Shown here piece by piece: positions 1 to 64,000 of a stretch of 64,000 nt of DNA (the first letter of the stretch is position 1; every line of letters begins with the position of its first letter). Source of the stretch: Chiloscyllium plagiosum (lineage: Eukaryota). The DNA is taken from positions 45,564,658-45,628,657 of the forward strand of contig NC_057719.1 in assembly GCF_004010195.1 (NCBI RefSeq), written 5' to 3'. The notes under the pieces are model-generated. The model did not search any database and was not told where the DNA came from. It saw only the letters and a list, made by a program, of their open reading frames with translations. Position numbers and translations under genes: made by a program.

Positions 1-450
1 CTTCCTTCAGTAAGGACACCCAACACTGTACACAGCATTCCAGATGTGGTCTCATCAGTGCTCTGTACAGCTGAAGCATAACCTCACTGATTTTGTATTC
101 AATTCCCTTCACAATAAGTGATAACATTCTAGTAACTTACCTATTTTTAATTGCTGTACCTGCAGGCTAACTTTTTGTGCACAAGTTGCCTCGATCCCTC
201 CAAATCTCAGAACTCTGCAATCTCTCACTGTTTAAAGCATTAAACTAAGCATTTTAAATAAGGATTTTTATTCTTCCTGCCAAATTGGTCAACTTCACAT
301 AGATTTTACACTCCATCTGTCAGATCTTAACTAAATAATCTGATCTCCAAATCATTTAAACTATTTATATCCTTAGGTCCTTGTCATAACTAAATTTCCT
401 ACCTATCTTTGTGTCAATTTAGTAACCATGACTTCAGTCCCTTCATTCAA
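1..450 (-). mobile_element. CR1 LINE ORF2 (RT C-terminal) fragment, decayed
   Basis: Resembles the antisense CR1 text seen at 12700-13000 and 16180-16860 (e.g. actgtacacagcattccagatgtggtc, the reverse of the 'HLEYCVQFW' region). Confidence 0.75.
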
Positions 451-599
451 GTCATGCTTCACTCCACATGATATCAAGAAATGGCTGAAGACTGAATGCT
501 ACAAAGGTTATATCTCCTTTTAAAATTCTGGAAATAATGCTTAAGAGACAGAACATAAATTCCTGGGAAAAAAATCAGCAGGTCTGGCAGCATAACTAC

Positions 600-1975
600 A
601 AAATGCTTCGAGAGGTTAGTCATGGCTCACATCAACTTCAGCCGAGCAAATTGCCATTGTCCTTTGCAATTCATCTACCGGCACAATAGGCCCTGGCCCT
701 ACACTCATCCCTGAAACATGTGGATATCAAGTATAGAAGAGAAAATGAGGTCTGCAGATGCTGGAGATCAGAGATGGAAATGTGTTGCTGGAGAAGCGCA
801 GCAGGTCAGGCAGCATCTAGGGAACAGGAGAATCGACGTTTCGGGCATTAGCCCTTCTTCAGGAAACCAACGATATCAAGTATACCCAAGTCAAGTGTTT
901 ACTTATTGACTACAATTCGACCTCCAACATCATAATTCCAAACAAATGCATCTTTAAATTCTGAGACCTAAGTCTCACCTCCTCTCCTCTATAACTGGAT
1001 CCTCTACATCCTGATCCATAGACAGCAATCAGTAAGAATTAGCGACAACCCCTCCTCCACCACGTTCCTCAACACCGGTGCCCTGCAAGGCTGTGTACTC
1101 AGCCCCCTACTATACTCCTTATACACTTATGTCTGTATGGTCAAATTCTGCTCCAAATCCATTTACAAGTTTGCTAATGACACCACTGTTGTTGGTTAAA
1201 CATCAAACAATGAGACAGAATACAGGAAAGAGACTGAGTGCTTAGCAGCATTTTGTAAAGATTACAATCTACATCAGAAAAATGAAGGACCTGGTCATTG
1301 ATGTCAGGAAGCCATGTGAAAGGCAGGCCCCTGTCTGCATCAATGGTGCTGAGGTGGAAATAGTCAAGAGTGTCAAGTTCCTGGGAGTAATGGTCATCAA
1401 CAATCTGTCTGGGTCCACCCACGTTATCGCAATGGTCAAGAGAGTACAACAATGTCTCCACTTCCTCAGTAGGCTAAGGAAATTTGGCATGTCCCCAGAT
1501 TTTAGACATGCACCATAGAAAGCATTCTATTTGGATGCACTGCATGATATGGCAACTGCTCTTCCCAAGACCGCAAGAAACTACAAACATCCAAGTCCAT
1601 CACGCAAACCAGCTTCCCTTCCATTGACTCCACCTATACTTCCTAATGCCTGGAAAAGCAACCAACATAATCAAAGACCTCTTCCACTGTGGTTATACTC
1701 TCTTCCACCTTCTTCCGCTGGGCAGAATATACAAAGGTTTGAATACATGCATGAATAGACACAAGAACAGCTTCGTCCCCGCTGTTGTCAGAATTTTTAT
1801 TTGCCCTCTGACCTCTCTTTCTCTGCACCTTCTCTGTGGCTGTAACACTGTATTCTACACTCTGTTCTGCTACCCTGATACAAATTGTATGATACAATTT
1901 GACTGTATAGCACACAAAACAACACTTTTCACGGTCTCTCAGTACATGTGACAATAATAAATCAATCAATCAATC
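600..1975 (+). mobile_element. Rex1/Babar-type LINE, 3' part of RT
   Basis: Translates to TGALQGCVLSPLLYSLYT, KFAND, INGAEVEIVKSVKFLGV and QQCLHFLSRLRKFGMS; ends in a ...catgtgacaataataaa(tcaa)n tail. Confidence 0.85.
736..871 (-). mobile_element. Penelope-derived terminal repeat (family 1) with hammerhead motif
   Basis: Minus strand reads CTGAAGA-A-GGGC taat GCCC-GAAACGTC. 13-bp TSD gatatcaagtata at 723-735 and 872-884. Confidence 0.85.
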
Positions 1976-1984
1976 GGTAGCGTT

Positions 1985-2141
1985 GGTGGAAAGAAAGCAA
2001 GATTAATGTTCTGGGCTTCAGAACTGGACCCAAATCGTTAACTCTGATTTCTGTCCACAGATGCTGCCAGGCCTGCTGGGTTTTTCCAGAAATTTCTGTT
2101 TTTGTTTCTGATTTTCAGCATCGACAGTTCTTTCGATTTTT
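1985..2141 (+). mobile_element. Penelope-derived terminal repeat (family 3); partner arm at 547-595
   Basis: ctggacccaaatcgttaactctg...cagatgctgccaggcctgctg matches 11418-11513. Degenerate TSD aataatgcttaaga / aatagtatttaaga at 533-546 and 2142-2155. Confidence 0.7.
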
Positions 2142-3424
2142 AATAGTATTTAAGACTTGTGTTCCAGAAATACCCACATCCTTAGCCAGGTTTCTCAAGT
2201 ATAATTACAACACTGGCATTTACTTGGAAATATGGAAAATTGCCCAATTATGTCCTGTGTGCAAGGAAAGGACAAATCCAACCAGTCAATTATGCAAACC
2301 AGTCTAGTCTCAATTATAGTAATGGTAACAGTCATTTCACTTGTTCAGCAATAATCTGCTCACTGAAAAACCATTTGAGCCTACCAACGCCTTACTTCAA
2401 CACAGCATTGATCAAAATGTGATCAAAGATTTAGAACTAAGAGGTGAGCTTAGTGTGACTACCTTTACTGTCAATTCAGCATTTGACTGAATGTGCTATC
2501 AAGGATCCCCAGAAGGACTGAAGTTAATGGAAATCAGGCAAGGCAACCTTCCAGTGATTGGAGTCAAACTGAACACAAAAAGAAGATAGGTGTGTTTGTA
2601 GGACACCAATCATCTAGCCTCAGAGCATTGTTGCTGAACGTTTTCATTGTAGCGTCCCGGGCAAACTATCTTCAGCTTCGCTCATAAGATCAGAGATGGG
2701 GATGATCACTGATGATTACACAATGGTTAGTGTAATTTATGAGATGCTGGAACAATCCATGCTTTTATGCAACAAAACCTCCAAATTTGGGCTGATAAGT
2801 GGCATGTAGCCACTCCACACAACTTCCAAGTAATGGCTACCTCCAACAAGACCATTGAATTTCAATAGTATTAATTCATTGAACATTCATTTTCAACATT
2901 CTAGGGGTTTCCACTGGCCAGAAAGTGAACTGAACCAACCATTTATATATAATTGTTAAAACTGCAGGTCAGAAGTTAGGACCACAGCTAGCTGTGGTAA
3001 GTAATGCATCTCCTGATAATCTACAAAGCATAAATAAATTGCTTTCCACTTGTCTATGTTGATGAGTACAACTCTGAACAACACTCAGGAAACTCAACAA
3101 AATCCAAAACAAAATCACCTGCTTGACTGGTATTTTATCCACCACTTGCAACATTCACTCCTTCCATTACCAATACATAATGCCATCGATAAGATACATA
3201 GTTAAAACGAATCAAGGCTATTTAACAACATTTTCCAAGCCATCAATCTTTATCACTTAAAAGGAAAAGACAAGCAGCTGCACAGGAATGCTGTGAGCTC
3301 CTAATTTTAGCACATTCTGTCCTGACTTGGAAATATTTCGCCAGCATTATGGGTGTCTCTACCCCTCACGGAGAGTAATCAGGGATTCTGGTGGAGCCAG
3401 AGACATCAAAATGCTGTGAAAGGA

Positions 3425-3890
3425 GATGAGAATATGTCATTTCTGGGCACCACCTTTTAGGAAGGACATGAAGACATGAGAGAGTGTACAGAACTTTGAT
3501 TATGTGAGAGAATTGAGATACTGGGGCTGTTCTCTTTTAAGAACACTGGATAAAGAGTTGCTTTGACTGTGGTGTTAATAGTCATGAGGCATCTAGGTAG
3601 ATAGAGGGACATTGTTCCTAAAAAGATCGAGAACTAGAGGACATTAATTTTGGCAAAAGAAATAAAGATGACATGAGAAAGAACATGGTTATGCTCTGGA
3701 ATGCACTGCCTGCTCATCATCAAGGTATATTCAATCAGGCAATTTTGAAAAATGATAATTACCTAAAGATAAGTAATTTTTAGGTCTCTGCAGAAATGAC
3801 AGTGAACACAGACACAGAAAACTGACTGAAACATTTTGGAGCAAATGTCCTTCTTCTATGTTGCATCCATTCTATGGTTTTATGAATCTA
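3425..3890 (+). mobile_element. CR1 LINE 3' fragment, old
   Basis: ttctgggcaccaccttttaggaaggacat and ctggaatgcactgcct, followed by a (ttctatg)-type tail. Confidence 0.7.
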
Positions 3891-5564
3891 TGTCAAGTAT
3901 CTCATCAGTTCTCTAATCATTTGTCAGACTACGTGCTCTCAATCTCTCAATCATGCTGAACATAATGTAAACAAATGTGTAAAAGCAAGTTTTCTTAGGT
4001 GTACTCTTCACAAAGAAAATTTGTTCTTACTGTTCACATGATGACATTCCATTGCCATTAGTAGAGGTCAAGATGTCTTCACTTACTTTTGGAACTGGTT
4101 GTATCCTTCTTATTAATGGGAAATAACCACAGAATTCATTCCAGGGTTTTAGTATCCTGCATGAGTCACAGTTCTATCTTAAATGGTTTGCAATATTTCA
4201 TGAATCATGTGTTAAAGATTGTAATTGAAATTTTACATTAATATGATAAGAAACAATTATGGATATGATAAAAGAATTGAATTGAATTTATTGTCAGTAC
4301 TTTTAGGAATTCAAGACTAGCCAAGGACCAAGATTCAGTTTATTTACATTGCTTCCTTTATTTGTGATAGGGAACTTTCTTATTGAATGAAAAATCTATG
4401 TAAAGACAAAAAAAAATGTAGATAAGCATCAATATTAGAAAAGAAAAAAGAAAAGAGGTAAATGAAGCAGTATTGACTAAGTGGTGATAAGTTTAGATTT
4501 GAAGTCTCTAGACTGCAAACAGAAAAACAAAGTGAGATAAGTACCGTGTTCCATAGAACTAAACATATTAATCATCAAATTATAAAATCTGCAGCCTATC
4601 AGCATGAACATTTTGTGAGGAAAATGTGCTCACATTATTTCCAGCATTAACTTTGCGGAGATCCTACTCTGTCTGATTTACTAATTTACTATTGGTCTGT
4701 CTGGCAATTTATCATCAGAACTTTTATAAATTGCATACATTTATCTGAGTTTTCTGTTGAGTATCTGAGCTTACATTATTGGCGATGTGCCCAAAGCTTG
4801 GATTTGATGAATACATCATTGATTTTATATATAAACCCAGGGCTACCAACTCTAGGTTATTGTTATAAAATACAAAGGCCAATTAAATGTGCCGTTAATC
4901 TTAAAATAGTAAATTACATCATTTATCCGAAACAGTTGTAGTTCCATTTACTCTACTATGTAAAGATAGTATGTGAGTTATATGGGTGGGCTATTGAAAA
5001 TATACAGAATGTACAGTACTCTGGCAAAAGTTCATATAACTTTCAAAAGCGTCTGGATTTCCAGGCTTCACCAGGCTTCATGTTACCATGACCATTTCTT
5101 TGCCATTGGCTCCTTGCATGTGGCAAGCAACAATTATATGTTATGTACCACGAGATATTTTTCACAGACTCACATCACACACATAGATTGTCTGTTGTAT
5201 TGACTAATAGTGTCTCCCATGTTCCCTATCCCGAAGAAATCTCTTTTCTATCTCTTTGTAAGAGAAGGCCATACATAACTGGCAACAGTACATACAGCCT
5301 AGAATAGTGTAAATGCAGCCACAATCTTTTAAACCTTAGCAGGACAGACTATTTTGGATCTGAATAGATAGAGCAAGTCAGAATATTTACATCAGTCTAA
5401 GGAGCACTTATGTGCTGGGGTCTGGAATTTTGATTTCACAAAACCCCCTCAAAAAGCAAATTAGTTACCGTTAGCATTTTATGCAGTTACATTAAAGCAT
5501 GATATGTCACCCGCAACTCACTAGGAATCCAGAACATCCAAGTACACAGTGATGTGAAATCCAA

Positions 5565-6435
5565 CCAAGCATTTTTTTATTTGCCCATTAAACATCAATG
5601 TCATTGCAAATCCTTAACTGCTGTTGAGAAGGTGATGACAAACTGCTTTCCTGAATTGCTGCATTCAATTCAGGACATCCACAGAGATGTTAAGGATGGA
5701 GTTAGGCCAGCATTAGGCCAGCAGTGCTGCATTTGTATATGAACTGCTTCCTATCTGAGGAATTGCAAATGACACTAAACACACTGCAACTATAAGCAAA
5801 CATTCTCATTCCTGACCCAATGATGGAAGGAAGGCTACTGATGAACAGTGAAGGAACTGCGATATAGTTTCAAACAAAAGTGGTGTGTGACTTGGAGAGG
5901 AAGTTGTGAGTGATGATATTGCTGAGCATTTGCAGCCCTCTTCCTTCTATCTGGAGGAGTTTGCAAGTTTGGTAGATGCTGACAAAGCAGTCTTAGTGAA
6001 TATTCCATCACTTTCCTAAGTATTGCCTTGCAGATGATGCACACACTTTGGGGAGGCAGAAAACTGAGTTTTTCACCACACAATTCCCAATTCACAATAC
6101 ACTTGTAGCAACAATATTTATGTATCTAGTCTGGTTAAGTTTGTGGTCAATGTGAACCACAAGGATATTAATCGTGGAGTATTCAGTAATGGTAATAATA
6201 TTAAATGTTGATGATATAGTTAGATTTGCTTTTTGTTGGGGATAGATCTTCTCATATGCTCATCCTGGTGTGAATGTAACTTGCCTCTGAAAGTTGTAAC
6301 TTAAATGTTGTCCAGATATGGATATGGATTGCTTCAGCCTCTGAGGAATCTCAAATGGCACTAAGTATCATACAGTTGTCAGCAAACATCCTCACTTCTA
6401 ACTTAACAATAGTGAAAAGGTCATTGACGAAGAGA
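5565..6435 (-). mobile_element. CR1-clade LINE (family B) 3' fragment
   Basis: Reverse complement of 21750-22580 (gagaaggtg; cagatgatgcacacact; ggattgcttcagcctctgagg). Confidence 0.7.
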
Positions 6436-7344
6436 TGCAGAACTGAAAGAAGCCATTAGAATTCAGTATAGCAAATTGGCAGAAAAGTGAGATGGAATCA
6501 GGGGACTTTGGCGCTACCTGCCAGGTCCTTCTTCATTTCCTATCGGTCATCCATTTTCTCTCTTGTCACACACCCTTAACGTGGTAGATGACCACATCAA
6601 TGAGTATGCTATTCTATTGAGCCTTGTTTACTCCTGCTGAAGGGGACTAGCAGTGGATGCTACCACTTGTACAATACCCAGGTGATCCAATATACCCATA
6701 CATATAACCTCCACTTTTGCCAGCAAAGATGGAACAACAGATCAAAACGTGCATGTAAATATTCAGATAACATAAATGAAGGCTTATTTTCCTTGTACAG
6801 TTATCAATCCTTGAGTTCTACTGTCAAATTAGTTTGTATGTGACTTGCATTATTGTCAGGGTTTGCAATGTTGTATTTAATCGAAAGTTTCCAATGGCCC
6901 CTGTGACAGATATTGCTCAAGTCTACACTCAGAGGGAATATTTATTTATTTTATCAAACAGAGAAAAAGTCTCCAACGTATGTCTACATAATAGCACTGA
7001 ATTGTCATATTTTCCTTACTTTCAGAGGATGATATTAGCTTAGAAGAAATATGATACAATTTTGCAATACAGTGTGGGTAATGAGTCATATGATGGTGCT
7101 GAAGGAAGTTAATTTGCTAACTTTAAAGCAATACCATGTGAAGGGAAAGAGTAGTTTGTGCTTTTAAATGAAAGTCAATATAAGGTATTATTTTTTAATG
7201 TTCAGAAGCTTCTGAAAGAGCTATGTATCTATAATTCATGTGAGTGATTAAGAGGTTCAGTTGATGGTTTGTGTTGGTGAATCACTGGAGAAGGCTTTGC
7301 AGAATAGAATTAGAGACATGCCTGAAAATTCATAAATCTTTGAT

Positions 7345-7455
7345 ATTTTCTATTCCCTTGTGGGACATGGACATCAGTGGCGGGTTTGTATTTTTTGCCC
7401 ATCCCTAGTTGCCCTTGAGAAGGTGGTAGTGAGCTGCCTCTGGATCTGCTGCCTT
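7345..7455 (-). mobile_element. 3' tail of LINE family B or its partner SINE
   Basis: gcccatccctagttgcccttgagaaggtggtagtgagc is the reverse complement of 22500-22530. Confidence 0.75.
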
Positions 7456-7794
7456 AAGTACCAGAATATACTACTAGGGACCTTTTCCACTGATCCCACT
7501 GGAAGAGTCAAGGTCGGGGGGGAGTTGCTTCTTTTATGATATGGTATATCTAGACATCTTGGGTATCCAGCAAAACTAGGGTGCAAATTGGGTGGTGAAT
7601 GCAGATAGGGTTGGAAAATGTGGCACTGGCTTAACATGCATGTTTACATCAGTAACTCCTGCCAAACCAGCAAATTTTAAAAAGGTCACCGGGCTCCTCA
7701 TATGGGAGAAAATCTGTCAGAATTCTTCAAGGATCCAAGCCATACTTGTATATTATTTGAGTTCTAATTCATAAAACAATTCATACATCAAGGA

Positions 7795-8097
7795 TGGAAT
7801 GGCGAAGTCAGTGTTTGGCACTGCAGGCTACCAGTACCAGGGACCCAGGTTCAATTATTGCTTTGGGCAACAGTCTGTGTGGAGTTTGCACATTTTCTGC
7901 CTGGGTTTCCTCCCACAGTCCAAAGATGTGCAAGTGACTTGGCCATGCTAAATTGCCAGTAGTGTCCAGGGATGTGCAGGCTAGGTGGATCAGCCATGGG
8001 AAATGCAGAAATGTTGGGTCTGGGTGGAATGTTCTTCAGAGGGTCAGAGCGGACTAGATGGGCCGAATGGCCTGATTCAATGCTGTCAGGAATCTAT
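7795..8097 (+). mobile_element. HE1-type tRNA-derived SINE
   Basis: tRNA-like head (gggacccaggttcaatt), core gtctgtgtggagtttgcaca, CR1-like tail gggccgaatggcctg. Confidence 0.85.
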
Positions 8098-8476
8098 TTT
8101 TTTTTAATATTATGAAGGTCAAATCTCATTCTAGTTTCTGAACCCTCTAATATATTTCAAGAGTAATATGTGACTAAATTAAAAATACAAAATAGTTAGC
8201 AGGTGTGATAGTACTTGGGGAGGGAGAAACAGAGTTCAGGCTTCCCTTGTGTAAATCCTTCCTCTCCCCTTTCCTTTACTGACAATGGTTAGATCTGTTA
8301 ATGGGGACAGGATTTGTGTAGCTTCACATCTCAATGAAAACCTGGGGCAACGTTTCCATCTATTTGTAGCAGATGATGTGGCACTGGAGTGTTGGTGGCT
8401 GGTGAGAGGGAAGAATGGATTAGAGATTTAGGTTGAGAGAAACTCTTAAAAGAGACAAAGTGGCTAGATGACCAAG

Positions 8477-8752
8477 AGGTGACACAGTAGCTTAGTCATT
8501 AGCATTACTGCCTCACCGCATCAGGGACCTGGGTTCGATTCTGCTCTTGGGTGACTGTGTGAAGTTTGCACATTCTCCCTTTGTCTGCGAGGGTTTCAAC
8601 CCACAATCCAAAGGTTGTCAGATATGGTGGGTTGGCCATGGGAAATGCAGGGTTACGGAAATAGAGGTGTGGGTCTGGTTGGAATACTCTTTGGAGGGTT
8701 GGTGCAGACTTGATGGGTTGAATGGCCTGCTTCCATACTGTAGGGACTCAAT
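8477..8752 (+). mobile_element. HE1-type SINE
   Basis: Same head, core and tail as 49544-49842. Confidence 0.85.
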
Positions 8753-10619
8753 GAGTGTGGTATTTTTGGTTTGCTGATTCTTTTACTTTTTAGAGCATGT
8801 TCTATTTAAGTTTGAAACTTGTTTTAATTTCAAATATGGTTCCCTGACTTACTGTATTTTCCGTCACTTACACTTTCCAATCATGATCCATTCACTTATG
8901 TATACACATTTTTTTTCTTTTATTTCTTGGATGTCTATTTCAATTACATGACTGGGATGATTTGTTAAACTGCAAAGTAATTATATCGATACTTCCACTC
9001 AGTATTTGTTTGCCGGTTATCTACTCCCCTTCCTTCTTTTCTCTCATTTAGTTAATAAGCCTGTTACTATCTCACTTTTTCAGTTCTAAAGAAGATTACA
9101 AGCCCAGATTATTGAGATTTATTCTACAGATGTCGATTGATCTGCTGTACTGTATTAATTTTAGAACTCCTTTTTTTAATTTCTATGTCATATTTTATTA
9201 TTGCTGTCAATTGTATTTTTCATATTGTTGACCAAAATGAAACATATACCAGCACGCAATAGAAAATTCACTTTAACTTGGCAATATTTCAAAAATTATC
9301 TTTCTTTAATGTATTCAAGGTCAAGTAGCAGCAAGTATATACTGTATTGGCCTTGCTGCATGTTACCTCATTGAGGTAAAAAGCCATTAGACAGATGCTG
9401 CAGTATTCAAACTAAAATTATTACGTCTATGTAAATACATGCGCCACATTCCAATGAACTGAAACTAAACTGATGGATTTTCTCGTGAATAAAGTGCTTT
9501 ATTTGAGGATTTGTAACATCTGGGCATGGTTGGAGTTTTGCAAGAATCTTTTGCAATCCTCTTATTGCAAGCTATGATGAAGGAGTACTTCCCATTCTAC
9601 GTTTTTGAACTAATAAGCTCCTCTTGAAGTTGTATTCAAGTGAAGTTTCTTACCACTCACCACACCTTTTTAAAACTTGCTGTCTCCCCTCTCAGCATTA
9701 TGTTCACAATGAAGCTTCTCCCCACTCACCACATTCTTTTAACATTTGTTGCCTCCTCTATCAAACCTCACAAGCCTTACAAATTACAAAGATGTGGGTA
9801 TAAGTGTCTTGATTCCATAACCCTCTGGTTTTCAGGTCAAGCACGTTTAGGGATGCATGATAATTTTGTAGGCTGCATTTTCTGACCTCCTGATGCCTGG
9901 GCACTGTACAGGTACACTTCACTTTGTTCACTGCTTGACCAGATTTTATGGCATAGGGATTAAAAGCCAAACCAAATCATCCTCACAATCACTGGACTCA
10001 CAATACATTGAAATTAAGATATTCAATGTCCCTCAAATATTTGCTCAATTGTTCCTAACCAGACTTTACAAACAAATCTTGGACACCAACTTTAAAAATT
10101 AACAACTTTAATAAGGGAACTTTAGCACAGCACAGATGATCTACAAGCAAAACTAATTAATATCTCCAATCTAAGTCCAATCTTCTTTGATCACCAAACC
10201 TCACTCACACACTAATAGACAGACAGACACAACTAACGGATACATTTTTTAAAAACATAAAAGAATCATAAGTTGCCAGTTCAACAACTGTTTCAGCAAT
10301 GAATACCAAATCTTTATACCATGCTTTTCAGCGATAAAGAATTAAAACTAGTTCTGTGGAGGTTGGCGACATTTCATCTCTACTTCTGTCATGGACAGGC
10401 AGGAAACAGGATTTTCTTCACAACATGGAGAGCAAATGTTGCCCGTATTCCTTGCTTTGTAATTATTAACCATAGCAAAGACTTAATGAACACTAGAAAA
10501 TGAAATTCCAGTCAGTCAGAAGCTGAGTCAGTGTTTGTGAAATGATATGGTGGACATGTTAGACATTTTGGAGAAGCTTTTGAAATGAGTAAAACCCTAA
10601 CTTATTCAGTAGCCCAATT

Positions 10620-10982
10620 TAAAAAAAAAATTCATGCACAGGATTGCGCACATCGCTGGCTAACCAACATTTATTTCCCATCCCTAATTGCCCAGAGGGC
10701 AGTTAAGAATCAACCACATTGCTGCAGGTCTGGAGCCACATGTAAACCAGATAAGTTAAGGTTGGCAGCTTCCTTCCCTAAAGGAGATTAGTGAACCAAA
10801 TGGGTTTTTCCAACAATCAACAACGACTTCACGGTCATCATTAGACACTTAATTCATAACTTTTTAATTGGAATTCAAATTCCACCATCAGCTGTGGCAG
10901 GATTCAATCCCAAGTTTGCAAAATATTATTTGAGTCTCTGATTAACAGTCCAGCGATAGTATCGCTAAGCTATCATCTCCCT
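10620..10982 (-). mobile_element. tRNA-headed SINE with LINE family B tail
   Basis: Reverse complement of 34241-34576. Confidence 0.8.
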
Positions 10983-11352
10983 AGTAAGTACAACTAATTA
11001 TTTCAAGTAGTACTTAAAATAGTCACATGATGTTTGAAATTATTCTTTTATTATTGCTAAACTCCAAATTTTAACACTTCAAAATTCCTGCTGGAATATA
11101 ACATGTTTATTGAGAGGGGCACCAAAATTGAATTGAAGTTCAACACATAAACATGAGGCTGTCCCTTTCGGTTGTAAGAATAGGGAGGCCATTTATTGCT
11201 GGAAGATGAGGTAGAATGTGAAGCAATTGCTGAGTACAAACATACTAATAACTAAAGATTGTGCTATAGGTTAGCAAAGCCATACGAAAAGTCAACTTCT
11301 CGTGAGACAAATTACCAGGTTCAGGAACTGTGCTAAACTAATATTGAATCTT

Positions 11353-11513
11353 AAAAACCAAAAAAAACTGCGGATGCTTTGAAACAGAAACAAAAGCAGA
11401 AGTTACTGGAGTTAAGTTCCTCAGTTCTGAGAAAGGGTCACTGGACCCGAAACGTTAACTTTAATTTCTCTTCACAGATGTCGTCAGCCCTGCTGAGCTT
11501 TTCCAACAACTTC
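11353..11513 (+). mobile_element. Penelope-derived family 3 insertion with hammerhead-like motif and partial inverted arms
   Basis: agtt-CTGAGAA-A-GGGTC..GACCC-GAAACGTT-aact at 11423-11460. 13-bp TSD aatattgaatctt at 11340-11352 and 11514-11526. Confidence 0.8.
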
Positions 11514-12169
11514 AATATTGAATCTTGGTTAAATCACACTTAGTGTTTTGGTCACCCTATTATAAAAAGATTACACACTGGAGAGGCTGCAGACAAGATT
11601 TACAATGATAATATCAGAATTCAGGAAAGGGGCAGCCAGTCAGCCAGCCCCAGATGAGAAGTTTCCAGACCTGTGACTGGTGGCTGTACATCTCTTAATT
11701 GTGTTAACCCTATTCCCTGGGCTAGCCCCTTTCGACCCACAGGACTGACTGTGACTCACTCCCTGGACCACAAGGACATGGCTCCCTCCCATTCACTCCC
11801 TAAACTGAGAACACTCCAATTGGATGCTGATTGGATGACTGAAATTAAAGGCTGCCTTTAGACTGCCTGGGCTGGGTCACCCTGACAGATAGTGCCTCTA
11901 TGGACTTTGGTGAAGACTACTCCTCTAAGACTTTGGGAGATACTGCATGTGCAGTCAGGAGATGTTGTTGGAGAGATTGCTGTTTTTACACCATGTTGCT
12001 AAACACTCTATCTTATTCCTCTATTCTGTCTCATCGTTATTTGAGATCCAACCTACAGAGATTATGTTGCCAGCAAACTTGTAAATGGACTTTGCAGAAT
12101 TTGGCCACGTAGTCATGTGTTTATAAAGAGTATAGTAAGGAGCTGAGTATGCAGCCTTGCAGGGCATCA

Positions 12170-14360
12170 GTACAAGACAAGACAATACAATACAGTACAG
12201 GAACAGCCCCTTTGGTCCACCAAGCCTGCATTAATTCCTAATCTTTCTTTAGACCGAGTACTTATTGCCCTTGCACGGTATTGATCCATCTGTTTGCCTC
12301 CCATTCATGTGTGTATCAAGATATACCTTAAACATGGCTAACATGCTTGCTTCCACCACCTCCATTGGCAGTGCATTCCAGGCACCCCCCACAACCCTCT
12401 GTGTGAAAAATGTTCCACGCACTTTTCCCCTAAACTTTTCCCCTCTCATCTTGAACCTGTGCTCTCTTGTAGTTTAACTTTCCATCTTGGGAAAAAGCCT
12501 CTGACTATCCACCCTATCGATGCCTCTCATAATTTTATAGACCTCCATCAGGTCACCCTTCAACCTCTGTCTTTTCAGTGAAAATAAATAGAGTTTATCC
12601 AATCTCTTCTCATAATTAAAACCCTCGAGACCAGGCAACATCCTGGTAAACTTCTCTGCACAATCTCCAAAGCATCTATATCCTTCTGGTAGTGTGGTGG
12701 CCAGAACTGCACACAATATTCCAAATGTGACCTAATTAAAATTCTGTGCAGCTGTAACATAACTTGCCAACTTTTATATTTTATGCCTCAGCCAATGAAG
12801 GTAAACATACTATATGCCTTCTCGACCACCTTATCCACTTGTGTTTCCACTGCAGGGATCTGTGGACCTGTATACCCAGATCCCTATATATTTAAATGCT
12901 CCTATGGGTTATGCCATTTATTGTATAAACACCTTGCATTTGTCCAGATTAAACTCCATCGGCTATTTCTTTGCCCAAACCTTCAATCTATTTATATCCG
13001 GCTGTATACTTTTGCAGTCCTCATCACCATTTACAATCCTGCCAATTTTGGTGTCATCCTCAATCAGACCACTTACATGTTCCTCCAGATAATTTATATA
13101 TATTACAAGCAACACAGAACCCAGAAGTCAACCTGTGGAAAATCACTAGTTACTGATCTCCACTCCAAAAACCCTTCCACTGCTACTCTCTGTCGTTTAT
13201 GACCAAGCTAGTTTTATATCTATCCAGCCAACTGAACTTACATCCTATAAGATTCTACCTTTTGTACCAGCCTGCCATGAGGTACCTTTGTCAAATGCCT
13301 TACTAAAGTCCATGTAGATAACATCCATTGTTCTTTCATCATTAATCATTCTTGTCATCTCCTCAAACACTCAATCAAGTTGGTGAGACATGACCTTCCC
13401 TGAACAAGTGCATGCTGCCTATCATTAACAAGTTCATACATTTCCAAATGTGAATAAATCCTGTCTCTCAGTATCAACTCCAATAGCTTCCCCCCCCCCC
13501 CCCATCCCCAACTGACATCAGGTTCACCAGCCTATCATTACCTGGATTATCTCTGTTTCCCTTCTCAATCAAGGAAGAACATTGGTCATTCTCCAGTCCT
13601 CTGGAACCTCACCTGAGGCCAAAGAGGATGCAAAGATAAGGCCATAGCTATTTCCTCCCTTGCCTCCCACATAGATCTCATCTGGCCCTGAGGACTTGTC
13701 TACTTGATATATTTCAAGAAACCTAACACTTCCTTCTTCATAATGTTGACCTGCCCAAGAGTATTCACATATCTTTCTCTAAACTCAACATCCCTTATCA
13801 GTGCAAAGTACTCACTAAGGATCTCAGCCATTTCCTCTCGCTCCACACATAACCTCCTGTGGTGAAAGGGTTAAAATTATGTCCCAATACATGTGTGAAT
13901 CTTATTATGAATATGTTACCGGAATGGAAGGTGTTGCTTAGTCTTGCCCTGTTGTTCGCATGAATGTTTAGATCTCGAAAGAGTATATAAGCTGGGAAAG
14001 TCCCCAGTTCGGTAGAGTCTGCTCCGGGTTACGTTTAACCGCCGAGCGTGGGTTGTTGGCAACCGCTCTACGAGAACTGACGGCTCCCAGTTCCGGTAAC
14101 ACGTAGAGTGAGTATAAACCAGACCCGTTGTAAGTATGAGACCTGGTTGAGGCGACACTGCGGGGAATAAAATACTCATATTCTAGCAAACTCGTCTCTT
14201 AGTTCTTTTCTCCTGATCTGTGTCAGACTACTCTCCTGCGAACCCGATCCTTGAGAATTTATAAAACACCTCCCTCCTTTATTGTTAAGGGAACCTACTT
14301 TTTCCCTTGTTACCCTCTTGCTCCTGATATATGTATAAAATGCTTTGGGATTATCCTCAA
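12170..14360 (-). mobile_element. CR1 LINE ORF2, frameshifted, interrupted by a solo LTR
   Basis: Minus ORFs give HLEYCVQFWPPHYQKD, RLKGDLMEVYKIMRGIDRVD and FFTQRVVGGAWNALP; 3' tail lies near 12170-12230. Confidence 0.92.
13858..14268 (+). mobile_element. Solo LTR (411 bp)
   Basis: TGT...ACA termini; exact 5-bp TSD cctcc at 13853-13857 and 14269-14273; TATATAA at 13984; AATAAA at 14166; many CpGs retained. Confidence 0.85.
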
Positions 14361-15669
14361 TCCCAAACTATTCTGAAGAAAGATTACACACCCAGAACAT
14401 TGACTTCTCCACCACCTGATGCCACCTGGCTTACTGTTATGGGGACATCATTCAACTACAACTTGTGAAGGTTTCTAAGATTCTCTCGACTCCATGGGAA
14501 GAACAATAGGGCGGTGTGTACCATGTGCAACCAATTCAAAACTACCATTTCAAAGCTAAAATTACACCAAAATTACTCTAAGATTTCTCAACAACTTTGA
14601 ACGTGATAAAATAAATCTTCTGCAATCTTTGCCACTCCCTCTCTCCACCTCACCTTCACCTGTTGTTTTGGAGAATGAATGGACCTCCTTCACTTTCCGG
14701 TTCATTTGGATGGAAAGTCACAGTTTCCTTAGATCTCTGGTTTTCTGCACAAGTTGGTTAACATGTGAACTCTAAATATCTGAATTAATGTTATTTCTTA
14801 AGAAGGAGCTTATTACCCACTAAGCATCTCAGAAGGTTCTGTACAAAGAGGGTTGTGTGGATTTTTCCTGTGACATTTGACTTCTTTTCCATGGTAACAT
14901 TAACTTTCTGCATCTGTGGTTACATGAATGTTGGCAGCTGTTGCAATACTGAGTGAGTCAGCTGCTTGGAAAAAGATTAATGCCTCTTCCTGCATTTTTA
15001 CTTCCCTAGGAATTTTGAAATTAAACAACTTGGACTAATGTAATTCAAAGGGTGTTTGTCTGGTTCTGTTACAGCTTTCCCAACTTTACTCAGAGTATAA
15101 ACATATGAGGTTATTGCATATGCACTTCTGTCTGTCAGCTCTTGTGAGAAATCTATACAACCCTATAGGAAATGGAGGGGAAACCCTGTGACATTTTTCT
15201 CCTTTTGCAACAGATAAAGCTTTCACACACACATAACAAGTGAAAGGGTTCCAGACATGCAATAAAACTGTCAACAACATGAAGTCCATTATAACTCACA
15301 TCAGAAATGTACTTGCCGCCTTGGTTACTATTTTGGTAACAAACTGGCAACTATAATGTCAGATCAATAAGCAAACTGGGGCTGAAAAGATGGATTTTGT
15401 CACCATATATGTTAAATCTGATGTTATGTTTTACAACCAGACTGCCAGCTATTCCACTGTGATGAGCATCCTTTCTAGACACCTCCCAATACTCTCGTGA
15501 GCCCACTACTCTCTGTTAGGGAGAAACCGGCTGCCTCTAGTGGAAGAAGACCTAACACTCCACCTCACTTTAACATTAGTACACTGCTTCTCTGGAAAAA
15601 GCCACAGCAGAGCTTACTTTAAGAGCTCAGACTGTAGAAGACGGCTTGTGAAATACAGCATTAGCCTGC

Positions 15670-17108
15670 AAGAACATAAGAACTAGGAGCAGGAGTAGTC
15701 CATCTGGCTCTTTCAGTCTGTTCTGCTATTCAATAAGATGAGGCCTGATATTTTTGTGGCCTCAGCTCCACTTACTCACCCTCTCACCATGATCCTTAAT
15801 TTCTTTACTATTCAAAAAATTATCTATCTTAGTTATAAAAACATTCAATGAGGGATTCTCAACTACTTCACTGGGCAGGGAATTCCATAGATTCACAACC
15901 CTTTGGGTGAAGAGGTTCCTCTTCAATTCAGTCCTAAATCTGCTCCCTTTAATTTTGAGTCTATGCCCTCTTGTTCTAGTTTCACCCGCTGATGAAAATA
16001 ACCTCCCTGTTCGTAGCTTTTCTATTCCTTTCATAATTTTATGTGTTTGTATAAGATCCCCCCTCATTCTTCGATATTCCAATGAGTATTCCCAGTCTAC
16101 TCAGTCTCTCCTTATAAGGCAACCCCCTCAACTCCAAAATCAACCTAATGAATCTCTTCTGCACTGTCTCCAGTGCCACTACATCCTTTCTCAAGTAAGG
16201 AGACCAAAACGGCGCACATTATTCCAATGTGGAACTAACCAGTACCCTATACAGCTGCAGCATAACCTCTCTTCTTTTAAAGCTGAAAATGTGTTGCTGG
16301 AAAAGCGCAGCAGGTCAGGCAGCATCCAGGGAACAGGAGAATTGACGTTTCGGACACAAGCCCTTCTTCAGGATTCCTGAAGAAGGGCTTGTGCCCGAAA
16401 TGTCGATTCTCCTGTTCCCTGGATGCTGCCTGACCTGCTGCGTTTTTCCAGCAACACATTTTCAGCTCTGATCGCCAGCATCTGCAGTCCTCACTTTCTC
16501 CTCTCTTCTTTTAAACTCAATCCCTTTAGCAATGAAAGACAAAATTCCATTTGCCTTCTTAATTACCTACTGCACCTTCAAACCAATCTTCTCTGATTCA
16601 TGTACACGGACACCCAGGACCCTCTGCCCAACGGCATGTTTCAATTTTTTACCGTTCAAATAATACTGTTATTCCTACCAAAATGGATGACTTCACATTT
16701 ATTAACATTGTACTCCATCTGCCATACTTTTGTCAATTCACTTAAAGTATCTATGTTCCCCTACAAAGTTTCACATGCCTCTGCACACTTCGGTCTACCA
16801 CTCATCTTAGTGTCATCTGCAAACTTTGACACACTACACATGGTGCCCATCTCCAAATCATCTATGTAAATTGTGAGCAATTGTAGTCCCAACACTGATC
16901 CCTGAGGCATACCATTAGTCACCGATCACCAACTAGAAAAGCGCTCATTTATCCCCACTCTTTGCTTGCTATTAATTAACCAACTCTCTATCCACACTAA
17001 TCCTTGCCCGCAATACTGTGAACCTTTCTCTTATGCAGCACCCTTTTGTGTAGCACCTTGTCAAATAACTTTTGGAAATCCAGAAACACTACATTTCCTG
17101 GGTCCCCA
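15670..17108 (-). mobile_element. CR1 LINE ORF2 3' part
   Basis: Translates to VVFLDFQKLFDKVLHKR, RMRGDLIQTHKIMKG and FTQRVVNLWNSLP; tail begins agaacataagaactaggagcaggagtag. Confidence 0.92.
16282..16500. mobile_element. Penelope family 1 inverted-repeat (hairpin) insertion, hammerhead motif on both strands
   Basis: Two inverted arms meet at ...tcaggattcctga... 15-bp TSD ctctcttcttttaaa at 16267-16281 and 16501-16515. Confidence 0.9.
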
Positions 17109-17589
17109 AGGAACTTGTAGATAGCCACAAACAGTGTTAACCACAAGTGACTAAGAACCAGTGCCTCAGGAGATCTCAACCATCAGTGCAACAGTCATAG
17201 AAAACTCATAACTTATAGTATTGCTCACTATGCCCTGACAGTAGCTGTCAGACACTGTGGCCTTGAAATTTGTCACTTCTGCCTGCTTCCTAGGCCCAGC
17301 TGTGGATTTTGGTGGTATCTTACAAGGAGCTGCAGACCATTGCATTTCACAGGTCACTGACACCTCTTTGTAAGAGTTGGACAGTGCACTCATTTCACAA
17401 TTGGTGCAGATCTAGAAAGCAAAGGGCTTCATTAAAATCAAAACCCAAACAGCAGTGCAGCATCAACTCCACCCAAAGGGGGGAAGAGGTAAAGAAGCAA
17501 CAGCATAATTGTCTAAATGAAGTATATTGCAGTCTAGAGGGGTGAATTTGCATTTGCAGAATTGTATTTGCAGATATACTCAAAAAGCA

Positions 17590-17745
17590 CACAATCTGTA
17601 GGCAATCAATCCATGTGACATTTTATAAGTCCCTACTTTGGAAATATAATCAGTCTGACTCATGATCGGAATACATACAGACTCTAACCTCACACCTTTA
17701 ATGCATTGTCTGAACTGAGATGTCACTTTTTTTTAATAAAACCAT
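17590..17745 (+). mobile_element. Penelope family 2 3'-region fragment
   Basis: ctgaactgagatgtcacttttttttaataaaacc is the reverse complement of 53265-53300. Confidence 0.55.
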
Positions 17746-18429
17746 TTATAGACTCTATGTATCTCACTCTTCCTTCTACTACCTTTAAACTACCCAAATG
17801 ACATTAAAGGGGTCTTTTGGATTCCCTTTCATTCTAGCTGCCTGCCTCTGCTTTCTTCCTCAAATTTATTTTTCCTTTCTCTACTGTTAGCTGGTTCTCA
17901 CCAGACCTATGAACCCTTTACCTTACTGATTACATTTTAGTCCTCCAGGGAGCTCTGGGCTTAGTTGCCCTACCTTTCTGTGCCTCTCATGAGGTGCATC
18001 ATACTATATCTGAACTGTCTTCTCTTCAAAGGTAACCCTTTTAAAACAAAATAACCAACTGTTTGGATGTCTTCTGATACACCTCCATGAACATCACATC
18101 CTAATGAACCTGGACTTTCTGGCCAAGAGGTAGGAATACTACTACCATTCCGTCAGGGCTGTAGAAAATCCATTGTTTGCTTATCATTAGACCATCTTTG
18201 TAAGACATGAAAAACTAATCTATTCTTGTTACCTGAACCATGGTTCATAAATCACTTCACTGAAGAATAGCAGAAGGTCTATTTGTACTTGTACTTTCAG
18301 CATACTTTAACTTCTCCAGTCCACAATGCTTGGGACCAACAGCATAGCTGCTTGTTTCAAGTAACAAATTGCTGGACTGGAGAAGGTGGAATGTATAGGA
18401 TTGTGTTCCCCTTTCACTTTTAATAAAAT

Positions 18430-19518
18430 AGTCATAGAATCATAGAGTCATAGAGATGTACAGCACGGAAACAGATCCTTCGGTCCAACTCATCCATGCC
18501 AACCAGATATCCTTACCTAATCTAGTCCCATTTGTCAGCACTTGGGCCATATCCTTCTAAACCCTTCCTATTCATATACCCATCCAGATGCCTTTTAAAT
18601 GTTGCAATTGTACCAGCCTCCACCACTTCCTCTGGCAGCTCATTTCATGCACACACCACTCTCTGAGAGCTCTTTGGTCCCTTTTATATCTTTCCCTTCT
18701 AACCTAAATCTATGCCCTCTCGTTCTGGACTCCCCCACCTTAGGGAAACAACTGTCTATTTATCCTATACATGCCCCTCATGATTTTATAAACCTCTATG
18801 AGGTCACCCCTCAGCCTTCGACCCTCCAGGGAAAATAGCCCGAACTTATTCAGCCTCTCTCTATTGCTCAAATCCTGGCAACATCCTTGTAGATCTTTTC
18901 TGAACCCTTTCAAGTTTCACAAAATCCTTCTGATAGGAAGGAGATCAGAATTACACACAATATTCCAAAAGTGGCCTAACCAAGAGCTTGTACAGCCACA
19001 ACATGACCTCCCAACTACTGTACTCAGTACTCTAATCAATAAAGGAAAGCATACCAAACGTCTTCTTCACTATCCTATCTACCTGCGACTCTACTTACAA
19101 GGAGCTATGAACCTGCTCTCCAAGGTCTCTTTGTTCAGCAACACTCCCTGGGACCTTACCATTAAGTGTATAACTCCTGCTAAGATTTGCTTTCACAAAA
19201 TGCAGCAACTCGCATTTATTGAAATTAAACTCCATCTGCCATTTCTCAGCCCAGTGGCCCATCTGATCAAGATCCTCTTGTAATCTGAGGTAACCTTCTT
19301 CGCTGTCCACTACACCTCCAACTTTGATGTCATTTGCAAACTTACTAACCGTACCTCCTGAGTTCACATCCAAGTAATTTATATAAAGGACGAAAAGTAG
19401 TGAACCACCAATCTTTGTGGCACCCCACTGGTCACAGGCCTCCAATCTGAAAAACAACCCTCCACTACCACCCTCTGTCTTCCACTTCACAGCCAGTTCT
19501 CTATCCAACTGGCTAGTC
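18430..19518 (-). mobile_element. CR1 (HER1-like) LINE 3' 1.1 kb
   Basis: Minus ORF gives LFVLYINYLDVNSGGTVSKFAND and WAEKWQMEFNFNKCELLHF; (catagagt)n tail at 18430-18455. Confidence 0.92.
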
Positions 19519-19984
19519 ATTTTACAGTTTGTAATTTCCCATTGATTAATATTTTAGATAGAGTCATAGGACAGGCAATGAGCTTGGGAGGCAGTTGCAG
19601 CTACTAATTTATATAATGAAAAACCTCTCAATTTTTTCAGGGGCTAATTTTACTAGTGGCAGAACAGCCCCTGCTACTTTAGAATGCACCAACTTTATGG
19701 AAGCAAAGTAAATTGTCAGTCAGGTAAATTGGGAACTTTGGTTAGTTTGATTAAAATATTTTTTTCACATTTATGATGACTCCAAGAGTAGGGGCGGCTT
19801 GATTTCTAGTGCACACCTCCAGTGGGTTGTACAACTGTTTGCCACTTTTTTTATGTTTTCTAATGAAGTCATTGATCTGAAATGGTAACACTGTTTCTCT
19901 CCATAGATACTGCCAGACCTGTTAACTATTTGTGATCTTATTTCTTTTACAAGTCAAGGCTCTCTTCAGTTCTCTCCAAGTGCC

Positions 19985-20735
19985 TGTTAACTTGACCAGT
20001 ACTGATGTTAAATTTCCCAACCTGCAGTTACTCCGGACAACCTTCCAAACTTCCATGAACAAAGCTGAAAAAATTGGAACTTTCCGAACCTGTGGCACTG
20101 ATCCTCTGAATCTAAGAATTATTGGAAGGTAGTAACAAACTCGACCACTATATACATTCCCACTCTCCTTAGCAACTAGAGATGCAAGTCATCCAGACCA
20201 GTAAACATATCATCCCTCTCTATCTCTATCTCTCTCTAGCAGTCCCTCAAAGGAAGGAGAATGCTTCTCATAGAGAACAGCCCATGGCAAGAGCTTGTGC
20301 ATGGATTCATCTTCTCTAAACCTAAACACTTAAATATCCTATCATTCAATTTGCACGCAATACCTTAGCACCTCCATTCTGACAGATATTTTGGCAGCAT
20401 TCTTTTTATTCATAAATGTTGATATAATCTTTCATTAAGTATCCTTACCTTGCCTTGCTATTCTAAGCATTGATCACCCGCTTTATAACTAATAAGACTA
20501 ATCCCATCTCTCACTATTACATATTATTTACATAATCATAAATATATGTTGATGGCCGTTCCATTCTCATGTTCTCTTCTTGCCAGCCTTATTTTCCTCT
20601 TTACTTCATCTTTTAATTCATTGTATTTAGTCTTGTTTTCATTTGATGGATTCACCGAGCATACATCATATACCTCTTTTATATTTCATGATATTCTCTT
20701 TCTCCTTTATTATCCAGGAGCCCTGGCTTCAGATC
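19985..20735 (-). mobile_element. Old CR1 ORF2 fragment
   Basis: Weak resemblance to antisense CR1 text, e.g. ccttagcaactagagatgcaagtcatccagacc. Confidence 0.5.
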
Positions 20736-20909
20736 CCCTGCTTGGTGAGAATATTAAAGACTACTTAAATAATATTCATGCTTCATATATAAATATGTTT
20801 ATGTGACAAATGGATGATGCACAGTCTTCTGGATCTTTTTTTTAAGTTAATTTTTTAAAATTTGTTTTTCCATTGCTTTATCCTCAGCATCGGAAATTAT
20901 TTCATATAT

Positions 20910-22580
20910 GAGCCCAGCACATCAGTGCAAAAGATAAGGCTGAAGCTTTTGCAGCAATCTTCAGCCAGAAGTGCCCAGTGGATGATCCTTCTCAGCCTCT
21001 TCCAGTAGTCTCCAGCATCACAGATATCAGTCTTCAGCCAATTCAAATCTCTCCACATGATATCAAGAAGTGGATGGAGACATTGGGTACTGCAAAAGCT
21101 GTGGACCTTGACAACATTTCCGCAACAGTACTGAAGACTTGTGCTCGAGAAGGTGCCACTCCCTTAGCCGAGCTATCCCAATGCAGTAACAACACTGGTC
21201 CCTATCCTACAATGTGGAAAATTGCCTAAGTATGAAAAAAACTAGGACAAACCCGGCCAATTACCGCCCCATCAGTCTACTCTGGATCATCAGTAAAGTA
21301 ATAGACAACAATGCTATCAAGCAGCACCTGCTCAGCTATAACCTGCTCCGTGACATCCAGTTTGGGCTCTGCTGGGGCTATTCAGTTCCTGACTTCATTA
21401 CAGCCTTGGTTCAAACAAGGACAAAAGAGCCAAAGTCCAGAGGTGAGGTGTAAGTGACATTCCTTGACATCAAGGCTGCATTTGACCAAGTGTGGAATGA
21501 AGGAAACCTAGCAAAACTGGCATCAATGGGTACCAGGGCACAAACTCGCAGATGGTTGAACTCCAATCTGACACATAGAAAGATGGTCGTGGTTGTTGGA
21601 GGTCAGTCATCTCAGCTCCAGGACAGCTCTATAGGTGTTCCTCAGGGTAGTGTCCTCGGCCTATACACCTTCAGCTATTTCATCAATGACCTTCCCTCCA
21701 AATCAGAGTGGGGATGTTCGCTGATGACTGCACATTCGCAACTACTCAGATACTGAAGCAGTCCATTAAAATTCAACAAAACCTGGACAATATCGAAGCT
21801 TGGCCTGACAAGTGGAAGTAACATTCATGCCACACAAATGCCAGGCTATGACCATCACCAATATGAGACAATCTAACCACTGCCACTTGGCATTCAATGA
21901 TGTTACCATCACTGAATCCCCCACTATCAACATCCTGGAGGTTATCATTGACCAGAACTTAATTGAACTCAGCACATAAACACAGTGACTACAAGAGCAG
22001 GTCAGAAGCTAGGAATACTGCGAAGAATAACTCACCTCCTGACTTCTCAAAGCCTGTCCATCATCTACAAAGCATGAGACAGGAGTTTGATGGCATGGTC
22101 CCCACTTGCCTGGATGACTGCAACAACACACAAGAAGCTTGACATCATCCAGGACAAAGCAGTCCACTTGATTGGCTTTACATCCATCAGCATCCACTCC
22201 CTCCACCACTGATGCTCAGTAGCAGCAGTGTGTACTATGTAAAAGATGCACTGCAGAAATTCACCAAAGATCCTCGGAAAGCACCTTCCAAACCCATGAC
22301 CACTTCCATCTAGAAGGACAAGAGTAGCAGATGTATGGGAACACCATCACCTTCAAGTTTCCCTCCTAGCCACTCCTAGCCTGACTTGAAAATATATCAC
22401 CGTTCCTTCACTGTCACTGTGTCAAAATCCTGGGATACCCTCCTTAATGGCACTTTGGGTCAACCCACAGCAGGTGGACTGCAATGGTTCAAGAAGGCCA
22501 CTCACCACCACCTTCTCAAGGGCAACTAGGAATGGTCAGCGAGCGACGCCCACATCCCACAAAATGAATAAAACAAAAAT
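20910..22580 (+). mobile_element. CR1-clade LINE (family B), RT and 3' end, disrupted
   Basis: Translates to NPANYRPISLL, QFGL, FLDIKAAFDQVW and GVPQGSVLG...FINDLPS; ends aatgaataaaacaaaaa. Confidence 0.9.
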
Positions 22581-23299
22581 GTCAGCATGTCCTGTCCAAT
22601 GATTTAATCCTTAATTTATGATTGAAGATTACTTACAATAAGTATTTCAATAATAAGTAATGTGTAAAATGTGTAATTAAGACTATTTATCTTTAAATGA
22701 CCCCTGCCAACCAAAACTGTAGAGTACTTTTAGAATTGACTCCAGTTAAACATAAAACTGAAATATTCCCTTGGTGGGAGAATGAATGTACAGAAACATA
22801 TCAAGAGCTATAATTATATATTTCTAACTGGATTGTCTGGTCCAATTTCCAACAGTAATGTCACTTCTTGCCTTCGCAGGTGGATTCCCTCAAGGTTATT
22901 TTTTCAAATGTTAATAAATTCAGATTTCTTAACTCTCTTTTGACATTCAGAGATTGCTGTCAGAGTTCAACTGTTCACATGAAAATAGTTCTCCTTTTAC
23001 AAGAAATTCAAGTGTCACAAACAACTTACAAACACACCCTCCTCAAGCTCAAATATGCTTACTCTGGTGAATCTTCGCGTACACTTCGGTAGAATGGACA
23101 CAGTACAAGTGGCAGGACTTGGCAACAGAAACAAAGGGCAGACCCCTTCGAGAATGGGAGATAGATAGAGGTTAGTTGGGCACCAATACAGGATTTGGGA
23201 ACTCTTTGGAAACAAGGTTCTACCTAGAGTAGCAATAAACGTGCTCATACTTGTCAGATTTCCTTAAGACAGCGTAAGTCATTAGCTGAGAATGGGAAC

Positions 23300-23512
23300 T
23301 GAAAAATGTGTTGCTGGAAAAGCGCAGCAGGTCAGGCAGCATCCAAGGAGCAGGAGAATTGACGTTTCGGGCATAAGCCCTTCTTCAGGAAGAAGGACTT
23401 ATGCCCAAAACGTCGATTCTCCTGTTCCTTGGATGCTGCCTGACCTGCTGCGCTTTTCCAGCAACACATTTTTCAGCTCTGATCTCCAGCACCTGCAGTC
23501 CTCACCTTCTCC
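23300..23512. mobile_element. Penelope family 1 hairpin insertion
   Basis: Inverted arms; intact minus-strand motif CTGAAGAAGGGCttatGCCCGAAACGTC. 17-bp TSD tagctgagaatgggaac at 23283-23299 and 23513-23529. Confidence 0.9.
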
Positions 23513-23684
23513 TAGCTGAGAATGGGAACCCCATTCAACTCATGCATGCAATAATGTCTATAATGGTTCATGGCTTTGAAAGCATGAACTCCTGCAATGA
23601 GAGAGCAACAACCTTATGGAGAGGCCTATGCATCAGCACACTGAGTTGTTGCAGGAAGCATACACTAATGTTTAGGAGCAGATC

Positions 23685-24897
23685 ATACTGAAGACCTGTG
23701 CTCCAGAATTAGCTGGCCTTAGACAAACTGTTCCAGTACAGTAACATTGCCTGCCAATGTGGAAAATTATCCTGGTGGCCTGTCCACAAAAAAGCAAGAT
23801 AAATGCAATGGACCAATTAAATTCTTATCAGTCTACTCTCAACCATCAGCAAAGTGAGGGCCAGGATTGTTGTCAGTTCTATCAAACAGCACTGGCTGAG
23901 CAATAACCTGCTGCTGATTCTGTTTGGGTTCTGCCTCGACCACTCAACTCCTGACTTCATTACAGCCTTTGTCCAAACAAGGAAAAAATATTGAATTCCA
24001 AAGGTGAGGTGAGAGTGACTGCCCTTGACATCAAGGAAGCATTTGTTTGAGAATACTATCTAGGAAGTCCAAAGAAGCTGGAATCAATGGGATTTGGGGA
24101 AAACCCTTCACTGGTTGGAGTCATTATTGGCATAAAGATTGATGGTTGTCGATGTTCGGTGTCAAACATTGCTGTAAGAACTCTCTATAAGAGTTTCTTA
24201 GGATAGTGCCCTAGGCTTAAACCTCTTCAACTACTTTATCAATGACCTTTCTTCCACCATAAGGTCAAAGTTGGAACTTTTGCTGATAAATTTACAATGT
24301 TCAGCACTGTTCACAACTCCTCAGATACTGAAGCAGTTTATGATCCTATGAAGCAAGATTTGTGCAACATACAGGCTTGAGCTGACAAGTGGCAAGTAAC
24401 ATTTATTCCACACAAATGTCATCTCCACAAAGAGAACCTAACCAACACCTATTGTCATTCAATAACATTGCCATCACTGACTCTCCAACTATTAACATCC
24501 TGGGGGTTACTATTGATCATGAACTGAACTGTACTAGTTAGATGAGTATTACAACTACAAGAGCAGGTCAGAGGCCAAGAATCTTGCAGTTAGTAACGAA
24601 CTCCCTGACTTCCCAAAGCCTGTCTCCCTATTACAAGGCACATCAGAAATGTGATGGAAAGCTCTACATCCCTGGAAGGGTGTAATTACAACAACACTTG
24701 AGAAGCTCAATATAATCAAAGACAAAGCAACTGGAAAGATTGGCTCTACATTAGGTCTTTTCACCACCAACTCACTGTGGTGGCTATATGTATCATCTAC
24801 AAGATGCATGGCAACAACTTACCCAACACCTTCTAGCAAGAAGGACAAGGGGAACAAATGCACTGGAACACCACCACTTGCAAGTTCATCTTCAAGA
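23685..24897 (+). mobile_element. CR1-clade LINE (family B), older copy
   Basis: Collinear with 21130-22360 (gcccttgacatcaagg; atcaatgacctt; gacaagtggcaagtaacatt). Confidence 0.85.
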
Positions 24898-25018
24898 AGG
24901 GATCTGATGGTGAGTGGATCTGTTGTAGAAGGGGATATGATGATAAGTGAATCTGATGATGGAGGATCTAGTGGTAAATGTGAATCTGATGGTGATAGAG
25001 GATCTGATGGTAAGAGTG
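24898..25018. repeat. Degenerate ~18-bp tandem repeat (gatctgatggtgatag-like)
   Basis: The unit (g/a)atctgatg(g/a)tg recurs about 6 times. Confidence 0.7.
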
Positions 25019-25249
25019 TATCTACTCCAAGTTGTCTCTTCAATGGAGATCAAAGTGAATTCAAGACCAAGTCACTCCTCATGGGTTTGAAGTGTTCAGC
25101 TGAAATGTGCCTGGATTAGATGATTCCTGATAATGATGACATCTTTGGGCCTTTTCACTAGACACTGGCACCTTCTATGTTTGGCATCTTCTGCCTTCTC
25201 CAATGAGATGTACATTCTAATTCTTCACCCTCTTTAAGGTCCAGAACTG

Positions 25250-26200
25250 TCTGGAGGGTCATGTTAAGGAGAGCATGGGCAAACCACCTCAATGTCCAAA
25301 GTCTTCACATGAGGGTACTGCAAGGTGACACTGTTCCAGGCACCACCAGTGGTCCTTGTACAGATGGCCTTGGTCTAGTGCCTGTGTGGTTCTGTATCAG
25401 GGTGCCACAAATGGATGGGTTACCATTTATTTAAAAGTTAACCTTTGACTCCCAGATATTGGATGGAGTGAAGATCTGTGGCACTCTGGACCACTGGAAG
25501 CTGAAGAATTTAATATCCACTGGACATACATTAGCAGATAGATCTTCTGATCACAGAGAAACTGAAGATTGAGAGAATATAAATCCTTCCTGTTGAAGAA
25601 CTTCACTCGTGGGCCATTGGGTATCCCAGTGGCTACATGGGTACTAAAAATGACTTCCAGTATCTGGGTGAAAGTGAGGACTGCAGATGCTGGAGATTAG
25701 AGTCGAGAGTGTGGTGCGGGAAAAGCACAGCAGGTCAGGCAGCATCTGAGGAGCAGGAGAATCAATGTCTCGGGCAAAAGCCCTTCGTCCAGAATAAGGC
25801 TGTGAGCCGAGGGGGTGGTGAGATAAATGAGAGGGGGGTGCGACTGGGGGGGAGGTAGCAGAGAATGTGATAGGTAGATGGAGGTAGGGGTAATGGTGAT
25901 AGGTCGGAGAGGAGAGTGGAGCAGATAGGTGGGAAGGAAGATGGACAGGTTGGACAGATTGCACCTGGAGCAATCCATCAAAGATGGGGCCCATGTGTGA
26001 ATCATATACGCTGCCCTGCTCTCACATAAAGGGCATCAGTAAACTGTAATGGTGGGCAGTACACTGAGATACCACTGAGTCCCTCAAATGATCCTTGGAG
26101 GCATCTGTAAATAATGAAATTCATGGCTATTGGCTGGACTTGGCGATTGATGCATTCGTTATGAGATCTTCCAAGACAAGGTAACAAATCTCTGGTGGCA
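25250..26200 (-). pseudogene. Decayed PIF/Harbinger (HARBI1-like) DDE transposase
   Basis: Minus-strand pieces read EICYLVLEDL, QGSFEGLSGIS...TDALYVRAGQRI and STHVATGIPNGPRVKFFNRKDLYSLNLQFLCDQK. These resemble GSFQ, TDAL and IDCTHV..NRKGFHSLNVQLVCD. Split by a Penelope repeat at 25668-25975. Confidence 0.75.
25668..25975 (-). mobile_element. Penelope family 1 terminal repeat plus 3' region
   Basis: gaaagtgaggactgcagatgctggagattagag...gcccttcgtccag followed by a G-rich tract like that at 42780-42840. Confidence 0.8.
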
Positions 26201-27589
26201 GCTGTCTAGAGCATTGCAGCCTCCTGTGGCAATAATTCTCAGTGATCTCAAGGTAGTTCTCTCCTTGGTGGTCCAGTCAATGGTCTGCATCCGTGACTGG
26301 CCCCCCATCATATTGTTATCTCCATGCACTTAGTTTGCTCCAAACCAACATCCAGCCTATGTGCCTGGGTCACAATTTCTATTTACCACACCCCCCAACA
26401 ACTATTCAATGAGTTCTTTAAGAATATTATATGCGGATTGTTAAATTCTCATGGCTGGCCTAGCCCTAACCCTGCTCCCGATGAAACTCATTCAGAACAG
26501 GAACAGAAATAGGAAATTGCCACATGGTTGTTTTCCATGTCAATCTGTCCAACAGGACCTAACCATCCTGTCCCTTTATTTAGGTTTAGTTTGCCTGCTT
26601 TGGGAAATACTTTCTTTAACTTTGGGTGTTATAAAGTGTGATCAGATGCTAGGTGACAATATGGATTTTTTGCTATCTCTGCCCAAATGGAAAGCTCACA
26701 TGATCCCTAAGTTGACTCTTTTTGAGAAAGCTCACCAAAAGAAGTGCCAATTTAAATGAAATTAAAGTAAAAAAAATGTCAGTACTTAGCAGGTCAGGCA
26801 GTAGATGTGAAGGGGGATACAGGGTTAACAGTTTAGTTTGATGACTTTTCATTAGAACTATTCAGTTTATGTTTGTCCTCATTTTCAAAATGCATCACTT
26901 CCCATCAAATTTAATTGGCCACATATCTACCAATGTCATCAGCCTGTCCATGTCCTGTGAGTTTTATTATCCTCAATATTATGAGGAAGAGGAATGCACA
27001 GAGAGGAATTAAAATATGAAATGAGAAACGGGATTGACAATTGTATTTATACCAACTTTTAAAAATAAAATGAATAAATATTAAACATAAAAATGTGCGG
27101 ACAAAATGTTTGGGGATGGAACAGCTGGAACAGATACAAACAGTTAAATTGTTTTATTCTGGGCTGTAAAAGCCTACAATTTATATTTGTCATGAAAAAT
27201 AGAAGATGAATATAACCCTGAATGGGAATGAAAGGATACTGCCTCAAGCTGTGGAGTTGTTAAATCTTGCCCAATGCCACAGGTAGCAACAATTTGACAG
27301 AATGTGCTGCCGTTAATGTTCCAGCTGTATAATTTTTGCAGTTAAATTTAACAGTAGCAAATGTACCCAAACTGACCAGAACTACATACAAATATTCGGC
27401 TGTTCAGATGCAGCAAGCTAGGGTTCTCATAACAGCATAGAGCAACCTATTCACTCACATCATAAAGATGTCTACAAAGACTGAAATAATATTTTTGGGA
27501 AGTCAAACTTAGGACTAATATTAGAAATTTTTACATATAATTCATTAGGATATATCCAAATTACAACATCCTGAATTATGCTATTTCAT

Positions 27590-28850
27590 GTAAATATAGG
27601 TTAAACTCTAAAATATACTTCTTATAATGTGTCACCTGAAACTATAGACAATACTGCAGCTGAGGTCTAACATGGGTCTTGTATAGCTTTCACATAACCT
27701 CCTTCCTTTTGCACTAATAAAGACCATATCTGCTTTATTAACTGCTCTCTTCACTTAGGCGAAAGTGAGGACTGCAGATGCTGGAGATTAGAGTCGAGAG
27801 TGTGGTGCGGGAAAAGCACAGCAGGTCAGGCAGCATCCGAGGAGCAGGAGAATCGATGTTTCAGGCAAAAGCCCTTCATCAGGAATGAGGCCTCTTCAAT
27901 TGTCCTGCCATGATCAGGGATCTGCGCATACATCCAGGTCTTCTGCTCCTGCACTCCCTTAAGTATTTCATCCCATACTTTATGTGGTCTGTCCATATTC
28001 TTCCTTCCAAAATATATTATCTCTCATTTCCTTGCATTGAACTTTATCTGCCACCTATTTACCTACACCACCATATATCTATGCTCTTTTTAGTGTACTT
28101 CTACACTACACTCCTCACATTTTATAATGCTTCCAAATTCATAGCATCCGCAAACTTTGAAATTGCTCCCTCCACATCAAGATCTAGGTTATTAATATGT
28201 ATCAGGAAGAGCAAGGTTCCCAATAACAACTCTAGTACAAACTTTCCTCAAGTCCAAAAAATATCTATTGACTATCACTTTCTGTTTCCTATTGCTCAGC
28301 CAATTTTGTGTCGGTATTGCTACTTTCTGCCTTATTCAATGACCAAGCATTTTTTTTCCCACAAGCCTGTTGTGTGGCACTGTATTGAACACTTATGCCA
28401 CCATACTCATCAACCTTTTCTATTACCTCTGCAAATACTTTGGCAAGTTAGTTTAACAAGATTTCCCCTTTCAAAATCCATGCTGTATCTTCCAAATCAA
28501 CCCACCCTTTTCCATGTAAGTCTATTTCTATTTTGTTCTGAATAAATGTTTTTATAAACTACCCCACCACTGAACTTAAACTGCTGAGCGTATTCTTACA
28601 ATATCTTTTGACTAAATCTAATCTTTGAATAAGTTTAATTTCTGCAATTCTCCTGTTTTCTGGCATCTCTCCCAAGTCAAGGGCAGATTGAAACAATATT
28701 TTCACTGGACTTTCTACTCTCACTTTTTTCAATATTCTTCAATGCATCTCATCCACTCCCAGTGCCTTGTGAACTTTCAATGTCAATAGCTTTGCAACAT
28801 TTTCTCCTTAACAATTTCAAATCTTTCTAGTGACAGAGCTTCTTCCTCTA
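27590..28850 (-). mobile_element. Old CR1 ORF2 fragment
   Basis: Antisense KFAD region (gcatccgcaaactttgaaatt) and YCLxF region; interrupted at 27757-27891. Confidence 0.75.
27757..27891 (-). mobile_element. Penelope family 1 terminal repeat with CUGAUGA hammerhead core
   Basis: Minus strand reads CTGATGAAGGGCttttGCCTGAAACATC; flanked by ctcttcactt / ctcttcaatt. Confidence 0.85.
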
Positions 28851-29072
28851 CAAAGCCATGCTGTCACAGCAGACAGCCACATAGCTGACACTCACTTGCA
28901 CAAACAACCCCATTTTCTCACCTGAGTCAGCGTTTAACCATCCGGCCACACAGTGTTCCTGTCCATAGTTAATTTCTGTTTGAATACCTTCTCTAGGTCA
29001 CCTCTACTCTGTCCTTAATGTCCACTGTAGACCAAACATCTGATCATTGTTCAGTAAGGATCATCCCATATA

Positions 29073-29261
29073 GGAGAAAGTGAGGTCTGCAGATGCTGGA
29101 GATCAGAGCTGGAAATGTGGTTGCTGGAAAAGCGCAGCAGGTCAGGCAGCATCCAGGGAACAGGAGAATCGACGTTTCGGGCTTATGCCCGAAACGTCGA
29201 TTCTCCTGTTCCCTGGATGCTGCCTGACCTGCTGCGCTTTTCCAGCAACACATTTCCAGCC
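29073..29261. mobile_element. Penelope family 1 hairpin insertion, centred on hammerhead stem II
   Basis: Symmetric around tcgacgtttcgggc-ttat-gcccgaaacgtcga. TSD atcatcccata(t/c)agg at 29060-29074 and 29262-29276. Confidence 0.9.
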
Positions 29262-29494
29262 ATCATCCCATACAGGCAAGCAATCAGGCAAATACAAACA
29301 CAAACATGAGCTTTTATTTCCAAGATGGCAGAAGTGGAGGAGCAGTGTCTGGGCTTCTCAGCCTAGGGCTCATCCATCCCATCTACTTTTTCTCTTTCTT
29401 TCTATTTTATTGTTCTTCTTCTCTCTTTTTCTAAGTTTTCTTTGTGTAGAAAACTTACTGTGGAATGGCAGTGATAGCATTGGAGTGGCTGAGG

Positions 29495-30305
29495 TTGGAG
29501 CAGAGTGGGATGGGATGGCCAGCAGGCTGGAAGCCTGAGCAGAAAGGGACAGCAGCAGGCTGAGAGGCCTGAGCAGAGCAGAGTGAAGTGGGAAGGCCAG
29601 CAGGCTGGAGGCCTGAGCAGAGCAGAATGAGACACCCAGCAGGCTGGAGGCCTGAGCAGAGCGGAGTGGGATAGCCAGCAGGCTGGAGGCCTGAGCAGAG
29701 CAGAGAGGGACAGTCAGCGGCCTGGAGGCCTAAGCAGAGCGGAGTGGGATGGACAGCCAGCAGGCTGGAGGATTAAGCAGAGCAGAGTGATACCAGATGG
29801 CCAGCAGGCTGGAGGCCTGAGCAGTCGGGACGGGATGGCCAGCAAGCTGGTGGCTTGAACAGAGCGGGACGGGATGGCCAGCAGGCTGGAGGCCTGAACA
29901 GAGCGGGATGGGATGGGAGGCAGAGCAGAGCTGAGTGGGACAGCCAGCAGGCTGGAGGCCCGAGCAATGCAGAATGGAGCAGGAGGGGAAGGCCAACAGG
30001 TTGGAGGCCCGAGCAGTGCGGAATGGAGCAGGAGGGAATGGCCAACAGACTGAAGGCCTGAGCAGAGCAGAGCGGACAGCCAGCAGACTGGAGGCCTGAG
30101 CAATGCGGAATGGAGAAGGAGGGGAAGGCCAGCAGGCTGGAGGCCTGAGCAGAGCGGGATGGGATGGGACGGCCAGTAGGCTGGAGGCCTGAACAGAGCA
30201 GGATAGGATGGGACGGCCAGCAGGCTAGAGGCCTAAGAAGAGTGGGACAGGACGGCCAGCATCCTGCAGGCCTGAGCAGAGTGGGGTGGAATGGGACAGC
30301 CAGCA
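29495..30305. repeat. GC-rich minisatellite, ~35-50 bp unit, about 20 copies
   Basis: Constant core gccagcaggctggaggcctgagcagagc separated by variable purine-rich linkers. Confidence 0.95.
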
Positions 30306-30325
30306 TACCAGGAGCGGAGCAGGTA

Positions 30326-30868
30326 CAGTCATAGAGTCATAGTGTCATAGAGATGTACAGCACAGAAACAGACCCTTCGGTCCAACGTCCATGACAACCA
30401 GATATTCTAACCTAATCTAATCCCATTAGTCAGCACTTGACCAATATTCCTCAAAACCCTTCCCAATCATATACCCATCTAATGCATTTTAATTGTTGTA
30501 ATTGTACCAGCCTCCACTACTTCCCCTGGCAGCTCATTCCATACATGCACCACCACACGCGTGAAAAAAGGTGTCCCTTTCAAATCTTTCCCCCTCACCC
30601 TAGACCTATGCCCTCTAGTTCTGGACTCCTCCAAACACGGAAAAGACCTTGTCTATTTACCTTATCCATGCCCCTCATGATTTTATAAACCTCTGGAAGG
30701 TCACCCCTTAGCCTCCGATGCTCCAGGGAAAACAGTTCCAGCCTATTCAGCCTCTCCCAATAGCTCAAACCCTCAACCCTGGCAACATCCTTGTAAATCA
30801 TTTCTGAACCCTTTCAAATTTCACAACATCCTTCCAATAGGACGGAGACTAGAACTGCACACAATATT
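30326..30868 (-). mobile_element. CR1 (HER1-like) 3' fragment
   Basis: Minus ORF gives RLRGDLPEVYKIMRGMDKVN; (catagagt)n tail. Confidence 0.9.
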
Positions 30869-31335
30869 TATATTTTCTTCGAAGCCAAAACAATTTCACT
30901 TTTAATAAAACATACTTGGTAGATCATATCCATCAGACAGCTCCAAACTAGACAGAGTGTAAAATGTCTCCAAACATTGTGAAGTATATTCCAGAGAATA
31001 GTTCCTTTCTTGCACCTTACACCTTTTTTCACTTTATTGTGAAAGCATCAACCCTCTCTCCCCCTCTATAATGAACTTAATTTTATTCTTTCTAGGCACT
31101 GTTTTGTGGATCCTGAGTGAATTAAAAACTTCAGTGTGTGCCAATTGTTTTGTCTGCAGGAACAATGGAGATTTCAAACAAAATGTAAACAGCCAGAGTT
31201 ACGTTGATTGTGGATTTGCAGTTTTCAGTCAGACAGGGAAGCAGTGTGTAGATTGCTGAAATCGGGGGATGTGGGCAGGATGTCCATCTTGCCTCCCATT
31301 CACTCACACCCTTGCCCCATGTAGATGGGGACAAC

Positions 31336-31975
31336 CTGAGCTCAGCCCCCCAATACCAGCTCCCCCCAAAGCTGGGGGGACCAGCCTGGGCTCAGACCCT
31401 AACATGAGCTCCCCCCAAAGCTGAGGGGACCAGCCTGGGTTCAGACCCCAACACCAGCTCCCCACAAAGCTGGGGGGACCAGCCTGGGCTCAGACCCCAA
31501 CATGAGCTCCCCCCAAAGCTGAGGGGACCAGCCTGGGTTCAGACCCCAACACCAGCTCCCCACAAAGCTGGGGGAACCAGCCTGGGTTCAGACCCCAACA
31601 GCAGCCCCCCCCCAAAGCTGAGGGGACCAGCCTGGGCTCAGACTCCAACACCAGCTCCCCCCAAAGCTGGGGGGACCAGCCTGGGTTCAGACCCCAACTC
31701 CAGCTCCCCCCAAAGCTGGGGGGACCAGCCTGGGCTCAAACCCCAACACCAGCTCCCCCCAAAGCTGGGGAGGGAGAACAGCTTGGGCTCAGACCCCAAC
31801 AGCAGCTCCCCCCAAAAGCTGAGGGGACCAGCCCGGGCTCAGACCCCAACAACAGCTCCCCCCAAAACTGGGGGGACCAGCCTGGGCTCAGACCCCAACA
31901 CCAGCTCACCCCAAAGCTGGGGGGACCAGCCTGGGATCAGCCCTCCCAAAGCTGGGGGTACAAGCTGGGGCTCTG
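31336..31975. repeat. ~49-bp minisatellite, about 12 copies
   Basis: Unit ccccaacaccagctccccccaaagctggggggaccagcctgggctcaga. Confidence 0.95.
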
Positions 31976-33334
31976 GCCACTACATGGACTGGGGACTGTT
32001 GCGGGCTGTCTGCAGCTTGCGAGTCCAGTCAGACCATATATGGAAGTCCCCTGGTTTGATCTATTTCAGGCCTTTTATAGAAAGATTGTAATGTTTATCA
32101 CTTCAACTTTATGTCTTTGTTTCTAACTTACACGATGAATAACTGTAAAGGTGCCAGATCTTTCTTTTTCTTTAATTCTGTATTTTGTATCTAAGTACTT
32201 TGTGCCTAAGAAGGCTCTGCCTGGGGACATACTGTAAACTTTTCACTCTACCCCTGTACTTCTGCCCTTGAGTATATGTGACAGTAAACCTAATTCTAAT
32301 TCTGATTCGTTTGATGCTGCCAGGCAACTTGCCACAACCCTTACTCAGAGCCTGAAATGGTTCCATCCACAATTATGACACAAATTGAACAACTGCACAC
32401 CAATGCACCAAACTGAGAGACAGGAAAAATATTCTGAAGTATCAGGTCGCACACTCATCTTAATCTTTTGCCCAGGCCAAACACAGAATATTTTCGTTTA
32501 CTTGTACATATAAATTAAGTTTTAGATTGTAAAAATAAATGCAAAATGGATCTTTCTGTTTTCAGTCCAACTTCTGTAAGTATTCCTTGGTTGGGAAGTG
32601 TCATAACCCAAAAGTAAGGCTTGGCAAAGATTTTTCTCTACTGCTAAAGTGGCTTTTCATGAATTATATTACTACTTATGCTCAGAAATACTGGACCACT
32701 AAGTCTTGTTTCCTTGTGGAAAGATTCCAATGTATTTCAAACATCAACACTCAGAACAACCAAAAATCAAATCTATGCTAATGTACCACATATGTTTAAC
32801 AGCTAGCTGTGGAGTGACCCAATTTAGCAAAACCACAGTGTATTTAAATAAACAACAGTCTGACTTAAAAGAACTGAGGAGAATTGTTAGCCTATTGCCT
32901 GATTTGCTGGATGACATTTGATCTATTTCATTATGGTAAGTAAGGAGAAAAACCCAAGGAAAAATTTGCCAGTTCAACAATTTCCTGAAGTGTCACTATC
33001 TTTGACTGCATTTAGCAAAGACAGACAATTTGAAAATAATCATATGGGCAACACTCTGTTCTCTGACCAACATGAAGAGGAAATGGGTGGAGACCTGTTG
33101 TTTTAGGTCCCTTCTATAATAAAGTTCAGGATTTCCTGACCTTTCCCAATAGAAATAATGAAGCTCGGGCTGGCAGTGCTGATGTGTAACATGAACTTCA
33201 CACTTTGAGTTTGATGTTATTCTGACCTTTTTATTTTTCTTTTCCTGACTTTGGCCTGGACAGTAGGCACTCAGCCCTACCCACTTCAATCTGTGCACGT
33301 AGTGAACCAGATAGGCTTTCCCAGGAACTGACAC

Positions 33335-33479
33335 ATCATTAGACTCTTAATTCCAGATCTTGATTGAATTCAAACTCTACCAGCTGCCATGGCGGGATTT
33401 GAGCCCAGGTCCCTGGAACATTACCTGAGTCTGTGGATTAACAGGGTAGAGATTACACCACAAGGCCATCACCTTCCTC
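33335..33479 (-). mobile_element. 5' part of the tRNA-headed SINE (same family as 34241-34576)
   Basis: Matches 10835-10982. Confidence 0.7.
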
Positions 33480-34240
33480 TAGACATGTGCAGTCTACCAT
33501 GTTCACTGTTAAAGTTATTTTCTTTTGTCATGTGTTTTTATGCCACACTGAGTTTTGTGTTTGATACAGATTGAATAGGGAGAAGGCAAAGTCAGAATTG
33601 CCTTTAGATTTTGCCTTCTAGGTAACACTATTTATTAGTCTTTCATCTTAAATACGACAATATTGCCAAATATAGTCATATCAAGCTATGAATCACATCA
33701 GGTGAGGACTACTTTCTGTATTTCTTCAGAGGGCCTCAGTCTGGTGTGTTGTACAGAATAATCCATTTAGGCTGATCTAACTCCATTCATACTATGTATT
33801 TCTACTCAGTGATGTGCCATTCTGGGAAATCATCACAAGATTTCTCTAGGGTCCTGAAGCCCTTATACAACAACCATCCCAAAACCTCCACCAAACTACA
33901 CCACCCCCCCCCACCCATACATGTGGTCACTGTAAACAGAACTGAGGACAAGTTTGTGACTCATGACTGACTTGGTTCTACAGGACACGAAGAAAACGTA
34001 TAGTGTTAGGGAATTCATTACTTAGGGAATTGAGCAGATGCATCTGTGGCCATAGACATGATTTCAGAATGGTATGTCACCTCCCTGGTGCCAGAGTGAA
34101 GAATGTTATGGAGCAACTGCAGGATATTCTTCTGTGGGAGGGCTGTGGTCTGGCTTGGTACCAAAGACTTGGACAGGAAGGGACATGTGGTCCTGCAATT
34201 AGAATGTAGGGAGCTAGGTAGAAAGTTACCAAGCAGGACT

Positions 34241-34576
34241 TGGGGAGGTGATGGCCTGGTGGTATTGTCGTTGGGCTGTTAAGCCAGTAGACCAGTAATG
34301 TCCAGGGAATCTGCGTTCGAATCCCGCTATGGTGGATTTTAAATTCTATACAAATCTGATGTTGAAGAGTCTAACATTGACCATGAAGTCATTGTTTGGT
34401 TTACTGGTTCACTAATATCCTTTAGGGAAGAAAACTCTATCCTCACCTGGTCTAGCCTGCATGTGACTCCAGACTCACAGCAATGTGGTTGACTCTTAAC
34501 TGCCTTCAGAGCAATTAGGGATGGGCAGTAAGTGCTGGTCCAGTCAGTGATACTCTTTGACCTGTGAATGAAAAAA
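34241..34576 (+). mobile_element. tRNA-headed SINE with LINE family B 3' tail
   Basis: A/B-box-like tggcctggtgg...gttcgaatcc; tail gcaattagggatgggcagtaagtgctgg...gaatgaaaaaa resembles 22520-22575. Confidence 0.8.
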
Positions 34577-34649
34577 GCATTTTATCTAATTTCCACATTA
34601 ATACTGGTGGCATGTGCATGTGAGTACAGAAATAAAATGATAAGGCAGG

Positions 34650-35432
34650 TGAATGTCATGCAAAGATACCAATCTCTCCCTCAATGTCTGCAAACTAAAG
34701 AGCTGATTGTTGACTTCAAAAGGCAAAGAGGAGGACATGCCCCTATCTACATAAATGGAGCTGAGGTGGAGATGGTCAAGAGTGTCAGGTTCCTCGGAGT
34801 GACAATCACCAACAATCTGTCCTGGAGCACCCATGTTGATGCAACAGTCAAGAATAATGCCTCCTCCTCCTCAGGAGGCTAAGGAAGTTCGGCATGTCCA
34901 TAAGTACTCTCACCAACAGTTAGAGATGCATCATAGAAAGCATTCTATCTGGATGCATCACAGCTTGGTGCAGCAACTGTTGTGCCCAGGACGGTAAGAA
35001 ACTACAGAGAGTTGTGAACACAGCCCAGATCATCATGTAAGCCTACCTTCCATTCATCGACTCCATCTATACTTCTTGTGGAAAGGTAGCCAACATCATC
35101 AAAGACTCCTCCTACCCTAGTTATAATCTCATCCAACCTTTTCTGTCAGGCAGAGGATACAAAAACTTTAACACATGTACCAACAGGTTTTCAAGGACAG
35201 CTTCTTCCCTGCTGATATTAGACCTTTGAATGGACCTCTCAAATTTCAAATCTAATGTTGATCTTGTTTTTTGTACATCTTCTTGACAGCATAACTTTGT
35301 AGTCCTCACTCTGTTCAGTCACCCTATGAGCTTTGTGTTTTTGTATGATGTAAACTGCTATACTACACGCATACAAAACTTTTCACCTCACCTAGATACA
35401 CGTGACAATAATTAATTAAATCAAATCAAATA
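34650..35432 (+). mobile_element. Rex1/Babar-type LINE 3' fragment
   Basis: Translates to TKELIVDFKRQRGGHAPIYINGAEVEMVKSVRFLGVTI; tail gtgacaataa...(aaatc)n. Confidence 0.88.
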
Positions 35433-35847
35433 GAATCTATGTCTGGAAAGATGGTGCAAAAGAGAAGGTTTTAGATTTTTGGGAGATTGGGATTGGCTCT
35501 GGGGAAGATGACACCTATACTTGTGGACCATTTAGCTGTTGCTATTGGGAGGATTTCAAACTAACTTAGATGTGATGTGGAAATCAAGAGAGAATATTGG
35601 AGAGGGATACCAGGGTATACAAAATACTTGGAGAGGCAGATAGCCCTAATATAGAGAATAGAAAGTAAATGGGTGTAATAAAGTAATGAAGTTAAAATTT
35701 TAAAAAGGATACAGTTAAAATTGCTTGGTGTAGAATATAGACAATCAACCGGAGGAACAAATCCTCAAGGCAATTACAGAAAGATGTCATTGTATTGTTG
35801 TAATTGTGTACTTTAACTATCCAAATGTAGGCTGGAACAGTATTTCT

Positions 35848-36062
35848 AGGAGAAAGTGAGGACTACAGATGCTGGAGACCAGAGTTGAAAAATGTGGTGC
35901 TGGAAAAACACAGCAGGCCAGGCAGCATCTGAGGAGCAGGAGAATCGACTTCGGGCATAAGCCCTTCTTCAGGAAGAAGGGCTAATGCCCGAAACGTCGA
36001 TTCTCCTGCTCCTCGGATGCTGCCTGGCCTGCTGTGTTTTTCCAGCACCACATTTTTCAACT
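35848..36062. mobile_element. Penelope family 1 hairpin insertion
   Basis: Inverted arms. 16-bp TSD ctggaacagtatttct at 35832-35847 and 36063-36078. Confidence 0.9.
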
Positions 36063-36987
36063 CTGGAACAGTATTTCTGTTAAGAATAGAAATGCTCCTG
36101 GATTAATGCTCCAAGGAAAGTTTCCTACAGCACAGTTTGCCCAGTCTAACTAGAAAAGATGCATGGTTGGGCTTGGTTCTTGAAGTTGAAGCAGGCTAAG
36201 TAGATCAGTTTAAGAGACTGTGATCACTGGATCATAAGATTTAATGTGATGATAGTAAAGCACAACAGACAATGCAGAGTATAAATAATTAATAATTAAT
36301 TGTAGACAACTGGCTTCATAAGGAGCTAAGACAGGCAAATTGGAGTAAAATATTGATTAGGAAAACTGCAGCTGAATGATGGGTGACCTTCAAAGAGAAG
36401 ATGGTTCTGGTATGGTCAAAGTATATTTCCTTAGAGGAAAGGAAGGGCAGACAAATCTAGAGCTCCTGAGTGAAAATTGTTATAGAAATGAACATGAATA
36501 AGAAAAAAAAGTGTGCTTATGCAATTGAGAACTGAAACTGGTGAAACAAGTGATTTGATGGTGGTTTAATTAAAATAAAACAAAATGACTTCTCCACACA
36601 GTGCCTAGTATATTAAAGCTTTGAGAAAGAACAGGGCACCATGGGGCTGGAGTGCATTATCTTCCCTTCCAGCACTATTTTCAATTAACCCCTTCTTCTT
36701 TCCTTATCCTTCCTCTATTTATGATGCTGTTGCATTGCCCCAAGTGGGCCATGATTGTTAACTGTTGTATGCTTTAAATTGTTAACTCGGTGATGTAGTG
36801 GTGGATGTCAACAAAAAAAAGCTGCTTTCCTCTCAACTGAAGCATTGTTTGCTGGACAGGGAAAAGTTGTAGAAGGAAAGATGGAAACTGATGTTTATTT
36901 TAAACAATAGATTAACAATAAAGCTCTTGTAAATCTTTGAAGGTCTTTGCCTCCTAATTTAACATATTTTTATCAGCATAAGAAACG

Positions 36988-37001
36988 TGGTAACAGAGGA
37001 T
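36988..37001 (+). promoter_or_regulatory. Primer-binding site complementary to initiator tRNA-Met
   Basis: TGGTAACAGAGGAT matches the expected TGGTAGCAGAGGAT at 13/14, just after the putative 5' LTR. Confidence 0.8.
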
Positions 37002-39184
37002 TTACCTCAAAGTCTTCAATTCAGAAGACAGGGAAAGCAAAAGCAATGCTCACAGCGGCTTTTAAAGTGAAATGTTGGATCCGCTCTGCAGGATTATGAA
37101 TTAAGATTATCCATCGGTGTTTTCAGAATTGGAGCAGTAGTACAATGAGGTGGAGATTGGACTTGGGTCATTTCTTTAAGTGAGAAAATGCAAGATCCGA
37201 CTTTGGCTTTAACTTTATCAGAAGGAAACAAAATTAGAAATAAAGTATAAATAGACCTGGATACCAAAGAGGGATTTGCAATTCAAACATGATTTATGGA
37301 CAGACTTTACAGAAAGGTGGCTTGTTGGAAACCTATGAGACGTAGTTCATATTTGATAAATGCAACAAAATAGGCAATCAGTCTTTGGAAGAATGCCTCT
37401 TGGAGGTTGAAAGGCTATGTGAAAGGTTAAGGAAATTTAATTTAAAAATCAGAGCGCCTGAGCTGGAATTTAAACCATTAGATTGTGCAAAGATCATGCT
37501 CACAAATAGATATTTGGTTTTGATGGCTGATCAATGTCCTGGTAATGATTTTTGAACAACTGGCTATTGCCCTAAAAAATCTTTAAGGAGACAATCATTT
37601 CCAGTGACCTCCAGGACAAGTAGGGAGTTCTGCAGTGAAACAGAGAATGGAAGACTCCATGATTACTCAGTCTCAAAGTCCAAAGGCATTGGTATAAAGA
37701 TGGAATTGTTGAAAGACATTTTGGAGAAAACCATACTTTAAATAATTTACCAAATCAAGACAAAATGTAGGATAGTGATGATAGCCAACAATGAATGAAT
37801 CCCAAAAATCCACAGGAAATAATGAATAGATGTTTCCAATTTGACTCTAAACATCACTGTCAGGAAATGCCCAAGGATAAGCGGTTAAGTAACTCTTGAA
37901 ACAGATGGTTTTGAGGGTGAATATGATAATGATGAACAACAGAAAATATAATGTTGGTGGCTGATGACTTACGTTGGCCCATAAGTGTTTTAGTTGCTGA
38001 TTCATCCAATTGTGCAGTACAAGATAGTGGCTGAACCTCATCAGTTTGTCATTGATTTGACTGAATTGTTATTTGTCAACCCTGGACAATGCCGATAAGA
38101 TAGAGTCAAAGAACATGAAAGCATTAATTGATTTCGATTTGGGGATAACAACTCATTATCATTTTTAAAGAGTGTGGTTCTCCCATGTGCAATTGCCTGA
38201 CTGCATCATTTCATAAGCACTGGTATCATCCAAAGTGGCATACCATTATTACAGAATAAATACTAGATGAAAAAGCAAAGTGTTTGGAAATGGGGAAGGA
38301 TGGAACTTTTGTATTTGGTGGGGGGATAAACTTGCAATTCATGGGATCTGGACATTGCTATACCCTTTTGAGGAAACTGAAACTCCAAAAAATATTGTTG
38401 GCCTCTCCATACTATTATATGGATTATATGGAAATTGCATTAACAATTTGCTCATCCTTCCTCATTTAATTAAAGCTACTGTTAAAGGATGCCTGACTAG
38501 TGGATACATAATAAGGATGTGATTTAAATTTGACATACACCAGCAGAAAGATGTTCATTAAAGCTGGGGCAAAAGAAAAACTTCGAGAATTGCGAAGTCA
38601 CAGCAGGCTATCTGGGAGCGATTTCAGTGTTGGTAACATTGTTTATTATAAGAAAGAAGGACATAGGGAAAGGAAAGGGTCAAGAAAATTTATTGGAATT
38701 TACAGAAACCTTTCATAATACAACATGGGAATCAGACTAGAGGTGCAATTGTCACTAATAATGGGGATGTGTTATAAATTTTTGAACTTGAAGCAAGTGG
38801 GAGAACGTGTTGATGATTAACCATGTATACATTTTAATCCTATAATTTCTACACTTTACAACCACAGGGACAGGACATAAGAGCTCAGGAAATTTGTATT
38901 GATATACATACTAAACAGAAAGATCATGAGAAAGCAATCCATTGGGTATGATTTGCCCACAGAAAGTTCACAGATAGTTTATTGTCCTGCAGAGTCATTT
39001 AACTGCAGGGTGGCAATGGTAAGGGTTGTGTAGGCAATCCCAAGGGAAAACAGAGAAACTGGATGAATGCTCAAGATGGAGTACAAGGAGAGAGGCCCAT
39101 TGATTGACATTAGGTATATGAGTTAAAAACTAGAAAACAAAGGCAAAGTATTGATTTGGAGGATAAGTTAGGAGGAAAAGGCTA

Positions 39185-40152
39185 TGTGCCATAAAGATGG
39201 CATCTTTTTATTTCATTCTTATTTTGTTGTGGACTGAATTGGGTAAAGGACTGTGTTTTATTTTTCGCAAAAGACAGACAAAGAATTGCTGCATTATTAA
39301 ACAGCAAGTTACTGAAACTCATTATGTGTGGTGTTCACTCTGCTGTTTTTTCAAACAGTGGGCGAAGATGCTTGTAGACAGACTGGTGACAGGAGTCTGT
39401 GTACAAAATTATATTTGCTGGTAACAAGTTGCTGATTTGTGGAGTTATAACCAGTTGTGGATGCCAAAGATCATCAGTCTGACAACATTTATCTGTTTGG
39501 CTCTTGGGTAGCTAAGCAGTTTGTGGGTGTGAATAATACTGGTAGAATCCTTCAGACTGCTAAAAGAATAGATGGTGTGTTTCCTTTTCCAGTAAAATAC
39601 CAAAAGCCTGAAGTAAATCAATTTATTTTCTCCAGCTAGTTGCTGTAAGCTGTTGCTCCTAATTAATAAGTCAGAGACTTTATCATTCATGAACTGGTTG
39701 CTGTGAGCCCATTGTGAAGAAGTGAGAGAACTTGAACAAAAAGATTAGAGGACATGGGAAACAAAACAAACATTCCATCGAATCCAGAGGACTGTGCTGT
39801 TGATTTGTTTCCCAAGTAATTTTCTTTCCCTCCACCCATACACCAGTATTTTATGTCTGTCTATGTCTGTCTGTGTTTATATAGGGAGTCTTAGAAAGCA
39901 TTTAAAGGTTTAACTAGTAGACTTACATGACAATAATTCATAGTTGTTTACTGGTGGTTAGAATCTATTTACTTGTAGTAAATAAAACTCTTGATATGTA
40001 CAGAAACCAGGTCAATGTTTACTGTTAGCTTGAGTCTAGCCAATGTGGAAATTGGAGATTTTGCATACGTTGATCACATTTTTAAGTTGTGCAAAGACTC
40101 CAGGAATAATGGGGCTTGATTTTGCAGTGTGCTACACCATTAAGGTGTGACA
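39185..40152 (+). mobile_element. Probable solo LTR nested in the copia element
   Basis: Non-coding ~970 bp block interrupting pol; TGT...ACA ends; AATAAA at 39981. No clean TSD seen. Confidence 0.6.
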
Positions 40153-42631
40153 GTATCGAAGACAGGACTTATAGCAGACATCCTGATATAAATAGTCTAG
40201 AGAGATGCAACATGCAAAAGCCAACAAGGCAACTGGATAGAATCGGGAATAGAGAGCCCAGAAGTAGAAGTCCCTATGATCAGGATGTGTTTGTAGCTAT
40301 TCCTATAAAGAGATAGAAGGATAATGAAAGAATTTAAACTAAGCAGTTAAAGAACTGGAAAGAACTTGGAGAATACTCAGAAGTTGATGATAGAGGTCAA
40401 CTTGCCTTGTCGCACAGATTGGTCCAAACAGGAAAAGTCCAGTTGGATGCAACTTATGCATGGACCTCATTTCTTGCTCTGCATCTTGAGAAGTTGGCCA
40501 GTTTCTCTTTTTGCTAACACATTCTAAGACTATGGCAACCATCCAGTCAAATTACTCTAATGCCAAGAAACTATTAGTGAACCGACTTTAGGCAAATGGT
40601 CCCCAAGGGATTGCTTTCTCATGATCTTTATGTTCAATTCATGTATTAGTTGAAAAATGTAGTAATCATGGAAGGCCCTGGGCTTCATCACCAACACATT
40701 CTCCCACGTACTCAAAGTTTACATAAATCCAAAGCTAGGTTATAGCCAGAAATTTCAAGGTATGCTCAGGGAAAAAGAGACTAGCATACATTCTTCTGCA
40801 GCTGGGAAGATATTTTTTAAACTATTTTCAGCCATTGGAACCACTTACTCTTCAAAGTGTATCTCCATAATATCAAAGCAGTGTCCCTTCAGGGTAAACT
40901 CCTCAAGAGTGAAGCATTCTTTTGACTGCCTGAGGGAGCACCAGAAAGAGAGGGGAAGCTCTGGAAATTGAATAAATTAGTTTATAGGTTAAGTGATGCC
41001 TTTTGGGTGTGGAACTTTTCAGTAAGGGCAGTTCTATTAAAATTAGGGTGTTCAGAATTACATGCTGACCAGCAACACTCTATCAACATTATAATGGAAA
41101 CTGTTTATGAGACATGTCAGCAATTATACGTGGGGTTGATGCATCAAGCAATGAAGAAAAGATTATCAACTGAATGGCATTTAAGCTGCTGGATCATCCT
41201 AAAATGTAGTTTGGAAATTAATCAGGATGAGTCAAAGGTAATTCTACATGGAGTCTCATTTGGAAAATGTCCATCCAATTAAGATGTGTCATACCAGATC
41301 TGCACAAAAAGATGAGGCTGCTACCAAGGAGGGGATGGAACAGCTGAAGAGTCTCAAGAGACAGCTGAACTGGTTGTACACACTGACAAGACCAGATGCA
41401 GGTTTGATGTGCTCAATGCTAATCTGGCCATGAAAAATCCAAACATGAGGGCATTTTGAGAGTTAAGAAAACTAATTAAAAATTCAAAATAGACAAGTGC
41501 ATGTTGAAGTTCTCAGCTTTGGGTGAACCCAATAGTATAATATTAATCACTTCTGTGATGTCTCAAATGCAAATCTTCATGATTGATTTTACAGCTAAGG
41601 AGGATTTGTAATTTTGCGTGCAGCAGAAAAAAATGGGACAAGTTTTTGGTTGGTTTTGAGACAAAATAATAAAGGATAGCAGTGAAATGCACATTAGCTG
41701 CAGAAAATCTGGCTGTCATTCATGTTGTTTACATAGTTTCTATTTGTCTGATATCTTGGATGAAATTCTCAATGTAAGAAAGGCCGAGGGAGCAAACCAT
41801 TAGAAAGTTACACAGGTCATCGGTTTTTGTGAGATAATGTACATTGTACAAAAGGCACAAGTGAGAAAAGGCTTAAGACAGATATAATCAGGTTAAAGCA
41901 GATTCTAGAGAGCAAAGAAATCTCTAAGCTGAAATGAATGGGCACTAGTCATCAAATATTAGATTGCTTCAATAGCAATAACACCTGGACAAAGAAATTC
42001 TTGAAGTTTCTAAAAGGATATCTCATTTTGTCAGAGTGAGAAACTGAAATAGTGTTTTATATCTTTGCATCCTTGCATAAAGTACTTTTCTTTCCTAAAA
42101 GAAATGAAATCTTTCAAGATTGGAAATTCAGATCCATTTAAGCCTGAAATGGAACTGCTCCAAAATTGGCTGACAACTGGTGACGATGATTGCACTTTGT
42201 GGTTAAGAGCGTGTTCTTTCCCCCTCCAACTCCATTTTGATTTTGACAGTTTGCATTGCCTGTAATGGGCTTTCCATATAAATATCCAATTGGCCACATG
42301 GTCTTTTACTGGTGGAGGTTAATAGTTAAAAACAAAAAAATGTCACAGTGATTTGGTGGTGTGGGAAGAACATGTTCAGTTGTGTGTGATCAGACTTTTG
42401 GATATTATTAAAAAAATGTTGAAAAGGAGTGTGTTCTTAGGGCCCTTGTGGTGCAGTGTAACCCAAGTCTCACCTGCTCCAGAGGTGCACACAGCGGTGC
42501 AGGGTTGATTAGAAAATATCTATAAAGGAGAGACAGCAGGGGGCATTTGTGGCACAGTGGTAGTGTCCCTATCACCAAGGCAGTTGCTCCAGAGGGCTGT
42601 AATAACACATCTGAACAGACTGACTTAAAAA

Positions 42632-43085
42632 GAGGTAAAAACAATGACTGCAGATGCTGGAAACCAGATTCTGGATCAGTGGTGCTGGAGGAGCACAGCA
42701 GTTCAGGCAGCATCCAAGGAGCTTCGAAATCGACGTTTCGGGCAAAAGCCCTTCATCAGGAATAAAGGCAGTGAGCCTGGAATGTGGAGAGATAAGCTAG
42801 AGGAGGGTAGGGGTGGGGAGGAAGTAGCATAGAGTACAATGGGTGAGTTGCCACATTGATGCCCTGGGGTTGAAGTGTTCCGAGGCGGAAGATGAGGCGT
42901 TCTTCCTCCAGGTGGTGAGTGAGCGGCGGTGAAGGAAGCCCAGGACCTCCATGTCCTCGGCAGAGTGGGAGGGGGAGTTGAAATGTTGGGCCACGGAGCA
43001 GTGTGGTTGATTGGTGCGGGTGTCCCGGAGATGTTCCCTAAAGCGCTCTGCTAGGAGGCGAGCTGAGTCCTTGTGGTTCTTGAAA
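42632..43085 (-). mobile_element. Penelope 3' end: GIY-YIG C-terminal fragment plus terminal repeat with hammerhead
   Basis: Minus ORF AQHFNSPSHSAEDMEVLG...HFNPR is followed on the same strand by CTGATGAAGGGCttttGCCCGAAACGTC. Confidence 0.88.
42729..42763 (-). ncRNA. Minimal type I hammerhead ribozyme motif (family 1)
   Basis: CUGAUGA-A-GGGC(uuuu)GCCC-GAAA-CG-UC; palindromic ACGU replaces a full stem III. Activity is not shown. Confidence 0.7.
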
Positions 43086-43865
43086 TGCAGTGGTAGTGTC
43101 CCTACCTCTGTATTGCAAGAAGTGAGTTGAAGTCCCGCTTGCTCTGAACGGTTTGATCAAAAAATGAGTTGACTTCTTAATTCAATTATGTAACTAGTGA
43201 CAGGTGATATGGTGGTAGTTTATGGAAACAAATGCTGAGTTCTTTACCAATGGGATGCTGGTTTCTGGGGTAGGGAAAGAATCCAGAAGGGAAGAATGGA
43301 AACTGATATTTGTGCTAAACTGTAGATTTATAGTAAAAACCCTATAAAATTATGAAAGTCTTTTGCTCACGAATGTGTTACAAAGCTTTTTTTCTAAAAG
43401 CTGTTTCTTTTCTCAAGGATACTGTGTCCTTGGTTTTTATCAGAGTAATTGTAAACAGCTCCCAGTTCCAATTAGATTGGTTTGGTAAGGAGATTAAAGA
43501 GTATTGAGAGGCCTTTTTGTTTATACGTAAACAGATAAGACTTCAGGCCAAAGTGGTCATGTTTAGAAGTGACATGTATAATGAAAGAGGAGTGGTCAGC
43601 TCTCTAGCTGAGCAGTTCAATCCAGAACTAGTTAGGAGTTCAGCTGTGTGAAACCAGGCTACAAAACTCTGTCTCTCTTCTTCTGCCCTTCTAACTTCAA
43701 CCTGTAAGCATTTGTTCCATTTTTGCTGTTTTTTAAGGGCGTTTGCTTATTGGGACTGTTGTGAGGAAATGAGAGATAATTACAACAGTAGCTCAGCATT
43801 TAAACTTGTTGGTGAAACCATCAGAATCTATAGAGATGTCAAGAATTTGATTGCAAATGAAGCAG

Positions 43866-44091
43866 AGCTGAAAATGTGTTGCTGGAAAAGCGCAGCAGGT
43901 CAGGCAGCATCCAAGGAACAGGAGAATCGACGTTTCGGGCATAAGCTCTTCTTCAGGAATCTGAAGAATTTCGGGCTTATGCCCGAAACGTCGATTCTCC
44001 TGTTCCTTGGATGCTGCCTGACCTGCTGCGCTTTTCCAGCAACACACTTTCAGCTCTGATCTCCAGCACCTGCAGCCCTCACTTTCTCTCA
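43866..44091. mobile_element. Penelope family 1 hairpin insertion in the gag region
   Basis: Inverted arms. 14-bp TSD tgcaaatgaagcag at 43852-43865 and 44092-44105. Confidence 0.9.
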
Positions 44092-44229
44092 TGCAAATGA
44101 AGCAGCTTGAGTTAGAGGTAAGAGATAAGGAAAGGGAGCAGAAATAAAACAGTTTGAGTTACAGTTAGAAGCAGGAGAGGGAAAAAGGGAGAGCTTTTGA
44201 ACACCAGAAACTGACACTTAAATAAGAAA

Positions 44230-44617
44230 AAGTGAGGTCTGCAGATGCTGGAGATCAGAGCTGGAAATGTGTTGCTGGAAAAGCGCAGCAGGTCAGGCAG
44301 CATCCAGGGAACAGGAGAATCGATAATAGGAGCAGGAGTAGGCCAAAAGATCAGCAAGGTAGCCTATGTGTGGAATCGCAGGAGATGGAGGCGATTCTAA
44401 ATAAGTTTTTTGCATCGTGTTTACTGTGGGGAATGAAGATATAGATTGTGGGGAATAAGATGGTGCCCCTCCCCCAAGTCCCTCCTCCCTACCTTTTATC
44501 TTAGCCTGCTGGACAAACTTTCCTCATTTCTGAAGAAGGGCTTATGCCCGAAACGTCGATTCTCCTGTTCCCTGGATGCTGCCTGACCTGCTGCGCTTTT
44601 CCAGCAACACATTTCCA
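44230..44617. mobile_element. Penelope family 1 inverted-arm insertion enclosing a CR1 fragment
   Basis: Arms 44230-44322 and ~44465-44617; middle translates KDQQGSLCVESQEMEAILNKFFAS (CR1 ORF2-like). 14-bp TSD acttaaataagaaa at 44216-44229 and 44618-44631. Confidence 0.85.
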
Positions 44618-45691
44618 ACTTAAATAAGAAAGTCAGCTTAAAAGCCTCGAGATAAACGCTGAAGGTAATAATAATGAGGAAGTAGTGCAAACTCATGTGG
44701 AAGAGCAAAGATTTAAAATGACAATGCGTAGCAGCTGAAGTGGCTGATGATTATGAGCTGGTGCATAAAACACGGTTTGGCTTCCAGAGTGAATGTCAGC
44801 CCATGAAGGATAGAAATTGGGGCAAAGAGAAATCCTCACGTGGAAAGGGAAAGGTAAATCTCAGTGAAGATCATTAGGATAACTTACCATAGAGTAAAAA
44901 GGAAACCCTTGAAGGGGACAAAGAAGGTAAAATAATCCGGTGGTTTCATTGTAACAAAGTGGGCCACGTGAAATCACAGTGTTTGTGGGCTAGGAGAAAG
45001 CCAGATATAGGAAACCTGGACAAGCCTAGAAGTTTTGTTGGCATGGTAACAGAAAGCACAGTGGAGACTAGAAAGCTGCATCAGAGTGCACAAGCTGATC
45101 ACAGGTTGATTAAGGAGGAGGTGCTAGATCTTCTTAAAAAATATACCTCGAAAGGTAAGATTTAGTCACAAAAGTCAGGAGTCGCAGGTAAAGACATTAC
45201 AATATTATGGGACACAGGATCGTCTCAGTCTGTAATGCTAAAGGATGAGGAGATATGTACTCCTAGGGACTATTGCCAGAAAATGTGCTGGTAACATGAA
45301 TTCATGGGAGACAAAACGCACTCAGTTATATAAAGTGAGGCTAGAGAGTCCAGAGAAGAGTGGAGAATTTGTGGTAAGAGTACTAGACAAACAGTCAGCT
45401 TCAAGAATACAATTTGTCCTTGCAAATGATATAGCTGATTCACCAGTAGGTGTGCTGCCTACTCTAGTTGAAAAGCCAGCAGAGACACAGGCAACTGAAG
45501 AAATTAAGGATGTTTATCCAGGAATTTTCCCAGATTGTGTGGTTACAGATCACAGAGGCACAGCTGAAGCAGGAGAGGTCAAAAGACACAGATAAGGAAA
45601 CTGACATAGCTTTATCTGAGACTTTTTTGATCAGATAAGTGGGACAAAGTAGGAGCATCTAGGTAAATATACAAGTATCTTTAGCTCTGCT

Positions 45692-46900
45692 GTGCGTATT
45701 GGGTTACAGCAGAAAGATGAGTACTTAAAGCAGTTACATCAAAAGGCATATACAGAAAAGGAGACTGAATGCATCCTTGTGTGTTATTACTTAACAAATG
45801 ATGTCTTAATGAGGAAATGGACACCATCATACATTCAAGCAGATGAGAAATGGGCAGAGATTCATCAAATTGTTTTGCCAGTAGGATATAGAAAAGAGGT
45901 AGCACATGAGCTATTACTTGGAGGTCAATTAGGGGTGTGGAAAACACAGGCTAAAATACAAAGACATTTTTATTGGCCTGGTCTACACAAGGATGTAGTT
46001 GAATTCTGCCAGACATACCATACGTGTCAACTAATTGGAAAACCACAGGCAGTAATAAAACTTGCACCTTTAATGCGTATTCCAGCATTTGAGGAACCTT
46101 TCACAAGAGTCCTGATTGATTGCATAGGTCCTCTACCTCAAACAAATAGAGGGATTAAGTACTTATTAACAATAATGGATGCATCGACTAAATTTCCAGA
46201 GCTAATCCCAATTCACAACATCGCAGCTAAAAGGGTTGCAGAAGAATTAGTTACATTTCTTACGAGATACCAATAGAGGTCTGGTCAGATCAAGGATCAA
46301 ACTTCACATCCAAACTATTCAAGGAGGTTATGGATAACTTGGGAATAAAGCAATTCAAATCTACTGCATATCATCCAGGGTCACAGGGAGCACTAGAGAG
46401 ATGGCATTAAACATTAAAGACCATGGTGAGGGCCTATGGTCAGGATTACCCAGATGATTGGGATAAGGGAGTTCTGTTTGTACTTTTTGCCATCAAAGAT
46501 GCACCAAATGAATCAACCAAATTCAATCCATTTGAAGTAATGAAGTAGGAGGACCATTAAAATTGATTAAGGAGAAATTAATAAGTCAGAATTCAGAAAC
46601 CACCCATTGGGACTATGTGTCAAATTTTAGAGAACGATTAAATAGAGCTGGAGAGTTGGCTCAACAGCATTTAAAAGTACCACAGCATACAATGAAAAGG
46701 AAGTGGATAAGATATCACAAATTCGCAATTTTGCTATTGGGGATGTGTTATTGGTGTTACTTCCAGTAATTGGTGAACCTTTAAAAGCAAGGTTTTAGTG
46801 GACCTTATCAAATCGAGAGGAAATTGAGTGAGGTAAACTACTTGATAAAGACGACAGACAGGAAGAAATCTCAGAGAGTGTGTCATGTGAATATGCTCAA
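45692..46900 (+). pseudogene. Integrase domain of the Gmr1-like element, disrupted
   Basis: AHE..GQLGVWKT..FYWPGLHKDVVEFCQTYHTCQ, LIDCIGPLP, SDQGSNF, and a GPY motif at ~46800. Confidence 0.9.
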
Positions 46901-47099
46901 AAGGTATTTTGATAGGGAAGGAAAGCAAGAGGAGAAGGTGTTAATGATCGCTGCACAGAAGGAAGAACCAAGTTCAGAGGATTATGAATTGGACATTCCT
47001 CAAATCAAATTGGACAATGAGGAAGTTGTAAAACAATTGGGATAAATTAAAGAGTTACCTTCCACAAGAAAATTGAAATGACCTGACAGAGTTATTACT

Positions 47100-48395
47100 A
47101 TCACATGGGGAGATACGCGGAAATAAACTGGGACATACTAACCTAATTGTGCATGATGTAGAGATAAGAGATGGTGTTCTGATTAAGTAACATCCTTATA
47201 GGCATAACCCTCCAAAGTTGGCACAGGTTCAATCTGAGATAGAGTGCATGCTCCAAGATGGCATAATCAAAGTGAGTTACAGTGTTGGAGCTCACCCATA
47301 GTCATGGTCCCAAAGCCAGATGATACCCAACATTTGTGTTTAGACTATTATAAAGTCAATGCCGTTACATAGCCTGATGCATATCCAATTCCACGGTTGG
47401 AGGACTGTGTCAAAAAAGTGGGACAAGCAACTTACATTTCTCAGTTGGACTTACTCAGAGGCTACTGGCAAGTACCTCTGTCAGAGAGAGCAAAGGCAAT
47501 TTCAGCTTTCGTTACGCCAAATAGACTAAATCAGTTCAAAGTCATGCCATTTGTTATGAAAAATGCTCCAGTCACATTTCAGAGACTGACTAATATGGTC
47601 ATTGCCGGAGAACCCAACTGCGTGGTGTATATTGATGACCTGGTGGCTTTTAGTCACTCATGGAGGGAACATTTAAGGCATTTATTGGACTTGTTCAATC
47701 AACTTCGGAAGGCAAGCTTGGTGGCAAACCTAGCTAAACGTGAACTTGCCAAAGCCAAAGTCACCTTCCTGGGCCATGTTATTGGACATAGACAAATTGC
47801 CCCATGGGATGAGAAAATGAAAGTAATTGGGAATTTCCTACACGGTCAATGTAAAAAGCAGTATTACGGTTCCTGGGATTTTACCGAAAGTTAGTGCATA
47901 ACTTTAGCAGTATGGCTGCTCCACTCACCGAATTGTTAAAAAAGGGCAAGAAGTTTCAGTGGACAGTGGACTTTCAAAAGACATTTGACAGCCTAAAGCC
48001 TTAACCACTGCCTCAGTATTAGCCACACTGGATTACACAAAGCCTGTCAAGTTGGCTATCGATGCCAGTGATGTGGGTATTGGTGCAGTGCTCCTGCAGG
48101 ACAATGAAAAGGGAATAGAAAGACCCATCTGGTATTTCTCCAGGAAGTTGAATGTTCATCAACAGAAATATTCAATGGTGGAGAAAAAGACTTTAAGCTT
48201 GGAGTTGGCAATACAAATTTCAATGTTTATATACGTATACACTGATCATAACCCATTGACATTTGTTGAAATAATTTAAGAACAGAAATGCCAGACTGTT
48301 TAGATGGAGCTTGTTATTGCAGCCATTCAATTTGCCAATTGTGCACATGGCAGGTTGCGAAAACGTGATTGCCGATGTGTTATTGAGACTTGAAT
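47100..48395 (+). pseudogene. RT and RNase H of the Gmr1-like element, disrupted
   Basis: LDLLRGYWQVPL, VMPFVMKNAPVTFQRL, YIDDL, VTFLGH, YFSRKL, ENVIADVL. Confidence 0.92.
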
Positions 48396-49219
48396 GAGAT
48401 ACAGAGGCGTTCGGTGACGGGTGTGCCATGGCCTAAATTCACATGTAGTTGTGTATGTTTGCATGTTCATAGTTGGTATAGTATATATGTGTGTTTTAGA
48501 TTACTAACCAGTTTGCTTTTGAAGAGTTTTAAAAATGAAGTCATCTTTTGATAATGATGGTTCACTTTTTTTAAGGGGGGAGGTGTCACAAAGCTGGTCC
48601 TTTTTTTTCTAAAAGCTGTTCCATTTCTCAAGGATAATGTGTCCTTGGCTTTTTTCAGAGAGGTCGTAAACAGCTGCCAGTTCCTATCAGGCTGGTTTGG
48701 TAAAGAGATTAAAGGGTATTGTGAGGTCTTTTTGTTTATATGGAAACAAATGTGACTTCAGGCCAAAGTAGTCATGTTTTAGAAGTGACCTGTATAATGA
48801 AGGGGAGTGGTCAGCTCTCTAGCTGAGCAGTTCAGTACAGGCCTAGTTAGTTCAGCTATGTGGAAACAGGCTGTGAAACTCTTTCTCTCCTTATGCCCTT
48901 CTATCTTCAACCTGTAAGCATTTGTTCCATTTCTATTGTGTTTTAAGGGGGTTTGCTTATTTGGATTGTTGCGTATATTCAGAACAGTATAATTAAGTCT
49001 AGTTTGGATAGACTGATGTCTGTAGGAGTTCTTTATTCTGTTCTTTATGTTCATTGTGTTATTTTGTGAATAAATCTTTGTCTGTTTTAAAACCTAGTAG
49101 TCAACCTAGCTAACTTACTATAATTTTCATTGTACACTGGCTGAAACAAATTGCAAAATTATAGTCTGGGCTGCAAACTTAAGACTGTTTTGAGTGGTCT
49201 GGCTAGTCCATAACAACAT

Positions 49220-50130
49220 ATTGGGACATGAGACATTAGAACTTGATGTGCAAAAGACAATTTCAAAGTTTGCAGATGTTAGAAAACTTGGAAGCATTGT
49301 AAACAGTGAGGTGGATGGTGTGGAACTTCAAAAGAATATAGACAAATTGATGTTAGATTCAATTCAACGTGAAGAAGTGTGAAATGATATGTTTTGGCAG
49401 TAAGAACATGGACAGACAGTATAATACTTAAGAAAGTGCTGGAGCAGAGGAACCTGGGTGTATATGTTCACAGATCACTGAGGGTGACTGGTCAGGCAGA
49501 CAGCAGTTAATAAAGCAACCAATATCCTGAATCTTTATTAATAGGCGGCACAGTGGCTCAGTGGTTAGCACTGCTGCCTCACAGCACCAGGGATCCAGGT
49601 TCAATTCCTGCCTTGGGCAACTGCCTGTGTGGAGTTTGCACATTCTCCCTGTGTCTGCGTGGGTTTCCTCCGGGTGCTCCGGTTTCCTCCCACAGTCCAA
49701 AGATGTGCAGATTAGGTGAATTGGTCATGCTAAATTGCCCATGGTGTTGGGTGTAGGGGAGTGGATCTGGGTGGGTTGCTCTTCAGAGGGTTGGTGTGGA
49801 CTTGTTGGACCGAAAGGCCTGTTTCCACACTGTAGGGAATCTAATAGCAGCATAGGATACAAGAAGCAAGGGACCACAGTTGGAGTTTATATACAATCTG
49901 GAGCACCATACACTATAGGAAAAGTGTAAACACTTTGGAGAAGTTGCACAAGAAATTTACAAGAATGGCTTCAGGAATGAGAACCTTTGATTATGAGGAT
50001 AAATTGGAGAAATTTGAACTGCTCTTGTTGCTTGGACAAGGCTAAGATGAGATCTGATTGAATTTTTCAAAATCATGAGAAGTTTGGTAAGAGTAGAAAG
50101 GGAGGAACTGATGCCATTCGTTTAAGGATT
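49220..50130 (+). mobile_element. CR1 ORF2 fragment
   Basis: Translates to ISKFADVRKLGSIVNSEVDGVELQKNIDKL; interrupted by a HE1 SINE. Confidence 0.85.
49544..49842 (+). mobile_element. HE1-type SINE, well preserved
   Basis: A box tggctcagtggttagc, B box ggttcaattcc, CR1-like tail; flanked by the short duplication taatag. Confidence 0.92.
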
Positions 50131-50211
50131 CACTATAAAGTATTTCATGCCTAATCTGACTCCAAGGGATTAGATTCATGCTCTTGCTTTCTCCAATTTT
50201 TAGTATTTTAA

Positions 50212-50502
50212 AGGGTGGCACAGTAGCTCAGTGGTTAGCACAGTTGCCTCCCATTGCCAAGGAACTGGCTTCAATTCCACCCTGGGTGACTGTGTGGAGT
50301 TTGCACGTTCTCCCTGTGTCTGTGTGGGTTTCCTCCAAGTTCTCTGTGGTCTCCTCCCACAAAGCTGTGCCAGCTAGGTGGATTAACCACAGGAAATGCA
50401 GGGATAGGGTAGTGGAGTGGGTATGGGTGGGATGGTCTTCAGAGGGTAGGAGTTCACTCAGAAGGGTGAATGACCTGCTTCTACACTGTAGGGGATCTAT
50501 GA
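50212..50502 (+). mobile_element. HE1-type SINE
   Basis: Same head, core and tail. Confidence 0.85.
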
Positions 50503-52205
50503 TAAAGATAAAATCATTAAAATTTCTTCATAAACTTTGAATTTATCATTCAAGCCATGGAAATAATAAACATTTAATTGATTTCACTGTTGGAGACTGA
50601 TACTCAAATTGTAATAACCATTTGTATTCTTAATTACTTTTTTTTTCCAATTAATTTTATTTTAGTCTCTATCTGAAAAATTATCTTAACTTCCTGGTAA
50701 CTTTTCCATTAAGTAAATATGTCAGAAATTTCTTAACTCACTATTTGAAATTTTAACTGGGCTCTGCAGCACATTTTTTGGGTGAAAGTGAAATGTTTTA
50801 TGCCCTTCCCTTAAGAGATTGTATTTGCTAAGGGCTTCCAATAATTGACGTCTTTCCTGAGGTACTTGACTTAGACTTCATCCTGAAGCTGCATGGGGCT
50901 TTTTCTGTTTTCACTATGTTTTTTAGCGGTTGTTTCTCTCTTGCAGTCTGTGAAACTCTTTTGTCATTGAGAATTGCAGTTTTTCTGGTTGTTTCTCCGA
51001 AGGAGTTTCTATTTATAGATGTTTCCTCCGTAGCCACAGAGGCTTTTCAGGTCTGTGGCTTTTTTTAACTTCTGCTGGTTTTAAAGCTGAAGTTAAAATT
51101 ACTTCTTAAAAATTCTTCTATTCTCTATGTACACACAAGTCTTTTTTTAATGTGTTCTGCACCACAACTTTCTTTGCAGTCAATCCTGCCATTGCACCAT
51201 CTTCCATCTTGTGTTTTTGTGCCACATCTGGGAGATTTGAGCAAATGGACTGCCGTGGTACAAAGTGGCAGATTACTGCAACCTTCTCAAGCGCAATTAG
51301 GGATGGGCAATAAATGCCTGCCCAGTCAGGGAAGCCCAAGTCCCACAAATGAATTGTAAAAATCTCTGTGTCATCCATGGCTTGTGCAGGTTGATCATGT
51401 CTGGTCTCTCACCACATATGGATCCAGCCTTTGTTATCATCTAACGATATTACTATCTGAGTTGGTGGCTCTGTGTGAGGTTAAATTATGGTGTTTCTTC
51501 TTTATTGTTGTCATCTTGTTGGTCCAACACTGCCTGGGTGCCTGAATGGAGAAATGCAGAAGAGGACATTTTGATGAGGACAGCCAGGGAGTATGCAGGA
51601 GTCATTTACTTATGCCAGTTTTGAATCAGAAGAGATTGCAGAATGAGGGGCGTGTAGGGTGTGGGAAGGAGGAATAGGTCTTCCATTATATCACCCTAAT
51701 CATTAACAATGGTCTTAGCTATGGCCATTTCAATGAAAGTACCAAGTTAAAAATGACACAACACCAGGTACTTGGGTTCATGTCACACTACAGGTGACCA
51801 GCAATGCACTATACACACAGATACTCCTACACACACGCACTCCTATATACACATACAAACACAGACACACATCTACACAGACATGCACATAGACACACAC
51901 ACACACCCTTACAGACACACACACTCCCACACTCATACATGCACCCCCTCACAGACTTATAAGACACTCTACACTCACATACACACATACATACACTCTC
52001 TCTCACACTCACAATCCACCAACCCAGACAGACAGACAGATACACACACACACGCACACAAAGACCCACGTGCACACATACACATATACGTTTGTGGGGT
52101 GAATTTGTACTTGCAGAGTTACATTGTACTTTGCTCAAAAACTGCATGAATTCATGTAAGACTGTTATCTCAATGTTTGGATTAGAATCAGTCTAAACAT
52201 TATGG

Positions 52206-52434
52206 TCATGATTCGGAGATGCCGGTGTTGGACTGGGGTGTAGAAAGTTAAAAATCACACAACACCAGGTTATAGTCCAACAGGTTTAATTGGAAGCACA
52301 CTAGCTTTCGGAGCGTCGCTTCTTCATCAGGTGATTCATCACAACCACCTGATGAAGGAGCGTCGCTCTGAAAGCTGGTGTGCTTCCAATTAAACCTGTT
52401 GGACTATAACCTGGTGTTGTGTGATTTTTAACTT
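52206..52434. mobile_element. Penelope family 2 hairpin insertion
   Basis: Inverted arms, each with CTGATGA..GAAAGC. 12-bp TSD taaacattatgg at 52194-52205 and 52435-52446. Confidence 0.88.
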
Positions 52435-52695
52435 TAAACATTATGGCACAGACAGGAAACACCTTCAACGTATTGTCTAGCTAACACCAATTATCACAGT
52501 TAACCTGAGAATGCAACTTTTAAAATAAAATAAAGTTTTGTGATTTACACACGAAAGAAGTGAAACTATCATGGTATTCGAACAGGTGAAAGACTCAACA
52601 AACAATCAAGGTATTTTTCAATGTATAATTTCAGTTACATCACACTGTAAACTTTTGCTATAAACTCTGTGTCTTACAATTGTGCCCTCCACAAC

Positions 52696-52730
52696 CACCT
52701 GATGAAGGAGCGGCGCTCCGAAAGCTAGTG
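52696..52730 (+). ncRNA. Minimal type I hammerhead ribozyme motif (family 2)
   Basis: cac-CUGAUGA-A-GGAGC(ggc)GCUCC-GAAA-GC-UA-gug: 3-bp stem I, 5-bp stem II, palindromic AGCU, predicted CUA cleavage triplet. Confidence 0.75.
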
Positions 52731-52829
52731 TGCTTCCAGTTAAACCTGTTGGACTATAACCTGGTGTTGTGTGATTTTTAACTTTGTACACCCCAGTCCA
52801 ACACCGGCACCTCCGAATCAATGAGAGTA

Positions 52830-53830
52830 TGTATTGTTTTCTCCATAGGATGAGGCCATGCAGCCTTGTCTGTCCCATACCAGTTCGAGGCTGTTGGCTT
52901 TGGTTATGTGCTACCTTGCTCTGCAAGAGAAAGGCAAGTGGGTCAGTGCAATCTGTTTGGCTGACATTACTACCTTGGTTGAGAGAAGTATGTTAAAAAT
53001 CACATAACACCATGTTATAGTCCAACAAGTTATTTGGGAGTACAAGCTTTTGGAGCACTGCTCCTTTATTAGGAATCTGGTGAAGCAGGATCATAGGACA
53101 CAGAGTTTATAGCAAAAGATCATAGTGTCATATAACTGATGTAATGCATTGAACTAACCTAGGTTGCTGTTAAGCCTTTCACCTTTTAGAATGGGTTGTA
53201 GGTTTCAATTCATTAATATGTTAATTCCAGAACTTCTTTCAAGTCACATTGCTAAGATAAATTCAGGTTTTATAATAAAAAGGTGACATCTCAGCTCAGA
53301 TAACCTGAAGTTATCTCAGGAAAGTGATTTAAAGAGGTTTTGGGATTGACATATTAATGAATCGAAACCTGCAACCCATTCTAAAAGATGAAAGACTTTC
53401 ACACTTTATTTCACACGTCATGGAAATAATATGTGAAAGCTGCAAAGTGTAGGTTTGATAAACACATTGATCTTATGTGTGTGGGGGTGAGATAGGAAGG
53501 TGTGATTCATGGTTTACAGAGATAGTTGATAGATAAGCAGCAAGGTATGGTGCATTGAATGATGTGTGAAACCAGTAGTGTGGTTAGATGGGATGTACCA
53601 GTTAAAGATACATTCACTGACTTGACCACTTGTGTTAAGTCATTCAACTTTTTGCAGCACTGCATCAGATTCCATGCAATATTAACTGCCGTGGACTATC
53701 TGGTTCCATTGCCTGTACAAAGTTTGGCTGAAAGGCTTTGCATGGCCTTTTGTGAATTGATCTCATTTCCTCTTCTCTCCACATTCTGCACTAAAGCTCC
53801 AGTGCAGTATCACAACATCTTCAAACCTCA
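52830..53830 (-). pseudogene. Decayed two-exon Myb/SANT-like gene (PIF/Harbinger ORF2 type)
   Basis: Exon 1 (~53830-53622) reads DTALE/ALVQNVERR..TLYRQWNQI..AVN..QCCKKLNDLTQVVK, then a gtcagt donor. Exon 2 follows the acceptor tttctcttgcag (52921) and reads SKVAHNQSQQPRTGMG. Confidence 0.7.
52990..53398. mobile_element. Older Penelope family 2 remnant with inverted segments
   Basis: 52990-53130 is the reverse of 52640-52785; 53175-53300 and 53305-53398 are mutually inverted. Confidence 0.7.
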
Positions 53831-54582
53831 ATATTGTACTTTCTTTTTCAGAGCTCGTTGTATCAAAACCATTTTTGAGTGACTTCCAGCACCTGTTGCA
53901 ACTATAATGTTTAGTCCCCTTTAAGAACTACAAATAGACTTTGCAATCATGCCAACTCCTTACAAGTTTTCTCACTCAGGCATGCAGTTCCTCAACAGTG
54001 TTCAGTATTAGCTATGATCATTTAAATTAGCAAACAGCATATAATTTGTGTGCTGCCTGCATCAGAAACAATTGGTTTGGACTAATCCGGCATTTCCACA
54101 TCTCTTTTTAGGCTGTGCCTAACTGCTCACTCTTTGCGTAATAAAACAAAAGTAACCATTTTAATGAGTTAAGATACGTCGGTCATAATGAAAGGAATGC
54201 ATACTTTCTACTTAGTTTCAGTCACAAAGTTTACAATTAGTTTGCAATCTTGAGCGCAGCATAACACAGAATCAAAGAATGCAGGCTTCCTCTGTCCTAA
54301 GCCAACTATAAGTGACAGTTTTACCAGATGCTGTGGATGATATACTGCCCTCATTTGTGTTATTTCCTGTGAGTTGCATGATGGAAAAGTTAATACACAG
54401 GTTTATTTTTCAGCTGCCAAACCTTTTGCAAATACATATTCAGCTGGATAGTTAAAATAAGCCAGGTAAGAGACCCAAACATTGATAAGAACAGAAAATC
54501 TATTCTGTGTTGATTCAGGGATGTCAACAATTCAAGCTGGCAACATTGTTTAAAAACAAAGGATGATGCAGCTTGGTATCTT

Positions 54583-54900
54583 AGAGTCCCTACAATGTGG
54601 AGGCAGGCCATTCAGCCCATCAAGTCCACACCACCCCTCTAAAGAGCATCTCATCCAGACCCACAACCCCTACTCTCTCCCAGTAACCATATATTTCCCA
54701 TGGCTAATACACTAGCCTGTCTATCCCTGGACATCATGGGCAATTTATCACACCCAATCCTCATAACTCACACATCTTTGGACAGTGGGAGGAAACTGGA
54801 GCACCTGGAGAAAATCCACACAGACACAGAGAGAGCGTGCAAACTCCATACAGACAATCACCTAAGGCTGGAATCGAACCCGAGCCCTATGAGGCAGCAA
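54583..54900 (-). mobile_element. HE1-type SINE
   Basis: Reverse complement of the HE1 core (gtgcaaactccatacagaca; ggaatcgaaccc). Confidence 0.85.
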
Positions 54901-55175
54901 AGCACTCAAGATAATCACCAAGAGCATTTCTACCATGAATAATCTACATTGGATGCTGGGGAATTGTACATTTTTGGCCCAACTTTATAAAATTTTCGTC
55001 ATTATTTGTGTGCTTACATGAATGGAACTAACACAGAAGAGCTTGATTTAGAATAATAATTTTTTAAGTAGTGCGTGTTTTCAAGTGTAATATTCTCCAT
55101 GCAGTGTTTTGATGGTGGTTACAGTAAGGTGGAAAATCTACTTCCTTGTAAATTCAGGATTAGGAATCATGTGAT

Positions 55176-55458
55176 TGGCTAGCACTGTTGCCTCACAGCG
55201 CCAGAGACCCGGGTTCAATTCCCGCCTCAGGCGACTGACTGTGTGGAGTTTGCACGTTCTCCCCATGTCTGCGTGGGTTTCCTCCCACAGTCCACAAAGA
55301 TGTGCAGGTCAGGTGAATTGGCCATGCTAAATTGCCTGTAGTGTTAGGTATAGGGGTAAATGTGGGGGTATGGGTGGGTTGCGCTTCGGCGGGTCAGTGA
55401 GGACTTGCCGAAGGGCCTGTTTCCATACTGTAATGTAATCTAATCTAATCTAATCTAA
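55176..55458 (+). mobile_element. HE1-type SINE with (TAATC)n tail
   Basis: tagcactgttgcctcacagcgccagagacccgggttcaattcc; many CpGs retained. Confidence 0.9.
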
Positions 55459-56139
55459 TATTCAACCTATCTCTCTTTATCGTTGTTTTATCTGCTTTAG
55501 GTTAATAAACTGCTCATAAAATTCAGATATTGTTTGCCGCAATATCTGCTTCATAACTTGCAATGTGTATTACCATATTAAATAAACTAACTCACAGAGT
55601 TAGTGAGCCTTGATTATTCATTCGGATAATTACAGTATTAGGATGGATAATTAGAATATTATCATTAATATAGACACATTGCAGCAGCCTGCACAAATAA
55701 TGGCCACTTAAGCAAATGCACTTTTAAAATTATGTTTCGGTAAAGGACACAAAGATTTCATATGAAAAGGACAGGAAAAAATTAGCAAGCAGCTTCTCTC
55801 AATATGTTATGGCTGGGTGTTCTTCCACAATTATTTTGCTGAATTGTTTTATGCCAATACTTATTTCGCTTGAGGAGAAAAAAATTGTCAGAAGCTTTAA
55901 TACATATGAGGGGTTTGGATAATAGTAAACAGTCTTTGATTAATTTCAAAGTCACAATGCAGCCACAAGTTTATCCTAGGTTATTTCACCAACGGTTTTT
56001 TTTTGGCAATGTTTCTACTATAGTTTCCATTCTGGCAATTCATCATCCATCATCACTCACAGTATTACTGCTTGGATAAGAGGCAAGTGATAACAAGTGT
56101 GTCTATTTTACAGAAAAACATTGCAGACTTAACCCGAAA

Positions 56140-56950
56140 ACAAAAACACTGCGGAAGCAGGAAACCTGAAAAAGAAAGGAAAACAGAAAATGTTGAAAAT
56201 ATTCAGCAGGTCTGACAGCATGTGTGAAAAGGGAAACAAAATTAATGTGTTGAGGTGAATACAAGAGTAAAGGAGAGGAACACACAAAGGTTTTGGATTG
56301 TGTATGTGGTAGGAGAGATTAAATGGTAAAGTTGTCAGAGCACAGAAGGGCAAAAGGAGTGGTAATAGTGGTAATAAACAGGCAAAGTATTTGTCCAGAG
56401 TGAGTGTGAATGGCAGAACAATGTAGAGTTTTGTCTGAAAGCAAAGTATTAAAACCAAGATTTATATAGGCACATGGCAAAAAAAAAATGGAAAACAGAG
56501 TTTTGGTTTGACATTGTGGAACTCAATATCGAGACCATAAGTTGTAAAGTGTCACATTGGTAGATGAGGTGCTCTACTTCAAGCTTGCAGGAAGTTACAG
56601 CACACTAAATTGAAAGATTCCAATGTGAGTTTCTGCTTTTCCTAACAGGAGTGTTTGTGGTTTGGATGGTGTGGGGAAAACACATAGACGGCATATGCTA
56701 CATCTCCCTTGATTGAATGGGAAGATGTTGTGGGAAGAGGACAAAATCTTGAGAGTATAGATAAGTGGATAGGTGGTTAGGGAGGTAACAGTTCCTTCAG
56801 AATGCTAACAAGGGAGAGCAGGTAAAATATATTTGTTGGTGGCACATCGTTGGAGGCAGCAAAAGTAGTAAAGGATGATCCTTCGAACCTTCAAAGGCTG
56901 ATAGGTTGGCAAGTGAAGACAAGGAGCATCTTCTCACAGTTCTGGGAATT
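56140..56950 (-). mobile_element. Old Penelope-like remnant
   Basis: Terminal-repeat-like start (atattcagcaggtctgacagcatgtgtg) plus weak antisense GIY-YIG-like text. Confidence 0.5.
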
Positions 56951-57114
56951 CTTGATCGACATGTTGATGCTCTTGACTGTGATATTAAAGATGTTCTCAT
57001 GGTTGATCATTTAGACTTTAGCAGAGCCAGTTGCAATCAGCAACTGCAAAAGAGCAGCTATTACAAAAGTTTAACAAGATTATTGAGAAGATGTTTCCAT
57101 TAGCAGGAAAGACG

Positions 57115-57397
57115 AGGATCTGAAAGCACAGGTTTAGAGATAAGGGAAGACCCTTGAGAGCAGAGATGAGGAGAAACTTCTTCAGCCAGAGAATGGTGAA
57201 TCTATGGAATTCATTGCCACAGAAGACTGTGAAGGCCAGGTCACTGAATATATTTGACAGAGATAGATAATTTCTTGATTGCCAATGGGATCAAGAGTTA
57301 CAGGGAGAAAATGGAAGAATGGGGATGAGAAACTTATCAGCCATGATTGAATGGCAGAGCAGACTTGATGGGCTAAATGGTCTGATTTCTGCTCCAA
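57115..57397 (+). mobile_element. CR1 3' end
   Basis: FFSQRMVNLWNSLPQ and a gatgggctaaatggtctg tail. Confidence 0.88.
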
Positions 57398-57689
57398 TGT
57401 TTATTATCCAGGAATGGCCTGAAAGTATTAAAATAGTAGCTGAGAAGATTTGTTCATTTGGCCTTAAAGTGGCAAACTTATCATACCACAACAAGTCAAA
57501 TTTAAGCACAATCAAGTTTTAAAACCATAATAATAACAGAAAGTGCTAGAGAAACTCAACAGTTCTGGCAGGATCTGTGGAGAGAGAAACAAATGTAATA
57601 TTTTGAATGCAGTGCGGCTGTTCAAGCCCTGATACCAAAAGCATTACACTAGTATATCATGTGCATGTTACACCAGTGACACGATTACT

Positions 57690-59095
57690 AATTGCGCAAG
57701 ACAGTTAGCTGGCAATCTGCGTACTGGCCATGGGTAAATCAGGATATTCAACAACTCATGAATTGCGTGTGAACCATGGAAAACGTAACAATTCCAGCAG
57801 TGGAGGGAGTCTTTACATTCGCATAATGTGCCATTCATCCCTTGAACAACAATAGTACAGTGAACAGGGAAGATTACATCCTTGTAATGGATTACTTCTC
57901 TAGATTTCCCACTGACAATGTGACTGTCATTGATATTTCAGCTTATTTGATGTTCCAGATCAGATAGTGTCTGACAATACACCAGAGTTCACTGATAAAC
58001 CATTTCAAGACATGCACTAAGTGGAAAGTGATCCATATCACATTATCACCCTACTATCTATACTCGAATAGTCTGGCAGAATATGTGTCATGTACTATCA
58101 AATTAATTATCATTTGGTATTGAGCAACAAAAACAAGAACTCATATTGGCAACAAAAACAAAAGTTACTGGAAGAGAAGAACAGATCTGGCAGCATCTGT
58201 GAAGAGAAATCAGAGTTAACTTCTGAGGGTCTATAAGGTTCTTGTCAGACTACATTTGGAGTATTGTGCACAGATTTGAGCCCCATATCTCAGGAAGGAT
58301 GTTTAGAGAAGGTTCACAAAAATGGTCCCAGGAATGAAAAGCTTATCATATGAGAAACATTTATGATTTCGAAGGATGAGGGGGGATTTTATTGAAACAT
58401 ACGGAATACTGAATGGCCTGGACAGTGTAGATTTTGGGAAGATGATTCTATTGGTGAGAGACCAGGACCCAAGGGCATAGCCAGAGAGTAAAGGGAAGAC
58501 CTTTCAGAATGAAGATGAGGCTCATTCCTGATGAAGGGCTCTTGCCCGAATCGTCGATTTTTCTGTTCCTCGGATGCTGCCTGACCTACTGTGCCTTTCC
58601 AGCACTACTCTAATCTTGACTCTGATCTCCAGCATCTGCAGTCCTCACTTTCCCCCATGTCCTAGCCCCGTACCCCACACCGGGCCTTTTTATCACTTAG
58701 TCCACCATTACACAGTACCTATTGTTAGCCACTAACAGTCTCCATTAACAGCTATTCACCTTCCTAACCAGATTGTTATTCGCTTCTTTGCCTGTCAAAC
58801 TGTTCTTCTTTCTCTTTGGGTTCTATCTCCACCTCTTGTTTACTCCTTAACCCCTCCCCTCATCCTATCTGTGGCATATAAACCAACATTTTTCGAGCTA
58901 TCATCAGTTCTGAGGACATGAAATGTTAACTCTGATTTCTCTTCACAGATGCTGCCAGACCTGCTGAACTTTTCCAGCAATCTTCTGTTTTTATTTCTGA
59001 TTTACTGCACTGCAGGTTTTTTTGGTTCTTATTTCAGAATTCACATTGCATTGCTGCAACCCCAATGGAGAAGGGATTGCCATGTGCAGGTAAAA
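57690..59095 (+). mobile_element. Gypsy-type integrase core remnant, split by the 58149-59035 insert
   Basis: Reads LFDVPDQIVSDNTPEFT and KWKVIHITLSPYYLYSNSLAE (cf. SDNGPQF; HITSSPYYPxSNGLAE); resumes as ATPMEKGLP near 59055. Confidence 0.75.
58149..59035. mobile_element. Composite Penelope insertion: family 3 arms, CR1 piece and family 1 repeat
   Basis: Family 3 arm 58150-58222; CR1 piece 58225-58518; family 1 repeat 58520-58654; family 3 3' region to ~59030. Degenerate TSD agaactcatattg / agaattcacattg. Confidence 0.75.
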
Positions 59096-59234
59096 GGGAC
59101 ATATTGTTTTATATCTTACAGTCAGTACGTCAACATACCTGAGAGAGACGTGATAGTGATTAGAGACGAAAAAACCTGGCAACATATATGTTTCTGGGTA
59201 ATCCAACATGGAGGGTGGGAAAAATTTCTGGCTG

Positions 59235-60702
59235 TAACAGGCTGCTCCTTTTTTGAGGTATTTTGGGTGTTGGAGTGATTTCCTCGAATTCCAGGAGCAG
59301 CGATTACTGTTTTATATGATGTTGCATTGTTTTAGAACTTTGGAGAAAAAAAAGTCCAAACAACAGCACTTTTAAAAGGGTGAGGAACAGGCAAAGGCAG
59401 CACATGGTGAGGTGAGTGCAGGAGAGAGAGAGAGACAGACAGAGAGACAGAGAGAGAGAGACAAAAAAACCCACACTGCTAACTGATGGAGCAGTGAACC
59501 TGTGCAGTTACTGTCTTTGTTGTTAAATCCATGTATCGCTAGACATCGGAGTGCATCTGGGAAAATTAATAAATAGTGAAATTCACAACAGATTTTGGAG
59601 GAACCTGTTTGGGAGAGGTGACAGCACAGATAAGTAAATAGTTTTAAGTGTGGCCTTGGGGCCTTGCTGTAAGTCTGCAGTAGTGAATAGAGTGGGTTAT
59701 TTCTTGATTATATGTTTTATTGAGATATGTCTCTTGATTAAACTTAAAAATATGAGCCATAAGTATTAAATTAGCCTGGAGCAGTGTATTGTAGAGGAAT
59801 AAGACGGTGCTATTTTCTGGGTCTGCAGATTGGAAGAAGCAAAAATGTCCCTTTTTTGTCAGATGTGGGAGTTTAGGAAGAGTTTACATGTTACTGAGGG
59901 TTATAACTGCAATAAATGCCATTGGTTGCGAATCCTATCAGATCGAATGAAACAATTGGAGCGACAGTTAGAGGCAATGAGGCGTGTGATGGATGGTAAT
60001 TATTGGAAGGGAGAAAAGTCACAGATACAGTCACATAAATGGGTTAACTCTGAAAAGTAAGAGAGATAGGCAGGTAGTACAGAGGTGTTCTGTGGTTATC
60101 CCCATTTCAAACAAGTATGCTGTTTTGAAAAATGGAGGGGGTGTTGAATTCTCAGGGGAATGTAGCACAAACAGCCAAGTTTCTGGTATTGAGACTGGCT
60201 CTAAAGCAGTGAGGGCTACATTAGGTTCCAAGAGATTGATTGTGTTAATGGACTCTCTAGTCAGAGGCACAGACAGACATTTCTGTGGCCAGCAGCAAAA
60301 AATCAGAATGGTGTGTTGCTTCCCTAGTGGAGGATCAAGGATGTCTCAGAGAGGGTGCAGAATGTTCTCACGGGGGAGAGGGACCAGCAGGAGGTCATTA
60401 TACACAATGGAACCAATGACATATGAAGGGAAAAGATTGAGATTCTGAAGGGAGAATACAGAGAGTTGGGCAGGAATTTAAAAAGGAGGTCCTCGAGAGT
60501 AGTAATATCAGGATTACTCCCGGTGCTATAAGCTACTGACGGGAGGAATAGGAAAATAGAGCAGGTGAATGTATGGCTGAGAAGCTGATGTATTTGCTAG
60601 AACTGCTCGGGTTGGGATAGGATACTGATTGGGTTAGGATATCTAGTCAGCATGGACTGAAGGGTCTTTTTCTGTGCTGTACATCTCTCTGATTCTATGA
60701 CT
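59235..60702 (+). mobile_element. Internally deleted CR1: 5' UTR, ORF1 and 3' terminus
   Basis: ORF1 zinc-finger/zipper CQMWE..YNCNKCHWLRILSDRMKQLERQL and esterase IVLMDSLVRGTDRHFC are joined at ~60610 to a CR1 3' tail (gaagggtctttttctgtgctgtacatctc). Confidence 0.82.
59420..59462. repeat. (GA)n microsatellite, imperfect
   Basis: Directly visible. Confidence 0.9.
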
Positions 60703-61858
60703 GTGTACTTGTTGTCTGTTTTGTCTGTGAGGCAAACTCACACCAGCAGTACAAAGAAAACAAAATCTGTAATAGTACAAAGGACACAAGACATTAAATA
60801 AAAAAAAGCTTCATGATGCAAGTGAACATCAAAGGGAGTGGTAATGAGGTAAAGAAATAAAAAAATTGTCCATAAAATGTAAGAATGGCACGATGTGGAA
60901 TAGATGCTATCTGAAAGAAACATGAAAGGTAATGAGAGAAATAGATTGGCAAAGTGAATTGACACCAAATGCAAACAGAGTTTACATTCTAAAATAGTTG
61001 AGATACATAGTTGCAATGTCATGACTGCCAAAGATGAGGTGCTGTTACTTGAGCTTTCATTGAACTCCATTGAAACATCTTAGGGATTTAAGGACGGAAA
61101 GAATAGAGTGGGATCAAACTGGGAACTTAAATGAAATGCAACTGAAAGATTGGGTTTTTCTTTAAATTTCAGATTTCCATTAATAGTATTTTAATTTTGT
61201 ATTGTTATTTATCAATATATTTAAACTTAAATTCTGTGAATTATTATTGCCAATTTTATCCTCTTTTACTACAAGCCCAGTTTTTATCTAATCTATTTGA
61301 AGCACAAAGGAAATGTCCTCTGAATCTATATTCAGTATTGTGAACTCAGACAGCACCATCACGTCGACATGTTAACATGACTGGTTCAAATATCTACATT
61401 AACTGTACCAGTGATGAATAATTCAGCTGACAGATATTTCAAACAGATATGATAGTGAATGAGACACAGGAAGACAAACTATGAAGTAAGTAAAGTGTTC
61501 ATTTACTGGTGTAATACTTACTCAATGTTGTCATTAGCTCAGTCTCTTACAAATAACACAAATATATGAGTTTGTAAATTAATCTGATTTTTATATGAAC
61601 AAAGAATGCAATTACATATGAAATGAAAGTATCCAGAAGTGATTGTTCCAAGATAGAAAACTGTGCCAAAATCCTATTCTGTTGTCTTTGGGGCCTAGTT
61701 CAAATGCACCTTCTGTCATTAATTGCACAATAAATTTACTGACATTTATCCAAAGACTTTCAGAACCACATAATGGAAAGCAACTGCTTTTCAGCCAGTG
61801 AAATATTTTAGAAGTGGAATCCCAGTTGCAATGTCGAAATGTAACTGTCAATTTTCAC

Positions 61859-61964
61859 AACGAAAACAGAAATTGCTGGAGAAACTCAGCAGGTCTGGCA
61901 GCATGTGAGGAAAGAAAGCAGGGTTAATATTTCAGGTTGAGGTGACCCTTCTTCAGAACTGTGA
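61859..61964 (-). mobile_element. Penelope family 3 terminal repeat
   Basis: Minus strand reads agttCTGAAGAAGGGTcacc..CCTGAAATATTaac. 10-bp TSD caattttcac at 61849-61858 and 61965-61974. Confidence 0.8.
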
Positions 61965-62039
61965 CAATTTTCACTCAACATCCCTGCAGAAGTAACAATA
62001 TGATAAAGACCAAATAATCTCTTCATATGATTTTGAAAC

Positions 62040-62320
62040 AAGGATAAATATTGGTCATGACAACACAGGGTAACTCCCTGCTCTCGTATGAAACAGAACA
62101 ATAGAATTTTTAAAATCCACATGCAGGATCAATTGGGGCTCATGTTTATTATTTCATGTGTATGGTAATTTCTCAAACAAAGCAGCAATCACTCAGTACT
62201 GGAGTGTCAACCTTGATTTGTTTGTGCAAGTTCAGTTGAGAAGCTTCAGGGCAAGTATTGACTTGAGGATGGAAATCTCTGACTTAGAGGCAGATTACCA
62301 ATTCAGCCAGAGTGACATAA
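62040..62320 (-). mobile_element. DeuSINE-like (SacSINE1-type) remnant
   Basis: gcagcaatcactcagtactggagtgtcaacc resembles the Deu domain; antisense tRNA-like head tctgacttagaggc..ccaattcagcca. Confidence 0.6.
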
Positions 62321-63279
62321 TATTCTCAGGATGAGAAATTGGACTCATTATTACATGTAGACCAGTGGCCATATTGCTGTAGGCTCGAACATGCATGTAG
62401 TGAACATCTGTTGAAGGTTCATGGAACAGGAAAATTGTGACATCAACCAAAGTACCGTACTAAATTGATGGCAACGAAATTGTGAAGCTCGGTAGTGCAG
62501 CCAACATTTTTTCTTATTATTACATCATTGAATAAGCATGCATTAGCCGTAAGGATTCTTACCCCATCCTCTGCTCCTGCCAGCCCAACTGCACAATTTA
62601 AAGGAATAATCAGCTATTCGTAGTTTAGTTGCTTGTTGAACTTTTCTGATTGTTATTCCAATCTTATAGGTGTTTCATGCTTTTTATAAATGTTTCAAGT
62701 TGCAAACATCTACAAGGACTGATGTAGCAGGCACATACACATTTTTATTGACTTCAAAACTTCTACATAAATCAGATCCCATAAATAGCTAAGCTTTCCC
62801 TTGGAAAACAACATACTTTGAAGAACAAAATGAAAAGGGAAAGTAATTTCAGGAAAGAGGGGAAGAAAGTCGAAGAGAACTCTCAGCAGGAAACCATATT
62901 GCAATGACTCCCATGGGGACAATATCTTCTAGAAAGAGATTAGAATTTCCCAGCGGCAGACAAAAAGAATCACACAAAATTTCAAATCATAAAACTATAA
63001 CTGTAAAAGACAAATTAAAACCAATATACACATTACACAATAAGGAACTAATGTACCAGAAAAGAAGTTTCATATTAACTATTTAACACATCCATAAATA
63101 CTTTATAGCCTATTTATATCTTACCCCACATTGATATGTAGACTTGTGCTATAAATACCACATTCTTCCCAGCTTTTCAGAATGCTCCCTTTTCCCTACA
63201 ATACTCAGGTAAGTCTTCCAGTGTCCTTTGAAATTCTCTTCATTCAGTCTTCTCACTATTCCTGTAATGACTTCTAGTA

Positions 63280-63532
63280 CAGTCAGTTCTTCTATAACAC
63301 AGTGGTTGTGTTCTTGTGTGACCCCGCGTTAAAGAAAAATCACACTTTAGAAACAACGCTTAAAATATTGGTGCTGTAATCATGTTGCAGCCAATACATG
63401 CTTTGAAAGTTTGTGTTGTAGAAACAACACTCCCAATTCGTCAATCATCTTTTTGCAACAGCGTCTCCAATTCGTCAATCACGTTACAGCGAATTCTCAT
63501 TTAAGAAACATGCGATATAACAGAACAACCTG
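63280..63532. mobile_element. Tigger/pogo-like MITE
   Basis: Imperfect terminal inverted repeats cagtcagttcttctataac / gatataacagaacaacctg; TA on the left and CA on the right. Confidence 0.6.
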
Positions 63533-63724
63533 CACCATGACCCAGCCTGGTGAATGCTTGACCTTTAAATCTCCACAGGTTCCTGTTTCTTTGAACAGAA
63601 AACTAGTTCGCTTCAGCATCTTGGTCAATGGCTAACACAAAGCAACCTTGTTCTCTGTTTTGCACAGCAATAGCCATCTATGTCTCCCTTTCCATATTTC
63701 TGAGCTTAAACATGTCTGTCTACA

Positions 63725-63937
63725 ATCTACCCTCCCATCCTGGCACTTTCCCCTGCCACTGCAGGAACTGTAAAACCTGTGCCCACCCCTCCTCCCTCAC
63801 CTCTATCCAAGGCCCTAAAGGAGCCTTCCACAACCATCAAAGTTTTACTTGCACATCCACTAATATCATTTATTGTATCCGTTGCTCCCGATGCGGTCTC
63901 CTCTACATTGGGGAGACTGGGTGCCTCCTAGCAGAGC
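63725..63937 (+). mobile_element. Penelope GIY-YIG endonuclease fragment, running into a gap
   Basis: GTFPCHCRNCKTC...FTCTSTNIIYCIRCSRCGLLYIGETG. Confidence 0.92.
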
Positions 63938-63978
63938 NNNNNNNNNNNNNNNNNNNNNNNNNNNNNNNNNNNNNNNNN
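63938..63978. other. Assembly gap (41 N)
   Basis: Run of N. Confidence 1.
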
Positions 63979-64000
63979 TAGTTCTAAACTTCCAGCTCAG

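Follow-up and report, generated by a model that had tools for sequence, protein, structure and literature searches.

Hammerhead-bearing repeats in a 64-kb shark window as probable truncated ends of Penelope-like elements, several inserted as head-to-head pairs

The short repeats scattered over the window analysed here (the whole stretch of 64,000 nt, to which all positions refer) are, as a whole, very probably 5'-truncated pLTR ends of at least three endonuclease-bearing lineages of Neptune-type Penelope-like elements (PLEs) with a minimal hammerhead (Table 1). Judging from these copies, the source elements would have kept a minimal type I hammerhead with its core, an extra A, a stem II of 4–5 bp and a stem I of 2–4 bp, and a self-complementary 4-mer (ACGU or AGCU) would take the place of stem III. 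As ordinary annotation, this extends a class described in 2014 to a genome that its best protein matches mark as shark-like; the useful part is the mechanism, namely how inverted ends form and what the hammerhead does in Penelope elements.

A strict descriptor of the minimal hammerhead (CUGANGA, 0–1 extra nucleotide, stem II of at least 4 pairs, GAAA-NN-UH, the palindrome and stem I of at least 2 pairs) matched 5 sites in the window, against a mean of 0.017 and a maximum of 1 in 60 dinucleotide shuffles. A looser descriptor gave 9 sites against 0.05 per shuffle, a one-mismatch descriptor 18 against 2.65 (20 shuffles), and an exact pattern 6 matches against 0 in 100 shuffles. The core in type I order (CUGANGA ... 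GAAA ... UH) is intact in the five strict matches and broken in most other copies. A repeated hammerhead motif had been proposed in an earlier, sequence-only reading of this DNA, and the enrichment of the strict descriptor bears this out; a descriptor search had been suggested there as a check. In Rfam, none of the 17 window matches at E≤10 belongs to a hammerhead family. Those matches are miRNA-type hairpins only, all below the gathering score, and they appear because the insertions are palindromes. No tRNA genes were found in the window, and the family 1 pattern had 0 matches in the viral contigs searched.

BLAST with seeds from the window recovered 17 arms of family 1, four motif-bearing arms and one 31-nt end piece of family 2, and about nine remnants of family 3, two of which have a readable motif. 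Model R1, which was built from 15 metagenome loci only and includes no window sequence, gave 28 matches in the window; the top 20 are repeat copies, 17 of them at E≤0.03, and family 2 reached E=0.1 only, with two of its copies missed. All five copies named in the sequence-only reading are present with correct positions and strands, and the copy with the best R1 score, 835-862(-), was absent from its list. Among the copies that it ranked best, 23359-23389(-), a hairpin arm, has C.A instead of the first stem I pair; 44530-44557(+), which likewise faces an inverted partner arm, shows U.G at stem I.1; and 11423-11460(+) is indeed a core variant, reading CUGAGAA with G8 lost.

Table 1. Insertions and related pieces in the 64-kb window (TSD, target-site duplication; strand "." denotes arms on both strands)
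Feature	Positions	Strand	Details
Family 1 solo stub with tail	741..865	-	motif C3..C17 intact, 862..835; 13-nt TSD 723-735 and 872-884
Family 3 stub	11420..11515	+	motif 11427-11456, GGGUC/GACCC; core CUGAGAA (G8 lost)
Family 1 head-to-head pair	16272..16502	.	16371 minus arm tail-less, 16377 plus arm tailed; 16-nt TSD
Family 1 head-to-head pair	23300..23514	.	GAA-overlap junction in core; plus arm tailed; 17-nt TSD
Family 1 solo copy	25667..25870	-	about 75 nt of upstream pLTR retained; motif decayed
Family 1 solo stub with tail	27757..27890	-	start 8 nt before C3; CpG-decayed; possible 10-nt TSD (9/10)
Family 1 head-to-head pair	29071..29259	.	joined at stem II (GGGC/GCCC overlap), no core; minus arm tailed; 15-nt TSD (14/15)
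Family 1 head-to-head pair	35847..36062	.	GAA junction as at 23.4 kb, other subfamily; minus arm tailed; 16-nt TSD
5'-truncated family 1 element	42632..43062	-	frameshifted GIY-YIG C-terminal fragment, 96 nt, intact motif 42759..42732, tail
Family 1 head-to-head pair	43866..44090	.	extra switch at stem II of plus arm; plus arm tailed; 14-nt TSD
Family 1 inverted pair	44226..44620	.	about 140 nt of filler between arms; 14-nt TSD; minus arm tailed, start 2 nt before cut site; plus arm with 65 nt of upstream pLTR, motif 44530-44557
Putative long family 2 insertion	51739..52820	+	31-nt inverted tail-less end piece, then direct arm of about 1 kb ending in intact motif 52699-52727 and tail; 12-nt TSD (11/12), because of which it is taken as probably one insertion
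Family 2 head-to-head pair nested in the long copy	52206..52435	.	minus arm tailed; 12-nt TSD; both motifs mutated
Older family 2 copy	52992..53398	-	motif decayed; inverted repeat centred near 53285
Decayed family 3 end and weak endonuclease-like fragment	56176..56906	-	end 56176-56231, fragment 56906-56811
Family 1 solo stub with tail	58521..58655	+	start 7 nt before C3; A15.1 mutated
Family 3 remnant	58903..58991	+	stem II region deleted
Family 3 stub	61855..61962	-	motif 61956..61926 decayed; possible 13-nt TSD (12/13)
Penelope-like ORF piece	63685..63936	+	CX4CxxC linker, GIY-YIG start, 80% to P0001; ends in 41-N gap

All three families have the extra A between A9 and 10.1 together with the G10.1-C11.1 pair, and a palindromic 4-mer replaces helix III (ACGU in families 1 and 3, AGCU in family 2). 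Stem II reads GGGC/GCCC, GGAGC/GCUCC or GGGUC/GACCC according to the family, exactly as had been reported. Helix I has 4 bp in family 3 and 3 bp in family 2; in family 1 it has 2 bp, then U.U and one further pair, so that stem I of this family is marginal. When stem I, stem II and the 4-mer were counted over the three window families, 23 of 24 cells were paired against 16.7 in shuffles; over 13 motif types (these three and ten metagenome types) the count was 103/104 against 60.8, and double-sided changes on set A3 numbered 42 against 13.2, with slid controls far lower. The sets behind these figures were partly selected by pairing, the shuffles ignore relatedness, and the window supplies no more than three independent families. 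Anchoring was used to count the pairs, with the 42759 copy as the family 1 row and the 44530 copy dropped; a MAFFT alignment of window and metagenome motifs, which had displaced family 2 by one column, was set aside. The earlier claim that the families co-vary is correct for compensatory changes between lineages, but single copies give no clear sign of selection on the motif.

Minimal hammerheads are known from pLTRs of metazoan PLEs, including Xena, Poseidon and Neptune of fish, with a helix I typically of 4–5 bp and of 2 bp in Drosophila virilis (Cervera and de la Pena 2014, PMC4209133). Within the portions of that paper available, the window motifs share the type I core, the extra nucleotide after A9, G10.1-C11.1, the palindromic 4-mer and, less clearly in family 1, a short helix I, as well as the occurrence of several co-varying families per genome, mostly as solo truncated copies with some close opposite-strand pairs. 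They differ in that helix II has 4–5 bp, as compared with 7–8 bp in the Schistosoma example, and in that helix I of family 1 has only two consecutive pairs. A shark term was not found in the part of the supplement searched.

The link to Penelope ORFs is clearest for family 1. In the element at 42632..43062(-), the motif follows, at a distance of 96 nt on the 3' side, a GIY-YIG fragment of the same strand (43117-42861), which has 69–80% identity to P0001, a bamboo-shark Penelope-like protein (tblastn). The sequence-only reading had put the motif directly 3' of GIY-YIG at 42632-43085; strand and proximity stand, but the fragment is frameshifted near 42905-42920. Beyond family 1 the linkage is weak in family 3, where an endonuclease-like fragment with 53% identity to P0031 (E=9e-4) lies about 580 nt 5' of a decayed end, and in family 2 the Penelope signature is tail, TSD and inverted arm alone; a candidate C-terminal peptide motif of family 2 (8 codons, 51773-51796) had matches in 0/41 proteins and 0/70 loci. 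A CX4CxxC linker precedes GIY-YIG both in the ORF at 63607-63936 and in P0001, and a CX2-5CxxC linker marks Neptune and also Nematis and Naiad, according to the accessible text of Craig et al. (2021, PMC8557442). No PLE RT was found in the window and no Pfam domain in its two endonuclease frames; Pfam GIY-YIG was detected only in full-length relatives, near the cut-off, and the matches of an ESM Atlas search with 42800-43153, all under 0.9, were disregarded.

Metagenome loci selected by protein (70, of which the 50 with a mapped ORF end were used) gave a check outside the window. A search 3' of the endonuclease for the core only, pairing not being demanded, succeeded in 16/50 loci against 0.03 in shuffled sequence, and 15 of the 50 have the motif on the ORF strand with 4/4 and 3/3 pairs, mostly 110–150 nt past the ORF end; 34/50 are without an exact core and 25/50 without one even at one mismatch. 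These loci, together with the published features and the family 1 motif 3' of GIY-YIG, support the earlier assignment to minimal type I hammerheads of Penelope terminal repeats. The notion of a chance look-alike amplified by a single repeat can draw on the non-independence of copies within a family and on the missing Rfam match, but it is excluded by this core search, and across three families and ten metagenome types the core and the pairing persist although the letters differ; we give it practically no weight.

A point absent from the sequence-only reading is the paired head-to-head structure with a single tail. Seven insertions are head-to-head pairs, each within one target duplication of 12–17 nt, and a tail of 35–40 nt is present on exactly one arm in 7/7. 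There are two fixed family-wide 3' ends, and in 7/7 pairs the outer ends sit exactly at both, next to the TSD. Over all 16 insertions tested, TSDs are clear in 8 and absent in 6. The hairpins of 186–228 nt fold at -163 to -186 kcal/mol, their junctions are of six different types among the seven pairs, and arms within a pair are more alike than arms across pairs (12 of 720 permutations). Arm starts lie within 9 nt of the first base of the core, upstream of the cut site, in 14/21 cases; a start no more than 2 nt from the cut site was seen in 1/21, and cleavage-generated 5' ends were rejected as a rule. In two genomes, the commonest upstream loose ends among those listed are at 44526, 44530 and 44535, with unlike flanks, these peaks arising in part from soft clipping at the mismatches 44529 and 44534 and where subfamilies diverge upstream, and opposite-strand joints recur at 44526/44537-38 among the joints listed. 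The idea of a 3' splice site ahead of the motif found no support: AG positions vary by subfamily (-8, -17, -25), and none of the joints listed is of this kind.

Penelope insertions with an inverted pLTR and a 30–40 bp tail on one end are described in the available parts of Arkhipova et al. (2013, PMC3846280) and Craig et al. (2021, PMC8557442). The window pairs resemble them in the head-to-head 5'-truncated arm, the single-arm tail, the TSD and the palindromic or overlapping junction; they are unlike them in that the arms are bare stubs of 90–130 nt without ORF, the TSDs are 12–17 nt, as compared with 8–10 in rotifers, and the junctions cluster at the 5' edge of the ribozyme.

For the hairpins we lean toward an insertion in which both staggered nicks would prime cDNA on uncleaved RNA. 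One priming site would be the tail end and the other 35–40 nt inside; both cDNAs would halt near the 5' edge of the motif, and their ends would be joined through 3–4 nt microhomology. Weak, dimer-dependent cleavage, help from protein, the nicking of both strands and two RT start sites are known from the literature. PAc, a Poseidon element of green anole (Frangieh et al. 2024, PMC11167929), is alike in having two adjacent RT start sites that define the tail, both strands nicked and extended, and uncleaved RNA as template, no RNA-seq ends lying at the cut site. It belongs to another clade, the window ORF bearing a Neptune-type cysteine linker, and in the part of the PAc account available inverted pairs are not derived from the two start sites. 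More tentatively, with rather less than even confidence, the hairpin stubs may be a genome-wide fossil record of double priming. In this version a Penelope protein acting as a dimer would start cDNA from each nick, using the two start sites; a single RNA may serve both, in which case the tailed cDNA would displace its partner. The ribozyme 5' edge, either as the RNA 5' end or as a stop induced by the fold, would fix the cDNA ends; if true, the hammerhead would set insertion length and force self-silencing double-stranded RNA, apart from cutting. This version was not found stated in the literature searched, most subscription papers lying outside that search.

The same identity of the repeats is compatible with fold-back, the inverted arm being made by self-priming on an antisense template in the way suggested for rotifer Penelope elements, whose palindromic head-to-head junctions were so read in the accessible part of Arkhipova et al. 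(2013, PMC3846280). The 29.2 kb junction, which is the stem II hairpin, the extra switch there at 43.96 kb and the variants common to both arms, fitting one template, all suit it. However, the outer ends lie at the two family-wide 3' ends beside the TSD in every pair, fold-back of a tail-less cDNA cannot produce a tail, at 29.2 kb the loop has the orientation of the tail-less arm, and 140 nt of foreign filler separates the arms of the 44.3 kb pair; we consider fold-back unlikely, though a serious competitor. Less probable still is that the hairpins move as MITE-like or retrozyme-like non-autonomous units, each copied whole from a master palindrome. Hairpin sizes are alike (186–228 nt), the 23.4 and 35.97 kb pairs share one junction, and the joint near 44526/44537 recurs in two organisms; but seven pairs show six junction types, the two like junctions belong to different subfamilies and only one of them has the tail on its full-core arm, TSD length varies, and head-to-tail units are absent from the window, where only solo and inverted arrangements occur. 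Animal non-LTR retrozymes (Li, Clavereau and Pollet 2026, 10.64898/2026.07.22.740005) are likewise non-coding, hammerhead-bearing and derived from PLE pLTRs, but are described in the available text as head-to-tail tandem arrays. A MITE or other TIR DNA transposon was rejected, the ends differing by the tail and the TSD of 12–17 nt not being fixed.

That the dispersed copies are working ribozymes retained by the host to cut transcripts is highly improbable. Three unsequestered copies (862, 42759, 52699) do have every core base, family reads are found in RNA, and non-CpG divergence in the core is half of that downstream; this difference (5/145 against 62/918) does not, however, reach significance (P=0.14) and contains differences between subfamilies, CpG decay removes G12 in 10–14% of the family sequence mapped, and the nearest same-strand partners are mutated and locked in hairpins. 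None of the monomer MFE folds shows the hammerhead, and in cofolding the 4-mer is paired in only 3/6 copies. The copies are mostly dead fossils in neutral decay, and it is quite probable that genomic copies are inactive, either by decay or by the antisense arm being transcribed first and capturing the sense arm. Cutting is predicted to require two copies held together by their 4-mers, and the protein of the element probably helps. RNA run X21 (poly(A) single-cell, 2% of the run examined) contained 2459 family reads with no pile-up of RNA ends at the cut site and no other position at which many molecules start or stop, which is a weak test in such data.

The repeat family is very abundant, with 46,634 and 41,209 contigs aligned in two organisms. 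Since short insertions that have a TSD, a single tail and a junction that can be scored run to tens of thousands, counting them could test both how inverted ends form and what the hammerhead does, and the 90-bp hairpins may give rise to much double-stranded RNA in transcripts.

The repeats in the window are real and were correctly identified as Penelope-type minimal hammerheads, and each of the three families shows the core, an additional A, the pair G10.1-C11.1 and, ahead of the UH site, a 4-mer complementary to itself. With a strict minimal-hammerhead descriptor the window yielded 5 sites, whereas 60 dinucleotide shuffles gave 0.017 on average; a looser descriptor yielded 9 versus 0.05. Rfam gave no hammerhead family among its 17 matches to the window at E<=10, and its miRNA matches are the head-to-head repeat hairpins. 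By BLAST with window seeds followed by alignment, we have assigned 17 arms (single repeat copies) to family 1, 4 motif-bearing arms to family 2 and about 9 remnants to family 3, 2 of which keep a readable motif. The five copies that the sequence-only reading called the best are all present where it placed them, and some are damaged: the first pair of stem I is missing from 23359-23389, and G8 from 11423-11460.

Covariation of the stems, which that reading had claimed, was found: 23 of 24 cells are paired across the three families, against 16.7 when the 3' letters were shuffled (P=0.001), and stem I is weakest in family 1 among the 14 motif rows compared. For an outside test, 70 metagenome loci were selected by protein only, and a core search requiring no pairing was run on the 50 whose endonuclease end could be mapped. 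A match within 500 nt occurred in 16 of these 50 loci versus 0.03 in shuffles, and the exact core was absent from the other 34 within this distance; among the 16 matches, stem II and stem I pair fully in 15 and the palindrome is present in 14. In PLE-linked motifs of three metagenome loci, L011:790, L023:577 and L032:2821 (+), CCGA stands instead of CUGA (U4 to C), which may be a natural core variant. A covariance-model search, as had been suggested, was made with a model trained on 15 of the metagenome loci; the top 20 of its 28 window hits are repeat copies, 17 of them at E<=0.03. Family 2 scored poorly (E=0.1), because the AGCU form of the 4-mer is missing from the training loci.

The linkage to Penelope ORFs holds for family 1, whose motif at 42759 lies on the strand of the ORF and starts 96 nt past its end, and is weak for family 3, which has one weak endonuclease fragment upstream (E=9e-4); family 2 is tentatively assigned to Penelope from the anatomy of its tail, target duplication (TSD) and inverted arms. 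Frames 43117-42861(-) and 63685-63936(+) match at 69-80% the related Penelope-like protein P0001, which is named as a Chiloscyllium punctatum protein and has RT and GIY-YIG matches both below the Pfam cut-offs; further close matches are proteins of whale shark, zebra shark and rays, which makes a shark origin likely. The ORF piece at 63.7 kb contains a CX4CxxC linker, and the available part of Craig et al. (2021; PMC8557442) gives a linker of this type for Neptune and related clades.

The sequence-only reading missed that seven insertions are head-to-head pairs, each within a single target duplication of 12-17 nt; we infer that 51739-52820 is an eighth of this kind. Among 16 insertions tested, the TSD was clear in 8, plausible in 2 and not found in 6. 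The 3' ends of every family fall at two fixed positions that are 35-40 nt apart; the longer end, which carries the tail, is on exactly one arm in 7/7 pairs (P=0.008 for independent arms at 50:50). Start positions, taken by reading the alignments of 21 motif-bearing arms, lie no more than 9 nt to either side of C3, the first core base, in 14; 2 start further in and 5 reach far upstream. Of the same 21 arms, 1 starts at most 2 nt from the cut site. Pair junctions show 3-4 nt overlaps, the overlap at 29.2 kb being stem II, and arms within a pair are more similar than those between pairs (12/720 permutations). In one insertion the two arms are separated by about 140 nt of filler (44324-44465), which has elsewhere in the window only a 19-nt match, presumably resembles LINE (CR1-like) sequence, and possibly came from a template switch to another RNA.

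According to the accessible text of Cervera and de la Pena (2014; PMC4209133), minimal Penelope hammerheads do not cleave as monomers and cleave at a low level as dimers. For the anole element, that of Frangieh et al. (2024; PMC11167929) describes cleavage requiring protein, nicking and extension of both strands, two RT start sites that define the tail, and uncleaved RNA as the main template. We propose that double priming with a stop at the ribozyme 5' edge explains why the insertions have a TSD, one tail only, arms in head-to-head order and a core that is retained. Staggered nicks would each prime a cDNA, one for each RT start site; both cDNAs would extend across the whole intact ribozyme, end close to its 5' edge and be joined via annealing at microhomology. 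The stop may reflect an RNA 5' end, a stall induced by folding, or short master copies. The main rival is that the inverted arm arises by self-priming on an antisense template, as in the part available of Arkhipova et al. (2013; PMC3846280). Inverted pLTRs with hammerheads occur also in invertebrate-type metagenome elements (L012:885-1141 and L043:1143-1391 (-)); their arms, however, extend upstream of the motif by about 180 nt, so a stop at the ribozyme edge is not universal. As far as the accessible portions of the literature go, the motif class and its spread as truncated copies are already published, as are opposite-strand pairs lying close together, inverted pLTRs and a tail on one side; among the papers listed for Penelope in sharks or the bamboo shark, none is on these motifs by its title.

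Four sequencing runs were aligned to 44420-44700, which placed 46,634 contigs of one organism and 41,209 of another. The upstream loose ends commonest among those listed are at 44526, 44530 (C3 of this copy) and 44535, with 162, 273 and 189 contigs in run X1 and 299 at 44530 in run X10, these peaks being inflated by clips at local mismatches and by upstream subfamily divergence. Flank agreement at the loose ends is 0.32-0.36, and therefore the flanks differ. Opposite-strand joints at 44526/44537-38 were found in X1, X10 and the RNA run X21. The variants among those listed are at N7, loop II and CpGs, and G12 is changed in 10-14%. X21 had no site in this interval where many molecules begin or end, although a single-cell library made from poly(A) RNA tests this weakly. 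A>G occurs at 21 places in X21, whereas the DNA runs have it at 3 and 2 (at 44586, for instance, 7-17% versus 1-2%), a comparison of different individuals and of reads with contigs; this could be A-to-I editing of hairpins, which the T>C strand bias fits poorly. In a transcript across a pair the antisense arm is made first and the hairpin folds at -163 to -186 kcal/mol, which should block the ribozyme. Non-CpG divergence in the core and downstream (5/145 versus 62/918, P=0.14) shows no clear selection on single copies.

Further features of the window
Feature	Position	Strand	Details
Gypsy-like element, broken	44893-48279	+	integrase zinc-binding (Pfam E 8e-14), RT (4e-22) and RNase H (1e-20) pieces in separate frames
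Family 3	11454-11481 and other copies	+	TTAAC, pyrimidine run, CAG, then ATG after cut site
GC-rich minisatellite array	29486-30330		unit ~39-49 nt; open repetitive frames
GC-rich minisatellite array	31283-32090		unit 49 nt; open repetitive frames
Interspersed repeat with tRNA-like head	7788-8750, 49538-50500, 54731-55410		at least 5 copies
Weak RVT_2 match	40666-41282	+	Pfam E 8e-4
LINE RT fragments	15762-16100, 19095-19553, 21454-21756		Pfam

The stretch that follows the cut site in family 3 resembles the consensus of a branch point with its 3' splice site, and the ATG opens a motif also present in family 1. The repeat with a tRNA-like head, for which ARAGORN called no tRNA, is probably a shark SINE. 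The integrase piece of the Gypsy-like element precedes the RT piece, and two direct copies of a 178-nt sequence, at 43387 and 48602 (87% identity), may be LTR remnants.

What the first reader, a model, noticed from the sequence alone, without database searches (positions are those of the whole stretch)
16282..52434. Recurrent ~190-230 bp fold-back insertions with long target-site duplications
Seen: at 16282, 23300, 29073, 35848, 43866 and 52206 the insert is only two inverted terminal-repeat arms. Each is flanked by its own 12-17 bp duplication. One arm is complete and the other lacks its outer ~20-35 nt. The fold-back point differs per copy but falls in or beside the hammerhead motif. Inference: each is an independent, abortive Penelope integration in which synthesis folded back or switched strand near the ribozyme, rather than a fixed MITE. 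They would form ~75-100 bp dsRNA stems in any overlapping transcript.
Basis: partly seen in the sequence, partly recalled or inferred. Interest (0 to 1): 0.72.

Follow-up and report, generated by a model that had tools for sequence, protein, structure and literature searches.

The report
Head-to-head Penelope retroelement stubs, shark
These short mirror-image insertions are real. They are the known "inverted end plus tail" footprint that Penelope-like jumping genes leave when they land, most likely made by copying the element's RNA end twice, once from each cut DNA strand, so the pattern is largely ordinary.

Summary
Real, and a known kind. All 6 listed inserts, plus a 7th at 44230-44617, are head-to-head ends of Penelope-like elements (PLEs) with 11-17 bp target duplications. 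In each, exactly one arm carries a 33-38 nt tail. A related copy at 42633-43117 runs into PLE GIY-YIG coding sequence. Inverted ends, tail and TSD are published PLE features, and the scan noted such inserts before elsewhere in this genome.

Two claims need changing:
- Hammerhead cleavage does not set the turn: 13 of 14 arms run past the predicted cut.
- One plain cDNA snap-back cannot make 6 of 7 centres: in 5 the tail-less arm reaches deeper, and 1 has a 1-nt loop.

Best reading: twin priming. Both nicked target strands copy one RNA from its two start sites, and the cDNA ends join by microhomology. The stops cluster at a probable RNA 5' end just upstream of the ribozyme.

Against it: in two unrelated families from metagenome contigs the tail arm is deeper in 23 of 30 cases, as snap-back predicts. 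Empty sites, editing and local transcription were not shown.

The parts
16266..16515 (.). Family A insert 16282-16499 with 16 bp TSD (16266-16281, 16500-16515). Tail-less arm on the left (sense on -), tail arm on the right (sense on +). Arms reach -2 and -4 relative to C3 of the hammerhead core; 1-nt centre.
23283..23529 (.). Family A insert 23300-23512 with 17 bp TSD. Tail-less arm left reaches -3, tail arm right starts at +2; 3-nt overlap at the centre.
29060..29272 (.). Family A insert 29071-29261 with 11 bp exact TSD. Tail arm left stops at +16, tail-less arm right starts at +8; joined through the 4-bp stem II. No catalytic core left.
35832..36078 (.). Family A (other subfamily) insert 35848-36062 with 16 bp TSD. 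Tail arm left reaches -3, tail-less arm right starts at +2; same centre as 23300 but tail on the other side. Contigs of a related organism also run into both arms.
43852..44105 (.). Family A insert 43866-44091 with 14 bp TSD. Tail-less arm left reaches -4; centre 43961-43972 holds two extra short templated pieces (sense 0..+7, antisense +23..+20); tail arm right starts at +8.
44216..44631 (.). Seventh insert (not in the finding), 44230-44617 with 14 bp TSD. Tail arm left stops at about +26 (the only arm near the predicted cut), then about 140 nt of foreign repeat DNA (44324 to about 44465), then the tail-less arm, which reaches at least -62.
52194..52446 (.). Family B insert 52206-52434 with 12 bp TSD. 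Tail arm left reaches -3, 6-nt spacer, tail-less arm right starts at -9. Own minimal hammerhead core at 52349.
722..884 (-). Single-arm family A copy (736-870) with tail and a 14 bp TSD (1 mismatch); 5' end at about -3.
42633..43117 (-). Longer copy of a related subfamily (arm 80% identical to family A): 3' end of GIY-YIG coding sequence, 3' UTR, hammerhead core at 42759, terminal repeat and tail. Links family A ends to an RT + GIY-YIG element.
52533..52820 (+). Longer single copy of family B (upstream region, core at 52699, tail); used to read family B positions. Its 5' limit is approximate.
63685..63936 (+). PLE coding fragment (cysteine-rich linker and start of GIY-YIG), 80% identical to P0001 residues 294-377, ending at the N gap.

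Best explanation
The inserts are dead-on-arrival integration products of Neptune-type Penelope-like elements (about 0.95 for that identity; the confidence given is for the mechanism). Steps: (1) Inferred from the TSDs: the element's GIY-YIG endonuclease nicks both target strands 11-17 bp apart. (2) Inferred; both-strand nicking and extension and two RT start sites were shown in vitro for an anole PLE: each nicked strand primes a cDNA on the same RNA, one at the tail end and one about 35 nt further in. (3) Shown here: both copies pass the predicted hammerhead cut, so the template was uncut RNA, and most stop within a few bases of the ribozyme's 5' edge. Inferred: that edge is the RNA's 5' end. 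(4) Shown as sequence pattern, enzyme inferred: the two cDNA ends join through 1-4 nt of microhomology, sometimes after brief snap-backs or capture of other sequence. (5) Gap filling gives TSD, inverted arm, centre, arm, TSD. This is L1-type twin priming with a near-complete internal duplication and a fixed second start.
For: Exactly one arm has the tail in 7 of 7 window inserts and in 34 of the 35 uncut loci among 39 of two unrelated families; the other has none, none has two, and one locus is listed twice. Tail-less arms end within a few bases of one site (+85 to +89 in family A). The tail-less arm reaches deeper in 5 of 7, and 16282 has a 1-nt loop; a single strand copying itself gives neither. 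The clearest case is 44230, where the tail-less arm is at least 88 nt deeper across foreign DNA. Both arms of a locus share variants (4 of 720 permutations; 4 of 120 without the divergent copy). Target letters continue the element at tail-less junctions, 10 letters over 7 junctions, P = 0.0016. 7 of 61 metagenome head-to-head loci have zero-loop centres. Many contigs of two public runs leave the element at -3/-4 into unrelated sequence (82 and 216 in X5, 263 in X9). Literature: both strands nicked and extended, two RT starts bounding the tail, ribozyme cleavage not needed (PMC11167929); L1 twin priming gives internal duplications and templated switches (10.1101/2024.08.27.596794).
Against: In the two metagenome families the tail arm is the deeper one in 23 of 30 informative loci (P = 0.005 against 50:50; ties, cut loci and one duplicate dropped), which is the snap-back direction. 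Several of their centres (L022, L025, L043) read as true snap-backs. A later flip of the centre between the arms would mimic 'tail-less arm deeper' and was not excluded. Zero-loop centres in short-read contigs may be assembler products. Junction microhomology is also expected from end joining after a snap-back. The anole study saw no strand preference for either RT start, which does not by itself give exactly one tail per insert. n = 7 in the window; 5 of 7 does not differ from 50:50 (P = 0.45). No empty site was shown. The RNA 5' end is inferred: the one raw RNA run showed no pile-up of starts.
Confidence: 0.58

Rival explanations
1. Snap-back of a single cDNA. One cDNA starts at the tail, runs to the RNA end, folds onto itself and is copied back to about 35 nt short of its start. 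Some centres are flipped later by recombination between the arms.
For: Tail arm deeper in 23 of 30 informative metagenome loci. Snap-back-like pieces in the centres of 43866 and of L022, L025, L043. One tail per insert and shared variants follow naturally. Turns use built-in hairpins (stem II at 29073, a 3-bp hairpin at 23300 and 35848).
Against: Needs a later flip in 5 of 7 window inserts, including two whose arm cores are identical or nearly so (29073, 44230) and one with a spacer of over 200 nt. 16282 has a 1-nt loop. It needs a separate cause for the fixed stop of the second arm, whereas two RT starts have been shown in vitro.
Confidence: 0.27
2. Self-priming on an antisense transcript, as proposed for rotifer PLEs, makes the palindrome before or during integration.
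For: Proposed in PMC3846280 to explain head-to-head junctions with palindromes (passage). RNA reads of both orientations lie on the arms, though these come from other loci.
Against: It does not explain why both outer ends match fixed sense-RNA start sites, nor foreign DNA between arms of unequal depth (44230).
Confidence: 0.05
3. A self-copying palindromic lineage (MITE-like, or a non-autonomous retro-unit) that keeps its centre.
For: 2 of 7 share a centre. Some head-to-head joints recur at summed depths of about 500-1700 against about 15 for unique DNA in public contigs, so certain centres are in many copies.
Against: Six different centres among 7 inserts. The two that share one differ at 6-10 arm positions and carry the tail on opposite sides. 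TSD length varies 11-17 and the ends are asymmetric, unlike DNA-transposon MITEs (general knowledge). The shared centre sits on a 3-nt microhomology, so it can recur.
Confidence: 0.05
4. Hammerhead self-cleavage fixes the turn: RT runs off the cut RNA.
For: One arm (44230, tail arm) stops within 2 nt of the predicted cut. Three of 7 inserts keep one arm with an intact-looking core.
Against: 13 of 14 arms extend 12 nt or more 5' of the cut. In vitro, uncut RNA is the main substrate and ribozyme mutants still insert (PMC11167929).
Confidence: 0.03
5. Assembly artefact.
For: Palindromes are hard to assemble. No listed contig spanned a whole insert, and no long reads were available.
Against: TSDs at all 7, one-sided tails, 0-4 independent differences between the arms of the six family A inserts, head-to-head joints in contigs of three independent runs including a related organism, and the same build in unrelated families.
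Confidence: 0.02

Closest known systems
Insertion architecture of endonuclease-bearing Penelope-like elements: inverted 5'-truncated copy, 30-40 bp tail at one end, TSD (PMC8557442 and PMC3846280, passages read)
   Same: Head-to-head inverted terminal repeats, tail on one side only, TSD, palindromes at the inverted junction, and capture of unrelated DNA between repeats.
   Different: Here nothing but the two ends is inserted (190-230 bp). TSDs are 11-17 bp against the 8-10 bp seen in the rotifer passages. Seven lie in 64 kb.
Anole Poseidon element PAc in vitro (PMC11167929, parts 1-2 of 4 read, supplements not read)
   Same: Two RT start sites bounding the tail, both target strands nicked and extended, uncut RNA used as template, hammerhead near the start sites.
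   Different: Different clade (P0001 has a cysteine-rich RT-EN linker, the Neptune/Nematis trait). The parts I read do not derive inverted insertions from double priming.
Minimal type-I hammerheads of metazoan PLEs (PMC4209133, parts 1-2 of 4 read)
   Same: Core with an extra base before stem II, G10.1-C11.1, no real stem III and a 4-nt palindrome for dimer formation. That paper already notes pairs on opposite strands 100-700 bp apart.
   Different: No shark is named in the parts read. Here the pairs abut, and most copies have lost or split the core.
L1 twin priming with internal duplication and template switching (10.1101/2024.08.27.596794, passages read)
   Same: Two target-primed cDNAs on one RNA joined by microcomplementarity, with an inversion, a duplicated stretch when the first cDNA passes the second primer, and extra switched pieces.
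   Different: In L1 the second primer anneals at variable places and duplication is seen in 17% of inverted insertions. Here the second start is nearly fixed, duplication is the rule, and there is no poly(A).
Metazoan non-LTR retrozymes (PMC7229834, passages read)
   Same: Short non-coding repeats with type-I hammerheads, probably moved by PLE machinery.
   Different: Retrozymes are head-to-tail repeats whose RNA unit is set by the ribozyme cut. These inserts are head-to-head and ignore the cut.

Membership tests
EN+ Penelope-like element insertion | Terminal repeat belongs to an element coding RT and C-terminal GIY-YIG | tested here: met
   Family A: the related copy at 42633-43117 is contiguous with sequence matching P0001 residues 359-441 (E 5e-27), and P0001 has weak RVT_1 and GIY-YIG hits, both below Pfam's cut-offs. 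The link is through a subfamily 80% identical to the arms.
EN+ Penelope-like element insertion | Same ORF link for family B (52206) | tested here: inconclusive
   tblastn of P0001 found no coding sequence beside family B copies in the window; family B is assigned by build and hammerhead only.
EN+ Penelope-like element insertion | Minimal type-I hammerhead in the terminal repeat | tested here: met
   Motif scan, compared with the features in PMC4209133. No Rfam hammerhead match. Cleavage not assayed.
EN+ Penelope-like element insertion | 30-40 bp tail at one end only | tested here: met
   7 of 7; about 33-38 nt.
EN+ Penelope-like element insertion | Inverted 5'-truncated copy head-to-head, whole unit inside a TSD | tested here: met
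   7 of 7.
EN+ Penelope-like element insertion | Empty orthologous site with one copy of the TSD | tested here: inconclusive
   One lay covered 3 of the 7 inserts. 35848 appears shared with the related organism; no empty-site joint was among the 15 of 3532 joints shown.
Neptune/Nematis clade | Zn-finger-like linker between RT and EN | tested here: met
   Cysteine-rich linker read by eye in P0001 and at window 63730-63790; trait from PMC8557442. No tree was built, so Neptune versus Nematis is not resolved.
MITE (DNA transposon derivative) | Symmetric terminal inverted repeats, fixed short TSD, uniform interior | tested here: not met
   Asymmetric ends, TSD 11-17 bp, six different centres in seven. 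Definition from general knowledge.
Metazoan retrozyme | Head-to-tail repeats with a unit defined by the ribozyme cut | tested here: not met
   Head-to-head; 13 of 14 arms pass the cut.
Metazoan retrozyme | Abundant circular RNA | not testable with these tools
   The only raw RNA run laid was a poly(A) single-cell library.

The most novel reading that the evidence does not exclude
Twin priming is the normal integration route of endonuclease-bearing PLEs. One RNP primes both target strands at the element's two RT starts, and most events use the start sites near the RNA's own 5' end, so both cDNAs run off after 90-130 nt and are joined into a palindrome. The stubs would then be complete run-off products that map the element's transcript start (an ATTC/TCATTC motif at the limit in family A and in both large metagenome families), not random truncations. 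Their large number in shark genomes would make the unsolved origin of PLE inverted repeats countable.
Probability: 0.35. Interest if true: 0.55.

Novelty: new member of a known kind. Interest (0 to 1): 0.3.

Why it matters
The structure itself is published, so as an object it is ordinary. What remains of value is mechanistic. How PLEs make their inverted repeats is stated to be undefined (PMC8557442), and these minimal, very frequent copies give a simple sequence test: which arm is deeper, which has the tail, how long the loop is. That test separates twin priming from snap-back, and it gave opposite trends in the shark window and in two unrelated families. If such palindromes occur about once per 9 kb across the genome, as in this window, they would be a large source of potential cruciform DNA and of dsRNA in introns, but neither effect was shown here.

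Tried and rejected
No whole genome is held, so no genome-wide count was possible. The shark arm pattern found nothing in viral or metagenome contigs. Rfam gave only miRNA-hairpin and other sub-threshold matches caused by the palindromes; rejected.

Run search: no RNA holder listed. The RNA run (about 2% read) had no depth in unique bins and no start pile-ups. A>G and T>C places (27, 28) matched two same-species DNA runs (27/25 and 26/25), which says nothing about editing at these loci because the reads come from other copies.

A splice acceptor as the cause of the 5' limit, as in D. virilis, was considered: no AG lies directly before the limit in family A or B. ATTC at the limit is not universal: it is absent in family B and in the small L011/L103/L109 family. 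It could also be an endonuclease ATT site or the edge of helix I.

The metagenome pattern forces centres near the core (spacer up to 25 nt), so those loci cannot show that turns prefer the ribozyme. Of 115 loci, 61 had head-to-head arms of 40 nt or more, 39 fell in two families, and 30 were informative after dropping 3 ties, 4 cut, 1 tail-less and 1 duplicate. TSDs were recovered in only 6 of those 39. TSD search at six single-arm copies found one (739). The host gene of the window was not identified.

Paper searches listed no paper whose title or abstract start applies twin priming to PLEs or describes these shark stubs. The library lacks most subscription papers, and supplements of PMC11167929 (Fig. 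S2, genomic ends) were not read and may bear on this.
Full report
Observation. The six named inserts exist as described: inverted arms of 63-102 nt, lengths 191-229 bp, exact TSDs of 16, 17, 11, 16, 14 and 12 bp. Random site pairs gave such a repeat in 87 of 20000 trials. Five belong to one repeat family (A) and 52206 to another (B). A seventh, 44230-44617, has a 14 bp TSD and about 140 nt of foreign DNA between its arms. A single-arm copy at 736-870 also has a TSD. In each of the seven, one arm carries about 33-38 extra outer bases.

Identity. Both families carry a minimal type-I hammerhead core with the traits listed for metazoan PLEs in PMC4209133 (parts 1-2 of 4 read). Rfam listed no hammerhead among 15 matches. 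A related copy at 42633-43117, 80% identical over the arm, continues into coding sequence. That peptide found one protein among 11 candidates, P0001, 91% identical and labelled by its source as a Chiloscyllium punctatum protein. P0001 has weak RT and GIY-YIG hits below Pfam's cut-offs and matches window 43117-42861 and 63685-63936. Its cysteine-rich linker fits the Neptune/Nematis type (PMC8557442, passages); no tree was built. The window is therefore probably from a bamboo shark or a close relative (inference). Family B has no ORF link in the window and is assigned by build. An inverted truncated copy, a 30-40 bp tail at one end, a TSD, junction palindromes and DNA captured between repeats are all described for PLEs (PMC8557442, PMC3846280, PMC8969392; passages).

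Independent events, not a MITE. The arms of one locus are closer to each other than to other loci (4 of 720 permutations; 4 of 120 without the divergent 35848). There are six different centres among seven. The shared one (23300, 35848) sits on a 3-nt microhomology, in different subfamilies, with the tail on opposite sides. Some joints recur at high summed depth in public contigs, so small self-copying lineages elsewhere are not excluded.

Where the arms stop. Positions count from C3 of the core, with the predicted cut between +27 and +28, and are given as tail arm / tail-less arm: 16282 -4/-2; 23300 +2/-3; 29073 +16/+8; 35848 -3/+2; 43866 +8 (with extra pieces)/-4; 44230 about +26/at least -62; 52206 -3/-9. 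So 13 of 14 arms pass the cut and 9 of 14 stop between -9 and +2. The template was uncut RNA, which agrees with the anole PLE in vitro (PMC11167929, parts 1-2 of 4). In public contigs many copies of the related subfamily leave the element at -3/-4 into unrelated sequence: 82 and 216 loose ends in X5 and 263 in X9, among the 24 of 6696 rows shown. An ATTC motif lies at the limit in these two and in family A, but not in family B or a third small family. I read the limit as the RNA's 5' end. The resemblance to an initiator is recalled, not tested. Penelope of D. virilis has an internal promoter with an initiator (PMC2377424, passages). An endonuclease ATT site or the edge of helix I are alternatives.

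How the mirror is made. A single cDNA that folds back owns the spacer and cannot yield a copy longer than itself, so the deeper arm must be the tail arm. In the window the tail-less arm is deeper in 5 of 7, and 16282 has a 1-nt loop; only 35848 fits, with a 2-nt loop. Two target-primed cDNAs, one from each RT start, joined at their 3' ends, explain all seven. They also explain the fixed end of the tail-less arm and the overlap of target and element at that junction (10 letters over 7 junctions, P = 0.0016). The anole protein nicks and extends both strands and starts at two sites that bound the tail. L1 twin priming yields duplications when the first cDNA passes the second primer, and extra switched pieces like those at 43866 (10.1101/2024.08.27.596794, passages).

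Evidence against. Their hosts are unknown. They show the same one-tail build, so it is general and not shark-specific. But the tail arm was deeper in 23 of 30 informative loci (P = 0.005; Fisher test against the window's 2 of 7, P = 0.025), and some centres read as true snap-backs. Seven of the 30 still had the tail-less arm deeper, several by only 1-3 letters, and 7 of 61 had zero-loop centres. These are short-read contigs selected for an intact core on both arms. A later flip of the centre would rescue snap-back in the window and was not excluded. I put twin priming at 0.58 and snap-back at 0.27; both may operate.

Reality and expression. Contigs of two same-species runs and one related organism run from unique flank into the arms of 35848 (9-30 letters inside, short of the tool's 31-letter rule), so this copy seems shared. 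Head-to-head joints occur in all three DNA runs. No empty site was shown. All seven inserts are predicted to form long hairpins on either strand (-154 to -203 kcal/mol), which would bury the ribozyme. The one RNA run showed no depth in unique flanks, and 95% of its laid reads ran on into other loci. The dsRNA and editing idea is therefore untested.

Verdict. Real; a shark example of a published PLE insertion pattern, also noted in several earlier findings on other pieces of this genome (unchecked AI notes, not counted as support). Retrozymes differ in orientation and unit (PMC7229834, passages). Seven paper searches listed nothing that, by title or abstract start, applies twin priming to PLEs. 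The added value is the deeper-arm test and its split result. Interest 0.3.

Noticed in passing
window 44324-44465: Foreign DNA inside the seventh insert. Its first 19 nt match a repeat at 15684-15702, and a 50-nt part matches 13851-13802 at 70%. One frame resembles a CR1-type LINE ORF2 stretch (recalled, not tested).
   Followed up: partly
window 42763 joined to 43867 and 44229 in public contigs: Joints in all three DNA runs link an arm's -4 end straight to the start of another arm in the same orientation, with or without tail. This suggests head-to-tail multimers of the unit elsewhere in the genome, as from RT jumping to a new template after run-off.
   Followed up: no
L001-L115 (metagenome contigs): At least three unrelated families build the same head-to-head stubs with one tail. 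Centres of L022, L025 and L043 hold short templated snap-back pieces; L011, L103 and L109 share one perfect palindromic centre.
   Followed up: partly
window 45653-47894: Integrase zinc-binding and RT domains (Pfam E 8e-14 and 4e-22) in separate frames; a broken LTR-type retroelement, probably Gypsy-like (label recalled).
   Followed up: no
window 63685-63936: PLE linker and GIY-YIG fragment that ends at the 41-base N gap; the element may continue in the gap.
   Followed up: partly
window 25666-25960, 27757-27890, 58521-58655: Older single-arm family A relatives, all with tails; 5' ends at about -7/-8 in two and far upstream in one. No TSD found.
   Followed up: partly
window 2000-2130, 58900-59020, 61860-61965: A third, more diverged terminal-repeat subfamily; a hammerhead-like core at 61956 on the minus strand.
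   Followed up: no
window 52992-53400: Older family B relative with several internal inverted matches to 52533-52685 and to itself (I12-I14); may be a longer, decayed head-to-head insertion.
   Followed up: no
window 29498-30305 and 31327-31940: GC-rich minisatellites with periods of about 39-49 bp.
   Followed up: no
window 54739-55336: Inverted pair of another repeat, 74-82% complementary, 330-510 nt apart.
   Followed up: no
window 18842-18942: Weak U6 snRNA match on the minus strand (E 0.49, below gathering); possibly a decayed retrocopy or chance.
   Followed up: no
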